The notes below the pieces were generated by a model that saw only the letters and a list, made by a program, of their open reading frames with translations, was not told the DNA's origin and searched no databases. The translations under genes were made by a program, and so were the position numbers. Source: Patescibacteria group bacterium (GTDB lineage Bacteria > Patescibacteriota > Patescibacteriia > 2-01-FULL-39-33). From it: 32,000 nucleotides of DNA. Shown piece after piece: positions 1 through 32,000 of this stretch (positions within the stretch are counted from its first letter, which is position 1; each line of letters opens with the position of its first letter). The DNA lies in contig JBAZMW010000002.1 in assembly GCA_041649575.1 (NCBI GenBank), positions 30,001 through 62,000 on the forward strand, written 5' to 3'.

Positions 1-717
1 TTTCAATGGCTGGCTAATTGTCGGGTCAACTATTTTCGAGACGATTATTTAAACGACCAGTTTTTGGAAAAATTGAAGCGATCCGGCTGTTACAAGCTGA
101 TGTTTGGGGCCGAATCTGGCTCACAGCGGGTTCTCGATTGGCTAAAGAAGGACATCACCGTGGCTCAGATAATCGAGTCTGCCCAGCTGTGCCAAAAGCA
201 TGGTCTGCGAGCCAATTATTCGTTTATGTGCGCTCTGCCGACCGAGACCAAAAAAGAGAGACTGGAAACCCTAGAGTTGATTGACAGGTTGATGGCGATA
301 GGCGATTGCATCGAGATTATCTCGCCCCAACCTTATCGGCCTTATCCCGGAGACGAGTTGGCACAGTATTGCCAAAAGTTAGGCTATCAATTTCCGGATA
401 AACTGGAAGATTGGCCCAAGGTGGTGGCCAAGTCTATGGATAGCAGCTCCAGCAACCTGGAAAATTTTCCCTGGATTAAAAATCCCAATGAGATCCGGCT
501 ACAGAGAGTTTGTTCTATTATCGCTACCAGCAAAAAAGGAATGAGGGGCTATATCAAAAGATACCCACTGGTTCTCGCTCCATTTATTGCCCTGTTTTAT
601 TTATTGGAAAAAACCAGATGGAAATTGAAATTTTTTGGCTGGCCTTTAGAGTATTCGATTTTTATTAACTTGTATTGGCAGACGCAAAAATTGAGAAAAA
701 AATTATTTATCAAATAA
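1..717 (+). CDS. Radical SAM enzyme, C-terminal part (5' end lies upstream of the window); probably the class-B/B12-domain type like its neighbours
   Basis: Frame 1 is open from nt 1 (FQWLANCRVNYFRDDYLNDQFLEKLKRSGC...), so the TTG at 64 in the ORF track is not a real start. The block KLKRSGCYKLMFGAESGSQRVLDWLKKDITVAQIIESAQLCQKHGLRANYSFMCALPTETKKE is collinear with LMKKAGCSRIHYGVESGVDRVLENLRKGITVEMV...YFMVGCPGETMDD of the complete rSAM at 10980..12395. The tail is hydrophobic and basic. Confidence 0.8.
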   Translation, partial: FQWLANCRVNYFRDDYLNDQFLEKLKRSGCYKLMFGAESGSQRVLDWLKKDITVAQIIESAQLCQKHGLRANYSFMCALPTETKKERLETLELIDRLMAIGDCIEIISPQPYRPYPGDELAQYCQKLGYQFPDKLEDWPKVVAKSMDSSSSNLENFPWIKNPNEIRLQRVCSIIATSKKGMRGYIKRYPLVLAPFIALFYLLEKTRWKLKFFGWPLEYSIFINLYWQTQKLRKKLFIK

Positions 718-718
718 G

Positions 719-1798
719 ATGAAAATTTGTTATTTTGGCATTTATAATCCCAAGTATAGTCGCAATAGAGTTATTATTAAAGGACTAAAAGAAAATGGCA
801 TAGAAGTCATAGAGTGCAGCAGCAATTTATCCGGGCTTAGAAAATATTTTGATTTAATAAAAAAACACAAAAAAATTAAAAAAGATTACGACTTAATGAT
901 TGTTGGCTTTCCCAGCAATCAGGCGGCGTTTCTGGCCAAATTTCTGACTCGAAAACCGGTGATAGCCGATGCTTTCGTGTCTTTTTATGATTCGATGATC
1001 TTTGATCGAAAAAATCATTCCCCTCGCAGTTTACCGGCGCTCTATTATTGGTTTTTAGATTGGTTGCCGGCACGGTTTTCCGATTTAGTTTTATTAGACA
1101 CCCGAGTCCACATTAATTATTTTGTGCGCACCTTCGGCATAAGAGAGGAGAAGTTTGAACGCGTTTTGGTGGGAACTGATGAGAGTGAGATATATTTTGA
1201 CCCGGCCTTAAAGAAAAAACTTGATTATTTTTTGGTTCATTACCATGCTAGCTTTTTACCGCTCCAGGGAACCGAATATATTATTAAAGCGGCCAAAATT
1301 TTGGAAAAAGAAAATATCAGGTTTAATATTATTGGCAGTGGCCCGGAATATAATAAGATTATCAAGTTGGCTCAAAGCCTGGAGACTAATAACACGGAAT
1401 TCATCAAGCCAGTCCCTTATGAGAAATTAAGGCAATATATTTCGGTGGCCGATATTTGTTTAGGGATTTTTGGCCAAACACCTAAGACCAGCCGGGTTAT
1501 ACCCAACAAAATTTATGAAGCGATTGCTTGTGGCAAAGCAGTGATTACCGCTGATGAGCCGGCTATCCATGAAGTGTTTACCGATGGTAGTAATATTGTT
1601 TTGTGTCACTCGGCTGATCCGAAAGATTTGGCAGAAAAAATTTTGTTTCTAAGAGATCACCAAGCGCTAAGACAGAGGATTGCCGATAGTGCCTATGAAT
1701 TTTTTCTATATAAACTAACACCAAGAGTTATAGTGGAGCAACTGATCAAGAGATTGAAAAAAGAATTCTTAAACGATAAAGCCAGAGAGAATGTATAA
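719..1798 (+). CDS. Glycosyltransferase, GT-B fold (GT4/GT1-like)
   Basis: 359-aa ORF whose ATG lies 1 nt after the upstream stop. The N-terminus MKICYFGIYNPKYSRNRVIIKGLKENGIEV and the C-terminal donor-binding-like block PNKIYEAIACGKAVITADEPAIHEVF are typical of GT-B enzymes. The family call is from motif memory only. Confidence 0.7.
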   Translation: MKICYFGIYNPKYSRNRVIIKGLKENGIEVIECSSNLSGLRKYFDLIKKHKKIKKDYDLMIVGFPSNQAAFLAKFLTRKPVIADAFVSFYDSMIFDRKNHSPRSLPALYYWFLDWLPARFSDLVLLDTRVHINYFVRTFGIREEKFERVLVGTDESEIYFDPALKKKLDYFLVHYHASFLPLQGTEYIIKAAKILEKENIRFNIIGSGPEYNKIIKLAQSLETNNTEFIKPVPYEKLRQYISVADICLGIFGQTPKTSRVIPNKIYEAIACGKAVITADEPAIHEVFTDGSNIVLCHSADPKDLAEKILFLRDHQALRQRIADSAYEFFLYKLTPRVIVEQLIKRLKKEFLNDKARENV

Positions 1799-3269
1799 AA
1801 TCACAAGTCCCCATGATATTTTACTTATTCTGCCACCGAAGCGGTTTAAGGAACACCGTTATTCTTTGGGTTTGATGTATATCTCTGGTTATTTGCGCGA
1901 TCATGGCTATGATAATACTATAATTGAAAGCAAGATTTTTGGCGGTAAAGATTATCAGTACGACCGAGAGAAAGCTAGAGAAGAAATTATTGAAATAGTA
2001 GTGCGCCTCAAACCAAAAATCATTGGTTTTACTTCCACCACCATTGAGATTAATGAGGTAATTTGGTTAAATCGGGAAATTCGTTCAAAAATCGATAGTC
2101 ATTCTATAATCGGCGGTTCTCACGCGACGGCCATGCCAGAGCAAACACTTCTCTCTGGCTTTGAGGCGGTGGTGTTGGGCGAGGGAGAAGAGACAACGCT
2201 GGAGTTGGTTAGAGAGCTGGAAAAAGATAAGCCTAATTTGTCATCGGTTGGCGGTATTGCTTGGCTGGACAGGGGCTCTAATCGAGTTGTCATAAACAAA
2301 TCGCGAGAACAAATCGATATTTCTCAATTGTCGTTGCCAGCTTATGACAAGATAAATATGGATTATCATACGCGCCTGGGAGACGATATAATCCGTGGCT
2401 TTCCGATTAGAGCGGCTATGGTGATGGCTTCTCGCGGCTGTCCTTATAGTTGCACTTTTTGTGGTTGTAATCGGATTTTCGGCCACCAGATTCGTTACCG
2501 CAGTTTGGACAACATCAAGGAGGAAATAAAGCTTTTAAGAGACAAATATGGTGTCGAGGGAATTTGGTTTGCGGATGACACTCTGACTGTAAGTTATGAC
2601 CATGTCCAAAAAGTTTGTGACATTATGAAAGAACTAGGAATGTATTGGGGTGCGCAGTCGAGAGTGGATTTAACCAATGAAAAAATGGTAAAATTAATGA
2701 GTTCCAGTGGCTGTCTCCAGCTCGATTTCGGCGTCGAATCAGGGAATCAAAGGGTGTTGGATAAAATTATAAATAAAAGAATAAAATTAGCTGAAGTAGA
2801 AAAAGCTTTTATTTTATGCCGGAAATATCACCTCAGGACGCAAGCCAGTTTTATGATCGGCTTTCCCACAGAAACCAAAGAGGAGATGGAAGACACTTTT
2901 AGGTTTGCCCAAAAAATTAAACCAGATTATTATTCTTTTAATATTTTAATGCCCCTGCCAGGGACAGAGATCTATGAAAAATATTTCAAGGGCGAGATAA
3001 CTCTAGCAGATTATGAGGACGTTAACTTTCATAAAACGAAAGACAAGTTTAATAAGTCTCAAGTAAAAGATTTAAATCGACTGCACGCCCAGTGGCGCAG
3101 CAAGCTTTTTGAGGGTGTTAAAATTCGAAGCTTAATTCATCCTCTCAAGGTCTTGGTCTTGTTTTTAAGACTTGGCCACAAGAGAGAGAGGGTGAAGTTT
3201 ATCGGTTTTAAAATAAAAAGAGCTACAAAATATTTTCTCAATAAACTCGGTTTTAAGTTTGTTTTATGA
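1791..3269 (+). CDS. Class-B radical SAM enzyme with N-terminal B12-binding-like domain
   Basis: The N-terminal Rossmann-like signature is ILLILPP...SLGLMYISGYLRDHGY...IIGGSHATAMPE...VVLGEGEE. The rSAM cluster motif is ASRGCPYSCTFC (CxxxCxxC). Downstream are FGVESGNQRVLDKI and MIGFPTETKEEM. The start overlaps the upstream gene by 8 nt. Confidence 0.88.
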   Translation: MYKITSPHDILLILPPKRFKEHRYSLGLMYISGYLRDHGYDNTIIESKIFGGKDYQYDREKAREEIIEIVVRLKPKIIGFTSTTIEINEVIWLNREIRSKIDSHSIIGGSHATAMPEQTLLSGFEAVVLGEGEETTLELVRELEKDKPNLSSVGGIAWLDRGSNRVVINKSREQIDISQLSLPAYDKINMDYHTRLGDDIIRGFPIRAAMVMASRGCPYSCTFCGCNRIFGHQIRYRSLDNIKEEIKLLRDKYGVEGIWFADDTLTVSYDHVQKVCDIMKELGMYWGAQSRVDLTNEKMVKLMSSSGCLQLDFGVESGNQRVLDKIINKRIKLAEVEKAFILCRKYHLRTQASFMIGFPTETKEEMEDTFRFAQKIKPDYYSFNILMPLPGTEIYEKYFKGEITLADYEDVNFHKTKDKFNKSQVKDLNRLHAQWRSKLFEGVKIRSLIHPLKVLVLFLRLGHKRERVKFIGFKIKRATKYFLNKLGFKFVL

Positions 3270-4417
3270 AAATGATTTATATTGCCAACGCTAGAATTCC
3301 CACAGAGAAAGCCCATGGTTATCAAATAATGAAAATGTGCGAATCTTTTGCCGATCTGGGAGTTAAGGTTGATTTGATTCTGCCATATCGGAGCAATAAA
3401 CAGTTTCGGGGAGTAGCGTCATTCAAACATTATCTAGTAAAAAATAATTTTACGATTAAAAAAATTTATTGTCCCGACCCAGTTTTTTTAATGAATAAGT
3501 CGGGCTGGTATATAAAAATTCAATCATTATTTTTTTCTTTAGGGCTATTGATTTATTTGGTTTTTAAATCAAGAAAAGATGAAATTATTTATACTAGAGA
3601 CGAATATTTTTTGTCTTGGTTAACGTGGTTTCCTAATAAAGTGATTTGGGAGGCGCATGACTTGTTAAGATCACGGCAGACGAAGCAGTGGCTTAAATGT
3701 TTTAGAATCATGACCATCACCCAGGGTTTAAAGGATGAGATGACGAGACTGGGCGTACCAGAAGAAAAGATTTTGGTGGCGCCGGACGGTGTCGATTTGA
3801 AGCTATTTGCAGGAATTTCTAATTCAAAAAAAGATTTAAGAGAGGAATTAGCTCTGCCGCTAGAAGAAAAAATTATCCTTTATGCTGGTCATCTTTATGA
3901 TTGGAAAGGGGCAGATACTTTGGCTCAAGCCGCCACTTTTTTAAAAAATGAAAACGTTAAATTTGTCTTCGTTGGTGGAATAGGCAAAGACTTAGAAGCT
4001 TTTACCAAGAGTTATGGTGGAGAAAAAAATATTCTAATTGTCGGTCAGGTGAATCGATCTGTGGTGCCAAAATATTTAAAGGCGGCGGATGTTCTGATTT
4101 TGCCCAATTCCGCCAAGCGGGAAATCTCCAGTCACTACTCCTCACCTCTGAAGCTTTTTGAATATATGGCCAGTGGTCGGCCGATAATTGCTTCCCGTCT
4201 CGATTCTTTACAGGAGGTTTTAACCGACGAAGAATGTATTTTTTTCTCTCCCGATGATGCTATTGATTTGGCGCAAAAGATTAGCCACCTATTATCAAAT
4301 AAAGAGTTGGCCGAGAAAGTGGCCGCCAAAGCCGGAGAGAAAGTAAAAGATTATACCTGGGAAAATCGCGCTAAAAATATTATTAAATTTATAAAATATG
4401 CTGGATCAGTATCTTAA
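3266..4417 (+). CDS. Glycosyltransferase family 4-like (GT-B)
   Basis: The start overlaps the upstream stop as ATGA. The N-terminus is IYIANARIPTEKAHGYQIMKMCESFADLG. The C-terminal block SPLKLFEYMASGRPIIASRLDSLQEVL is the EX7E-type region of retaining GT4 enzymes. Confidence 0.85.
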   Translation: MKMIYIANARIPTEKAHGYQIMKMCESFADLGVKVDLILPYRSNKQFRGVASFKHYLVKNNFTIKKIYCPDPVFLMNKSGWYIKIQSLFFSLGLLIYLVFKSRKDEIIYTRDEYFLSWLTWFPNKVIWEAHDLLRSRQTKQWLKCFRIMTITQGLKDEMTRLGVPEEKILVAPDGVDLKLFAGISNSKKDLREELALPLEEKIILYAGHLYDWKGADTLAQAATFLKNENVKFVFVGGIGKDLEAFTKSYGGEKNILIVGQVNRSVVPKYLKAADVLILPNSAKREISSHYSSPLKLFEYMASGRPIIASRLDSLQEVLTDEECIFFSPDDAIDLAQKISHLLSNKELAEKVAAKAGEKVKDYTWENRAKNIIKFIKYAGSVS

Positions 4418-5078
4418 TAAAAACACCGATCTCGATTCCAGCCAAAAGGCCTGGGAGCGTTCGTGGTGCAAGCAGTCTTTTGGTTTTGCTAGAGTCATCG
4501 ACGTTGGTCGAAGAATCTATAATTATTTTTTACTGCGATTTTTAAAGAATCACATTAATGGCCAGGCCGAATTTTTGGAACTGGGTTGCGGCACAGCCAC
4601 CCTGGGCCTGAAACTGGCCCATTATGTCAAAGCATATACTGGTTTTGATATCGCGCTCAATGCATTACAGGAAGCAGAAAAGAATTTTAGAAATAGCGGG
4701 CTGAGTAATTTTAGTTTTGCGATTAAAGATATCACTAATTTTGATTGCGAACAGAGGTTTGATGTGGTTTGGTCCCAGGGACTAATTGAGCATTTTCCCG
4801 AGCCGGCCAAATTAATTGACGCTCATCTGCAGGCTTGTAAAAGAGGCGGTAAAGTTATTATTTCCGTCCCGGCTAGGAATTCCTATCATTATATTTGGTA
4901 TCTACTCACCCGGCCGAAATGGCTAAGACGTTTTTGGCCCTGGCCGGATGAAATTTTTATATCTGACAAAATGTTTAAAGAATATCTTAAATTGTTGGTA
5001 AATGATTATCAAAAATATACCCTAACTTCCTTAAGGCCTCGGTTCCTGGGGTTGTCAATCTTGATTATTGAAAAGTAA
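4398..5078 (+). CDS. Class I SAM-dependent methyltransferase
   Basis: Motif I is FLELGCGTATLG. The post-I acidic residue is in GFDIA. Further matches are DVVWSQGLIEHFPEP and CKRGGKVIISVP. The start overlaps the upstream gene by 20 nt. Confidence 0.8.
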   Translation: MLDQYLNKNTDLDSSQKAWERSWCKQSFGFARVIDVGRRIYNYFLLRFLKNHINGQAEFLELGCGTATLGLKLAHYVKAYTGFDIALNALQEAEKNFRNSGLSNFSFAIKDITNFDCEQRFDVVWSQGLIEHFPEPAKLIDAHLQACKRGGKVIISVPARNSYHYIWYLLTRPKWLRRFWPWPDEIFISDKMFKEYLKLLVNDYQKYTLTSLRPRFLGLSILIIEK

Positions 5079-5084
5079 TTTTTT

Positions 5085-6824
5085 ATGATGATCAAAAAAC
5101 ATTACTGGGCTTTTATTCTGGCAATTATAGTTGGTGTTTTATATCTGGCACCACAACTTTTTTTTATATTTTCTTTGGGTGATAAGTTTCAAGGAGTTTA
5201 CCGTACGCTTAATGATGACGAGCTTTATTATATGTCGCGGGCGCAGGAAGTGGTTGATGGGCATTATCTTATTAGTAATCCTTATTTTGCCGAATATAAA
5301 AATAGTTTGCCAATGCAGGTTTTTTTGCCGGATTTGATTATCGCCTTGCCGGCTAAATTGCTGGGAATTAGCGTTGGTCAGCTGTATACTTTTTACGATT
5401 TTTTATTCCCGGCCGTTTTGTTTACCCTGACTTACTTTATCTTTTATCTTTTGACAAAAAATAGATTGTGGTCCTTAGTTTTTGGCTCTTTTCTGCTTCT
5501 GATAAAATATTTTTACGTTTTTAATCGTCCGATGAATCCCCAGTTTGTTTTTATTTTTGTTCTCAGCTTAATTTTATTATGGTTGATAATCTTATCTCGG
5601 TCCCGAGATCAGAATAAAAAAAATAACTGGCTGGTTGTTTTGGCTGGAATAAATCTGGGCCTGCTGTTTAACTTCTACACCTACTTTTGGACGTATTTTG
5701 TCACTATTATTTTTATTTTATTGATTTATTTTTTATACAAAAAAGATTTTTATTTTTTGAAAAAATTTTTTGGCATTGGTCTGATCGGCTTAGTTGTTGG
5801 CATTCCGTATTTTTATCAGGCCTGGCAATCAAGCAGGTTAATTTTTTTCCAGGAGACGATTCAGCGAATAGGACTTATAAACACGCGGCTTCCCTCGGGA
5901 ATCGTGATTAGTTTTTTGGCGCTGCTGATCATGGTTTTATTTATTATCTTTTGGCGTTTTGCTTCTAAAAGAGGAGCTAAAATAGCCAACACGGAAGTTT
6001 TTCTTTTTTTGGGCACACTGGCCGCTTTGGTTAATATGAATCAGCACCTGATCACTGGAAAAAATATATTTTTTTCTAGTCATTATGACTTAATCTCTTT
6101 CTTCTTTATTGGTTTTTCTTTTGTCTATCTTCTGTGGCGAAGCAGGATAGTTGTTTTTTTGGCCAGCTTGAAAGCCCTGTCAATAGTGGCCCTATTGACA
6201 ATAGTTGTTATTTTTTCATCAGTTTTTTCTAATTCGTTAAAATTTGATTATTCTGCCGAATTAAATAACCAAAGATATGCTTCGATTTTTGATTGGCTCA
6301 ATGACAATACAACGAAGGACTCGGTAGTCATGACGGATTCAGTGCTAAGCGAATATTTGCCGGCTTATACCCACAATAATGTATTCTTTAACTTTGGTGG
6401 CGTGCTATTTTTTGTAAGTAATCAGGAAATTTTGAATCGATTTGTTTTAAATAATTTTTGGCGTCAGAATTTTAATGAAGAATTTGTCAAGGAAAATTTC
6501 AAATCGGTTTACGGCTATCAATACGATGCTCAGGGCGGTCGGGCCAAACAAGTGAATAACTTCAAAAAAATATTTAATCTCCAAGGTGACGAGCTGGAAA
6601 AGATTTATTTTCCGCCAGATAAAATCAAGGCGGTTATTGACTATTATCACCAAACCAAAGAAGAGGATTGGGCCATAGCTTTCAAAAAATATCAGATTGA
6701 TTATTTAGCGGTCGATGAAACGATCACCAATAATTGGCAAGTGGATTTAAAAAAGTTTAGCTTTTTGCGGCCAATCTATGAAATGAATAAAATAAAGTTA
6801 TATCAGGTAGATTTTACAAAATGA
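5085..6824 (+). CDS. Polytopic membrane protein, GT-C-like glycosyltransferase candidate (YfhO/ArnT/PMT-like architecture) with a C-terminal soluble domain
   Basis: The 579-aa product has about 12 hydrophobic segments by eye over aa 1-380, then a roughly 190-aa non-hydrophobic C-terminus. The first-loop acidic motif NDDELYYMSRAQEV resembles the DExxY...R...E first periplasmic loop motif of ArnT/GT39-type enzymes. The coding call is strong; the function is inferred. Confidence 0.55.
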   Translation: MMIKKHYWAFILAIIVGVLYLAPQLFFIFSLGDKFQGVYRTLNDDELYYMSRAQEVVDGHYLISNPYFAEYKNSLPMQVFLPDLIIALPAKLLGISVGQLYTFYDFLFPAVLFTLTYFIFYLLTKNRLWSLVFGSFLLLIKYFYVFNRPMNPQFVFIFVLSLILLWLIILSRSRDQNKKNNWLVVLAGINLGLLFNFYTYFWTYFVTIIFILLIYFLYKKDFYFLKKFFGIGLIGLVVGIPYFYQAWQSSRLIFFQETIQRIGLINTRLPSGIVISFLALLIMVLFIIFWRFASKRGAKIANTEVFLFLGTLAALVNMNQHLITGKNIFFSSHYDLISFFFIGFSFVYLLWRSRIVVFLASLKALSIVALLTIVVIFSSVFSNSLKFDYSAELNNQRYASIFDWLNDNTTKDSVVMTDSVLSEYLPAYTHNNVFFNFGGVLFFVSNQEILNRFVLNNFWRQNFNEEFVKENFKSVYGYQYDAQGGRAKQVNNFKKIFNLQGDELEKIYFPPDKIKAVIDYYHQTKEEDWAIAFKKYQIDYLAVDETITNNWQVDLKKFSFLRPIYEMNKIKLYQVDFTK

Positions 6825-6884
6825 GGTTTTTGTGTTAAAGTAGCCTAATAAATTAGAAGGAAAAAGCCATAAAAATAAGCGATT

Positions 6885-8657
6885 ATGATTAGATTTATAA
6901 AAAATTATTACCCATTAATATTAATTATTATTTTGGGCGTATTACTACGTTTTTGGGGAGTTTTTCATGATTGGCCATTAAGTTCGGCTGCGTCAGGAAG
7001 AGACGAAATTAATATCTTAACTGGCAGCTTAAAGATGTTGAGCAATTTTAGCCTGGTGCCGCGGGCAGCCGATTCTGGCGGCGGCACTTATTTCCCCTTA
7101 ATGTATTATTTTTATTTGCCGTTTTTAATGGTTTATGCGGGGATTTTATTCATCTTGGGCCAAGTTCACACTTTGGCTGATATCAAGAACTCGGTTGCGC
7201 TGAATCTGGGCGATTGGCTGCTTGTCGGCCGTTTCATCTCGATTATTTTGGGCTCTTTTTCTATCTATCTAATCTATCTAATTGGTCAGAGGCTGTTTGA
7301 CAAAAAATCAGTCGCCTACTTGGCCGCTCTGTTTTTTGCCTTGAGCCCTTTTAATGTGGCTCTAAGCCATTTCGGAAAAATTTGGACGCCTCAAGTTTTT
7401 TTTATATTATTGGCGTTTTACTTTTTTCTTCGTTTTTGGCAGGATCCAAATGGTCGGCTCTCAATTAAAATTGTTTTTTTTACGGCTTTGTTTGTCTTGC
7501 TTTCTTTTGCGGTTAATCTTGTTGGCGCCATAGCTTACCCCCTGCTTTTGCTAATAATTTTCATTTATTACTGCGATTTTAAATGGCGTAAGTTTTTTGC
7601 ATTTTTAACCAGTCGCTGGTCGATTCTGTTACATTTATTTTTGGTTATTGGGGTTTTGGTTGTATTTTTAATAACACCCGATTGGTTTAAATCCTACGAC
7701 ATAATTAGGCGGATATTTTTTACAATCGATACCGGTATTCCTTTTTATGCTCAGGATTCGTTTTGGGATTTGCCTTGGTGGGGCAAAACCGGATTGGTGT
7801 TGAATATATTGCTTCAGTTTGAAACGGTCGCCTTTCTCTTCCTGGCGCCGGCCTTTTGGTTTTTATATAAACAAGGCAAAAAAAATTTTTATTTTTTGCT
7901 CTTTTCTTTGTTGGGATTTTTTATCGTTTTAAGTCCGCCACTGATGAATACCACTCGACCACGTTATCTGTCTTTATTAACCCCTTTTTTAATTTTTCCC
8001 GCCGCTTACCTGTCGAACAAGCTGGTGACTTGTTTCAGACAGAAGAGGGCATCCCTGGTTTTTATCTTTGTGTTTATAGCTATTATTATTGCTCCCGCTC
8101 TATTTATTGATCTAAAATATGATTATCTTTTACAAAAGAATAGTACAAAACTGGAGCTGTATTCCTGGTTGAAAAACAATCTCCAGCCTGGCGAAAAAGC
8201 CCTTTTAGTGGAATACTATTTTTTGCAAGACTTACCGCCAGATAAAGAGCTGATCTCTCTGATCAAAGAATATTCCCCGTCATATTATTCTACGCGTTTG
8301 AAATATATAGACAGTGGGTTGGCAGGAGATCTTCGTGGTTATGGCCTCTACTCCAATGGATTTATTTGCCAGTGGCCCAAAGAAGTGGTGGAAAAGATAA
8401 AATTTGATTATATTATTATCGCCGAGACTAAAACCCCTCCATCTTTTGACTTGGCCAATTATCATGATTTCAGGCTCCTGGATGTTTGTGACAGTATCCC
8501 TAAATATCGTTTGACGACAGAGCAGTTGGTTTTTAGTGAGGATAATAGCCCTTATTTCAACTATAGTATCGATAGCGGCACTCCTTTGGAATCATATTAC
8601 CCACTATGGCAAATCAAAAAAATCGGCAAGCCGGTAAATATTTATAAGATAAAATAA
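6885..8657 (+). CDS. GT-C fold glycosyltransferase, family 39/83-like (PMT/ArnT-type, uses a polyprenyl-phosphate-sugar donor)
   Basis: 590 aa. An N-terminal TM helix is followed by the loop motif SGRDEINILTGSLKM (DE motif). Many TM helices span aa 60-410, followed by a roughly 170-aa C-terminal soluble domain. The gene sits directly upstream of a GtrB/ArnC-like GT2. Confidence 0.7.
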   Translation: MIRFIKNYYPLILIIILGVLLRFWGVFHDWPLSSAASGRDEINILTGSLKMLSNFSLVPRAADSGGGTYFPLMYYFYLPFLMVYAGILFILGQVHTLADIKNSVALNLGDWLLVGRFISIILGSFSIYLIYLIGQRLFDKKSVAYLAALFFALSPFNVALSHFGKIWTPQVFFILLAFYFFLRFWQDPNGRLSIKIVFFTALFVLLSFAVNLVGAIAYPLLLLIIFIYYCDFKWRKFFAFLTSRWSILLHLFLVIGVLVVFLITPDWFKSYDIIRRIFFTIDTGIPFYAQDSFWDLPWWGKTGLVLNILLQFETVAFLFLAPAFWFLYKQGKKNFYFLLFSLLGFFIVLSPPLMNTTRPRYLSLLTPFLIFPAAYLSNKLVTCFRQKRASLVFIFVFIAIIIAPALFIDLKYDYLLQKNSTKLELYSWLKNNLQPGEKALLVEYYFLQDLPPDKELISLIKEYSPSYYSTRLKYIDSGLAGDLRGYGLYSNGFICQWPKEVVEKIKFDYIIIAETKTPPSFDLANYHDFRLLDVCDSIPKYRLTTEQLVFSEDNSPYFNYSIDSGTPLESYYPLWQIKKIGKPVNIYKIK

Positions 8658-8663
8658 ACTTTT

Positions 8664-9536
8664 ATGGAAAGTTATCAAAAAAAGTCATTATCCGTCGTAG
8701 TCCCCGTTTATAATGAGGAGAAGACAGTCGGTCAGGTTATGGCCAGTCTAAAGAGCGAATTATCAAAATTAGACGTCCAGTACGAAATTATTGCGGTTAA
8801 TGACTGTTCACAAGATCAAAGTCTGGTTGTTTTGGAAAAGATAGATGGAATTAAGGCAATAAGCCATCCTCACAATAAAGGCTATGGCGCCTCTTTAAAA
8901 ACTGGCATCAAGGCCAGTCAATATGAATGGATCTTAATTATCGATGCCGACGGCACTTATCCCATCGATTCCATTGCAAAGTTGCTGGAAAAAATCCCTC
9001 AGTACGACCTGGTGGTGGGAGCGCGTGATAATAAAAGCAGCGCCATTCCTTCAAGTCGCAGGCACGCCAAGGGATTTTTAAATAAATTCGCCGGCTATTT
9101 AGCTGGCCGCGAGATACCAGACTTAAACTCTGGGTTAAGAATTTTTAAAAAAGATATCATTTTGAAATATTGGGAATTATTTCCTAATAAATTTTCTTTT
9201 ACCTCTACTTTAACCATGACTTGTTTAACCCATCAGTATGAAACAATTTTTCTGCCAATCGATTATTATAAAAGACAGGGCAAGTCGTCGTTAAAACCAT
9301 TTGAATTTTTTGTTTTTTTGAAATTAATTATTAAACTGTCTTTATTTTTTAAGCCACTTAAGGTTTTTATTCCGATTAGCTTATTTTTACTGTTTATAGC
9401 AATACTACTAACAATTCTGTTTCTCGTGGGCGTTCTCGGCGCTTTTATGAACACAACAATCATGGTTTTATGCGCGACCGCGTTACAAACTTTTTTCTTC
9501 GGTTTGTTGGCGGAAATAGTCATTCATAATAAATAG
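8664..9536 (+). CDS. GT2 polyprenyl-phosphate glycosyltransferase (GtrB/ArnC/CsbB/DPM1-like)
   Basis: Matches include LSVVVPVYNEEKTV, AVNDCSQDQS, HPHNKGYGASLKTG and the DXD motif IIDADG. There are two C-terminal TM helices (IPISLFLLFIAILLTILFLVGVLGAF and LCATALQTFFFGLLAEIVI). It is a paralog of 28945..29835. Confidence 0.85.
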   Translation: MESYQKKSLSVVVPVYNEEKTVGQVMASLKSELSKLDVQYEIIAVNDCSQDQSLVVLEKIDGIKAISHPHNKGYGASLKTGIKASQYEWILIIDADGTYPIDSIAKLLEKIPQYDLVVGARDNKSSAIPSSRRHAKGFLNKFAGYLAGREIPDLNSGLRIFKKDIILKYWELFPNKFSFTSTLTMTCLTHQYETIFLPIDYYKRQGKSSLKPFEFFVFLKLIIKLSLFFKPLKVFIPISLFLLFIAILLTILFLVGVLGAFMNTTIMVLCATALQTFFFGLLAEIVIHNK

Positions 9537-9541
9537 TAATA

Positions 9542-10306
9542 ATGGATAATTTTTTTAAACGTTTGGTAAAAGAACTCAAATATATCGCAGGTTTGGGTTG
9601 GACGTTTAAAGCCGTGGGCGAACACTGGGACAAAACAACAGATTATGACGATATAAACGAAAGGACCTATTCTTACTTCCGACGCTTTGTCGATGCTGCC
9701 AAGCTATTTGATTTACCTGATCAAAAATACACCCTGGATATTTGTTCCCGGACGGGCAATGGCAGTTTGTACTTTTGGCAGAAAGGAAAGATTTCTCGGG
9801 TGGTCTGTGCCGATGTCACCCAAAAGATGCAGTTGATTTGCGCGGCTAATCTAAAAAAATATCCGATTAATTTTGAGCTCGAGTATTTTGACAAGTACCC
9901 CTTGCCTTTTGGGGATAATGAATTTGAGACTATTTTAAGTTTTGAAACCATAGAGCATGTTCCTCAGCCGCAAGTTTTTATCAAAGAATTGTCTCGGATT
10001 TTGAAACCAGCCGGCTTAATGGTTTTGACAACCCCAAACGTTTTATGGGAGCCGGTTCATTGGTTGGCCGCTATTTTTAACATTCATCATAGCGAGGGAC
10101 CGCATCGTTTTCTCCGGCATCATAAAATTAAAAAACTGCTCAAGCAAAATAACCTGGAAATAATAAGAGAGGGGACTTTTGTTTTAATCCCCGGTGGGCC
10201 CAAGCCTTTAATAGCATTTGGAGAAAAACTGGAAGAGACTTTGCCCCAGTTTATTTTAAGATGGCTGGCTTTGAGAAGAATTTATATTTGTCAAAAAAAT
10301 AAATAA
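9542..10306 (+). CDS. Class I SAM-dependent methyltransferase
   Basis: Matches are LDICSRTGNGS (a degenerate motif I), VVCADV, FETILSFETIEHVPQP and LKPAGLMVLTTPN. Confidence 0.72.
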   Translation: MDNFFKRLVKELKYIAGLGWTFKAVGEHWDKTTDYDDINERTYSYFRRFVDAAKLFDLPDQKYTLDICSRTGNGSLYFWQKGKISRVVCADVTQKMQLICAANLKKYPINFELEYFDKYPLPFGDNEFETILSFETIEHVPQPQVFIKELSRILKPAGLMVLTTPNVLWEPVHWLAAIFNIHHSEGPHRFLRHHKIKKLLKQNNLEIIREGTFVLIPGGPKPLIAFGEKLEETLPQFILRWLALRRIYICQKNK

Positions 10307-10316
10307 TAAAAATAAA

Positions 10317-10973
10317 ATGGATTTGATCAAAGCAATAAAAAACAGACGCAGCGTTAGGACCTTTCAGCACAAACCAGTAGCCAGAGAATTGATCGAGAAG
10401 CTGATAGAGTCGGCTATTTGCGCTCCCTCGGCTTGCAACATTCAGGGCTGGAAATTTATCGTGGTTGATAATCAGGACGTCAAAAAAAGCATAGTAGACG
10501 CCGGCGGCTCGGTTTTGATTGAAAAAGCGCCTTTAGGAATCCTGGTTTTATATAACAACCGAACCCACAATGTCGGCTATCGTGATTATATCCAAAGCGC
10601 GTCCGCGGCGATAGAAAATTTGCTTTTGACCGCCACTAGCGAGGGCCTGGGGGCTTGCTGGATCTGCCATCTGCCTCGGCCTGGGAATTTACGAAAAATT
10701 TTTAATATTCCCAAATCTTTTTCTCCCATCGCCTATCTACTATTGGGTTATCCGGAAAATCAGCCTCAGGCCGTGCCGCGTAAATATCGGCTCGACGAAG
10801 TTATGGCGGTTAATAAGTTTTCTCCAAATTGGCCCAGATTAAAAGTGAGTTGGCTCGGACTAAAGATTAAAAGATTATTAATCGCCATTTATAATTTAAT
10901 GCCAACCATCATTAAGAAAAAATTTTTGAACAAATTAGTTGACAAGAACTTCGTAAAAAAGTTTGAAAATTAG
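10317..10973 (+). CDS. Nitroreductase-family flavoprotein with an extra C-terminal amphipathic/basic tail
   Basis: AIKNRRSVRTFQHKPV, APSACNIQGWKFIVV and GLGACWI are hallmark nitroreductase/NADH-oxidase-fold motifs. The last roughly 45 aa (LKVSWLGLKIKRLLIAIYNLMPTIIKKKFLNKLVDKNFVKKFEN) lie beyond the usual fold. Confidence 0.8.
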   Translation: MDLIKAIKNRRSVRTFQHKPVARELIEKLIESAICAPSACNIQGWKFIVVDNQDVKKSIVDAGGSVLIEKAPLGILVLYNNRTHNVGYRDYIQSASAAIENLLLTATSEGLGACWICHLPRPGNLRKIFNIPKSFSPIAYLLLGYPENQPQAVPRKYRLDEVMAVNKFSPNWPRLKVSWLGLKIKRLLIAIYNLMPTIIKKKFLNKLVDKNFVKKFEN

Positions 10974-10979
10974 GAAATA

Positions 10980-12395
10980 ATGAAAATAATTTTTATCAAT
11001 CCGCCGGTTAAGAATCTCATTACCGCTAATGTGCCTATGGTGGTAGAGGAGGGAGGCCGTGGCGCGCTGCCGCCTCTAGGTATTTTGTATGTGGCCGCCT
11101 ATTTAAAAAAATATACCAGCAATGAGATTAAAATTTTGGATTTGGAGCTGGAATCTAAAAGCGATGAGGAAATTGGTGATTACCTTTTAAAAGAAAAGCC
11201 CCAGGTCGTCGGCATCACTTTGATTTCCTTTCTTTTGATCGATGTCATTAATTTAATTAGCTTGATTAGGCGCTTTTTGCCAGAAGTGAAAATAATTGCC
11301 GGTGGTCCGCATGCCTGCATTTATCCGGTTGAAACTTTAAATAGTTTGCATGTTGATTATGTCGTCTTAGGCGAAGGCGAATTGCCCTGCTTTGATTTGA
11401 TCAGTAATTTGGATGACCTAGAAAAGTTAAAGAAAGTTAGGGGATTGGTTTTTAAAGATGGTGAAGAAATTATCAATACCGGCCCCAGAGAATTGATTCA
11501 AGATTTAGACTCCTTGCCCTTTCCTGCTCGGGAATTGACAGAGTACAAAAAATATTATTCCACCCTGGCCTTGGCCAATCCGACTACCACCATGTTCACT
11601 TCCAGGGGCTGTCCTTACCAGTGTGTTTTTTGCGACCGGCCACACTTGGGCAAGTTTTTCCGGGCGCGATCAGCAAAGAATGTGGTTGATGAAATGGAAG
11701 AAGTGGTTGGCTTGGGTATTAAAGAAATTTATATTTATGACGACACCTTTACCATTGATCGTCAACGAGTAGTTGATATCTGCGAAGAGATTTTGAGGAG
11801 AAATTTGAAAATTTATTGGGATGTAAGGGCCAGAGTCAATACGGTAGATGAAGAATTGTTAAAACTCATGAAAAAAGCCGGTTGTTCCCGAATTCATTAT
11901 GGAGTCGAATCTGGTGTTGATCGGGTGTTGGAGAACCTTCGCAAAGGCATTACCGTTGAGATGGTCAGGCGCGCTTTCAAAATGACGAAAATAGTTGGAA
12001 TTGAAACGGCAGCTTACTTTATGGTTGGTTGCCCCGGTGAAACTATGGACGATATTAAAAAGTCGGTAGAACTGGCCAAAGAATTAAAGCCGGCCTATGT
12101 TCATTTTTCGGTATTCAGTATTTACCCGGCCACGGACGCCTATCTTAGGGCCTTAAAGGCTGGTTTAGTTAAAAAAGACGTTTGGCAAGAATTTGCCGCC
12201 GCGCCCTCGGCTGATTTTAAACCGCCGCTTTGGGAGGAAAATTTTAGTCGGGAACAGCTAATTGAAATATTAAACCAGGCCTACCGCTCGTTTTATTTGA
12301 GGCCAAGTTATGTCTTTAAAAAATTAGTCGAAATAAAATCATTTAGCGATCTTTGGCACAAGGCAAGGATTGGATTGAAGATCTTTAGGATTTAA
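10980..12395 (+). CDS. Class-B radical SAM enzyme with B12-binding-like domain (stand-alone paralog of the rSAM half of 24267..26660)
   Basis: Matches are IIFINPP...LPPLGILYVAAYLKKY...IIAGGPHACIYP...VVLGEGE, the CxxxCxxC motif TSRGCPYQCVFC, YGVESGVDRVLENL, MVGCPGETMDD and the conserved C-terminal block YRSFYLRPSYVFKKL. It is one of the few genes with an SD-like AGGA (10972..10975). Confidence 0.9.
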   Translation: MKIIFINPPVKNLITANVPMVVEEGGRGALPPLGILYVAAYLKKYTSNEIKILDLELESKSDEEIGDYLLKEKPQVVGITLISFLLIDVINLISLIRRFLPEVKIIAGGPHACIYPVETLNSLHVDYVVLGEGELPCFDLISNLDDLEKLKKVRGLVFKDGEEIINTGPRELIQDLDSLPFPARELTEYKKYYSTLALANPTTTMFTSRGCPYQCVFCDRPHLGKFFRARSAKNVVDEMEEVVGLGIKEIYIYDDTFTIDRQRVVDICEEILRRNLKIYWDVRARVNTVDEELLKLMKKAGCSRIHYGVESGVDRVLENLRKGITVEMVRRAFKMTKIVGIETAAYFMVGCPGETMDDIKKSVELAKELKPAYVHFSVFSIYPATDAYLRALKAGLVKKDVWQEFAAAPSADFKPPLWEENFSREQLIEILNQAYRSFYLRPSYVFKKLVEIKSFSDLWHKARIGLKIFRI

Positions 12396-12414
12396 TAAAA
12401 AATTGGTTTTTTAA

Positions 12415-13908
12415 ATGAAAATTCTCCTTATTTCCCTTAATCAACAGGATGTGGAGGAATACAAAAAAGCGCCGACTGATATTAGTGCTCTGGGGGTGAG
12501 GTATCTTTCTTCATATTTGAAGAGCCAGAGCCAGGAGGTAAAAATATTATTTCTAGCCAAACCTTATGGCGTGGCAGAGAGCCAGGAAGAATTAGAACAA
12601 ATTAATAATCTGATAAACGAACAAAAACCAGATTTAATTGGTTTAAGCTTGATGTCCAACCATTTTTTTCGAGCCAAGCAGATAACTAAAAATATAAAAG
12701 AAAAATTTTCCGCTTTACCGGTGATCTGGGGCGGCATTCACCCTACGATTGATCCGGCCGGTTGTTTAGCTTATGCAGATTTAGTCTGCGTGGGAGAGGG
12801 CGAATTACCCCTTAGCCAACTGGCGCAAGGAGATAATTTAAAACAATATCAAAATCTGAACCTGGCCGGGATTTGGTATAAAAAAAATGGCCAGATAGTT
12901 AACGGCGAAAAAGCCGATTTGGTAAAGGAAATAGATAGGCTACCCAATCCCGATTATGATCTGGAAAACCATTACATTATCCATCAGGATAAATTGGTGC
13001 CGCTTTCGATTGAAATTTTTAGGCAGTATTATCCGGCGTCCCGCGGCGATCATCGTTTAATTTCTACCCGCGGCTGCCCTCATGCCTGCGCCTACTGCTG
13101 TAATTCGGTTTTTCGGGATATGTATGGCGGTGGTTATTTAAGAAAGCGCTTCGTGGAACAGGTAATAGCTGAAATGAAAGTAACCAGGGAAAAATTTCCG
13201 TTTTTGAAATCATTCAAGATCATGGACGACAGCTTTACGGTCAACGATCTTGATTGGATAAGAAAGTTCAGCCGCAGGTACCAAACGGAAATAAACTTGC
13301 CTTTCTATTGTTTGATCAGCCCCCTGACAATCACCCAGGAAAAATTGGATTTATTGGTGGCGGCGGGGCTGTCTACGGCGCAAATGGGTCTGCAGAGCGG
13401 TAGTGACAGGATAAATCAGGAGATTTATCTAAGACAGGTTAAAACCGATCAATTCTTGGCCGCGGCAAAACTGCTGGAAAAATACCAAAATCGAGTAAGC
13501 GTTTCCATTGACGTAATTGTGGACAATCCCTACGAAACGGAATCAGACTTGCTGTTGACGGCCGAAATTTTAAACCAGATAAAAAGACCTTTTCATTTGT
13601 CGCTTTTTTCATTAGCTTTTTATCCTGGAACGGAACTCTACCGGCGAGCATCGCAGGATAAAATTTTAGCAAACAATGAAGAATATTTAGACAAGCAATT
13701 TCATTTATTCAAAAAAAATTATTTAAACAAAATTATTTACTTGGTGCCCCATCTGCCGCCCGAAAAAGTTAAGGTTTTATTGGCCAAGAGAAACAAGTTG
13801 TTTTACAAATTTCAGGTAGAGTTGTTGTATCTTTTTTTGACCAAAAAAAATAAGATGCCCTCAATGTTGATTAAGGCAGCCAAAATTTTGAAACATTTAT
13901 TGAAATAA
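12415..13908 (+). CDS. Class-B radical SAM enzyme with B12-binding-like domain (divergent subfamily)
   Basis: Matches are ILLISLN...ALGVRYLSSYLKSQ...IWGGIHPTIDP...VCVGEGE, the motif STRGCPHACAYC, and MGLQSGSDRINQEI. A basic helical tail follows. Confidence 0.85.
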   Translation: MKILLISLNQQDVEEYKKAPTDISALGVRYLSSYLKSQSQEVKILFLAKPYGVAESQEELEQINNLINEQKPDLIGLSLMSNHFFRAKQITKNIKEKFSALPVIWGGIHPTIDPAGCLAYADLVCVGEGELPLSQLAQGDNLKQYQNLNLAGIWYKKNGQIVNGEKADLVKEIDRLPNPDYDLENHYIIHQDKLVPLSIEIFRQYYPASRGDHRLISTRGCPHACAYCCNSVFRDMYGGGYLRKRFVEQVIAEMKVTREKFPFLKSFKIMDDSFTVNDLDWIRKFSRRYQTEINLPFYCLISPLTITQEKLDLLVAAGLSTAQMGLQSGSDRINQEIYLRQVKTDQFLAAAKLLEKYQNRVSVSIDVIVDNPYETESDLLLTAEILNQIKRPFHLSLFSLAFYPGTELYRRASQDKILANNEEYLDKQFHLFKKNYLNKIIYLVPHLPPEKVKVLLAKRNKLFYKFQVELLYLFLTKKNKMPSMLIKAAKILKHLLK

Positions 13909-13910
13909 AT

Positions 13911-15098
13911 ATGAAAAAATGGCGACTTAGAATCAAGAGTGTTTTTTTGCTGGTTTGCTGTTATTGTTATTGTCTTATCCGTGGCCGGGCTGACAAAAAA
14001 ATTACCGACCCCAAAAAAATTCTGGTGGTTCAAATGGCCAAGTTGGGCGACATGGTGTGCACCACGCCGGTTCTCCGGGCGGTTAAAGCAAAATATCCTC
14101 AAAGTGAGGTTTATGTCTTGGGTGATGCTGTCAATAAAATTTTATTGCAAAATCATCCTGATGTCGACGGCTATATTGTTTTCGGCGATAATCTTTTTCG
14201 TTTCATTAAAGAACTAAGAAAAATAAAATTTGATTTTGCCTGCGTAGCCGTGCCGGATTTTGACAGTTTGGCTATAATTTATCTCTCCGGCATTCCTTTG
14301 ATTTGCGTTCCGAAAATTACTGACGGTTATTCTCCTTATAACACCAGGCCGTTTAGGCTGGCTTCTAAATTAGTAGTTACCAGAAATTACGGTTTGGAAA
14401 AATATGCGCCCCGGGAATATTTAAAACTTTTAGAGCCGATCGATATCTATACCGATGATACCAAAAAATGGCTGGCCTACTCATCCTGGGCAAAGAAAAA
14501 AGTTGATGAATTTTTTATTGATCGCGCTATTGATAAGAGTAGCGATTTTATTATTGGCTTGTCTCCGGCGGCCGGCAATAAAATAAAGCTGTGGAGTCCC
14601 AAAAAATTCGCCGATTTGATAAATCATATTTGTCATCATTGGCAGGCGAAGATAATTATTATCGGCGCTTCGGCCGATACCCCCTTAGCCAACGAGGTTG
14701 TTAGTCATCTAAATCAAGAGAATCAAGTAATAAATACGGTCGGGGTATTTAATTTGGACGAGCTCAAGGTGTTGATGGCTCAAATGTCCATGTTTATCAG
14801 CGTGGATACGGGCCCAATTTATGTCGCGGAAGCTTTTGAGGTGCCAACCATCGACATTGTCGGTCCGGTTGACGAGAGAGTTCAGCCGCCCCAAGGCCAA
14901 TTCAATAAAATCGTAAAGGTTGAAAGAAAAAAAGCGGAGATGTATATTCTGAATTCCAGAGATTACAATTATCAGGAAGCTAAGAGGCAGGTAGATGAGA
15001 TAAGCGTTGAAATGGTGGTAGAGCAATTTGAGCAACTAGTGAGCGCTATTAATACTGTCGGAAACAGAACTAGAGCTAAGCCCCGCGTTCTAACCTAA
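13911..15098 (+). CDS. Glycosyltransferase family 9 (heptosyltransferase-like fold) with an unusual Cys-rich hydrophobic N-terminal extension
   Basis: The GT9 N-terminal signature is ILVVQMAKLGDMVCTTPVLRAVKAKYP. The C-terminal signature is VDTGPIYVAEAFEVPTIDIVGPVD (compare DTGPxHxAxAxxxPxxxxxGP). The first 30 aa, MKKWRLRIKSVFLLVCCYCYCLIRGRADKK, are not part of the canonical fold. Confidence 0.8.
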   Translation: MKKWRLRIKSVFLLVCCYCYCLIRGRADKKITDPKKILVVQMAKLGDMVCTTPVLRAVKAKYPQSEVYVLGDAVNKILLQNHPDVDGYIVFGDNLFRFIKELRKIKFDFACVAVPDFDSLAIIYLSGIPLICVPKITDGYSPYNTRPFRLASKLVVTRNYGLEKYAPREYLKLLEPIDIYTDDTKKWLAYSSWAKKKVDEFFIDRAIDKSSDFIIGLSPAAGNKIKLWSPKKFADLINHICHHWQAKIIIIGASADTPLANEVVSHLNQENQVINTVGVFNLDELKVLMAQMSMFISVDTGPIYVAEAFEVPTIDIVGPVDERVQPPQGQFNKIVKVERKKAEMYILNSRDYNYQEAKRQVDEISVEMVVEQFEQLVSAINTVGNRTRAKPRVLT

Positions 15099-15133
15099 AA
15101 AAAGTCAAAACTTGAGAATTAAAAAGTAAACCG

Positions 15134-16471
15134 ATGATTTTTTTAAAAAAGATTCTCTCTTTAAGAAACAAGAAATTTGTTCGGGACGCTTCGGTTTTAC
15201 AGCTGGGATCAATATTTTCAACCGGCCTGTCTTTTTTGGCTTCCATTGTTTACGCTCGGATTTTGGGTATAAATGGTTATGCCAATTACGCTTTGATTTT
15301 TGCCTTTGTCAGTTTGACCGGGATTTTTATGAATGTGGGCACTAATGAGACGGCGATTACTCTTTTAGCCGAGGCTTATGCCGAAAACAACAGGGAGAAA
15401 ATTAAAAATCTTTTGACCTATTATATAAAAATAACCTTTTTGTTCGCTTTGGTAGTCGGATTAATAATTATTATTTTTGCTCCGTTTTTAACCTCGCTTT
15501 TTTACCACAACCGAGAAATCGGCCGGCTGGCCAGGATTGTTGTCATCGGCAACATCAGCCAGATTTTTTTCTACATGTACACGATAGTTTTGCAAATCAT
15601 GAGAAAGATAAAGAATCTTACTATTGTTGAAAATTTGAATAAAATTTTTGGCGTGGTTGTTCCTGTCTCCCTGGTTTTAGCCGGCTTTGGCTTAAAGGGT
15701 TTGGTTTTTGGTTATCTTGTAGTCACTCTCTGTTTTGCCTTATTTTCTATATTGGCTTATCGCCGGCTTTGGCTAAGAAGCCAAGTTTTACCTTCCTGGT
15801 TGGAAATTATCGGCAATTTAAGGCGGGTTAAATTGGCCTATTATTTCAAATTCGGTTTTTTAATTGCGGTAGATAAAAATTTGGGCAGTTTGTATAGTAC
15901 TCTGCCAATTTTTATTCTAGGTATGTTTAGTTTCGACCAGGTGGCTTTTTTCAAAATAGCAACGGCCTATGCCGGGCTACCCTCGATCTTAATTAGTCCG
16001 GTTTCTCGTTTATTAATGGTGCAATTGCCAAAGTCAAAAATCTACAGCCTGGCCATTCTAAAAAGAGATTTTGTCAGGTCGTCTTTTGGCGGCTTTCTGA
16101 TTACTTTTGGTGCGGCCTTGGTTCTGGTTTTTCTGGCGCCCATATTGATTCCCTTGGTTTATGGCCAAAGTTATTTATTCGCTATTTGTTTATCCTATCC
16201 TTTGCTGCTTGGCACGGTGATTTCAAGCTGGGGCTTGGGTCTTAGCTCAATTTTTAGAACCTTGAATTTAATGAAAAAATCGATTATAATTAATTTTGTT
16301 TTGATCGTCGCCGGCAGTGGTCTCTTATGCTTTCTGGCTAAAAATTATTCCATTAATGTTTCGGTCTGGGCGATCGCTTTGTGGCTGCCTTTGGCGACAA
16401 TGGTGTTTTTCTTCTATGTCTTAAACTATATGAATAAAAAAATAAAAGTGACTAATGAAACTGGAGAATAA
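15134..16471 (+). CDS. Wzx/MOP-superfamily oligosaccharide flippase
   Basis: The 445-aa product is hydrophobic throughout, with about 12-14 TM helices. The N-terminus KKFVRDASVLQLGSIFSTGLSFLASIVYARILG is typical of polysaccharide-biosynthesis (Wzx/RfbX) proteins. A 35-nt gap precedes it, one of only three gaps longer than 30 nt in the window. Confidence 0.75.
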   Translation: MIFLKKILSLRNKKFVRDASVLQLGSIFSTGLSFLASIVYARILGINGYANYALIFAFVSLTGIFMNVGTNETAITLLAEAYAENNREKIKNLLTYYIKITFLFALVVGLIIIIFAPFLTSLFYHNREIGRLARIVVIGNISQIFFYMYTIVLQIMRKIKNLTIVENLNKIFGVVVPVSLVLAGFGLKGLVFGYLVVTLCFALFSILAYRRLWLRSQVLPSWLEIIGNLRRVKLAYYFKFGFLIAVDKNLGSLYSTLPIFILGMFSFDQVAFFKIATAYAGLPSILISPVSRLLMVQLPKSKIYSLAILKRDFVRSSFGGFLITFGAALVLVFLAPILIPLVYGQSYLFAICLSYPLLLGTVISSWGLGLSSIFRTLNLMKKSIIINFVLIVAGSGLLCFLAKNYSINVSVWAIALWLPLATMVFFFYVLNYMNKKIKVTNETGE

Positions 16472-17075
16472 AAATTTTTTTGGCACCAAAGAGCTGGTTG
16501 ATTATTGTTTGAAATATGTGACAGGCGAAGTGGCGGATGTCGGGGCCGGCACGGCCAAGTATAAGCCGATGATTTTAAGCCGAGCCTCTTCTTATTTGGC
16601 TTTTGATGTAGTGCCAGGGGAGAAAATAGACGTGGTTGGTGATGTTTTAAACATGCCTTTGTCCAGTGAGAGCTTTGATACGGTTATCTCCACTCAAGTA
16701 CTCGAACACGTCGAAAAGCCATGGGTGATGGTTTCTGAAATAAGAAGAATTCTAAAGCCCGGCGGCGTTTGCGTTCTCACCGCGCCTTTTTTAATTTCTT
16801 ATCATCCTGATCCGACGGATTTTTTCCGTTACACCACCGAGGGCATAGTCTCATTGTTTAAAAATGAGGGTTTCGAAATTATAGAAGCCGGCTCTTATGG
16901 GCGTTTATTTTCTACCTTTAAAGAGATTGTTCGGCTCGGTTATTTCCGCCAAAAACGTTTTAAGGGTCAGGAGTTATTTTTGAAGTACGCACAAAAATTT
17001 ACCCATTGGCTTGACGGCTTTGTTAAAAACAAAAGCATTTATACCAATATTTATGTTATTGCCAGAAAAAAATGA
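16455..17075 (+). CDS. Class I SAM-dependent methyltransferase (type 11-like)
   Basis: Matches are VADVGAGTAKY (motif I), AFDV, FDTVISTQVLEHVEKP and LKPGGVCVLTAPF. The start overlaps the upstream gene by 17 nt. Confidence 0.8.
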   Translation: MKLENKNFFGTKELVDYCLKYVTGEVADVGAGTAKYKPMILSRASSYLAFDVVPGEKIDVVGDVLNMPLSSESFDTVISTQVLEHVEKPWVMVSEIRRILKPGGVCVLTAPFLISYHPDPTDFFRYTTEGIVSLFKNEGFEIIEAGSYGRLFSTFKEIVRLGYFRQKRFKGQELFLKYAQKFTHWLDGFVKNKSIYTNIYVIARKK

Positions 17076-18526
17076 AAATCATATTAATTAATCCGCCGGT
17101 TTGTAATGATATCGGCCATAAATTGGCCGATACGCCGCCCCTGGGCTTGCTTTATTTAGCCTCTTTTTTGGAAAAAAATGGCTATCGTGAGGTTAAGGTT
17201 GTCGACGCCGATGTCGCTTTAATGAGCTGGCCCGCCTTAAGAGATTTTTTAATCAAGGAAAAGCCAGAAATAGTCGGGCTGTCTGGCGCTTCATTAGTTT
17301 TGCCGGCTTTGATAAAAACTGCCCAATTAGCCAAAGAGGCTTTGCCCGGTGTCATAACAATCGCTGGCGGCTTCGGACCAACCAAGGAGCCAGAAAAAGT
17401 TTTAAGAGATAGTAGTGGTTCCATCGATTTTATTGTCAGAGGAGAAGGGGAGGTTACTTTACTGGAAATGGTCAAGCAGATTGAAAGCCGGGAGAAAAGG
17501 TATAACCAGATAAAAGGATTGGCTTATCTCGATCAAAATAATTTAGTTATCACTGAAAGCAGGGAGGCAGTCAGGGATTTGGATTCTTTGCCTTGGCCGG
17601 CTTATCATCTTTTAGAACAAAAGTTTTCTGACTACGGCGGTATGCATGCTCGTTACAAGGAGATGGGACGGCCCAACGCTGTTATGATCGCTGCCCGCGG
17701 TTGTCCGCATCGTTGCACTTTTTGTAGTCTGGGCTCGAGGCTGTATCGCCAGCGAAATCCTCGGGATGTCGTTGATGAGATGGAGTCTTATGTTAAGAAG
17801 TTCCAAGCTAAATCCATCCAGCTTTACGATGACGAGTTTGTTGGTCTTAGCCCCAAACAGAATGAATGGATTAATCAGATTTGCGATGAAATAATTAGAC
17901 GCGATTTGGACAAAAAACTTTCTTTTCTGGTTCAGGGACGTTGTAGTCAGTTTGTCGATTTAAAAACTTTGCAGAAAATGCGTCAAGCCAATTTCCGCTG
18001 GATTTGGTGGGGCGTGGAATCAGGTTCTCAAAAAGTTTTAGATTTGATAAAAAAGGATTTAAAAATTGAAAATGTGATCCGCGATTTCTCTCTGGCCAAG
18101 CAAGCTGGAATTAAGTCATTAATGTTTATCATGGTCGGTTTTCCAGGAGAAACGCCAGCCGACATCAAAATGACCGCCGCCTTGGTAAAAAAAATCAAGC
18201 CCGACGACATCGCCATTCATATTGTCACACCATACCCGGGTTCGGAGATGAGAAAATATTTGGAAGAAAATAATTTACTTGAGACCACCGACTATTATAA
18301 ATTCAATACGCGTCGGGACGTAATCCATCATACTCAAGAAATGACTGCCGAAGAAATAAAAAAATATTTTCATCTTCTGGTTTTTCGGTTTTCCAATGGT
18401 CATTGGTATTTTATTAAGTTTTTCTTTAAATCATTGACCACCATCGATGGCTGGAAAAAATTATTCAAAAGGATAAAAATGGCGTTTAGCTATTTTTCCA
18501 GTTGGTTTAAGATTAATGTTAATTAA
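17072..18526 (+). CDS. Class-B radical SAM enzyme with B12-binding-like domain
   Basis: The start is an ATGA overlap. Matches are IILINPP...TPPLGLLYLASFLEKNGY...IAGGFGPT...IVRGEGE, the motif AARGCPHRCTFC, WGVESGSQKVLDLI and MVGFPGETPADI. The tail is aromatic and basic (HWYFIKFFFKSL...KKLFKRIKMAFSYFSSWFKINVN). Confidence 0.9.
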   Translation: MKIILINPPVCNDIGHKLADTPPLGLLYLASFLEKNGYREVKVVDADVALMSWPALRDFLIKEKPEIVGLSGASLVLPALIKTAQLAKEALPGVITIAGGFGPTKEPEKVLRDSSGSIDFIVRGEGEVTLLEMVKQIESREKRYNQIKGLAYLDQNNLVITESREAVRDLDSLPWPAYHLLEQKFSDYGGMHARYKEMGRPNAVMIAARGCPHRCTFCSLGSRLYRQRNPRDVVDEMESYVKKFQAKSIQLYDDEFVGLSPKQNEWINQICDEIIRRDLDKKLSFLVQGRCSQFVDLKTLQKMRQANFRWIWWGVESGSQKVLDLIKKDLKIENVIRDFSLAKQAGIKSLMFIMVGFPGETPADIKMTAALVKKIKPDDIAIHIVTPYPGSEMRKYLEENNLLETTDYYKFNTRRDVIHHTQEMTAEEIKKYFHLLVFRFSNGHWYFIKFFFKSLTTIDGWKKLFKRIKMAFSYFSSWFKINVN

Positions 18527-19285
18527 GTGATTGTGAAAAAAATAATCGTTACAACCAGTTGGGATGACGGCCATAATTTGGATTTAAAGACAGCTTCTTT
18601 GTTAAAAAAATATGACTTACGCGGCACTTTCTATATTCCCAAGCAGTTTAACTCTCGCTTAACAGAGGAAGAGATATTAGAAATTTCTAAAACGCAGGAG
18701 ATAGGCGCCCACACCAAGAGCCACGCTTCGCTTACCGAAATCGATTTGGTTTCAGCGAAACAAGAGATCGACGTCTCTAAAAAATGGTTGGAAAGCCTCC
18801 TAGGGCAACCAATAAAAATGTTTTGTTATCCCAGAGGATTGTATAATGATCAAATTAAAGAGGAAGTCAGAAGAGCTGGCTTTATTGGAGCCAGGAGCGT
18901 TCTTTATGGAGAAGAAATAAAAGATCCCTTTGAATTGCCGGTCAATTTACAGATTTATCCCTTTCCTTGTCGCAAAAGAAATGCCCGCACTCTGCATTGG
19001 TCAAAATTTTTATTTCAGCCGCTAACAAGGAAATTTTCAGTCATCAGAAAAAATCATTTACCCTGGAAATCTTTTTTAAGTTGGAGTAATTTTGCGGAGC
19101 AGTATTTTTTGTCGGTCTTAAGTCGGAGTGGTTTTCTGCACCTCTGGGGCCATTCCTGGGAAATTGAAAAATACGGCATGTGGGGCCAGTTGGAAAAATT
19201 TTTAAAAGTGATCTCTAGCCGTAAAGATACATTATATTTAACTAATTCCGAAGCGATTTGGTATGCGCATCATGGTTCTAACTGA
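18527..19285 (+). CDS. Polysaccharide deacetylase, CE4/NodB-type
   Basis: The GTG start lies immediately after the upstream TAA. Motif 1 is TTSWDDGH (TFDDG-like), motif 2 is AHTKSH (HxxxH) and motif 3 is FCYPRGLYN (RxPxG-like). The exact start is uncertain (GTG 18527 or GTG 18533). Confidence 0.72.
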   Translation: MIVKKIIVTTSWDDGHNLDLKTASLLKKYDLRGTFYIPKQFNSRLTEEEILEISKTQEIGAHTKSHASLTEIDLVSAKQEIDVSKKWLESLLGQPIKMFCYPRGLYNDQIKEEVRRAGFIGARSVLYGEEIKDPFELPVNLQIYPFPCRKRNARTLHWSKFLFQPLTRKFSVIRKNHLPWKSFLSWSNFAEQYFLSVLSRSGFLHLWGHSWEIEKYGMWGQLEKFLKVISSRKDTLYLTNSEAIWYAHHGSN

Positions 19286-20537
19286 TTGTTTTCCTCCTTT
19301 GTTGGGAGGGGGCGCGGCGATTATCGCCCAAAGACTGTCTCTGGCCATGCAAAAAGCAGGTCATGAAATTTTTGTTTTTTCTATTTGCCAGAAGGAAGAA
19401 GACGCTGGCGAGCGGGAAGTGGATGGATTAAGAGTGTTCTTCTTGCGTGATCAATATAACCCAAAGTGGCGTGGCTGGCTATCTTTATACAACCGTAAAG
19501 TCCTCTCGGTTTTGGAAAAGCATTTGGCCGATTTTAGACCGGATGTGGTCCAGGCTCACAATATTCATTCCTATATTTCTTACGCTTGCTTGAAACTGTC
19601 AAAAAAATATTGCAGAAAGGTTTTTTTGACGGCTCATGATGTGGATATTTTTCATCAGGACAAATTTTTTAGTTATATCGATAGAAATAACTTAACAATT
19701 CCCAGCAGCTTCAATTACAAATTAACAATTATAGAAAGGATTAAACAGATCAAGCAAACCAAAAACCCTTTTAGGAGTTTAATTATTAAATATTACTTGA
19801 AAAACGTAAATCGGATTATTCCAGTCAGCCAGGCCCTGGAGCAGGCTTTAAAGCAGAATGGTATTACTAAATTGAGGGTCATCCATAACGGCATTGAGCC
19901 TGGTGAGGCCGTAGTTAACGCTAGAAGTCTGATTAAAGAAAGATTTAATATTGATTTGGCAAAAAAAATAATTTTAATCGCCGGTCGGTTTGGCGGGTTA
20001 AAGGGCGGTGATTTGATTCTAAAGTATGTTCAGGAAATAAAAAAATCATTTAGTGATTTTGTTTTTGCCATCGCCAGCGATAAATATCAGTATAATGAAA
20101 ATATTTTTAAGCAGGCCAAGGCCATGAACTTATCGGAGCATCTGGTTTTTACCGGTTGGCTAAATTATAGCGAGTTGAGAATTCTATATTCCGGCTGTGA
20201 TGTCTGTTTTATTCCCTCGGTTTGCTTTGACTCATTTCCCAATGACAATTTGGAAGCCATGTCTTTTAAAAAGCCGGTCGTTGGCACTTGTTTCGGTGGC
20301 ACGCCGGAAGCAGTGGTTGACGGCGAAACTGGCTACGTCGTTAATCCTTTTAATATACTTAAAGTTGCAGAAAAAATTGTAGAGTTATTAAATAATTCAA
20401 CAAAAGCAGAAAAAATGGGGGAAGCTGGATTTAGAAGGGTAAAAGAGAAATTTAGTCTAAGTGAGCAGATAAACAAATATTTTACTGTTTTTTTTGAAGC
20501 TGCTATAAATAAAGAGTCAAATAAAAAGCCACAATGA
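19263..20537 (+). CDS. Glycosyltransferase family 4-like (GT-B)
   Basis: Matches are MRIMVLTDCFPPLLGGGAAI, GRFGGLKGGDLIL and DSFPNDNLEAMSFKKPVVGTCFGGTPEAVVDGETGYVVNP (EX7E-type region). The start overlaps the upstream gene by 23 nt. Confidence 0.85.
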   Translation: MRIMVLTDCFPPLLGGGAAIIAQRLSLAMQKAGHEIFVFSICQKEEDAGEREVDGLRVFFLRDQYNPKWRGWLSLYNRKVLSVLEKHLADFRPDVVQAHNIHSYISYACLKLSKKYCRKVFLTAHDVDIFHQDKFFSYIDRNNLTIPSSFNYKLTIIERIKQIKQTKNPFRSLIIKYYLKNVNRIIPVSQALEQALKQNGITKLRVIHNGIEPGEAVVNARSLIKERFNIDLAKKIILIAGRFGGLKGGDLILKYVQEIKKSFSDFVFAIASDKYQYNENIFKQAKAMNLSEHLVFTGWLNYSELRILYSGCDVCFIPSVCFDSFPNDNLEAMSFKKPVVGTCFGGTPEAVVDGETGYVVNPFNILKVAEKIVELLNNSTKAEKMGEAGFRRVKEKFSLSEQINKYFTVFFEAAINKESNKKPQ

Positions 20538-22258
20538 AAAATCAGCTAATTAAAAAAATTATTTTTCCTCTATTTTTAATTTTTATTTTTATTGTCGCTA
20601 TAGGTATTTGGTCTACCCCGATTCTATTTAAAGGCTATCCGGTTTCCCTAAGGAGCGTGGAAATTGTTTTAGCTAGAAATTTAGCCCAGAGCAGTGTTTA
20701 TGGCTCGGAGAATGATTTAAATGTGGTAGTGGCGCCGGAACTCGTTAAGACCGAAGCTCATTACAGCTCTCAAGGCAACAAATTCAGTCCGATTTTTTGG
20801 TCAATGATTTTTAAGGCTTTAGGCCATCAAGACTGGAATCATCTGATCATAATTTCTTTGATTATCAACGCTTTAAGTCTGATCTTTTTTACTCTCACCA
20901 TCCGTTTTTTATTTGGTATGAAAACGGCCATGTTTTTCCCTTTTATTTATATTTTACTGCCATCAATCTGGCAGACTGCGGCCGTATCTTTGGGCGTCTA
21001 TGAATTCAGCCTGTTATTTTTCTCTCTCTTCACCTTATTTTATTTTTGGGGCGGTAAGCAAAAATTCAGTTATTTTTATCTAGTTCTGTCTGGTATCTTT
21101 ATGATTTTTTCTTGTCTAGCCAAAGAAGTGATGTTTTTGTTTGTGCCGGTTTTTTTCTTTTGGCTTTTATTTTACAAAAAGAAAAAGGAATTATTGGCTG
21201 TCTTTATTCCTTTTTTTGTCTTACTAGCGATTTTTTGGCTGCCAACCATGTTGGGATTTAAGGGCCAGAATCATTACCGTAATTTCTTCGTCGTCAATTC
21301 TGCGCAAGAAGACAGTTATGCCGATTATCACTCTTTTGGTGAGTTTTGTCGCGATCCTTATACTTTTCATTTCGAACGCGAAGCAACCAAGATTAAGTTT
21401 GAACAAAAAATTAAACAGACGGAAAATGAAGGCGGCTGGCTTTATCTAGGAGCTTTGGCTAAAACCGGAGCTAATAATGCTATTAGAAATATTAGTTTTA
21501 GCGAGCGTCTATCGGAAGGGATGGTTTTATTATTAAAGCATTTACTTCGCTACCTTTCCCTAGAAGATATTGGAGGGCCTTTTATCTTTTTATTAATGAT
21601 AATCGGTTGGTGGCAATTAAAGAAAAAGGACGTTAAGCTTCATTATCTTCTTGGCGTCTGGCTAGTCGCTGTTCCATTTCTCCTAGCTTTTGTGGCCCTG
21701 GCTAGCCGTAATCATTTAGTTGACTTTGGTTTTGCCATTGCCGGCTTGGTCTCTTTGGGTCTGATTGGTATTTGGCAAACAACCAAAGACAGCTACTCTT
21801 CCGGCAAGTATGCTAAAATATTTTTTATTCTTGTAATTTTGCTGACTTTGTACGCCTTGTTTTTGGCTGGTCGTACTTTTTGGGGCAGGGCCTATGATAG
21901 TTCAAATACTTTAGAAATACAGTATCTAGCTAAAAAAACAAATGAAATACCAAATATTAGTCCTCGGGAGGTAATTGCTGGTGGCTGTGCTTGTTTTCAG
22001 CCAACTTTGAATTATTTGACTAATAAATCAGTGGTTTTTTTCCATCCCGATACTATCAGGGAACTAGTGGAAAAAAGAAAGTTACAGGCGGCTTTTGATA
22101 AATTTGGCGTTAAATATTTTATTGGTTATGATTCTCAAATTTCTAAACTGATAGCCGAAAACAGCAATGCGAAAAACATCGCCGCTTGGCCCGAAAAAAA
22201 AGAAGTTAATCTCCCTACCAGTTATAATAAGAGTTGGCTTCTTAATTTAATCAGATAA
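20534..22258 (+). CDS. Polytopic membrane protein with C-terminal soluble domain; third GT-C-like or polymerase/ligase-like candidate
   Basis: 574 aa, with an ATGA start overlap. Hydrophobic segments span most of aa 1-460, interrupted by a charged loop (aa ~245-320). The C-terminal roughly 110 aa are soluble. Only a weak first-loop acidic motif is present (SVEIVLARNL), so the function is inferred mainly from architecture and context. Confidence 0.45.
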   Translation: MKNQLIKKIIFPLFLIFIFIVAIGIWSTPILFKGYPVSLRSVEIVLARNLAQSSVYGSENDLNVVVAPELVKTEAHYSSQGNKFSPIFWSMIFKALGHQDWNHLIIISLIINALSLIFFTLTIRFLFGMKTAMFFPFIYILLPSIWQTAAVSLGVYEFSLLFFSLFTLFYFWGGKQKFSYFYLVLSGIFMIFSCLAKEVMFLFVPVFFFWLLFYKKKKELLAVFIPFFVLLAIFWLPTMLGFKGQNHYRNFFVVNSAQEDSYADYHSFGEFCRDPYTFHFEREATKIKFEQKIKQTENEGGWLYLGALAKTGANNAIRNISFSERLSEGMVLLLKHLLRYLSLEDIGGPFIFLLMIIGWWQLKKKDVKLHYLLGVWLVAVPFLLAFVALASRNHLVDFGFAIAGLVSLGLIGIWQTTKDSYSSGKYAKIFFILVILLTLYALFLAGRTFWGRAYDSSNTLEIQYLAKKTNEIPNISPREVIAGGCACFQPTLNYLTNKSVVFFHPDTIRELVEKRKLQAAFDKFGVKYFIGYDSQISKLIAENSNAKNIAAWPEKKEVNLPTSYNKSWLLNLIR

Positions 22259-22262
22259 AAAG

Positions 22263-23279
22263 ATGATTGATTTTAAAAATCTACCTCAAGTTGCCGGCAA
22301 TATCCTTAAAGCGAGGATTGGCCATCGCGTTCCTCTGAAAGTCACCCAGTATGTGACTTATCGTTGCAATTTAGCTTGTGGTTTTTGCGGGCGTCGTTAT
22401 TTGAAAACGTCAGAAATGGCCACCGAGCAGATTAAAAAATGCATGGATGAGTTTAAGAAAATGGGTACGATTTTTTGGTCTTTTAACGGCGGTGAGCCGC
22501 TGCTGCGTCCGGACATTGGGGAATTAATTAATTATTCCCAAAAATTAGGATTCAAGTGTTCCATTATGACTAATGGCACCTTAATTCCGGAAAAAATAGA
22601 GCAGTTGAAAGGCTTGGATTTAGTCGAAGTCAGTCTCGATGGTCCCGAGGAAATAAATGACGCCATTAGGGGTCAGGGCACCTTTAAAAAAGTTATCAAG
22701 GCGATAGAAATATTAAGGGCTAATAACATCTTGGTCTGTATTGATTCGGTTATCAACAGCACCAACCTCGATTATTTAGACGAGCTTTGGAAAATAAGCG
22801 AAAAATACGGTACTCAATTGGAGTTTCAGCCGGTTATTATCCATAGTGGTGATCAAGAAAAAAAAGCGGCTCAATATTTTCCGGCCAAGGAAAAATTTTT
22901 GGTGGCGATTAACTGGTTAATCGCTCAAAAGAGACAAGGCCGTAAAATTAACAACTCTTTTTCTTATTTAGAACAACTAAAAAGTTATCCAGATCTGCCC
23001 ATGTCTTTAGACTGCTGGGCGTCTTATCTTTTTTGTGTCATCACTCCCGATGGCTTTGTGGCGCCTTGCGCCGTTATGCTTGATGAACAGGAGAAATTCA
23101 AAAATGGCCTGGAAGTTAGTTTTGAAAAAGCTTTTTATAGTCTACCGGATCTTAAAAAATGTCGTCGTTGTTTTTTTAGTTGTTATGGGGAATATAACTG
23201 TGCGCTTAATTCATTAACTAAAACCGGATTAAAGTTTATCAAAAATAAAATATTGGGTAGCGGTTGGTTTTGGCAGTAA
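22263..23279 (+). CDS. Radical SAM enzyme with a full SPASM-type C-terminal domain (7 Cys)
   Basis: The cluster motif is YVTYRCNLACGFC (CxxxCxxC), with NGGEPLL as the SAM-binding GGE. The C-terminus is DCWASYLFCVITPDGFVAPC (CX12GX4C) followed by CRRCFFSCYGEYNC (CX2CX3CX5C). It is the last gene of the + array. Confidence 0.85.
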   Translation: MIDFKNLPQVAGNILKARIGHRVPLKVTQYVTYRCNLACGFCGRRYLKTSEMATEQIKKCMDEFKKMGTIFWSFNGGEPLLRPDIGELINYSQKLGFKCSIMTNGTLIPEKIEQLKGLDLVEVSLDGPEEINDAIRGQGTFKKVIKAIEILRANNILVCIDSVINSTNLDYLDELWKISEKYGTQLEFQPVIIHSGDQEKKAAQYFPAKEKFLVAINWLIAQKRQGRKINNSFSYLEQLKSYPDLPMSLDCWASYLFCVITPDGFVAPCAVMLDEQEKFKNGLEVSFEKAFYSLPDLKKCRRCFFSCYGEYNCALNSLTKTGLKFIKNKILGSGWFWQ

Positions 23280-23298
23280 TTTATTTTTTTTGCCAAAA
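23268..23298. repeat. 8-bp inverted repeat (TTTTGGCA / TGCCAAAA, 15-nt AT-rich loop) spanning the two convergent stop codons
   Basis: Read directly from the sequence: 23268..23275 is ttttggca and 23291..23298 is tgccaaaa. Each arm is inside the last codons of a SPASM rSAM gene, and both proteins end ...FWQ(KK). The function is unknown; it could be a weak bidirectional terminator. Confidence 0.5.
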
Positions 23299-24270
23299 AA
23301 AGAAGATGTCTGCGTACATATTCCAAACATCACACTTGGCGCAGATGGAAATCTGGTCATACTTACCTTGAAGATGAAGTTGCCTATATTTTTTTATCAA
23401 TTCTGAATTCCAAATTTTATTAACGGTTTGGTCACTGGCGTTTCCCAAGACGCCCACTCTGGCTAGGTCGTCGCAACAAATGGAGACATCGCCGTTAAAA
23501 TGGACAGCCGGGGAAAACCACAGATGATAACAAGGATATCTTTTGTGATTTTTTCTGACATGGCTTTTTGCCACGTTGCCGCCATAATTGTGTTGGTCTC
23601 GCAGTTCGATGATGACTTTTTCGTTTTGCCATTTGGAAATGAAGTTTTTTGCCTGCGATTGCGTGTCATCGTCAACAATCATCCGGACAAAAATTTTTGG
23701 TTTTGCCGCCCGCCCCTTAATTTTTATCAGCTCTTTGACGTTTTTTTCCACTTCATCTAGTTTGTCCACCCCGGTTTTTTCGCGGTAGGTTTGCGCTTCC
23801 GGGCTTAGGAAACTAATGGAAACCTTGTCAATCCCGATTCTAACAATCTGTTCTGCGATGGTCGGAGACAGTAGAGATCCGTTGGTGGTTAAGGAAATGC
23901 TGTTTCGCCGATTTTTTTCTTTGATGTATTTGGCCATCTCCATGAGCCGTGGGTTAATCAGCGGTTCACCAGACAAATGGAGAGAAAAATTTCTCGGGCC
24001 ATAATTGGCCGCCTCATTAACTATCTTTTTAAAAAAATCAAAATCCATACTACCGATCAGGGTTTTGCCGGTTATCCGGGCGCAGATGCGGCAATTGAAA
24101 TTACAAACAGAGGTCGATTCCAAAAAAATATGTTGAGGGAAATCATAATTGATCATCCTTTGGACAAAGACTTTTTTAAACCAGCTAAGAGGCGGGAAAT
24201 TACTCCAATCATCTAGTTTTTTGACGTTGATTTTAGAATTTAGATAGCTGAAAAAATCATTTTTAGTCAT
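23281..24270 (-). CDS. Radical SAM enzyme with an abbreviated SPASM/twitch-type C-terminal domain
   Basis: The cluster motif is ESTSVCNFNCRIC, with LSGEPLI as the GGE-like motif. The C-terminus is CYHLWFSPAVHFNGDVSICC (CX12GX4CC) followed by CAKCDVW (CX2C). It is the last gene of the - array, and its start overlaps the upstream gene as ATGA. Confidence 0.8.
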   Translation of the reverse strand: MTKNDFFSYLNSKINVKKLDDWSNFPPLSWFKKVFVQRMINYDFPQHIFLESTSVCNFNCRICARITGKTLIGSMDFDFFKKIVNEAANYGPRNFSLHLSGEPLINPRLMEMAKYIKEKNRRNSISLTTNGSLLSPTIAEQIVRIGIDKVSISFLSPEAQTYREKTGVDKLDEVEKNVKELIKIKGRAAKPKIFVRMIVDDDTQSQAKNFISKWQNEKVIIELRDQHNYGGNVAKSHVRKNHKRYPCYHLWFSPAVHFNGDVSICCDDLARVGVLGNASDQTVNKIWNSELIKKYRQLHLQGKYDQISICAKCDVWNMYADIFFFWQKK

Positions 24271-26660
24271 GGAGATGGGTTTATTTTTTTAAAAGGCACT
24301 GGTTTAAAGATGGTCATAATTGCTCCCCATAAGCTGGTTAGGATAAAATTAAGCAGAATAATTTCAGATAGTAGTACCAGTGATTCAGTGGATTTTACCA
24401 GCGGCCCCAAAAGAATAATAAGCGCGGCCTCTCTGGTGCCGATACCCAGAAAAGATATGGGCAGCAGGCTTAGAAAGGAAGCGATCGCGACAGAGGTTAT
24501 CAGTTCAGGAAAACTGACGACGGTTAAATTTATAGCCTGGCCGAAAAAGTAAATCTGTCCCGAATAAATTACCCAAGAAAGAGCCGTGATCAAAAATCCT
24601 ATAAAATACGTTTTGTAATTGTAGGTTTTTAGGCCGGTTTTAAAACTATTAATCTCGCTAGTCAGGCCAGCAGGCATCAGCCGATAAAATATTTTTTCAA
24701 TAAATTTTCTAAAAAATTTATTTTTTATGGCCAGCAGCGCCGCCAGAATCAGCAGGATGATTACAAGGTAGAGTAGAAAGAATTTTTCCAAATAACGACT
24801 GAAAAAGAAAATCAAACCAACTAAGCTAAATAGTAGTAAAAAAAATAAATCAAACAATCTATCCATAATAACGCTTACCAGAGACTCTCCTGATTTATAG
24901 CCTTTGGCTTTCAAATAATAAATTTTGATCAGTTCGGCGATCCGGCCGGGCGTAACGGAAGCAAAACCCAAGGCCGCGATATAGATTTTAAATGATTCCA
25001 TTATTTTGTAAACAATGCCTTGTTTTTTCTTAAGATAATTCCAACGCCAGGCCCTTACAAAAAGGTAAGGAACAGTTAAAAGCATGCCGAATAGCATAAG
25101 GGCATAGTTCATGGTTTTTAAAAGCTGGATCGTGGCCGTCCAGTTGATTTCCTTGGCAATAATAACAACCAGAACCAAACTAATTAGAAAATAATATTTT
25201 TTGGAAATAGTTTTCAACGGCCGATAAAAGGGAGAGTTTTTAATGATCAATTTCAAAAGCTTGATTCCCGCCCGTAAATTATTTTTTAAATTATTCCAAC
25301 TGCGCAATTCTAAAATTCTTCTTAAAATATAACGTGGCGCAAGGTAATATGAGCGGTAGGCGGCAATCACCATGGAAAACAGTTCCTTTCGGGAAAAAGT
25401 TTCGTCCCAAACCGGCGGCAGAAAATCTGGTTTAGGGTCGAGCGCGAATTTTTGCCAGAAATCTTCTTTAAAAACGCCTTCTTTTTTCCCCATTAGATAT
25501 AAATCAGTAGCCGCGGGAAACAAGGTTAGCACAGAAAAGTGGACATAGTCGGGAAAAAGTTTTTTGGCTAATTTGATCGTTGCTTTGATATCGGCTTCAG
25601 TTTCATGAGGCGAACCGATCATAAAATACCCGGCCGTTTCTATGCCCGCCTTTTTCGTCAGGGCAAAAGCCTTTTTGACCATGGGCATAGAGATATCTTT
25701 TCTTAATATTTTGAGGATTTTTTCCGTACCCGCTTCAACACCGTAGTGGATTCTGGTGCAGCTAGCCTTTTTCATTAATTTTAACAACTCTTCATCCACG
25801 GTGTTGACCCTAGCTCTCACATCCCAATTTATTTTTAATCCCTTTTGGATAATGAGGCGGCAGATATCTATCACTCGTTGGCGGTCAATGGTAAAAGTGT
25901 CGTCGTAAATGAAGATTTCTTTAATGCCTAATTTTTTTATCTCTTCCATTTCCGCGACCACATTGGGAGCGCTCCGAGCCCTGAAAGCCTTGCCCATGTG
26001 CGGCCGATCGCAGAACAGGCATTGGTAGGGGCAGCCACGCGAGGTGAACATAATGGTCGTGGGATTTTTCTGGGCTACTATGGAGTAATATTTTTTGTAA
26101 GGAGTGAGTTCTCTGGCTGGAAAGGGCAAAGAATCCAAATCTTGAATTAATTCCCTTTTTCCAGTATTGATAATCTTCCCACCTTCCTTAAAAATCAGTC
26201 CTTTGATGTTTTTTGTTTTTTCCGGATTATCAAGATTATCAAGTAATTCGGCTAAGGCTATCTCGCCTTCACCTACCACCAGATAGTCAACAAAATCGTT
26301 ATTAATGGTTTCTTCTGGATAAAGATAGGTATGAGGTCCGCCCAATATTATTTTTATCTGCGGGTTGGCTTTCCTCACGGCCTGGGCGATTAGGTAAACA
26401 TCGATTAAGGAAAAAGTCAAAACCGTGATGCCGATTGCATCAGGATCCTCGGCCACAATCCTGGAAACAATTTCCTCATTGCTGATGTCCTCCATCGGAC
26501 AATCCAGCACTTTTACCTGGTGAGGAGTATTTTTTTGTAGGTAGCCGGCCAAATATAAAAGACTTAGAGGCGGTAAAAAATCCATGCCCGATTCCAGTTC
26601 TTTGGGCATGTCGCTTTCAATTATTTTGGCGAGCGGCGGGTTAATTAAGAGTATTTTCAT
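24267..26660 (-). CDS. Fusion protein: class-B radical SAM (aa 1-~475, nt ~25235..26660) plus an 8-TM flippase-like domain of the UPF0104/LPG_synthase_TM (MprF N-terminal, HpnL-like) type (aa ~485-797, nt 24270..~25208)
   Basis: The N-terminal half has ILLINPP...LPPLSLLYLAGYLQKN...ILGGPHTYLYP...LVVGEGE, TSRGCPYQCLFC and YGVEAGTEKILKIL. The C-terminal half has about 8 hydrophobic helices plus family hallmarks: VRAWRWNYLKK, TPGRIAELIKIYYLK and LLPISFLGIGTREAALIILL. It is a single uninterrupted 797-codon ORF. Confidence 0.85.
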   Translation of the reverse strand: MKILLINPPLAKIIESDMPKELESGMDFLPPLSLLYLAGYLQKNTPHQVKVLDCPMEDISNEEIVSRIVAEDPDAIGITVLTFSLIDVYLIAQAVRKANPQIKIILGGPHTYLYPEETINNDFVDYLVVGEGEIALAELLDNLDNPEKTKNIKGLIFKEGGKIINTGKRELIQDLDSLPFPARELTPYKKYYSIVAQKNPTTIMFTSRGCPYQCLFCDRPHMGKAFRARSAPNVVAEMEEIKKLGIKEIFIYDDTFTIDRQRVIDICRLIIQKGLKINWDVRARVNTVDEELLKLMKKASCTRIHYGVEAGTEKILKILRKDISMPMVKKAFALTKKAGIETAGYFMIGSPHETEADIKATIKLAKKLFPDYVHFSVLTLFPAATDLYLMGKKEGVFKEDFWQKFALDPKPDFLPPVWDETFSRKELFSMVIAAYRSYYLAPRYILRRILELRSWNNLKNNLRAGIKLLKLIIKNSPFYRPLKTISKKYYFLISLVLVVIIAKEINWTATIQLLKTMNYALMLFGMLLTVPYLFVRAWRWNYLKKKQGIVYKIMESFKIYIAALGFASVTPGRIAELIKIYYLKAKGYKSGESLVSVIMDRLFDLFFLLLFSLVGLIFFFSRYLEKFFLLYLVIILLILAALLAIKNKFFRKFIEKIFYRLMPAGLTSEINSFKTGLKTYNYKTYFIGFLITALSWVIYSGQIYFFGQAINLTVVSFPELITSVAIASFLSLLPISFLGIGTREAALIILLGPLVKSTESLVLLSEIILLNFILTSLWGAIMTIFKPVPFKKINPSP

Positions 26661-28099
26661 TTATTTTTTGGCTTTGGTTTAAATAGAATTCGTCCTAATA
26701 TTAGCATACCCAAAAATACGGTTTTTATTCCGTCCCAGGAATTAAGTTGTTTTAATTTGCGAATAATATATTTTGGTCTGAGATAAAACTCGCGGAAGGC
26801 TCTTTTTTGCCAATAGACTAGATCGGCTGGCGTCAGGCTTCTCTGAACCGGCAGAGGCGCCGTATTGCTTAAAGGAGCGAATCTTTCCCAGGGGGTGTCT
26901 TTGGAAATAAGGCCTTCTTTTTGGGCGTAGTAGTACAAATCAGAGCCAGGCACGGGACAGGTGATGAAAAAAGTGGCGTTATCTAAATCTAGGCTTTTGG
27001 CAAAATCAATAGTTTCTCTTATGGTTTCTTCGGTTTCGCCAATATTGCCGAGCATGAAACTGGCGTGCGCCAAGATGCCGTGGCGTCTGGCGATACTGAT
27101 GGCGCGTTTTCCAATCTCGGTGGTAGTTTGTTTGCGCATCAAGCTTAGCACTTTTTGCGAGCCCGACTCCAGCCCAAAAGATATTTTTTTGCATCCGGCT
27201 TTAGCCATTATTTCCGCCAGTTCGTCGCTGATTGTATCGGCTCTAGAGGAACAGATCCAGGCGATGGGCAGTTTTTTGTCAATTATTTTCTGGCAGATTT
27301 CAAATGCCCTGGGCCGGTTTAAGGTAAAGTTATCATCCAAGATGTTAAATTCTTTGATGTTGAATTTATTAATGCATTCTTCGATCTCCGCAATAACGTT
27401 GTCAGCGCTCCGGTATCGCAGGCGACGTTGCCAAATACTTTTGGAAACACAATGCACACAATCGAAGTTGCAACCTCGGCTGGTTTGTAAGGGGGAACAC
27501 TGTTCCTCGGTCAGTTTCTTGGTGGGAGCGGAATAATATAATTTTAGGTCGAATAAATCACGGGCAGGAAAGGGGATATCGTCTAAATTTTGAATCATCT
27601 GGCGGGGCGGGTTGTTTATTATTTCCCCCCGGCGTTTAAAGTATAAACCGTTTATTTTTTCAAAATCGGTTTTTTTATCCGAAAGAGTTTTAACTAATTC
27701 ATAAAAAGTTTCTTCTCCCTCACCAATGACCGCAAAGTCGACGTAAGGATTACTCATCACTTCTTGAGGTAAGATGGTGGGATGAGTGCCGCCAAGAACC
27801 GTGACACAATTTAATAATTCTAAGTCTTCTTTAATGATCCGGCAGATTTCGAGAACATGGTTAATCGTCGGCGAGAGGCAGGTGAAGCCGACGATATCTG
27901 GTTTTTCCTTGGCCAAAAAATTTTTTATTTCTTCATAGCCCAAGGCCATGGCTTCCGTGTCGAGGATTTTTATTTCACAGTCGATTTTGGCACGCAAATA
28001 GCCGGCCAGGTAGGCCAGATTAAACGGCATGGCGTGGCCGCCAGATTCTTTCATGCCCTCGAAGTTTATGTAGGGAGGGTTAACAAGTATGATCTTCAT
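26657..28099 (-). CDS. Class-B radical SAM enzyme with B12-binding-like domain
   Basis: Matches are IILVNPP...AMPFNLAYLAGYLRAK...LGGTHPTILP...AVIGEGEE, the motif TSRGCNFDCVHC, FGLESGSQKVLSLM, MLGNIGETEETI and the conserved C-terminal block REFYLRPKYIIRKL with a hydrophobic/basic tail. Confidence 0.9.
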   Translation of the reverse strand: MKIILVNPPYINFEGMKESGGHAMPFNLAYLAGYLRAKIDCEIKILDTEAMALGYEEIKNFLAKEKPDIVGFTCLSPTINHVLEICRIIKEDLELLNCVTVLGGTHPTILPQEVMSNPYVDFAVIGEGEETFYELVKTLSDKKTDFEKINGLYFKRRGEIINNPPRQMIQNLDDIPFPARDLFDLKLYYSAPTKKLTEEQCSPLQTSRGCNFDCVHCVSKSIWQRRLRYRSADNVIAEIEECINKFNIKEFNILDDNFTLNRPRAFEICQKIIDKKLPIAWICSSRADTISDELAEIMAKAGCKKISFGLESGSQKVLSLMRKQTTTEIGKRAISIARRHGILAHASFMLGNIGETEETIRETIDFAKSLDLDNATFFITCPVPGSDLYYYAQKEGLISKDTPWERFAPLSNTAPLPVQRSLTPADLVYWQKRAFREFYLRPKYIIRKLKQLNSWDGIKTVFLGMLILGRILFKPKPKNK

Positions 28100-28117
28100 A
28101 TGCTTTTGATTTTTATT

Positions 28118-28948
28118 CTAAAGATTATAATTTTCTATTGACAGGCAGTCAAAATTTTTTAAAACGTAATTTAATTTTTTCCAAGTTTTTTGCGCCTGGC
28201 CGTATTTGATGATTTTTCTAATTTTAGGCATCTTGAAATCAGGCGGCTCGCCCAGAAAATCAAAAGGGTGGAAATAAAGACAGGCTGGATTGTTTTTAAG
28301 TTTGAGCCGAAGCAATTTTCTAAACACGAACCAGGGGATAATTCTTAAATAGACACCACCCGCAATGGGAATTCTTATTAGCTTACCGTCAAAAACAGCC
28401 AAGGGCATTTCTTTGATGCCGTTTATCTGGTAAGGGTTGATTTCCCCTTTTTTGTGGCCGTAATTTCTGCTTTTAAAAAATTTAAAAATAAAGTTTGGCA
28501 GACTAAAAGGGAATAGAGAAGAATCAAACTTGATACCTTTTGACGCCAGCACAGGTAGTGCCCAAAAAGTAGAAGAATCCAAAGAAAAATTGACAGCGCG
28601 GTGGCTGACCGGTCTTTTGCTGGTCAGGGCTGTAATCTTGTCCACCAAAATTTCTATTTCTTTTTTAAAGTTGTCGGAATTTTTCTGCCAAAGCGGCCGG
28701 TGATCCAGGGAGTGCAGGCCGATTTCTTGACCAGCGTCATTTATTTTTTTAATTAGGTTTGGCTCGTTTTCTATAACTTTTCCGGTCACAAAAAAAGTGG
28801 CCGTTGCTTTGTTATTTTTTAATAGCGGTAGAATTTTTTCCGTAAAGCTTTCCAGGTTTTCCCGTTCGTTGCCCTTAAGATATCTTTGCAAAGACAAAGA
28901 TTCAAACCAATATTCCAGGTCAAAAGTTAGAATTACTGGATTCATCAC
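28118..28948 (-). CDS. Polysaccharide deacetylase, CE4 superfamily (FDxExW subtype)
   Basis: Matches are ILTFDLEYW (motif 1 variant), GLHSLDH (HxxxH) and VSHRAVNFSL (RAPxFS-like). The track start at 28948 is GTG. An ATG one codon downstream (28943..28945) shares one nt with the upstream TGA and is an equally good start. Confidence 0.72.
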   Translation of the reverse strand: MMNPVILTFDLEYWFESLSLQRYLKGNERENLESFTEKILPLLKNNKATATFFVTGKVIENEPNLIKKINDAGQEIGLHSLDHRPLWQKNSDNFKKEIEILVDKITALTSKRPVSHRAVNFSLDSSTFWALPVLASKGIKFDSSLFPFSLPNFIFKFFKSRNYGHKKGEINPYQINGIKEMPLAVFDGKLIRIPIAGGVYLRIIPWFVFRKLLRLKLKNNPACLYFHPFDFLGEPPDFKMPKIRKIIKYGQAQKTWKKLNYVLKNFDCLSIENYNL

Positions 28949-29835
28949 TGGCGGTTGTTAATTTCTCTTCTAATAGCGGCAATCTGATCGGCCAAAAGAC
29001 CAAAGAAAAAGACGAGAATAGACGCAATAAAGAGGAAAATGGTGCTGTCGGAAAGATTTATAGAAATAAGATCAAAAGCCAGGAAAATTAAAGCGACTAT
29101 AAATAGAATCAGGCTGACCGGAAAAAAAATACGTAGCGGAGAAAAAGTCATAATCAGACGGAAAATCAGCATTAAAGTAGTGAAACCATCGCGCGGTTTG
29201 ACCGTGCTTTTGGAACCACCCTCTCTTTTGTTTATTTCAATAGGCAGAAATTTAACATTTTTTTTGTCTTTCAAAAAAGCCAGGGTAGAAGTGGTGGACA
29301 TGGAAAAACCATTAGGCATCAGGTGCAAGTAGTTTTTAAGAATATTTTTTTTGACCAGGCGTAAGCCGCAGTTTAAATCAGGGATTTTATAATCCACCAG
29401 GTAATTGGCAACAACTCTCAGCAACCACAGGCCTGGTTTTCGCAGAGTCGGCCTGACATATTTGCCGCCAGTCCGATCGCCAGCGATTAGTTCATAGTCA
29501 TTAATATGAGCGATAAAGTTTTTTATATCTTCAGGACGATGTTGGCCGTCGGAGTCAAAAAATAAAATCCAATCATGCCCCGAATTAAGGACTCCGGTTT
29601 TCAGGGCGGCACCATAACCTTTGTTGTAGGGATGGTTTATTAGTTTTATACCTTCAATTTTATTTAGAACTTCTTTGCTATCATCTGTCGAACCGTCATT
29701 TATAACAATAATTTCATGTTCTATTCCCAGACCAATAAGTTCTTTTTTAAGCATTTCCACTGTTTGCTGGACTTTTTGACTTTCATTGTAGACTGGAACG
29801 ACTACAGATAAATTTATTGTTTGATTGTTTTCCAT
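28945..29835 (-). CDS. GT2 polyprenyl-phosphate glycosyltransferase (GtrB/ArnC/HpnI-like architecture); paralog of 8664..9536
   Basis: Matches are LSVVVPVYNESQKV, VINDGSTDDS, HPYNKGYGAALKTG and the DXD motif FFDSDG. There are two C-terminal TM helices (FFPVSLILFIVALIFLAFDLI and IFLFIASILVFFFGLLADQI). Confidence 0.85.
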   Translation of the reverse strand: MENNQTINLSVVVPVYNESQKVQQTVEMLKKELIGLGIEHEIIVINDGSTDDSKEVLNKIEGIKLINHPYNKGYGAALKTGVLNSGHDWILFFDSDGQHRPEDIKNFIAHINDYELIAGDRTGGKYVRPTLRKPGLWLLRVVANYLVDYKIPDLNCGLRLVKKNILKNYLHLMPNGFSMSTTSTLAFLKDKKNVKFLPIEINKREGGSKSTVKPRDGFTTLMLIFRLIMTFSPLRIFFPVSLILFIVALIFLAFDLISINLSDSTIFLFIASILVFFFGLLADQIAAIRREINNRQ

Positions 29836-29843
29836 AAATATTT

Positions 29844-31202
29844 TTATCTCCCTCTGCCTCCCAACGCCACCTTAATGGTTTTAAGTAAAATACTTAGATC
29901 CATCAGCAGCGAACGGTTTTTTATATAATATAAATCATATTTAACTTTTTCCAGAGATTCTTCCTTGGAGCCGCCATAAGCCGGTCCGTTGAGTTGGGCC
30001 CAACCGGTAAGCCCAGGCTTCACCAGCAGCCGTTCCCTGTAAAAAGGCACCTCTTGGGCCAAAATTTGGATAAATTCTGGTCTTTCTGGCCTAGGCCCGA
30101 CCAGACTCATTTCTCCTCGTAAGATGTTAATTAATTGGGGGATTTCATCCAGCCTGGTTTTACGCATTAATCTGCCGAAACGAGTCACTCTCGGATCGTT
30201 TTCACTGGCCCATTGTGGCCCGTTTTTCTCGGCGTTATCAAACATCGAGCGGAATTTCATGGCCAAAAAATTTTTACCGTTTTTGCCAACGCGTATTTGC
30301 TTAAAGACCACCGGTCCCGGACTTTCTAATTTTATGATCAGAGCTATTGGCGGCGCGATAAATATGGCCACTAGCAGGCCGAGTAAAGCCAGAAAGACAT
30401 CCATGATTCTTTTGCTGATCTCATAAAGTTTTTTGGAATGTTCGGCCAAGTTTTCCAAAAACCAGCTGTGTTCCAGATATTCAGCCGGCACTTTATTGGT
30501 TATCTGCTCGTAAAAGCTGTTGATATTATAAACATCAACGCCTAGCGACAAACAGTCGAAGATTTTTCGCGAGATTTCATCATTATTTTTTAAACTATTG
30601 GCGCTGACCAGGATATCCACCTGGTTTTCTTGGCAATATTTTTTTAAATCTTCGGGAACATTTTGGTTGTTTATGGCTTGATACCCTAGTTGCGGCTTAT
30701 GATTTATCTCTCTGATTAACGAATCAGCCAGCGGTGATTGACCAATGATCAGCACCTTATTGCTAATGGCCGAGGATTTTATAAAGGTATAGAATATCCG
30801 ACGCCACAAAAAAGAGAAAACCAAGGAAATAATCACATCTATCGCAAGGACTCTTTGCGGTTTAATACTTCCTAGAAAAGGATTGAAAAAATAAAAAATA
30901 GCTATAGCTATCAGAATGTTTATAACATAAACACGAACTAGCAGATTTAACAGGTTGTTTATATTATAACTTATTTTTAAATCATAAAGCTCGTTAATAA
31001 AAAAAACCAATAACCAGATAACAAAAACCACAGTAAACATAATTACATGTCCTGACCAGAAATAACCGATGTCCTTTAGGCCGTATCTGATAATTAAGGT
31101 CAAGTATAAACCTAGATATAAAGTGGCCAGGTCGCCTAACAAAAGGATGACCTTTTTTGTTTTAATAAAGAAATTAGCCATAATTTTAAGCGATAACTTC
31201 AA
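29844..31202 (-). CDS. Polyprenyl-phosphate glycosylphosphotransferase (WbaP/'bacterial sugar transferase' family), priming enzyme
   Basis: The N-terminus has about 4 TM helices, followed by a central Rossmann-like region. The C-terminal catalytic domain has KRIMDVFLALLGLL...PGPVVFKQIRVGKNGKNFLAMKFRSM...DPRVTRFGRLMRKTRLDEIPQLINILRGEMSLVGPRPERPEF. The track start at 31202 is TTG. The ATG at 31179..31181 (MANFFIKTKK...) is a plausible alternative start. Confidence 0.9.
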   Translation of the reverse strand: MKLSLKIMANFFIKTKKVILLLGDLATLYLGLYLTLIIRYGLKDIGYFWSGHVIMFTVVFVIWLLVFFINELYDLKISYNINNLLNLLVRVYVINILIAIAIFYFFNPFLGSIKPQRVLAIDVIISLVFSFLWRRIFYTFIKSSAISNKVLIIGQSPLADSLIREINHKPQLGYQAINNQNVPEDLKKYCQENQVDILVSANSLKNNDEISRKIFDCLSLGVDVYNINSFYEQITNKVPAEYLEHSWFLENLAEHSKKLYEISKRIMDVFLALLGLLVAIFIAPPIALIIKLESPGPVVFKQIRVGKNGKNFLAMKFRSMFDNAEKNGPQWASENDPRVTRFGRLMRKTRLDEIPQLINILRGEMSLVGPRPERPEFIQILAQEVPFYRERLLVKPGLTGWAQLNGPAYGGSKEESLEKVKYDLYYIKNRSLLMDLSILLKTIKVALGGRGR

Positions 31203-31299
31203 TATTTATACAATATTTTTGACCAAAAATCAAGTTTGGCCGCCCGCCCTTTTAAAAGAATGATAATTTTGATAAAATATAATCATTAAATCCCTTTTT
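31203..31299. promoter_or_regulatory. Divergent intergenic region between the - strand operon and the S8 protease gene; presumed to hold promoters for both
   Basis: This is the largest non-coding gap in the window (97 nt). It contains a perfect TATAAT at 31278..31283 (16 nt before the ATG, with no good -35 and no SD). It also contains TTGACC at 31219..31224, the GC island GGCCGCCCGCCC at 31238..31249 and the 10-bp palindrome CTTTTAAAAG at 31249..31258. No transcription data are available. Confidence 0.3.
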
Positions 31300-32000
31300 A
31301 TGGTTAAAAGATTTTTTTTATTTTCAATTGTTTGCTTGTTTTTTTTTATTACTATTTTTCCGGCTCAGGCCTATGTTCCCTCCGACCCGTTGTATTACCG
31401 AGAAACCTATCTCAACCCTCTTGGCGCGGAAAAAGCTTGGGATTTGTCACGGGGTAATGGCGTGGTAGTAGCCGTCTTAGATTCCGGGGTAGACACGGAC
31501 CACCCTGATTTAAAAAATAATATTTGGCGTAATTTGGACGAAACTCCTGGCGATGGCGTTGATAATGATCATAATGGTTTTATTGACGATATTAGTGGTT
31601 GGGATTTTGTCTCAGGTCAGCCGGATCCCAAACCAAAATTTTCTGAAAACTATTCAGCAGCCGGCTTGGAACATGGCACGGCTATCTCGGGAGTGATCGC
31701 TGGTACGGCCAATAACGGGCAGGGAATGGTTGGCTTGGCTTTTGATTCCAAAATCATGCCTCTTAGAATTCTAGATGCTGACGGTACGGGGGAGGTGCCC
31801 AATCTGGTCAAAGCCATTGAGTACGCTGTCAATAACGGAGCTGATATCATTAACTTAAGCTTAGTTGGTTATGATTATAGCCAGGAACTTTTTGATGCCG
31901 TTAGGTCGGCTAACGCTCGGGGAGTGTTGGTGGTGGCGGCCGCTGGTAACGCCGAAGATGGTTTAGTTGACGGAATTAATCTTGATAACAGGCCGGCTTA
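31300..32000 (+). CDS. Secreted subtilisin-like serine protease (peptidase S8), N-terminal part; the ORF runs off the 3' edge and so is absent from the ORF track
   Basis: My own translation from the ATG at 31300 gives MVKRFFLFSIVCLFFFITIFPAQA/YVPSDPLYY... (signal-peptide-like). This is followed by VVAVLDSGVDTDHPDL (catalytic Asp block), DNDHNGFIDDISGWDF and EHGTAISGVIAG (catalytic His block), then VVAAAGN. The catalytic Ser block lies beyond nt 32000. Confidence 0.85.
   Translation, partial: MVKRFFLFSIVCLFFFITIFPAQAYVPSDPLYYRETYLNPLGAEKAWDLSRGNGVVVAVLDSGVDTDHPDLKNNIWRNLDETPGDGVDNDHNGFIDDISGWDFVSGQPDPKPKFSENYSAAGLEHGTAISGVIAGTANNGQGMVGLAFDSKIMPLRILDADGTGEVPNLVKAIEYAVNNGADIINLSLVGYDYSQELFDAVRSANARGVLVVAAAGNAEDGLVDGINLDNRPA

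Follow-up and report, generated by a model that had tools for sequence, protein, structure and literature searches.

The question raised by this locus is why a tiny-genome Patescibacteria (CPR) bacterium, known from a MAG, should carry so many radical SAM (rSAM) genes among the genes of a single surface glycan cluster of at least 41 kb. In order to answer it, the whole stretch of 32,000 nucleotides (contig JBAZMW010000002.1 of assembly GCA_041649575.1, positions 30,001 to 62,000), referred to below as the window, was analysed by Pfam and NCBIfam profile searches, motif and hydropathy analysis, paralog comparison, structure prediction and comparison with related loci. The first-pass annotation had described nine rSAM genes, seven of them of the B12-domain class and two of the SPASM type, interleaved with glycosyltransferases, a PGT, a Wzx flippase, deacetylases and three methyltransferases. 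This observation was confirmed. The locus has 26 complete or cut ORFs in the window, 9 of which are rSAM genes, and this is far above chance. The genes found were as follows, with the names used below.

1..717 (+): Ba, the C-terminal 238 aa of a 499-aa B12-domain rSAM protein, only the C-terminal half of Radical_SAM being present.
719..1798 (+): GT4-family glycosyltransferase (Glycos_transf_1, E 7.8e-24).
1791..3269 (+): Bb, B12-domain rSAM protein, CPYSCTFC at residue 217.
3266..4417 (+): GT4-family glycosyltransferase (Glycos_transf_1, E 7.4e-26).
4398..5078 (+): class I SAM methyltransferase (Methyltransf_31/25/11).
5085..6824 (+): X579, polytopic membrane protein with about 12 TM helices by hydropathy and no Pfam or NCBIfam hit, possibly a polymerase or a GT-C.
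6885..8657 (+): C590, GT-C glycosyltransferase, PMT_2 / ArnT-like (PMT_2 34.6 bits, above the 26.1 cutoff; 11 TM helices).
8664..9536 (+): G2a, polyprenyl-phosphate glycosyltransferase-type GT2 of module 1 (Glycos_transf_2, E 3.7e-29; two C-terminal TM helices).
9542..10306 (+): class I SAM methyltransferase of module 1 (Methyltransf_11/23/25).
10317..10973 (+): nitroreductase-family flavoprotein (Nitroreductase, E 1e-29).
10980..12395 (+): Bc, core-family B12-domain rSAM protein of module 1, CPYQCVFC.
12415..13908 (+): Bd, divergent B12-domain rSAM protein, CPHACAYC.
13911..15098 (+): GT9-family glycosyltransferase (Glyco_transf_9, E 4e-19).
15134..16471 (+): Wzx-type (MOP) flippase (Polysacc_synt 52.6 bits, above the 28.2 cutoff; 11 TM helices).
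16455..17075 (+): class I SAM methyltransferase (Methyltransf_11).
17072..18526 (+): Be, B12-domain rSAM protein, CPHRCTFC.
18527..19285 (+): CE4 polysaccharide deacetylase (Polysacc_deac_1, E 1e-17).
19263..20537 (+): GT4-family glycosyltransferase (Glycos_transf_1 plus Glyco_transf_4).
20534..22258 (+): X574, glycosyltransferase of predicted GT-C fold, the conserved Patescibacteria partner of the module.
22263..23279 (+): S1, rSAM protein with a Cys-rich SPASM-like C-terminus (Radical_SAM, E 1.2e-25), CNLACGFC plus 7 C-terminal Cys.
23281..24270 (-): S2, rSAM/SPASM protein of module 2 (Radical_SAM plus SPASM), CNFNCRIC.
24267..26660 (-): Bf::L, core-family B12-domain rSAM protein fused to a C-terminal flippase-like LPG_synthase_TM membrane domain, module 2 (PF03706 133.7 bits; TIGR00374 68.4 bits, above the 43.2 cutoff).
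26657..28099 (-): Bg, B12-domain rSAM protein of module 2, CNFDCVHC.
28118..28948 (-): D, CE4 deacetylase with DUF3473, module 2 (Polysacc_deac_1; TIGR03006 139.5 bits, below cutoff; a weak ArnD hit; no TM helix).
28945..29835 (-): G2b, polyprenyl-phosphate glycosyltransferase-type GT2 of module 2 (Glycos_transf_2, E 3.4e-30; C-terminal TM helices).
29844..31202 (-): PGT, polyprenyl glycosylphosphotransferase (Bac_transf, E 7.9e-68; TIGR03025 372.7 bits, above the 295.55 cutoff), which the gene caller starts at 31181.

The B12-binding (PF02310, E 5.5e-16 to 3e-22) and Radical_SAM (PF04055, E 3e-17 to 6e-28) domains were found together in Bb, Bc, Bd, Be, Bf::L and Bg. An intact cluster motif had been set beforehand as a test of the observation, and all eight complete rSAM proteins have one CxxxCxxC. 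The assignment to the B12 class rests on domain architecture only, and the use of the cofactor is inferred. The gene cut at the window edge is completed on a contig (L002) which is identical to window positions 1-11798 with 0 mismatches. There it encodes a 499-aa protein with PF02310, PF04055 and CPYRCTFC, and the same contig has an eighth B12-type rSAM gene about 8 kb upstream. The cluster thus contains at least 10 rSAM genes in about 41 kb.

The three class I methyltransferases, the two CE4 deacetylases, the PGT, the Wzx-type flippase and the GT4, GT2 and GT9 genes were all confirmed, while some details had to be corrected. The genes from 23281 to 31202 are on the minus strand, 24267-26660 is a fusion, and 22263-23279 is SPASM-like only by its Cys-rich C-terminus and its best NCBIfam neighbours (MftC and PTO1314, both below cutoff), as no Pfam SPASM hit was obtained and the DUF3463 hit was below the cutoff.

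The next question was whether these are nine unrelated additions, and the answer is that they are not. The paralogs are divergent, as the first-pass annotation had stated: 10980 and 24267 are 58% identical, the other pairs 24-37%. The inference of different steps rather than redundancy is reasonable. However, Bc and the N-terminal part of Bf::L are the rSAM components of two copies of one conserved module, in which the GT2 proteins G2a and G2b are 43% identical. Both belong to a family of about 470 aa found in 490 species-representative genomes, the members being 47-82% identical in the 80 best. Module 2 (minus strand, 31202 to 23281) comprises the PGT, the GT2, the deacetylase, Bg, Bf fused to the flippase-like domain and S2, while X574 and S1 converge on it from the plus strand. 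Module 1 (plus strand, 5085 to 13908) comprises X579, C590, the GT2, the methyltransferase, the flavoprotein, Bc and Bd.

In order to see which genes accompany the core rSAM family, 80 species-representative loci, drawn by pattern-based sampling, were compared. An ArnC/GtrB/DPMS-type GT2 lies on the same strand within 3.5 kb upstream in 59 of 68 assessable cases, and is directly adjacent in 38 of 68. This holds in Patescibacteria, anammox Planctomycetota, Chloroflexota, Nitrospirota and archaea (DPANN). The locus is built around an uncharacterised gene pair, a lipid-carrier sugar transferase plus a B12-type rSAM enzyme. In Patescibacteria the usual order is PGT, GT2, (nitroreductase, methyltransferase, deacetylase), rSAM, flippase-like protein, GT-C. 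The flippase-like gene follows the rSAM as a separate gene in other Patescibacteria, whereas it is absent from the anammox, Chloroflexota and Nitrospirota loci. The nitroreductase gene lies just upstream of the core rSAM in 13 of 39 Patescibacteria/other loci, X574 is present in 20 of these 39, and S2 is recurrent in Patescibacteria modules. GT-C proteins (PMT_2 or YfhO) sit next to the GT2-rSAM pair in 5 of 10 sampled loci outside Patescibacteria, and in Brocadia pituitae.

Bb, Be and Bg have clear orthologs in other Patescibacteria glycan loci. Bb has about 60 close Patescibacteria orthologs, several fused to a class I methyltransferase; Be has orthologs in four of the compared loci (L014, L018, L022 and L060), and orthologs of Bg in about 10 other loci score 400-860 bits. 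Relatives of Bd include fusions with GT2 plus methyltransferase and with PEMT, and a fusion of PMT_2 with rSAM/SPASM was also observed. In another Patescibacteria glycan locus, L089, 7 rSAM genes lie in 22 kb, and the ortholog of the GT4 gene at 719..1798 is again next to the Bb ortholog. The locus is therefore an extreme case of a recurrent Patescibacteria architecture and is not unique.

Structure predictions gave further clues. The AF2 model of Bc (pLDDT 90.6) has a class-B fold. X574 is a GT-C by a confident AF2 model (pLDDT 90.4), the top Foldseek hits being AglB/PglB/STT3, ArnT and ALG9/12, and 11 of 20 homologs hit PMT_2 weakly. For G2b, the closest solved structures by sequence are ArnC (three orthologs), DPMS and GtrB. 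The deacetylase and all rSAMs except the fusion lack signal peptides and TM anchors, which fits chemistry at the cytoplasmic face, as for ArnD.

The explanation we favour, with only moderate confidence, is that this is a cell-envelope glycan locus in which sugars are tailored while attached to a polyprenyl-phosphate carrier at the cytoplasmic face of the membrane. In this view the GT2 would load a HexNAc onto polyprenyl phosphate, the deacetylase would free the amine, and the B12-domain and SPASM rSAM enzymes together with the SAM methyltransferases would alter the sugar skeleton, the candidate reactions being C-methylation, HpnJ/Cds-like ring contraction or AprD4-like dehydration. The flippase-like domain would then move the product across the membrane and a GT-C enzyme would transfer it to an extracytoplasmic acceptor. 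A parallel PGT / GT4 / GT9 / Wzx line, with Ba, Bb and Be interleaved, would build the main chain. The gene content, the domain architectures, the fusions, the gene linkage across phyla and the predicted folds were established by the analysis itself, while the lipid-linked substrate, the order of the steps, the chemistry and the use of cobalamin are inferred from sequence and models, without biochemical data for any gene.

Some results weigh against this model. No rSAM, GT2 or deacetylase reached the threshold of a named equivalog. Since in Patescibacteria a PGT is usually next to the GT2, the carrier-linked substrate could be a polyprenyl-diphosphate oligosaccharide rather than a monophosphate monosaccharide, and X574 resembles oligosaccharyltransferases at least as much as ArnT. 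The absence of the flippase-like gene from the anammox, Chloroflexota and Nitrospirota loci also counts against it. AprD4, the closest solved sequence match, does not bind cobalamin, Patescibacteria are not known to make B12, and no cobalamin riboswitch is present in the window. The roles of Ba, Bb, Bd and Be rest only on gene position and on the fusions seen in relatives.

The interpretation given in the first-pass annotation, an unusually heavily C-modified glycan or glycolipid, is partly supported. The count, the class assignment by domain, the intact cluster motifs and the glycan-assembly setting were correct, and literature searches found no characterised equivalent of the system. A heavily C-modified glycan is plausible but unproven, as the nearest families include a ring-contracting enzyme (HpnJ) and a cobalamin-independent sugar dehydratase (AprD4), so C-methylation is only one option. 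The strongest mechanistic clues had been missed, namely the ArnC/GtrB-type GT2 partners, the flippase-like fusion and the three GT-C-like membrane proteins, which together point to tailoring on a lipid carrier.

Of the alternatives, the one that survives best, although we consider it unlikely, is that the rSAM enzymes tailor soluble nucleotide-sugar precursors before any transfer to lipid, as sugar-modifying rSAMs do in aminoglycoside pathways, and that the membrane proteins only assemble and export the finished units. Characterised sugar-acting relatives such as AprD4 work on soluble substrates, AprD4 is the best structural match, most rSAMs here are soluble proteins without TM helices, and an epimerase/dehydratase gene lies just beyond the window. 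However, this does not explain the fusions of rSAM with the flippase-like domain, with PMT_2 and with PEMT, the near-universal adjacency to an ArnC/GtrB-type GT2, or the position of the CE4 deacetylase between the GT2 and the rSAM, as in the Arn and Hpn pathways.

Somewhat more doubtful is the possibility that the module makes a membrane glycolipid with a rearranged head group as its end product, and not a donor for GT-C transfer, by analogy to bacteriohopanetetrol cyclitol ether (HpnI/K/J) or calditol lipids (Cds). HpnJ is the best NCBIfam neighbour of the core family, the gene set GT2, deacetylase, B12-type rSAM and LPG_synthase_TM mirrors hpnI, hpnK, hpnJ and hpnL, and Cds is a precedent for an rSAM that turns a lipid-linked hexose into a cyclitol. 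On the other hand, the HpnJ scores of the core family are 216-228 bits against a 577.6 cutoff, the GT2 matches ArnC/DPMS/GtrB rather than HpnI, the deacetylase is CE4 and not of the HpnK type, GT-C transferases are conserved neighbours, and no hopanoid genes appear in any locus read.

Maturation of a ribosomal peptide or direct modification of a surface protein, with the glycosylation genes as bystanders, is very unlikely. In its favour, the best NCBIfam hit of Bb is the RiPP enzyme ApyD and the best hits of S1 and S2 include peptide maturases, all far below cutoff. Against it, the genes are packed with gaps of 100 nt or less without a precursor-like ORF or a peptidase/transporter cassette inside the block, and all conserved neighbours and fusions involve glycosylation or lipid enzymes.

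Compared with known systems, the best reading is an Arn/Gtr-type pathway with rSAM chemistry added. The best NCBIfam neighbour of the core rSAM family is HpnJ and its best structural superposition is AprD4 (TM 0.74-0.77), and both of these enzymes act on glucosamine glycosides.

In order to verify the radical SAM (rSAM) content of the locus, the window was searched with Pfam profiles, and 26 ORFs of the locus plus the start of one further gene were found. The first-pass annotation had reported nine rSAM genes, seven of them of the B12-domain class, in one glycan-assembly locus. This observation was confirmed and could be extended. The ORFs on which the following description rests are given below, with the strand where it matters for the argument.

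1-717, Ba: cut ORF with the C-terminal half of Radical_SAM
1791-3269, Bb: B12-binding plus Radical_SAM
5085-6824, X579: 579-aa membrane protein with about 12 TM helices
6885, C590: 590-aa polytopic membrane protein
10317-10973, plus strand: nitroreductase-family flavoprotein
10980-12395, plus strand, Bc: B12-binding plus Radical_SAM
12415-13908, plus strand, Bd: B12-binding plus Radical_SAM
13911-15098: GT9 ("heptosyltransferase") family gene
17072-18526, Be: B12-binding plus Radical_SAM
20534, X574: 574-aa polytopic membrane protein
22263-23279, S1: Radical_SAM plus a sub-threshold DUF3463 hit
23281-24270, minus strand, S2: Radical_SAM plus SPASM
24267-26660, minus strand, Bf: B12-binding plus Radical_SAM, with a C-terminal LPG_synthase_TM / flippase-like domain
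26657-28099, minus strand, Bg: B12-binding plus Radical_SAM
28118-28948, minus strand: CE4 deacetylase
28945-29835, minus strand, G2b: GT2
31300-32000: start of a secreted, subtilisin-like S8 peptidase with an N-terminal hydrophobic signal-like segment, transcribed divergently from the PGT operon

Each of the eight complete rSAM ORFs, as well as the completed Ba, has one CxxxCxxC motif, a point that had been set beforehand as a condition on which the observation could fail. The PF04055 scores were 42-98.5 bits (cutoff 29.5). The B12-binding domain PF02310 scored 58.9-79.2 bits (cutoff 32.1) in six ORFs of the window, where it precedes the rSAM domain, and it is also present in the completed Ba. 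In case of S2 the SPASM domain (PF13186) scored 47.5 bits (cutoff 21.5), while the Pfam SPASM model did not hit S1, which has only a seven-Cys C-terminus and sub-threshold MftC and PqqE hits. Bc and Bf are 58% identical, the other pairs 24-37%. The remaining genes are as the first-pass annotation had described them: three GT4s, two GT2s, one GT9, three class I methyltransferases, two CE4 deacetylases, a Wzx-type flippase and a PGT (TIGR03025, 372.7 bits, cutoff 295.55). The GT9 gene lies in a CPR bacterium, a group that is not known to make LPS. Three features had been missed. The genes from 23281 to 31202 are on the minus strand, Bf carries the flippase-like domain (PF03706, 133.7 bits, cutoff 33.4; TIGR00374, 68.4 bits, cutoff 43.2), and there are three large polytopic membrane proteins, at 5085, 6885 and 20534.

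Two fetched loci are identical to the window over 11,798 and 17,734 bases, and with their help the true extent of the cluster in this Patescibacteria MAG could be followed. Upstream, the cut gene becomes a 499-aa B12-binding plus Radical_SAM protein with CPYRCTFC. About 8 kb further upstream lies an eighth B12-type rSAM, together with another PMT_2 protein, a flavin amine-oxidase-like gene, a methyltransferase and four more glycosyltransferases. Downstream lie the S8 peptidase, a GtrA-family gene, an epimerase and more GT2s. Thus the cluster has at least ten rSAM genes in about 41 kb.

The nine rSAM proteins were compared with the NCBIfam models of named rSAM families, and only sub-threshold hits were obtained, so none of them can be called HpnJ, BchE, PhpK, GenK-type, MftC or similar. 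Among BchE, PhpK, HpnR, GenK-type and the other named class B equivalogs the best hit was BchE at 243.8 bits against a cutoff of 481.35, and all others were lower relative to their cutoffs. For HpnJ (TIGR03471, cutoff 577.6 bits) the scores were 216.2 (Bc), 227.9 (Bf), 197.2 (Bg) and 150.4 (Be).

Best NCBIfam hit of the rSAM proteins (protein with its first coordinate; hit; bits; cutoff).
Bc (10980); HpnJ; 216; 577.6
Bf (24267); HpnJ; 228; 577.6
Bg (26657); BchE; 244; 481
Be (17072); BchE; 228; 481
Bb (1791); ApyD; 179; 750
Bd (12415); ladderane-lipid model; 95; 360
S1 (22263); MftC; 127; 265
S2 (23281); tungsten-cofactor maturase; 105; 380

Bc and the N-terminal part of Bf belong to one family of about 470 aa with thousands of members (4,496 with E at or below 1e-10 among the candidates scored). 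A pattern scan of one genome per GTDB species found 490 relatives, of which the best 80 are 47-82% identical and come from Patescibacteria, anammox Planctomycetota (including the complete Brocadia pituitae genome), Chloroflexota, Nitrospirota and DPANN or other archaea. In the archaeal MAGs (loci L032, L053, L057, L068, L069, L071, L077 and L079) the core rSAM is 52-54% identical to the bacterial copies and usually has the same GT2 upstream, which suggests transfer between domains. Several contigs with genes 58-82% identical to the rSAM of the window (L009, L011, L013, L016 and others) are labelled "uncultured Gammaproteobacteria" or "Candidatus Saccharibacteria" in their records, and these labels look unreliable.

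ORFs were called in all fetched loci and classified with the proteins of the window. A GT2 of the window's type lies upstream on the same strand within 3.5 kb in 59 of 68 assessable loci, and it is directly adjacent in 38. In Patescibacteria the recurrent order is PGT, (SPASM rSAM), GT2, (nitroreductase), (methyltransferase), (CE4 deacetylase with DUF3473), core rSAM, (second rSAM) and flippase-like gene, with a membrane protein of about 574 aa converging. The window contains this module twice, at 8664-13908 on the plus strand and at 31202-23281 on the minus strand, and the two GT2s are 43% identical.

Both GT2s have a catalytic domain (PF00535, 102-106 bits) followed by C-terminal TM helices (at 240-287 and 236-282), and in case of G2b the closest solved relatives by sequence are ArnC from three species, dolichol-phosphate mannose synthase and GtrB, all of them polyprenyl-phosphate glycosyltransferases. 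The named equivalog cutoffs (AglJ, PpgS, ArnC) were not reached. The deacetylase of the module is a CE4 enzyme without signal peptide or TM helix. It gave a weak ArnD hit, and although it shares the Polysacc_deac_1 plus DUF3473 architecture of the XrtA / PEP-CTERM system deacetylase, its score for that family (TIGR03006) was 139.5 bits against a cutoff of 276.2. The nitroreductase-type flavoprotein sits immediately upstream of the core rSAM here and in 13 of 39 Patescibacteria/other loci. Since it scored 82 bits against a BluB cutoff of 150 and its closest solved structures are generic nitroreductases, a role in making the B12 lower ligand is not supported.

X574 had no database assignment. 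A profile search against PDB sequences gave no hit, the hhalign comparison with C590 was weak (probability 12%), and 11 of 20 homologs hit PMT_2 weakly. Only the structure prediction settled its identity: an AlphaFold model built from 37 homologs (pLDDT 90.4) matched AglB, PglB, STT3, ArnT, ALG9/12 and DPY19 in Foldseek with probability 1.00, so by its predicted fold it is a GT-C glycosyltransferase. C590 passed the PMT_2 cutoff (34.6 against 26.1 bits). X579 has no Pfam or NCBIfam hit and no detectable relation to X574, and it might be the polymerase or a fourth GT-C. Outside Patescibacteria, GT-C proteins (PMT_2 or YfhO/PTPS_related) neighbour the GT2-rSAM pair in 5 of 10 sampled loci. Brocadia pituitae has GT2, rSAM, a GT2-methyltransferase fusion, a membrane protein and a PA14-PMT_2 protein in a row, and in Brocadia the GT-C near the pair carries PA14 and GLEYA carbohydrate-binding domains fused to PMT_2 (loci L033, 15158-17857, and L044, 4449-7031).

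Further information was obtained from gene fusions, in which all partners are glycosylation, methylation or membrane-lipid enzymes. The core rSAM and the flippase-like domain, fused in the window, are adjacent separate genes in other loci, and among the best 120 hits only the protein of the window and one 80%-identical protein carry the fusion. Several Bb orthologs of other Patescibacteria are fused to a class I methyltransferase and keep the GT4-Bb-GT4-methyltransferase order. Relatives of Bd (P0448, P0402, P0458) include a 1034-aa B12-rSAM plus GT2 plus methyltransferase fusion, a B12-rSAM plus PEMT fusion, and a copy interrupted by an intein with a LAGLIDADG domain. In L089, a locus on a 958-kb contig of another Patescibacteria genome, an 854-aa protein (16111-18675) fuses a PMT_2 GT-C domain to a radical SAM/SPASM domain, and the same 22-kb stretch has six B12-type rSAM genes.

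Established knowledge of the Arn and Gtr systems gives the frame of the mechanism we propose, in which a GT2 loads a sugar on polyprenyl phosphate and the sugar is modified at the cytoplasmic face, flipped, and transferred by a GT-C enzyme. In this view the modification step would be expanded by a deacetylase, B12-type and SPASM rSAMs, and methyltransferases. Since rSAM enzymes need SAM and a reduced cluster, they must act in the cytoplasm, and tethering one to the flippase-like domain fits modification just before export. The PGT, GT4s, GT9 and Wzx would build the main chain, with Ba, Bb and Be acting between glycosyl additions, as suggested by the gene order and the Bb fusions. The nitroreductase-type flavoprotein could supply electrons or process a cofactor. 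The gene content, the domain architectures, the fusions and the linkage of the GT2 with the rSAM are results of the sequence analysis, while the lipid-linked substrate, the order of steps, the roles of the individual enzymes, the flipping activity and the chemistry are inferred, and the B12 class of the rSAM enzymes rests on domain architecture. A RiPP role of the rSAM enzymes was rejected, as no precursor ORFs were found inside the block and no peptide-pathway gene among the conserved neighbours.

The chemistry is not resolved by these data. The Bc model (pLDDT 90.6) has the class B architecture, but it superposes best on AprD4, an enzyme which has a related N-terminal domain and does not bind cobalamin, and an Rfam scan of the window found neither a cobalamin riboswitch nor any other RNA family. 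On the other hand, by sequence the N-terminal domains align with those of the cobalamin binders OxsB, CysS and TokK, and for Bf and Bg the similarity to AprD4 is confined mostly to the rSAM domain. This mildly favours real B12 use. HpnJ is thought to contract the ring of glucosaminyl-bacteriohopanetetrol after HpnI and HpnK have acted, and Cds does a similar job on archaeal lipids. Both precedents act on a hexosamine or hexose glycoside, which fits the deacetylase in the module. C-methylation, the commonest class B reaction, remains equally possible. The interpretation of the first-pass annotation, which had predicted a heavily C-modified glycan or glycolipid, is supported in part, and the locus is an extreme example of a recurrent, uncharacterised Patescibacteria architecture built on a cross-phylum GT2-rSAM core.

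It is not excluded, although on present evidence it is unlikely, that the family of Bc and Bf is a new kind of rSAM enzyme which rearranges or C-alkylates an aminosugar while it sits on a polyprenyl-phosphate carrier, for example by an HpnJ/Cds-like ring contraction giving a carbocyclic or branched unit, and that the flippase-like domain and GT-C enzymes then export this unit and attach it to the cell surface. That would be an undescribed glycan-tailoring pathway, passed between CPR bacteria, DPANN archaea, anammox bacteria, Chloroflexota and Nitrospirota, and in CPR cells it would create a dependence on scavenged cobalamin. The S-layer O-glycan of the related anammox bacterium Kuenenia carries methylated HexNAc and an unidentified 174-Da residue, both assigned by mass only, which could be a lead provided that Kuenenia has the pair.

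Radical SAM chemistry is well known in antibiotic, cofactor, lipid and peptide pathways, but it is hardly known in envelope glycan assembly, and as far as we could find it has not been described on polyprenyl-phosphate-linked sugars. The GT2-rSAM pair is conserved at about 50% identity across bacterial phyla and archaea, with relatives of the core in 490 species-representative genomes, and therefore marks a common but unstudied reaction. Patescibacteria have genomes of about 1 Mb and depend on host cells. Spending more than 40 kb and ten iron-sulfur enzymes, possibly cobalamin-dependent, on one surface glycan suggests that the product matters for attachment or for evading recognition. The rSAM-flippase fusion and the GT2-rSAM pair are defined targets for enzymologists, and they provide a testable substrate hypothesis for HpnJ-like enzymes and HpnL-like proteins, whose functions are still open.

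Literature searches for this system found nothing on it. In the papers that could be searched, neither rSAM tailoring inside a lipid-carrier decoration pathway, nor the GT2-rSAM pair, nor the rSAM-flippase and GT-C-rSAM fusions are described, although the pathway frame is known and the parts belong to known superfamilies. The calditol synthase Cds of Sulfolobus is an rSAM enzyme that remodels a lipid-linked hexose head group into a carbocycle, and the core family also occurs in archaea; the parallel is drawn from the reaction and the occurrence, not from sequence. The lipid there is a GDGT, not a polyprenyl carrier. The class B rSAM methylases and rearranging enzymes (TsrM, TokK, CysS, QCMT/MgmA, OxsB, GenK, HpnP/R) share the N-terminal Rossmann B12-type domain, the rSAM barrel and the C-terminal helical domain, with Foldseek E values of 1e-18 to 6e-25 for the Bc model against TsrM, OxsB, QCMT, CysS and TokK. 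However, the identity is 17-21%, no family threshold is reached, and a lipid-carrier glycan pathway as substrate setting is not described for any of them. AprD4, a cobalamin-independent rSAM 1,2-diol dehydratase acting on the glucosamine ring of paromamine, is the closest solved protein by sequence (E 2e-26) and gives the best whole-chain superposition of the Bc model (TM 0.74-0.77). Its NCBIfam score was, however, 123 against a cutoff of 500, and no AprD3-like partner was identified.

The parallel with the hopanoid side-chain pathway is striking. HpnI (GT2), HpnK (deacetylase), HpnJ (B12-type rSAM) and HpnL (LPG_synthase_TM family) are the same four protein types in the same logical order, acting on a lipid-anchored N-acetylhexosamine; HpnJ is the top NCBIfam neighbour of Bc and Bf, and HpnL is a flippase-like partner still without a function there too. 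Membership in the Hpn families nevertheless fails on score and on context: the HpnJ cutoff is not reached, no hopanoid genes were found in the window, in the loci L001 and L002 (L002 being the identical contig with the full Ba gene) or in the related loci read, the GT2 is of the polyprenyl-phosphate type, the deacetylase family differs, and GT-C partners are present. In the Arn pathway (ArnC, ArnD, ArnE/F, ArnT) and the Gtr-type three-component glycan decoration systems (GtrB/GtrA/GtrC; CsbB/GtcA/YfhO; PpgS/Rv3779), a GT2 with C-terminal TM helices loads a sugar on polyprenyl phosphate, a CE4-type deacylase such as ArnD acts on the lipid-linked sugar, a flippase moves it across the membrane and a GT-C enzyme transfers it outside, and the G2b, X574 and C590 proteins of the window correspond to the first and last of these components by their closest solved relatives, predicted fold and PMT_2 score, respectively. 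None of those systems contains radical SAM enzymes, and the flippase-like domain here is of the LPG_synthase_TM / MprF type, not ArnE/F or GtrA, although a GtrA gene lies just outside the window. No equivalog cutoff is reached, and here a PGT is part of the operon.

What the first reader, a model, noticed from the sequence alone, without database searches (positions are those of the whole stretch)
23281..31202. Minus-strand operon PGT > GT2 > deacetylase > class-B rSAM > class-B rSAM::flippase-like > SPASM rSAM: hpnI/K/J/L-like chemistry without any hopanoid pathway
Six translationally coupled genes are read from 31202 down to 23281:
- a WbaP-type polyprenyl-P glycosylphosphotransferase
- a membrane-anchored GT2
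- a CE4 deacetylase
- a B12-domain rSAM
- a second B12-domain rSAM fused to a UPF0104/LPG_synthase_TM domain
- a SPASM/twitch rSAM

In hopanoid producers, the extended head groups are made by a co-clustered set. HpnI is a GT2 that adds GlcNAc to bacteriohopanetetrol. HpnK is a deacetylase, as far as I recall of a YdjC-like rather than CE4 fold. HpnJ is a B12-domain rSAM credited with contracting the glucosamine ring to a cyclitol ether. HpnL is a membrane protein that, to my knowledge, belongs to the same UPF0104 family as the C-terminal half of 24267..26660.

Here the same four activities are adjacent, but with a PGT and no squalene-hopene cyclase or other hpn genes. I infer that a lipid-linked (polyprenyl-P or membrane lipid) N-acetyl-aminosugar is deacetylated. 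It would then be rebuilt by radical chemistry (ring contraction or C-methylation) and handed to a dedicated flippase-like domain. I am not aware of such a carrier-linked sugar carbon-skeleton editing module being described, and it is the best candidate for a new system in this window.
Basis: partly seen in the sequence, partly recalled or inferred. Interest (0 to 1): 0.85.

Follow-up and report, generated by a model that had tools for sequence, protein, structure and literature searches.

The report
Radical-SAM sugar-tailoring module fused to flippase
A tiny-genome (Patescibacteria/CPR) bacterium carries a conserved gene set that appears to build an amino sugar on a membrane lipid carrier, remodel it with B12-type radical enzymes (one fused directly to a lipid flippase), and pass it to an outside-acting glycosyltransferase; no such pathway was found described, but its chemistry is still only inferred.

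Summary
The six minus-strand genes and their domains are as described. The hopanoid reading is only an analogy.

Genuine hpn operons do have the layout GT2–rSAM–deacetylase–flippase-like protein. None of the window proteins is an Hpn orthologue:
- The GT2 is of the ArnC/DPMS/GtrB type (polyprenyl-phosphate sugar synthase).
- The deacetylase is CE4, not YdjC-like.
- All six B12-rSAMs in the window score BchE ≥ HpnJ and form their own clades.
- The membrane domain shares only the MprF-flippase ("PplT", PF03706) superfamily with HpnL.

The region is not a stand-alone system. It is one arm of a glycan locus of at least 31 kb in a Patescibacteria MAG. It belongs to a cassette seen in every one of about 20 sampled CPR loci: PGT, GT2, (CE4), 1–3 B12-rSAMs, PplT, a twitch-like rSAM and a GT-C glycosyltransferase. 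That GT-C (20534–22258) had no Pfam or NCBIfam hit and is shown here by structure prediction.

In relatives the rSAM and PplT genes are separate but overlapping. The window's fusion is a clean and rare join.

Best model: polyprenyl-P-HexNAc is made, deacetylated, tailored by radical enzymes, flipped, and transferred by the GT-C. Characterised analogues exist (ArnC/D/E-F/T, HexSDF, GpgSDF, hpnIJKL). The rSAM layer and the fusion were not found in the searched literature. I rate it a new variant of a known kind.

The parts
29844..31202 (-). Polyprenyl-phosphate glycosylphosphotransferase (large PGT). The likely true start is the ATG at 31181 (445 aa).
   Evidence: Pfam Bac_transf E 7.9e-68. TIGR03025 scores 372.7, above its cut-off; TIGR03013 (XrtA type) scores 359 against a 393 cut-off. 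5 predicted TM helices. Annotated as 445 aa in the source contig.
31205..31233 (-). Promoter-like TTGATT-17 nt-TATAAA immediately upstream of the PGT gene.
   Evidence: Read directly from the sequence. The consensus scan did not call it, because the second hexamer ends in A, so this is weak evidence.
28945..29835 (-). Membrane-anchored GT2 of the ArnC/DPMS/GtrB (polyprenyl-phosphate sugar synthase) type.
   Evidence: Pfam Glycos_transf_2 E 3.4e-30. Best NCBIfam hits are AglJ, PpgS, PgfS and ArnC; there is no HpnI hit. The seven best PDB sequence matches are ArnC x3, DPMS 5mlz and GtrB x3. DSD motif at residues 94-96 and TM helices at residues 220-282.
28118..28948 (-). Cytoplasmic CE4 deacetylase with a DUF3473 C-terminal domain.
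   Evidence: Pfam Polysacc_deac_1 E 5.7e-21 plus DUF3473 E 1.4e-17. Best NCBIfam hit TIGR03006 scores 139.5, below its 276 cut-off. TFDLE and HSLDH motifs; no TM helix or signal sequence. No similarity to HpnK.
26657..28099 (-). Class-B (B12-binding domain) radical SAM enzyme, orthogroup 'B12_26657'.
   Evidence: Pfam B12-binding plus Radical_SAM. BchE scores 243.8 and HpnJ 197.2, both far below their cut-offs. Conserved orthogroup in CPR loci L004, L028, L041, L048 and L051.
25227..26660 (-). Class-B radical SAM half (residues 1-~478) of the fusion protein, orthogroup 'FUSN'.
   Evidence: Pfam. HpnJ 227.9 against a 577.6 cut-off; BchE 210. Stand-alone ~470-aa homologues at 55-68% identity fill the 120 best hits listed, out of 4,522 significant hits. 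14,781 cluster representatives at E<=1e-30. Closest solved relatives are AprD4, MgmA, OxsB, CysS and TokK.
24267..25226 (-). MprF-flippase-like (PplT / PF03706 / UPF0104) membrane domain of the fusion protein.
   Evidence: PF03706 E 1.3e-38. TIGR00374 scores 72.6, above its 43.2 cut-off; no HpnL-specific hit. AF2 pLDDT above 90 for residues ~490-790. Foldseek match to MprF 7duw, probability 1.00, 341 columns. The junction is a clean in-frame fusion of genes that are separate in relatives.
23281..24270 (-). Radical SAM enzyme with a twitch-like (partial SPASM) auxiliary-cluster domain.
   Evidence: Pfam Radical_SAM plus SPASM. Only 5 C-terminal Cys. Best PDB relatives are BtrN (5e-9) and DesII. 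An rSAM with a SPASM domain is present in 8 of 8 loci sampled from the rSAM side.
20534..22258 (+). GT-C fold glycosyltransferase. It has no Pfam or NCBIfam hit itself and is a conserved partner of the cassette.
   Evidence: Orthologues lie next to the module in L002, L004, L006, L010, L028, L041, L046 and L048. 23 of 67 family members hit PMT_2. AF2 pLDDT 91.5. All 23 Foldseek hits at E<=1e-3 are GT-C enzymes: AglB, STT3, PglB, ArnT, ALG9/12, DPY19.
22263..23279 (+). Radical SAM enzyme with a weak DUF3463 match, convergent with the operon (1 nt apart).
   Evidence: Pfam. NCBIfam best hit is the mycofactocin maturase at 127; HpnH scores 72.6 against a 225 cut-off. rSAM ORFs in a similar position occur in L004, L005 and L080; their homology to this gene was not tested.
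6885..8657 (+). Second GT-C (PMT_2) membrane glycosyltransferase.
   Evidence: Pfam PMT_2 scores 34.6, above its 26.1 cut-off. 11 TM helices. Orthologue next to the other GT-C in L004/L034.
8664..12395 (+). Paralogous module: GT2 (43% identical to 28945-29835), SAM methyltransferase, nitroreductase-fold protein, and a B12-rSAM (58% identical to the fusion's rSAM half).
   Evidence: All-vs-all BLAST. Pfam. The same GT2-nitroreductase-MTase-(CE4)-rSAM order occurs in L002, L078, L080 and L081.
15134..16471 (+). Wzx-type (Polysacc_synt/MATE) flippase for the main PGT-initiated glycan.
   Evidence: Pfam. Conserved in L002, L006 and L028.

Best explanation
The genes at 28945-23281 form a lipid-carrier sugar-tailoring branch of a large surface-glycan locus in a Patescibacteria bacterium.

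Proposed steps:
1. The ArnC/DPMS/GtrB-type GT2 transfers an N-acetyl-hexosamine from a nucleotide sugar to polyprenyl phosphate at the cytoplasmic face. The enzyme family is shown; the substrate is inferred.
2. The cytoplasmic CE4/DUF3473 enzyme removes the acetyl group, as ArnD, HexD and GpgD do on lipid-linked sugars (inferred).
3. Two class-B radical SAM enzymes and a twitch-type radical SAM enzyme modify the lipid-linked amino sugar. C-methylation is most likely, and ring rearrangement, deoxygenation or oxidation are possible. This step is inferred and the chemistry is unknown.
4. The MprF-type flippase domain, fused to the second rSAM, takes the finished lipid-linked sugar across the membrane. 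The fold is shown; the activity is inferred.
5. The conserved GT-C enzyme at 20534-22258, and perhaps the one at 6885-8657, transfers the sugar onto a glycan. That glycan is started by the PGT at the head of the operon and exported by Wzx. The folds are shown; the roles are inferred.

The fusion joins two genes that are adjacent and translationally coupled in relatives. This suggests that the radical enzyme and the flippase work as a complex.
For: - GT2 family: the top seven solved relatives are all polyprenyl-phosphate glycosyltransferases. The NCBIfam hits are AglJ, PpgS, PgfS and ArnC. There is a C-terminal TM hairpin.
- Conserved cassette. Eight loci were sampled from the rSAM side, six independent plus two near-duplicate contigs. 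Counts: GT2 8/8, SPASM rSAM 8/8, an unannotated ~520-590-aa protein 7/8, CE4 6/8, PF03706 6/8, PGT 6/8.
- Sampled from the flippase side, every Patescibacteria locus has a B12-rSAM next to PF03706 or within one gene of it. Non-CPR genomes (Sorangium, Aquimarina, Chloroflexi and others) usually have a GT2 nearby and no rSAM. So GT2+flippase is the general pair and the rSAM is an insertion into it.
- Gene coupling and fusion: 1-4-nt overlaps between rSAM and PF03706 genes in L002, L006, L079 and L080, and a clean in-frame fusion in the window and in P0002.
- GT-C partner: AF2 pLDDT 91.5 with GT-C-only fold matches; PMT_2 hits in 23 of 67 family members.
- Flippase fold: matches MprF 7duw.
- The CE4 lacks a signal peptide or TM helix, and the rSAM domains are soluble, so tailoring would precede flipping.
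- Precedents from the literature and established knowledge: HexSDF (PMC10128005), GpgSDF (PMC12713373), hpnIJKL (PMC13459092) and ArnC/D/EF/T.
- The closest solved rSAM relatives act on (amino)sugars: AprD4, OxsB, BtrN and DesII.
Against: - No biochemical data exist for any member.
- The acceptor lipid of the GT2 and the sugar are inferred from family membership only. All family scores are far below the curated cut-offs.
- Similarity of the rSAMs to sugar-acting enzymes is distant (20-30% identity) and largely reflects the shared core fold.
- CE4 and PF03706 are each missing from 2 of 8 sampled loci, so they are not obligatory partners.
- A related locus encodes a dehydratase::B12-rSAM::aminotransferase fusion (L082). 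At least some rSAMs of these loci therefore probably act on nucleotide sugars rather than lipid-linked ones.
- The AF2 model of the fusion is poor in the rSAM half (pTM 0.50), so no domain interface can be claimed.
- Flippase activity of stand-alone PF03706 proteins has not been proven even for HexF or GpgF (PMC10128005, PMC12713373).
Confidence: 0.55

Rival explanations
1. The module makes a finished membrane amino-glycolipid, in the manner of HexSDF, GpgSDF or hpnIJKL. The GT2 glycosylates a membrane lipid, possibly one scavenged from the host. The head group is deacetylated and radical-tailored. The flippase domain then moves the finished lipid to the outer leaflet, where it stays. It would not be a donor for a GT-C.
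For: - GT + deacetylase + PF03706 triads with exactly this logic are experimentally characterised (PMC10128005, PMC12713373).
- The hpn operon adds an rSAM to such a triad.
- PF03706 is the MprF lipid-flippase domain (10.1101/2022.03.11.483950).
- rSAM-made cyclitol head groups are known from genetics: HpnJ and Cds (PMC13459092).
Against: - The synthases of HexSDF and GpgSDF are soluble GT-B enzymes. Here the GT2 is a GT-A with a TM hairpin, and its closest solved relatives all use polyprenyl phosphate.
- An orthologue of the GT-C at 20534-22258 lies next to the module in at least eight CPR loci. This fits a donor role for the lipid-linked sugar.
- The module is embedded in a PGT/Wzx/GT4/GT9 glycan locus.
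Confidence: 0.17
2. The radical SAM enzymes act on soluble nucleotide sugars (or another soluble substrate) before transfer. The GT2, flippase and GT-C simply carry an already modified sugar. The fusion to the flippase domain is only a membrane tether or an accident of adjacent genes.
For: - L082 encodes a 1,213-aa NDP-sugar dehydratase::B12-rSAM::aminotransferase fusion in the same kind of locus.
- Related rSAMs in Solidesulfovibrio and Lawsonia glycan loci have no detectable flippase or GT-C neighbour.
- The fusion is very rare. Only two sequences show it, and no cluster representative among the 150 best listed matches both halves.
Against: - In CPR loci the rSAM gene sits between the GT2 and the flippase gene and is often translationally coupled to the latter.
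- The CE4 precedes the rSAMs. CE4 enzymes act on glycans or lipid-linked sugars (for example ArnD, which acts on Und-P-L-Ara4FN); I know of none that acts on a nucleotide sugar (established knowledge).
- The fusion is retained in two lineages 80% identical.
Confidence: 0.15
3. It is a true hopanoid-type hpnI/J/K/L pathway, orthologous to the bacteriohopanetetrol cyclitol-ether genes, acting on a triterpenoid polyol.
For: - HpnJ is the top NCBIfam hit of the fusion's rSAM half.
- The order of activities is the same as in real hpn operons.
Against: - The HpnJ score is 228 against a 578 cut-off. Real HpnJ is 28% identical, and real BchE scores higher.
- There is no similarity to HpnI or HpnK, and only insignificant similarity to HpnL.
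- The window has no cyclase or other gene passing an hpn model.
- In the literature HpnG, HpnI and HpnJ are confined to genomes that have SHC and HpnH (10.1101/2025.07.29.667474).
Confidence: 0.01

Closest known systems
ArnC / ArnD / ArnE-F / ArnT (lipid A aminoarabinose pathway) and, more generally, three-component GtrB/GtrA/GT-C glycosylation systems
   Same: - A GT2 of the same family loads a sugar onto undecaprenyl phosphate. ArnC is the best solved relative of the window's GT2.
- A CE4 enzyme de-acylates the sugar while it is on the lipid carrier.
- A dedicated flippase moves the lipid-linked sugar across the membrane.
- A GT-C enzyme transfers it outside the membrane. ArnT is among the fold matches of 20534-22258.
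   Different: - Arn and Gtr systems contain no radical SAM enzymes.
- Their flippase is of the EmrE/GtrA type, not PF03706.
- The CE4 here carries DUF3473 and matches ArnD only weakly (19.5 bits).
- The acceptor here is unknown.
HexSDF (C. difficile) and GpgSDF (P. aeruginosa) synthase-deacetylase-flippase operons
   Same: A glycosyltransferase puts HexNAc on a membrane lipid, a deacetylase makes the free amine, and a stand-alone PF03706/UPF0104 protein is the predicted flippase. All three are in one operon (PMC10128005, PMC12713373).
   Different: - Their synthases are soluble GT-B enzymes acting on glycerolipids.
- They have no radical SAM enzymes and no GT-C partner.
- Their product is an end-product membrane lipid.
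hpnI-hpnJ-hpnK-hpnL (bacteriohopanetetrol glucosamine / cyclitol ether)
   Same: The set of activities and the operon logic are the same: GT2, class-B rSAM, deacetylase and a PF03706-superfamily membrane protein. HpnJ is the precedent for an rSAM remodelling a lipid-linked amino sugar (PMC13459092).
   Different: - There is no orthology for any of the four proteins.
- The lipid is a hopanoid, not a polyprenyl phosphate.
- The deacetylase is YdjC-like.
- Hpn loci have no PGT or GT-C, and the rSAM is not fused to the membrane protein.
PF03706 ('PplT', MprF flippase domain) fusion proteins such as MprF and archaeal AglD
   Same: The flippase domain is fused to the enzyme that makes or modifies the lipid it flips: aminoacyl-PG synthase in MprF, and GT-A in euryarchaeal proteins (10.1101/2022.03.11.483950).
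   Different: That survey does not mention a radical SAM partner. Here the fused enzyme is a tailoring enzyme rather than the synthase.
Sugar-acting radical SAM enzymes AprD4, OxsB, BtrN, DesII, GenK/GenD1
   Same: The class-B or twitch architecture is shared. These are the closest solved relatives. Their substrates are amino sugars, aminocyclitols or a deoxyribose.
   Different: - Identity is only 20-30%.
- Their substrates are soluble antibiotic intermediates or nucleotides.
- None is linked to a lipid carrier or to a flippase.

Membership tests
HpnJ (TIGR03471, hopanoid-associated class-B rSAM) | Score at or above the curated equivalog cut-off (577.6 bits), and clustering with real HpnJ. 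| tested here: not met
   The fusion's rSAM half scores 227.9 bits and 26657-28099 scores 197.2 bits. Identity to real HpnJ is 28%, at 142-145 bits, which is lower than to real BchE (157-169 bits). The clades are separate in the NJ tree.
HpnI (hopanoid GlcNAc transferase, GT2) | Sequence similarity to HpnI or to its model. | tested here: not met
   No HpnI model appears among the 19 NCBIfam hits. Neither window GT2 gives a BLASTP hit to three real HpnI proteins.
HpnK (YdjC-like deacetylase) | YdjC-like fold, or similarity to HpnK. | tested here: not met
   The window deacetylase is CE4 plus DUF3473. It gives no BLASTP hit to two real HpnK proteins.
HpnL (TIGR03476) | Match to the HpnL-specific model, or significant similarity to HpnL-type proteins of hpn operons. 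| tested here: not met
   Only the generic TIGR00374 model matches at E<=0.01. BLASTP to two hpn-operon LPG-synthase-domain proteins gives E 0.004-0.013 in a 16-sequence database. phmmer finds no hit at 1e-3.
PF03706 / UPF0104 / 'PplT' (MprF flippase domain superfamily) | Pfam and NCBIfam domain models above their cut-offs, and an MprF-like fold. | tested here: met
   PF03706 scores 133.7 bits against a 33.4 cut-off. TIGR00374 scores 72.6 against 43.2. The confident AF2 C-terminal half matches MprF 7duw, probability 1.00, 341 columns. Flippase activity itself cannot be tested here.
Polyprenyl-phosphate glycosyltransferases (ArnC / DPMS / GtrB type GT2) | GT-A catalytic domain with DxD, a C-terminal TM hairpin, and closest relatives within this group. 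| tested here: met
   DSD motif at 94-96 and TM helices at 220-282. The seven best PDB sequence matches are ArnC, DPMS and GtrB. The NCBIfam top hits are AglJ, PpgS, PgfS and ArnC, all below their equivalog cut-offs, so the specific sugar is unknown.
Class-B (cobalamin-dependent) radical SAM enzymes | An N-terminal B12-binding Rossmann domain, a CX3CX2C rSAM core, and actual cobalamin binding. | tested here: inconclusive
   The domains and the Cys motif are present in both proteins. Cobalamin binding cannot be judged from sequence, and the best solved relative, AprD4, has the domain but, as far as I recall (not checked here), binds no cobalamin.
GT-C glycosyltransferases (for 20534-22258) | A polytopic GT-C fold, with family members matching GT-C models. 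| tested here: met
   10 TM helices. 23 of 67 homologues hit PMT_2. AF2 pLDDT 91.5. All 23 significant Foldseek matches are GT-C enzymes. No oligosaccharyltransferase WWDxG motif is evident in the family consensus, so it is not filed as an OST.
HexSDF / GpgSDF-type synthase-deacetylase-flippase operons | A soluble GT-B synthase acting on a glycerolipid, plus a deacetylase, plus a PF03706 protein in one operon. | tested here: not met
   The deacetylase and the PF03706 domain are present. The synthase, however, is a TM-anchored GT-A of the polyprenyl-phosphate type, and rSAMs and a GT-C are added. The resemblance is in logic only.
WbaP subfamily PGT (TIGR03022) | Score at or above the subfamily cut-off (403 bits). 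| tested here: not met
   It scores 214.7 bits. It does pass the broader EPS PGT model TIGR03025 (372.7 against 295.6). The architecture is therefore WbaP/WcaJ-like, but the sugar specificity is unknown.

The most novel reading that the evidence does not exclude
Patescibacteria, and some DPANN archaea, have a widespread pathway that I did not find described. In it, class-B radical SAM enzymes edit an amino sugar while it is attached to polyprenyl phosphate, by C-methylation or by ring or skeleton rearrangement. They work in complex with an MprF-type flippase (here fused to it), which hands the product to a dedicated GT-C. To my knowledge this would be the first radical SAM chemistry on a polyprenyl-phosphate sugar carrier. 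It would also be a source of unusual sugars on the surfaces of these episymbionts.
Probability: 0.4. Interest if true: 0.8.

Novelty: new variant of a known kind. Interest (0 to 1): 0.64.

Why it matters
- CPR/Patescibacteria are a large and mostly uncultured part of bacterial diversity. They live attached to host cells, so their surface glycans are likely central to that lifestyle, and almost nothing is known about them.
- This 32-kb stretch of a Patescibacteria genome (a group with very small genomes, generally thought unable to make cobalamin) holds six complete B12-type radical SAM genes, a partial rSAM ORF at the window edge, and two rSAMs that lack a B12 domain. The same cassette recurs in every CPR locus sampled.
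- If the radical enzymes do act on a lipid-carrier-bound amino sugar, this adds a new layer to the well-known scheme of "load on undecaprenyl phosphate, flip, transfer by GT-C".
- It would predict unusual sugars (C-methylated or ring-rearranged amino sugars) on CPR surfaces.
- It would give a functional context to many uncharacterised class-B rSAMs: 14,781 cluster representatives at E<=1e-30.
- It would also give a testable role, flipping polyprenyl-P-sugars, to stand-alone PF03706 proteins, which sit next to GT2 genes in many phyla.
- The rare rSAM::flippase fusion is a natural construct for testing physical coupling between the two.

Tried and rejected
- **Hpn orthology.** Tested with the NCBIfam models and against real hpnI/J/K/L proteins fetched from two plasmids. 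Rejected.
- **hhalign of small locus-derived alignments** of the unannotated membrane proteins against the PMT_2 protein. Uninformative, with probability below 2%. Resolved instead by a deep alignment, a Pfam scan of its members and structure prediction.
- **Combined alignment for modelling the whole fusion.** A3 was wrong: MAFFT placed the flippase-only homologues on the rSAM half. A5 was partly wrong. Only A4 was used. The rSAM half of the resulting model is therefore poor, and I draw no conclusion about the domain interface.
- **Profile of the flippase domain against PDB sequences.** No hit. The structural search was needed to find MprF.
- **Exhaustive representative search for further fusions.** None among the best 150. 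Long relatives turned out to be other fusions: rSAM::methyltransferase, intein-bearing, tandem, and five-fold rSAM proteins.
- **Rfam scan** for a cobalamin riboswitch or other RNA. Nothing found.
- **PADLOC defence models.** Only generic rSAM-core similarity (viperin, PDC-M51A). Defence role rejected.
- **Promoter/terminator scan.** Counts were no different from shuffled sequence, with no internal terminator of note.
- **Literature searches** for CPR, radical SAM and glycan terms. No description found. The calditol synthase paper (PMC6305003) was not held, so I could not check whether Cds has a B12 domain.
- **Lipid-chain-modifying rSAMs (Tes/Grs-like).** Considered, but not tested directly, because no model or reference sequence was available. 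The context is glycan-related throughout.

Full report

Yes. The ORF list shows six minus-strand ORFs at exactly the stated coordinates. Pfam and NCBIfam confirm every domain call:
- a large Bac_transf PGT (29844-31202; TIGR03025 scores 372.7, above its cut-off);
- a GT2 (28945-29835);
- a CE4 deacetylase with a DUF3473 tail (28118-28948);
- a B12-binding-domain radical SAM enzyme (26657-28099);
- a second one fused to LPG_synthase_TM (24267-26660; PF03706 E 1.3e-38);
- an rSAM with a SPASM domain (23281-24270).

All rSAMs keep CX3CX2C. The GT2 has a DSD motif and a C-terminal TM hairpin. The CE4 has TFDLE and HSLDH motifs and no signal peptide. The "SPASM" protein has only five C-terminal cysteines, so it is twitch-like.

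Three of the five junctions overlap by 1-4 nt, and the other two gaps are 8 and 18 nt. A promoter-like TTGATT-17-TATAAA lies directly upstream. With the 445-aa annotation in the source contig, it makes the ATG at 31181 a better PGT start than the TTG at 31202.

**2. Where it comes from and what surrounds it**

The fusion protein is identical to a protein of a Patescibacteria-group MAG on a 235-kb contig.

The whole window is one glycan locus. The plus strand from 64 to 23279 carries:
- four more complete B12-rSAMs and a partial rSAM ORF at the window edge;
- an rSAM with a weak DUF3463 match;
- three GT4s, a GT9 and a Wzx-type flippase;
- three SAM methyltransferases and a nitroreductase-fold protein;
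- a second CE4 and a second GT2 (43% identical to the first);
- three polytopic membrane proteins of 574-590 aa.

The B12-rSAM at 10980-12395 is 58% identical to the rSAM half of the fusion. The six genes are therefore one arm of a much larger system that contains a paralogous GT2+rSAM module.

**3. A conserved CPR cassette, and the fusion as a join of neighbouring genes**

The rSAM half belongs to a very large family of stand-alone ~470-aa proteins. They fill the best 120 hits listed, at 55-68% identity, and those that carry a source name are almost all from Patescibacteria. In the exhaustive library, 14,781 cluster representatives match at E<=1e-30. Only one other fused protein was seen (P0002, 80% identical), and none of the 150 best representatives listed matches both halves.

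I sampled eight loci from the rSAM side. Six are independent, and two more contigs were near-duplicates. Counts across L002, L004, L006 and L078-L082:

| Component | Loci |
|---|---|
| ArnC-type GT2 upstream | 8/8 |
| SPASM/twitch rSAM | 8/8 |
| Unannotated ~520-590-aa protein | 7/8 |
| CE4 (usually with DUF3473) | 6/8 |
| PF03706 gene | 6/8 |
| PGT | 6/8 |

In L002, L006, L079 and L080 the rSAM gene overlaps the start of the PF03706 gene by 1-4 nt. At the junction, the Buchananbacteria rSAM ends "...LIIKK*" and its flippase gene starts "MTKPLNYSIFKKYYFLIG...". The window reads "...LIIKN-SPFYRPLKTIS-KKYYFLIS...". This is a clean in-frame fusion with a linker of about 11 residues.

I also sampled from the flippase side, in one genome per GTDB species (63 loci).
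- In non-CPR bacteria (about 17 Sorangium, about 14 Aquimarina, Chloroflexi, Caldithrix, Verrucomicrobia, Nitrospirae, Prochlorococcus) the PF03706 gene usually has a GT2 nearby, adjacent in Sorangium, sometimes with a methyltransferase. No rSAM is present.
- In every Patescibacteria locus, and in a few MAGs labelled otherwise (including an Aenigmatarchaeota), B12-rSAMs lie next to it or within one gene of it.
- Some loci (L041, L048) carry two GT2-rSAM(s)-PF03706 modules.

GT2 + PF03706 is therefore the general pair, and the rSAM layer is a CPR (and DPANN) speciality.

**4. The missing partner is a GT-C**

The 574-aa protein at 20534-22258 has no Pfam or NCBIfam hit. Its orthologues nevertheless sit beside the module in at least eight CPR loci.
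- 23 of 67 homologues match PMT_2.
- An AlphaFold model from that alignment is confident (pLDDT 91.5, pTM 0.91).
- All 23 significant Foldseek matches in the PDB are GT-C enzymes: AglB, STT3, PglB, ArnT, ALG9/12, DPY19.

The neighbour at 6885-8657 is a PMT_2 protein by Pfam. GT-C enzymes use polyprenyl-phosphate-linked donors on the outer face of the membrane (established knowledge). This fits the GT2, whose seven best solved relatives are ArnC (three), archaeal DPMS and GtrB (three).

**5. The flippase-like domain**

The domain passes the generic models but not an HpnL-specific one. The AlphaFold model of the fusion is confident only for residues ~490-790, because only that half had alignment depth. 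That half matches MprF (7duw; probability 1.00, 341 columns), while the rSAM half matches AprD4, OxsB, MgmA and TsrM. I draw no conclusion about the domain interface.

The literature equates PF03706/UPF0104/IPR022791 with the MprF flippase domain ("PplT"). It lists fusions to aminoacyl-PG synthase, GT-A, GT-B, kinases, methyltransferases and others, and does not mention radical SAM partners (10.1101/2022.03.11.483950).

**6. Testing the hopanoid analogy**

I fetched two genuine hpn loci.
- Mycetohabitans reads hpnI-hpnJ-hpnK-"LPG synthase domain protein", with overlapping genes.
- Paraburkholderia reads hpnJ-hpnI-"LPG synthase domain protein", with hpnI-hpnK nearby.

Homology is a different matter:
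- Neither window GT2 hits HpnI, and the CE4 does not hit HpnK.
- The flippase domain gives only an insignificant match to the HpnL-type proteins.
- The fusion's rSAM half is 28% identical to HpnJ (142-145 bits). It reaches 157-169 bits against real BchE and 340 bits against an uncharacterised rSAM in a Solidesulfovibrio plasmid glycan locus.
- All six complete B12-rSAMs in the window score BchE at least as high as HpnJ in BLASTP against these real proteins. On the NCBIfam models, none comes near any curated cut-off.
- In a neighbour-joining tree the CPR proteins form their own orthogroups, apart from the HpnJ and BchE clades.

**7. Closest characterised systems**

Two operons with the same logic but without rSAMs are experimentally characterised:
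- HexSDF of C. difficile combines a glycolipid synthase, a polysaccharide deacetylase and an MprF-like flippase. It makes an aminohexosyl glycolipid (PMC10128005).
- GpgSDF of P. aeruginosa combines a GT4, a deacetylase and a UPF0104 protein. It makes GlcN-phosphatidylglycerol (PMC12713373).

From established knowledge, the Arn pathway (ArnC GT2, ArnD CE4 deformylase acting on Und-P-L-Ara4FN, ArnE/F flippase, ArnT GT-C) is the closest match for the GT2, CE4 and GT-C parts. HpnJ, and the archaeal calditol synthase Cds, are the precedents for an rSAM remodelling a lipid-linked sugar. Both rest on genetics only (PMC13459092).

**8. Most likely mechanism**

The GT2 loads HexNAc onto polyprenyl phosphate. 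The cytoplasmic CE4 deacetylates it. The two class-B rSAMs and the twitch rSAM tailor the lipid-linked amino sugar. The fused flippase domain translocates it. A GT-C adds it to a glycan that the PGT initiates and Wzx exports.

What is shown: the families and folds, the conservation of the gene set, and the fusion. What is inferred: the substrates, the order of steps, and above all the radical chemistry. My rough split for that chemistry is:

| Chemistry | Weight | Basis |
|---|---|---|
| C-methylation | about half | Most characterised class-B enzymes do this (established knowledge) |
| Ring contraction or rearrangement | about a fifth | HpnJ (PMC13459092); OxsB is the precedent as I recall its chemistry |
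| AprD4-like deoxygenation | about a seventh | AprD4 is the best solved relative |
| Other | remainder | |

The twitch rSAM's best solved relatives are BtrN, a dehydrogenase as I recall, and DesII. This hints at oxidation of a sugar hydroxyl, but the similarity is weak.

Caveats:
- CE4 and PF03706 are each absent from 2 of the 8 loci sampled from the rSAM side.
- L082 encodes a dehydratase::B12-rSAM::aminotransferase fusion, which points to nucleotide-sugar-level chemistry for at least some rSAMs of these loci.

**9. Novelty and verdict**

Seven full-text searches found no description of class-B rSAMs embedded in GT2/flippase/GT-C modules, or of an rSAM::PF03706 fusion (and 59 within the PplT survey). 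This is absence of evidence in an open-access corpus only.

I rate it a new variant of a known kind. The known kind is carrier-level amino-sugar modification with a dedicated flippase and GT-C. The new part is a radical-SAM tailoring layer that is physically coupled to the flippase. It is of real interest to specialists in glycobiology and radical SAM enzymology, and it can be tested by lipid LC-MS.

Noticed in passing
window 10317-10973 (+); also L002 7340-7996, L078 5795-6451, L080 5901-6557, L081 4366-5022: A nitroreductase-fold gene sits inside the GT2-...-B12-rSAM operons in the window's second module and in four related loci. Its best NCBIfam hit is BluB, the synthase of the B12 lower ligand dimethylbenzimidazole (82 bits against a 150 cut-off). 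It could supply or remodel the cobamide, or it could act as a flavin reductase for the rSAMs.
   Followed up: partly
window 64-28099 (rSAM genes at 64, 1791, 10980, 12415, 17072, 22263, 23281, 24267, 26657): The window holds six complete B12-domain rSAM genes, a partial rSAM ORF at its edge, and two rSAMs that lack a B12 domain, all within 32 kb of a Patescibacteria genome. Related loci carry up to five or six B12-rSAMs in a row (L048, L051). This is striking for organisms generally thought unable to make cobalamin.
   Followed up: partly
L082 13712-17353 (-): A 1,213-aa predicted protein fuses an NDP-sugar epimerase/dehydratase, a B12-rSAM and a DegT-type aminotransferase. It suggests radical chemistry at the nucleotide-sugar level in the same kind of locus.
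   Followed up: no
L078 6457-7989 (+): A 510-aa fusion of a class-I SAM methyltransferase with the CE4+DUF3473 deacetylase. It hints that methylation is coupled to deacetylation, possibly N-methylation of the freed amine.
   Followed up: no
L081 12848-15403 (+): A ferredoxin, a cysteine desulfurase, NifU and an FNR-like reductase are embedded in an rSAM-rich glycan locus. They look like a dedicated Fe-S assembly and electron supply for the radical enzymes.
   Followed up: no
proteins P0283, P0288, P0291 (2,000-2,300 aa), P0306, P0384, P0289, P0297: Relatives of the rSAM occur in several unusual forms. These include giant polyproteins (P0283 has one SPASM rSAM and four B12-rSAM units), tandem rSAMs, an rSAM::methyltransferase fusion (P0289), and an rSAM interrupted by an intein (P0297).
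   Followed up: partly
window 5085-6824 (+): A 579-aa protein with about 12 predicted TM helices. It has no Pfam or NCBIfam hit even at E<=10 and no detectable homologue in the related loci. It may be a polymerase- or ligase-like protein, or a further GT-C.
   Followed up: partly
L017-L040 and others (Sorangium, Aquimarina), L011, L012, L047, L068: Stand-alone PF03706 flippase-like genes lie next to or near GT2 genes (adjacent in Sorangium) in many non-CPR bacteria, without any rSAM. This suggests a widespread and uncharacterised GT2+PplT pair for lipid-linked sugars.
   Followed up: partly
L071 12234-29660 (Solidesulfovibrio carbinolicus pDCAR1); L077 1621-13434 (Lawsonia intracellularis plasmid 1): The closest annotated relatives of the fusion's rSAM half (35% and 30% identity) lie in plasmid-borne glycan loci of Desulfovibrionaceae. 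Those loci hold several rSAMs, SIS-domain proteins and, in Lawsonia, five class-I methyltransferases. No flippase-like or GT-C homologue was detected in them.
   Followed up: partly
L046 (MAG labelled Gammaproteobacteria), L052 (labelled Rickettsiales), L044 (Aenigmatarchaeota), P0096 (Nanoarchaeota): CPR-type cassettes occur in MAGs with non-CPR labels. This could reflect misbinning, or sharing of the cassette with DPANN archaea.
   Followed up: no
L001 1-5361 (beyond the window's 3' end): Past the PGT lie a divergent S8 peptidase, a GtrA-family protein, an epimerase, and a GT2-DUF2304-GT2 set. The same set recurs in L004. Lawsonia plasmid 1 also has GT2 genes beside DUF2304 genes.
   Followed up: no

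Follow-up and report, generated by a model that had tools for sequence, protein, structure and literature searches.

The Arn pathway comprises a GT2 glycosyltransferase (ArnC), a CE4 deformylase (ArnD), a flippase (ArnEF) and a GT-C glycosyltransferase (ArnT). In GpgSDF of P. aeruginosa (PMC12713373) and HexSDF of C. difficile (PMC10128005), a synthase, a deacetylase and a flippase yield a lipid-bound amino sugar, and the flippases GpgF and HexF are dispensable for product formation (PMC12713373; PMC10128005). In hopanoid synthesis, HpnI (a glycosyltransferase that adds GlcNAc), HpnK (a deacetylase) and the B12-type radical SAM (rSAM) enzyme HpnJ act on lipid-bound glucosamine, with HpnJ the presumed catalyst of a rearrangement of this amino sugar (PMC13459092); HpnL, a UPF0104 protein without an assigned function, shows enrichment around the shc locus, the site of clustered hopanoid genes (10.1101/2025.07.29.667474). 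UPF0104 proteins (PplT) were described in 2015 as predicted flippases of lipid-linked saccharides, with GT2, deacetylase, and PMT/STT3-like neighbors (PMC5898192). Fusions of UPF0104/PplT domains with enzymes are already documented in the literature (148 CDART architectures), and lipid translocation by a PplT domain has been demonstrated experimentally for MprF alone (10.1101/2022.03.11.483950). An rSAM partner is mentioned neither in the 2015 description (PMC5898192) nor in the architecture survey (10.1101/2022.03.11.483950). Of the novelty claimed in an initial annotation of the DNA described here, the rSAM partner of PplT stands as the new element; enzyme–PplT fusions and the neighborhood of GT2, deacetylase, and GT-C genes had already been published.

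The window analyzed here is a 32,000-nucleotide stretch of DNA from a Patescibacteria group bacterium. On its minus strand, it encodes a protein in which an N-terminal B12-type rSAM module is joined to a C-terminal UPF0104/PplT polytopic domain (Table 1). The initial annotation had described one uninterrupted reading frame with a junction at residues ∼475–490, and both points are correct: the gene is a single ATG-initiated open reading frame with zero internal stops, and the junction coincides with the linker coordinates in Table 1. Pfam scores were judged against the gathering cut-offs, and the three domains of the fusion all lie above them; the PF03706 match spans model positions 5–302 of 302 (full length). 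The assignment of the transmembrane (TM) half to UPF0104 is borne out by this match and by TIGR00374 ("flippase-like domain"; 68–72.5 bits, cut-off 43.2). The motifs previously read from the sequence are likewise all present: TSRGCPYQCLFC (aa 206–217; CX3CX2C) and YRSYYLAPRYILRRIL (aa 435–450) in the rSAM half, and RAWRW (aa 536–540), PGRIAELIK (aa 571–579) and LPISFLGIGTREAAL (aa 733–747) as UPF0104 hallmarks. Residues T570, P571, P734, G739, G741, and R743 are invariant across the PplT family and present in the fusion, and R539, W540, G572, G575, D600, R601, D604, and T742 are near-invariant across the family. The protein ends 18 residues past the TM domain, and DUF2156/LPG_synthase_C, the aminoacyl-PG synthase domain of MprF, has no Pfam match in the fusion.

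Table 1. Coordinates of the fused gene, its domains, and genes of the surrounding cluster.
Feature	Position	Strand	Details
Fused rSAM–TM gene	24267..26660	-	797 aa; NCBI MFA5029382.1, named "flippase-like domain-containing protein"
B12-binding (Rossmann-like) domain	26241..26576	-	aa 29–140; Pfam PF02310, 79.2 bits (cut-off 32.1)
Radical SAM core	25566..26045	-	aa 206–365; Pfam PF04055, 96.6 bits (cut-off 29.5)
CX3CX2C cluster motif, C210/C214/C217	26010..26033	-	motif position within TSRGCPYQCLFC
rSAM-module C-terminal helices	25236..25358	-	aa 435–475; final basic amphipathic helix RSWNNLKNNLRAGIKLLK, muH 0.63
Fusion linker NSPFYRPLKTISKKY	25191..25235	-	aa 476–490
UPF0104/LPG_synthase_TM/"PplT" polytopic domain	24324..25190	-	aa 491–779; PF03706, 133.7 bits (cut-off 33.4)
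B12-rSAM, BchE/HpnJ-like	26657..28099	-	480 aa; directly upstream, 4-nt overlap with fusion start
CE4 polysaccharide deacetylase with DUF3473	28118..28948	-	predicted cytoplasmic
GT2, polyprenyl-phosphate sugar synthase class	28945..29835	-	two C-terminal TM helices
Polyprenyl glycosylphosphotransferase (Bac_transf)	29844..31202	-	Pfam 228 bits; TIGR03025 372.7 (cut-off 295.55)
Radical SAM/SPASM gene	23281..24270	-	directly downstream, 4-nt overlap with fusion
GT-C-fold glycosyltransferase (unk574), unannotated	20534..22258	+	574 aa; structure prediction
Second GT-C (PMT_2/PMT)	6885..8657	+	within the cluster
Second GT2	8664..9536		ArnC/DPMS/GtrB relatives in PDB; two C-terminal TM helices
Stand-alone rSAM paralogue	10980..12395		57.6% identity to rSAM half over aa 1–471

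The CX3CX2C motif in the PF04055 core, together with the N-terminal PF02310 domain, places the rSAM half in class B, and its fold matches in the PDB include the class-B enzymes TsrM, OxsB, CysS, and TokK, together with MgmA; the best is AprD4 (6fd2, E 1e-11). AprD4 is not known to depend on cobalamin despite its B12-binding domain, so cobalamin binding by the fusion should not be assumed. The top NCBIfam match is HpnJ (TIGR03471) at 227.9 bits, below the cut-off of 577.6. The HpnJ equivalog was rejected on this score and for want of hopanoid gene context; no squalene-hopene cyclase (shc) or other hpn equivalog was found within the 32-kb window. The BchE equivalog (TIGR02026) was rejected at 210 bits, far below its cut-off of 481. 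The cluster contains six or more B12-rSAM paralogues, and a basic amphipathic helix closes every B12-rSAM of the window; stand-alone relatives terminate at the C-terminal helices of the fusion's rSAM module. The paralogue listed in Table 1, which was said to end exactly where the TM domain begins, does so approximately: its end corresponds to fusion residue 471, which lies ∼11 residues short of the predicted TM1 (482–503) and 20 short of the TM region matched by Pfam.

The predicted structure of the TM half has the fold of the MprF flippase domain. Foldseek aligned it with R. etli MprF (7f47) at E 4.2e-4 over 322 columns; no other membrane protein reached significance (E ≤ 0.001) in the PDB fold comparison. 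No sequence or profile match in the PDB was obtained for the TM half, which is ∼16% identical to MprF. An identity as HpnL (TIGR03476) was rejected, with no match at E ≤ 0.01 when the TM half was searched alone. In the AF2 model, pLDDT is 80–97 over residues 520–790, and the predicted helices are loosely compatible with the annotated count of eight TM segments; pLDDT falls below 50 for residues 466–501 (linker and TM1; pTM 0.63), so that the model carries no reliable inter-domain geometry or contact.

The fusion is genuine, as the initial annotation had proposed. The exact protein is present in NCBI (MFA5029382.1), JGI, ENA, and an independent Logan re-assembly, and an orthologue of 798 aa from another sample (P0002; SRR22388187; 80% identity) has the same fusion architecture and the same flanking genes. 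The linkers of the two are identical at 13 of 15 residues, five of which differ in codon; identity is ∼80% in every region, ∼36% of identical residues have different codons, and conservation is even across the linker and the two halves. An assembly, sequencing, or gene-calling artefact that merged what are really two genes would be consistent with the overlapping stop and start of two genes in close relatives, and with the A-rich run at the junction, where MAG contigs are prone to indel errors. We consider it very improbable, given the identical protein from different assemblies (Logan among them), the orthologue from another run that is also fused, with the 15-aa linker conserved and synonymous differences inside it, and a TM region that, as a separate gene, would lack an in-frame start (ATG or GTG) as well as an obvious ribosome-binding site. 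In loci of Cand. Buchananbacteria (L002/L010 and L009), the orthologue of the rSAM half (67–68% identity; ending in LIIKK and the stop) overlaps a separate PF03706 gene of 319–326 aa by 4–8 nt, and the same SPASM rSAM as in the window (54–57% identity) keeps its position after this gene. The stop/start overlap of the separate genes, AAAAAATGACC (ATGA), is replaced by the linker in the fusion. From such an ancestral overlap, the loss of one stop and a small indel suffice, and the sequences indicate that two neighboring, overlapping genes merged recently, which is a trivial route to a fusion. The survey took in 32 loci from species representatives, 17 JGI loci, and the 150 closest TM representatives, and no further fusion occurred among the ∼55 related loci or those 150 representatives. 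With two fused sequences known, the architecture is uncommon and without an assigned function, and the fusion may confer no advantage.

What is conserved is the pair of rSAM and PplT genes; the fusion itself is rare. Pairing was counted in 25 non-redundant loci with a PplT gene at least 34% identical to that of the window and enough upstream sequence. Immediately upstream of PplT, 14 of these loci have a same-strand B12-rSAM gene (gap −8 to +30 nt), and six have a SAM-dependent methyltransferase there (L006 included); the rSAM–PplT pairing also occurs in an Altiarchaeota locus (L040). The upstream rSAM is the 67–68% orthologue in L009/L010 only, with other paralogues elsewhere, and in L004 several genes separate the PplT gene from the orthologue of the fused rSAM, so the specific pairing may be loose. 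Two other fusions, of a B12-rSAM with a DPMS-like GT2 (L021:1528-3741) and of PplT with PMT_2 (P0279), link the same pathway steps and are independent "Rosetta stone" cases.

The glycosylphosphotransferase gene is the first of the minus-strand operon, to which the upstream B12-rSAM gene also belongs, given its overlap with the fusion. The CE4 deacetylase has no signal peptide and no TM segment, and is therefore predicted to be cytoplasmic. For the adjacent GT2, the best PDB relatives are ArnC (9hwj, 1.9e-14), DPMS (5mlz), and GtrB (5ekp), and the NCBIfam matches to AglJ, PpgS, and ArnC are below cut-off. The 574-aa GT-C protein has no Pfam or NCBIfam match; PMT_2 is matched by 15 of its 44 family members, its AF2 model (pLDDT 90, pTM 0.90) matches AglB, STT3, PglB, ArnT, and ALG12 in Foldseek, and related loci repeatedly have a GT-C of this type beside the flippase-like gene; it is presumably the user of the flipped donor. 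A Wzx and the PMT_2 protein share the cluster with the glycosylphosphotransferase (PGT). Of the three-component system, the polyprenyl-phosphate GT2 with C-terminal TM helices and the GT-C are both present in the locus; no small flippase of the GtrA or ArnE/F type was found among window ORFs of at least 150 aa, the range scanned, and a shorter one may be present; the PplT domain would fill this role.

The gene context points to a cluster that makes a surface glycan, and within it to a polyprenyl-phosphate-sugar branch. We give a probability of about one half to the reading that a recent gene-pair fusion unites rSAM modification of a polyprenyl-linked amino sugar with its subsequent flipping by PplT. 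The initial annotation had argued for a membrane lipid or lipid-linked sugar as rSAM substrate or product, and for coupling to export; here, the gene context and the other fusions favor a lipid-linked sugar, while substrate, chemistry, flipping, and coupling are all features that we infer. In the most likely scheme, a lipid-linked amino sugar is the substrate of the rSAM, and the TM domain flips the product. The ArnC/DPMS/GtrB-like GT2 would place HexNAc on polyprenyl phosphate at the cytoplasmic face, and the cytoplasmic CE4 enzyme would de-N-acetylate it. The lipid-linked amino sugar would then be altered by the two B12-rSAMs, and the SPASM rSAM may act on it likewise. C-methylation is the most likely chemistry, the one basis for this being positional analogy with the conventional SAM methyltransferase found in the same position at other loci, and an HpnJ-like rearrangement is the alternative; against methylation, the best NCBIfam matches (HpnJ and BchE, both far below cut-off) are non-methylases. 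The last rSAM would pass the product straight to the fused PplT domain for transfer to the outer leaflet, where a GT-C (20534..22258 or 6885..8657) would attach the sugar to a glycan, protein, or lipid of the surface. The fusion would be a hard-wired 1:1 "modify then flip" hand-off, for which relatives use separate, co-translated proteins. The linker is K/R-rich, which, along with the basic amphipathic helices that end every B12-rSAM of the window, fits work at the cytoplasmic membrane face. More speculatively, the B12-rSAM and PplT could be a widespread and hitherto undescribed "modify-and-flip" unit in CPR bacteria and some DPANN archaea, in which a polyprenyl-phosphate-linked amino sugar sits at the flippase's cytoplasmic mouth and directly undergoes radical C-methylation or ring rearrangement. 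If so, a sugar bound to a lipid carrier would be a kind of substrate new to radical SAM chemistry; the unit would also explain how tiny cobalamin-scavenging cells build unusual surface glycans, and would make the fused protein a natural single-chain version suited to structural and biochemical work.

The same machinery could instead act on the head group of a bulk membrane glycerolipid or glycolipid, with the rSAM tailoring an amino-glycolipid and PplT moving it outward to change surface charge or packing. The experimentally studied PplT relatives MprF, GpgF, and HexF are all tied to glycerolipids (10.1101/2022.03.11.483950; PMC12713373; PMC10128005), the nearest NCBIfam family, HpnJ, is thought to act on lipid-bound glucosamine (PMC13459092), and a deacetylase adjoins, as it does in synthase-deacetylase-flippase operons. 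However, the synthase gene of this cluster encodes an ArnC/DPMS/GtrB-type GT2 that ends in TM helices, whereas GpgS and HexS are GT-B enzymes (GT4/MGDG-synthase type); the recurrent neighbor of PplT is a GT-C transferase, a user of polyprenyl-linked donors; and the PplT–PMT_2 and rSAM–DPMS-like fusions indicate the polyprenyl route, which leaves a glycerolipid substrate rather unlikely. A similarly small chance attaches to a TM domain that translocates nothing and serves as a membrane anchor or substrate-presenting scaffold keeping the rSAM at the bilayer, or to a neutral read-through in which the halves work as if alone. Such accounts fit a fusion that occurs in two sequences and in none of the other surveyed loci, an ATGA overlap so easily fused, and a flippase activity of stand-alone UPF0104 proteins that is itself putative (PMC12713373; PMC10128005). 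Yet R539/W540, T570-P571-G572, D600/R601/D604, and G741-T742-R743 are all kept in the fused copy, which argues against a mere anchor, as this would not need the invariant polar residues; the equal conservation of linker and halves across the two orthologues also speaks against these accounts, and stand-alone rSAMs already have an amphipathic C-terminal helix of their own.

Modification followed by flipping of a polyprenyl-linked amino sugar, the reading we prefer, has parallels in each of the described systems. As in MprF, a single chain would combine a cytoplasmic lipid-modifying enzyme with a UPF0104/PplT domain for outward movement of the product, but the domain order is reversed (the enzyme is N-terminal in the fusion), a B12-type radical SAM replaces the tRNA-dependent aminoacyl transferase, and a polyprenyl-linked sugar is the likely substrate rather than phosphatidylglycerol. 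The window holds the same gene set as the AglD-type GT2–UPF0104 fusions and archaeal arCOG00899 neighborhoods (PMC5898192), although here the fusion partner is a radical SAM, in a cluster rich in B12-rSAM paralogues. GpgSDF and HexSDF share the order of glycosyltransferase, de-N-acetylase, and MprF-like flippase, but their GT-B synthases act on phosphatidylglycerol or glycosyl-diradylglycerol, and they have neither a radical SAM step nor a fusion. The hopanoid HpnI/HpnK/HpnJ enzymes with HpnL likewise bring a glycosyltransferase, a deacetylase, a B12-domain rSAM, and a UPF0104 protein into one scheme; HpnJ and HpnL are separate proteins, unlike the fusion, and the window lacks their shc/hopanoid setting. 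The Arn pathway offers a GT2 that carries TM helices at its C-terminus, a CE4 de-acylase that works in the cytoplasm ahead of flipping, a flippase, and an outside GT-C, whereas here a PplT-type flippase stands in for the small ArnE/F or GtrA type, and the radical SAM steps would fall between de-acylation and flipping. The fusion suggests that these rSAMs modify a lipid-carried sugar shortly before its outward transfer for building the cell surface.

The fusion protein is encoded by a single uninterrupted open reading frame with an ATG start, in which a B12-binding domain, a radical SAM (rSAM) domain, and the polytopic flippase-like domain PF03706 (also termed LPG_synthase_TM, UPF0104, or PplT) follow one another (Table). 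The initial annotation had described the gene as one frame joining an rSAM enzyme to a flippase-like domain, and this is confirmed by the continuity of the frame and by three Pfam matches over their gathering scores; in the NCBIfam search, TIGR00374 ("flippase-like domain") also exceeded its cut-off. The motifs it had quoted were all recovered in place, including the CX3CX2C cluster motif (C210/C214/C217). A stand-alone paralog with 57.6% identity to fusion residues 1-471, said earlier to end exactly where the transmembrane (TM) domain begins, does terminate at residue 471, but this is 11 residues ahead of the first predicted TM helix.

Domains of the fusion protein (residue positions) and window genes discussed in the text (nucleotide positions)
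Feature	Position	Strand	Description
Fusion protein	24267..26660	(-)	797 aa
B12-binding	aa 29-140	(-)	Pfam 79.2 bits, far over gathering score
Radical_SAM	aa 206-365	(-)	Pfam 96.6 bits, far over gathering score
LPG_synthase_TM (PF03706)	aa 491-779	(-)	Pfam 133.7 bits, model positions 5-302 of 302
Polyprenyl glycosylphosphotransferase	29844..31202	(-)	fusion operon
GT2	28945..29835	(-)	fusion operon
CE4 deacetylase with DUF3473	28118..28948	(-)	fusion operon
B12-rSAM	26657..28099	(-)	fusion operon, upstream of fusion
SPASM rSAM	23281..24270	(-)	fusion operon, downstream of fusion
Paralog of the rSAM half	10980..12395		stand-alone
Putative GT-C protein	20534..22258	(+)	574 aa, "hypothetical protein"
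Membrane protein	5085..6824	(+)	579 aa, unannotated
Nitroreductase-family gene	10317..10973	(+)	immediately upstream of a B12-rSAM gene
rSAM	22263..23279	(+)	
Subtilisin (S8)-like ORF	31301..32000	(+)	runs past window end

The exact protein is present at NCBI as MFA5029382.1 ("flippase-like domain-containing protein," Patescibacteria group bacterium, 235-kb contig), and an identical protein occurs in JGI, in ENA, and in an independent Logan re-assembly. A second fused ortholog, P0002 (798 aa, 80% identity), originates from a separate sequencing run (SRR22388187) and has the same three domains and the same B12-rSAM as its upstream gene; its downstream gene follows directly and is cut by the contig end. 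Amino acid identity between the two proteins is even along their length (0.78 in the B12 domain, 0.81 in the rSAM core, 0.83 in the C-terminal helix, 0.87 in the 15-aa linker, and 0.81 in the TM domain), and different codons are used at ∼36% of the identical residues, five of these in the linker, which argues that the fused frame is kept under purifying selection. That two genes were joined by an assembly, sequencing, or frameshift error is thus very unlikely, and the earlier view of a genuine fusion is upheld. Translation of a separate TM protein from an internal start was considered and rejected as unsupported: the sole in-frame candidates are TTG codons at residues 469, 471, 482, and 495, and none of these has a recognizable ribosome-binding site.

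The fusion is real, rare, and recent. Apart from the fused pair, close relatives of the rSAM half (≤68% identity) are all stand-alone proteins of ∼470 aa. In Candidatus Buchananbacteria (loci L002, identical to L010, and L009), the 67-68% ortholog of the rSAM half terminates in ...LMTLIIKK*, and its stop overlaps the start of a separate PF03706 gene of 319-326 aa (AAAAAATGACC; MTKPLNYSIFKKYYF...), which is followed by the same SPASM rSAM that lies downstream of the fusion. The window has an in-frame linker in place of this stop/start (...LKLIIK-NSPFYRPLKTISKKYYF...), and two neighboring genes with coupled translation have thus merged, the fusion being the derived state. A second rSAM–PplT fusion was found neither in 55 word-index matches to the TM half (all 265-338 aa), nor among the best 150 of 4758 phmmer matches from an exhaustive search of 1.84 billion representatives (211-359 aa, except one PplT–PMT_2 fusion), nor in 32 loci of GTDB species representatives, nor in 17 JGI metagenome loci obtained by querying across the junction. 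Both protein searches under-detect fusions, given that the word-index search with the TM half missed the parent fused proteins P0001 and P0002, and that the 50%-clustered library hides fused proteins grouped under an rSAM representative. The phmmer search gave 1301 matches at E ≤ 1e-10, with architecture reviewed for the best 150, and the related-locus search was built on the 11 closest sequences (alignment A7). The architecture is thus confined to two known sequences and is rare in this PplT subfamily, and independent rSAM fusions may exist among more distant PplT relatives.

What is conserved is the gene pair, not the fusion. Among 25 non-redundant loci with a PplT gene at least 34% identical to that of the window and sufficient upstream sequence, the same-strand gene directly upstream of PplT encodes a B12-binding rSAM in 14 and a SAM-dependent methyltransferase in six (L006 included), usually overlapping the PplT gene by 1-4 nt. 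The rSAM paralog occupying this position differs from locus to locus, and the pairing is also seen in an Altiarchaeota locus (L040). More distant PplT relatives, mostly DPANN, have GT2 and deacetylase neighbors instead. Because the rSAM and the methyltransferase are positionally equivalent, methylation is favored by analogy as the probable rSAM chemistry. In two loci (L018:752-2422 and L016:611-2281), the gene for a 556-aa protein immediately precedes the flippase-like gene and overlaps it; in L018, the only one with a Pfam assignment, it is FrhB_FdhB_N/C (F420-hydrogenase/dehydrogenase beta-subunit) fused to a SAM methyltransferase, and a cut-off relative of this methyltransferase holds the same position in L033. 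The MAG labels of L013, L016, and L018 (Gammaproteobacteria, Planctomycetia, and Methanosarcinales, respectively) are attached to short contigs carrying rSAM/PplT/GT-C loci of CPR type, in which identity to the TM half of the window is 34-38%; these bins are probably contaminated, so taxonomic spread read from their labels is unreliable.

The fusion belongs to a compact minus-strand operon whose genes are spaced by -4 to +18 nt (Table). The nearest solved relatives of its GT2 are ArnC, dolichol-phosphate mannose synthase (DPMS), and GtrB, and as in that class the protein has two C-terminal TM helices. Neither a signal peptide nor a TM segment is predicted in the CE4 deacetylase, which is therefore predicted to act in the cytoplasm; ArnD acts in the cytoplasm as well. 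A convergent plus-strand operon encodes four further complete B12-rSAMs and an rSAM fragment cut by the window start, along with GT1, GT2, GT9, and PMT_2 GT-C glycosyltransferases, four methyltransferases, a Wzx-type flippase, a nitroreductase, and two unannotated membrane proteins of ∼575 aa.

In total, nine rSAM genes (starts 64, 1791, 10980, 12415, 17072, 22263, 23281, 24267, and 26657), six of them with a B12-binding domain, occur within 31 kb, interleaved with glycosyltransferases and the four SAM methyltransferases, a density that is unusually high for a glycan cluster and recurs in related CPR loci. The rSAM encoded at 22263 has weak, sub-threshold likeness to DUF3463 and HpnH (72.6 bits; cut-off 225), and its best NCBIfam matches, mycofactocin- and PqqE-type maturases, are far under cut-off. 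The nitroreductase-family gene directly precedes a B12-rSAM gene in L006 and L020 as it does here, and in L002, L009, and L010 it lies two genes upstream of one in the same operon; speculatively, it could serve the rSAMs as their own reductase or have a BluB-like role connected with cobalamin. The ORF at the window end has a signal-peptide-like N-terminus and a subtilisin-like motif, VAVLDSGVDTDHPDL.

The 574-aa plus-strand protein has no Pfam or NCBIfam match. A gene of its family usually neighbors PplT in related loci, and in at least five of them (L013, L014, L015, L017, and L020) it is the next gene downstream, in opposite orientation. The family comprises 68 database matches, those with an organism name being from Patescibacteria-group bacteria, and of 44 members aligned, 15 match PMT_2. 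Modeled with AF2 at high confidence (pLDDT 90, pTM 0.90), the 574-aa protein matches exclusively GT-C structures in Foldseek (AglB, STT3, PglB, ArnT, ALG12/9, DPY19), by which it is predicted to be a GT-C-fold glycosyltransferase. GT-C enzymes take polyprenyl-linked donors at the outer face, which is what a flippase would supply. The 579-aa protein has ∼9 TM segments in its N-terminal part and a soluble C-terminal region, with an acidic DDE motif following TM1; L056 contains a 27%-identical relative, and the protein is probably another divergent GT-C.

Two further fusions involve the same functions. In a Desulfobacterales MAG (JACQWO010000051.1; L021:1528-3741), B12-binding, Radical_SAM, and GT2 domains form one 737-aa protein, the GT2 part being nearest to DPMS (5mlz, 2e-21), with a PplT gene 2.3 kb downstream. 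P0279, a 926-aa protein of the representative library, joins an N-terminal LPG_synthase_TM to a PMT_2 GT-C. The three pairwise fusions (rSAM–GT2, rSAM–PplT, and PplT–PMT_2) chain GT2 synthase, rSAM, PplT, and GT-C.

In the AF2 model of the fusion (mean pLDDT 75.5, pTM 0.63), the rSAM half resembles AprD4, TsrM, MgmA, OxsB, CysS, and TokK. The TM core (residues 520-790) has a pLDDT of 80-97, and the sole membrane protein among its significant PDB fold matches (E ≤ 0.001) is R. etli MprF (7f47; E 4.2e-4, 322 columns, 16% identity), which was reached by fold search only, no PDB match to the TM half being obtained by sequence or profile (A1). The linker and TM1 (466-501) fall below a pLDDT of 50, and the model is thus uninformative on how the domains are oriented to each other. 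Alignments A2 and A5 were dropped because they placed ∼250 residues of each TM-only sequence on the rSAM half; in A6, which was used for the model, ∼38 N-terminal residues of TM-only rows are still misplaced, a probable reason for the poor pLDDT of residues 1-30 and TM1. The linker is K/R-rich, and the C-terminus of each of the six B12-rSAM modules (1791, 10980, 12415, 17072, 25236, and 26657) forms a basic amphipathic helix with a muH of 0.40-0.63, the final 30 residues having a net charge of +5 to +9. These features fit a location at the cytoplasmic face, and the helices suggest that even unfused B12-rSAMs may bind the membrane peripherally.

The best-supported reading, to which we give a probability of about one half, is an Arn-like or AglD-like polyprenyl-phosphate-sugar branch into which rSAM steps are inserted. 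The GT2 would form a polyprenyl-P-HexNAc, from which the CE4 enzyme would remove the acetyl group; the B12-rSAMs, and perhaps the SPASM rSAM, would then modify the lipid-bound amino sugar, the PplT domain would flip the product, and a GT-C would transfer it onto a surface acceptor, with the fusion tying the last cytoplasmic step to the flippase. The scheme builds on family and fold assignments and gene order, from which we infer the substrate, chemistry, flipping, and coupling. The earlier proposal of a lipid-linked substrate with modification coupled to export is accordingly sharpened in one part, as the context and the other fusions favor a lipid-linked sugar, and stays conjectural as to the actual substrate and the coupling. 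That the substrate is instead a glycerolipid, as for GpgSDF and HexSDF, is unlikely, since the kinds of GT2 and GT-C in the window agree less well with it. It is similarly improbable that the TM domain is an anchor only or the fusion a neutral read-through; the family-invariant polar residues of PplT are kept in the fusion.

Under the polyprenyl-phosphate-sugar reading, the fusion is a "Rosetta stone" which, alongside the rSAM-to-PplT gene order and the rSAM–GT2 and PplT–GT-C fusions, places a large uncharacterized group of CPR/DPANN B12-rSAMs at the membrane, where they would act on lipid-linked sugars after de-N-acetylation and before flipping. The fusion is of value chiefly for pointing to function: it offers a concrete, testable function for enzymes annotated just as "radical SAM protein," and adds context for the putative flippase role of stand-alone UPF0104 proteins such as HpnL, GpgF, HexF, and YbhN. 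As a single-chain enzyme–flippase, the protein would also lend itself to cryo-EM and reconstitution.

Fusions of an enzyme to PplT have MprF as their archetype; identity of the present protein with MprF was rejected on the defining criteria of MprF, and membership of HpnJ, BchE, and HpnL on score. UPF0104 proteins have been predicted to be flippases of lipid-linked saccharides, in neighborhoods with AglD-like GT2, deacetylase, and PMT/STT3-like genes (Makarova et al., PMC5898192). Among 148 PplT architectures, the partners described are GT-A, GT-B, kinase, HAD, O-antigen ligase, methyltransferase, and phosphotransferase, and the words "radical" and "B12" are absent from that text (Hauser et al., 10.1101/2022.03.11.483950). 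No description of an rSAM fused to a flippase or MprF was found in the literature, nor did literature on Patescibacteria B12-rSAMs with glycosyltransferases describe this architecture. What is new in the fusion is its rSAM partner; enzyme–PplT fusions in lipid-linked glycoconjugate pathways, and the glycosylation neighborhood, had both been published earlier, and no new principle is involved. GpgSDF and HexSDF share the synthase–deacetylase–flippase logic (PMC12713373; PMC10128005), and HpnL, also of the UPF0104 family, is enriched in the vicinity of shc, the locus around which hopanoid genes are grouped (10.1101/2025.07.29.667474). The closest case is that of hopanoid HpnI/HpnK/HpnJ, in which a B12-domain rSAM is proposed to act on a lipid-bound sugar after de-N-acetylation (PMC13459092).
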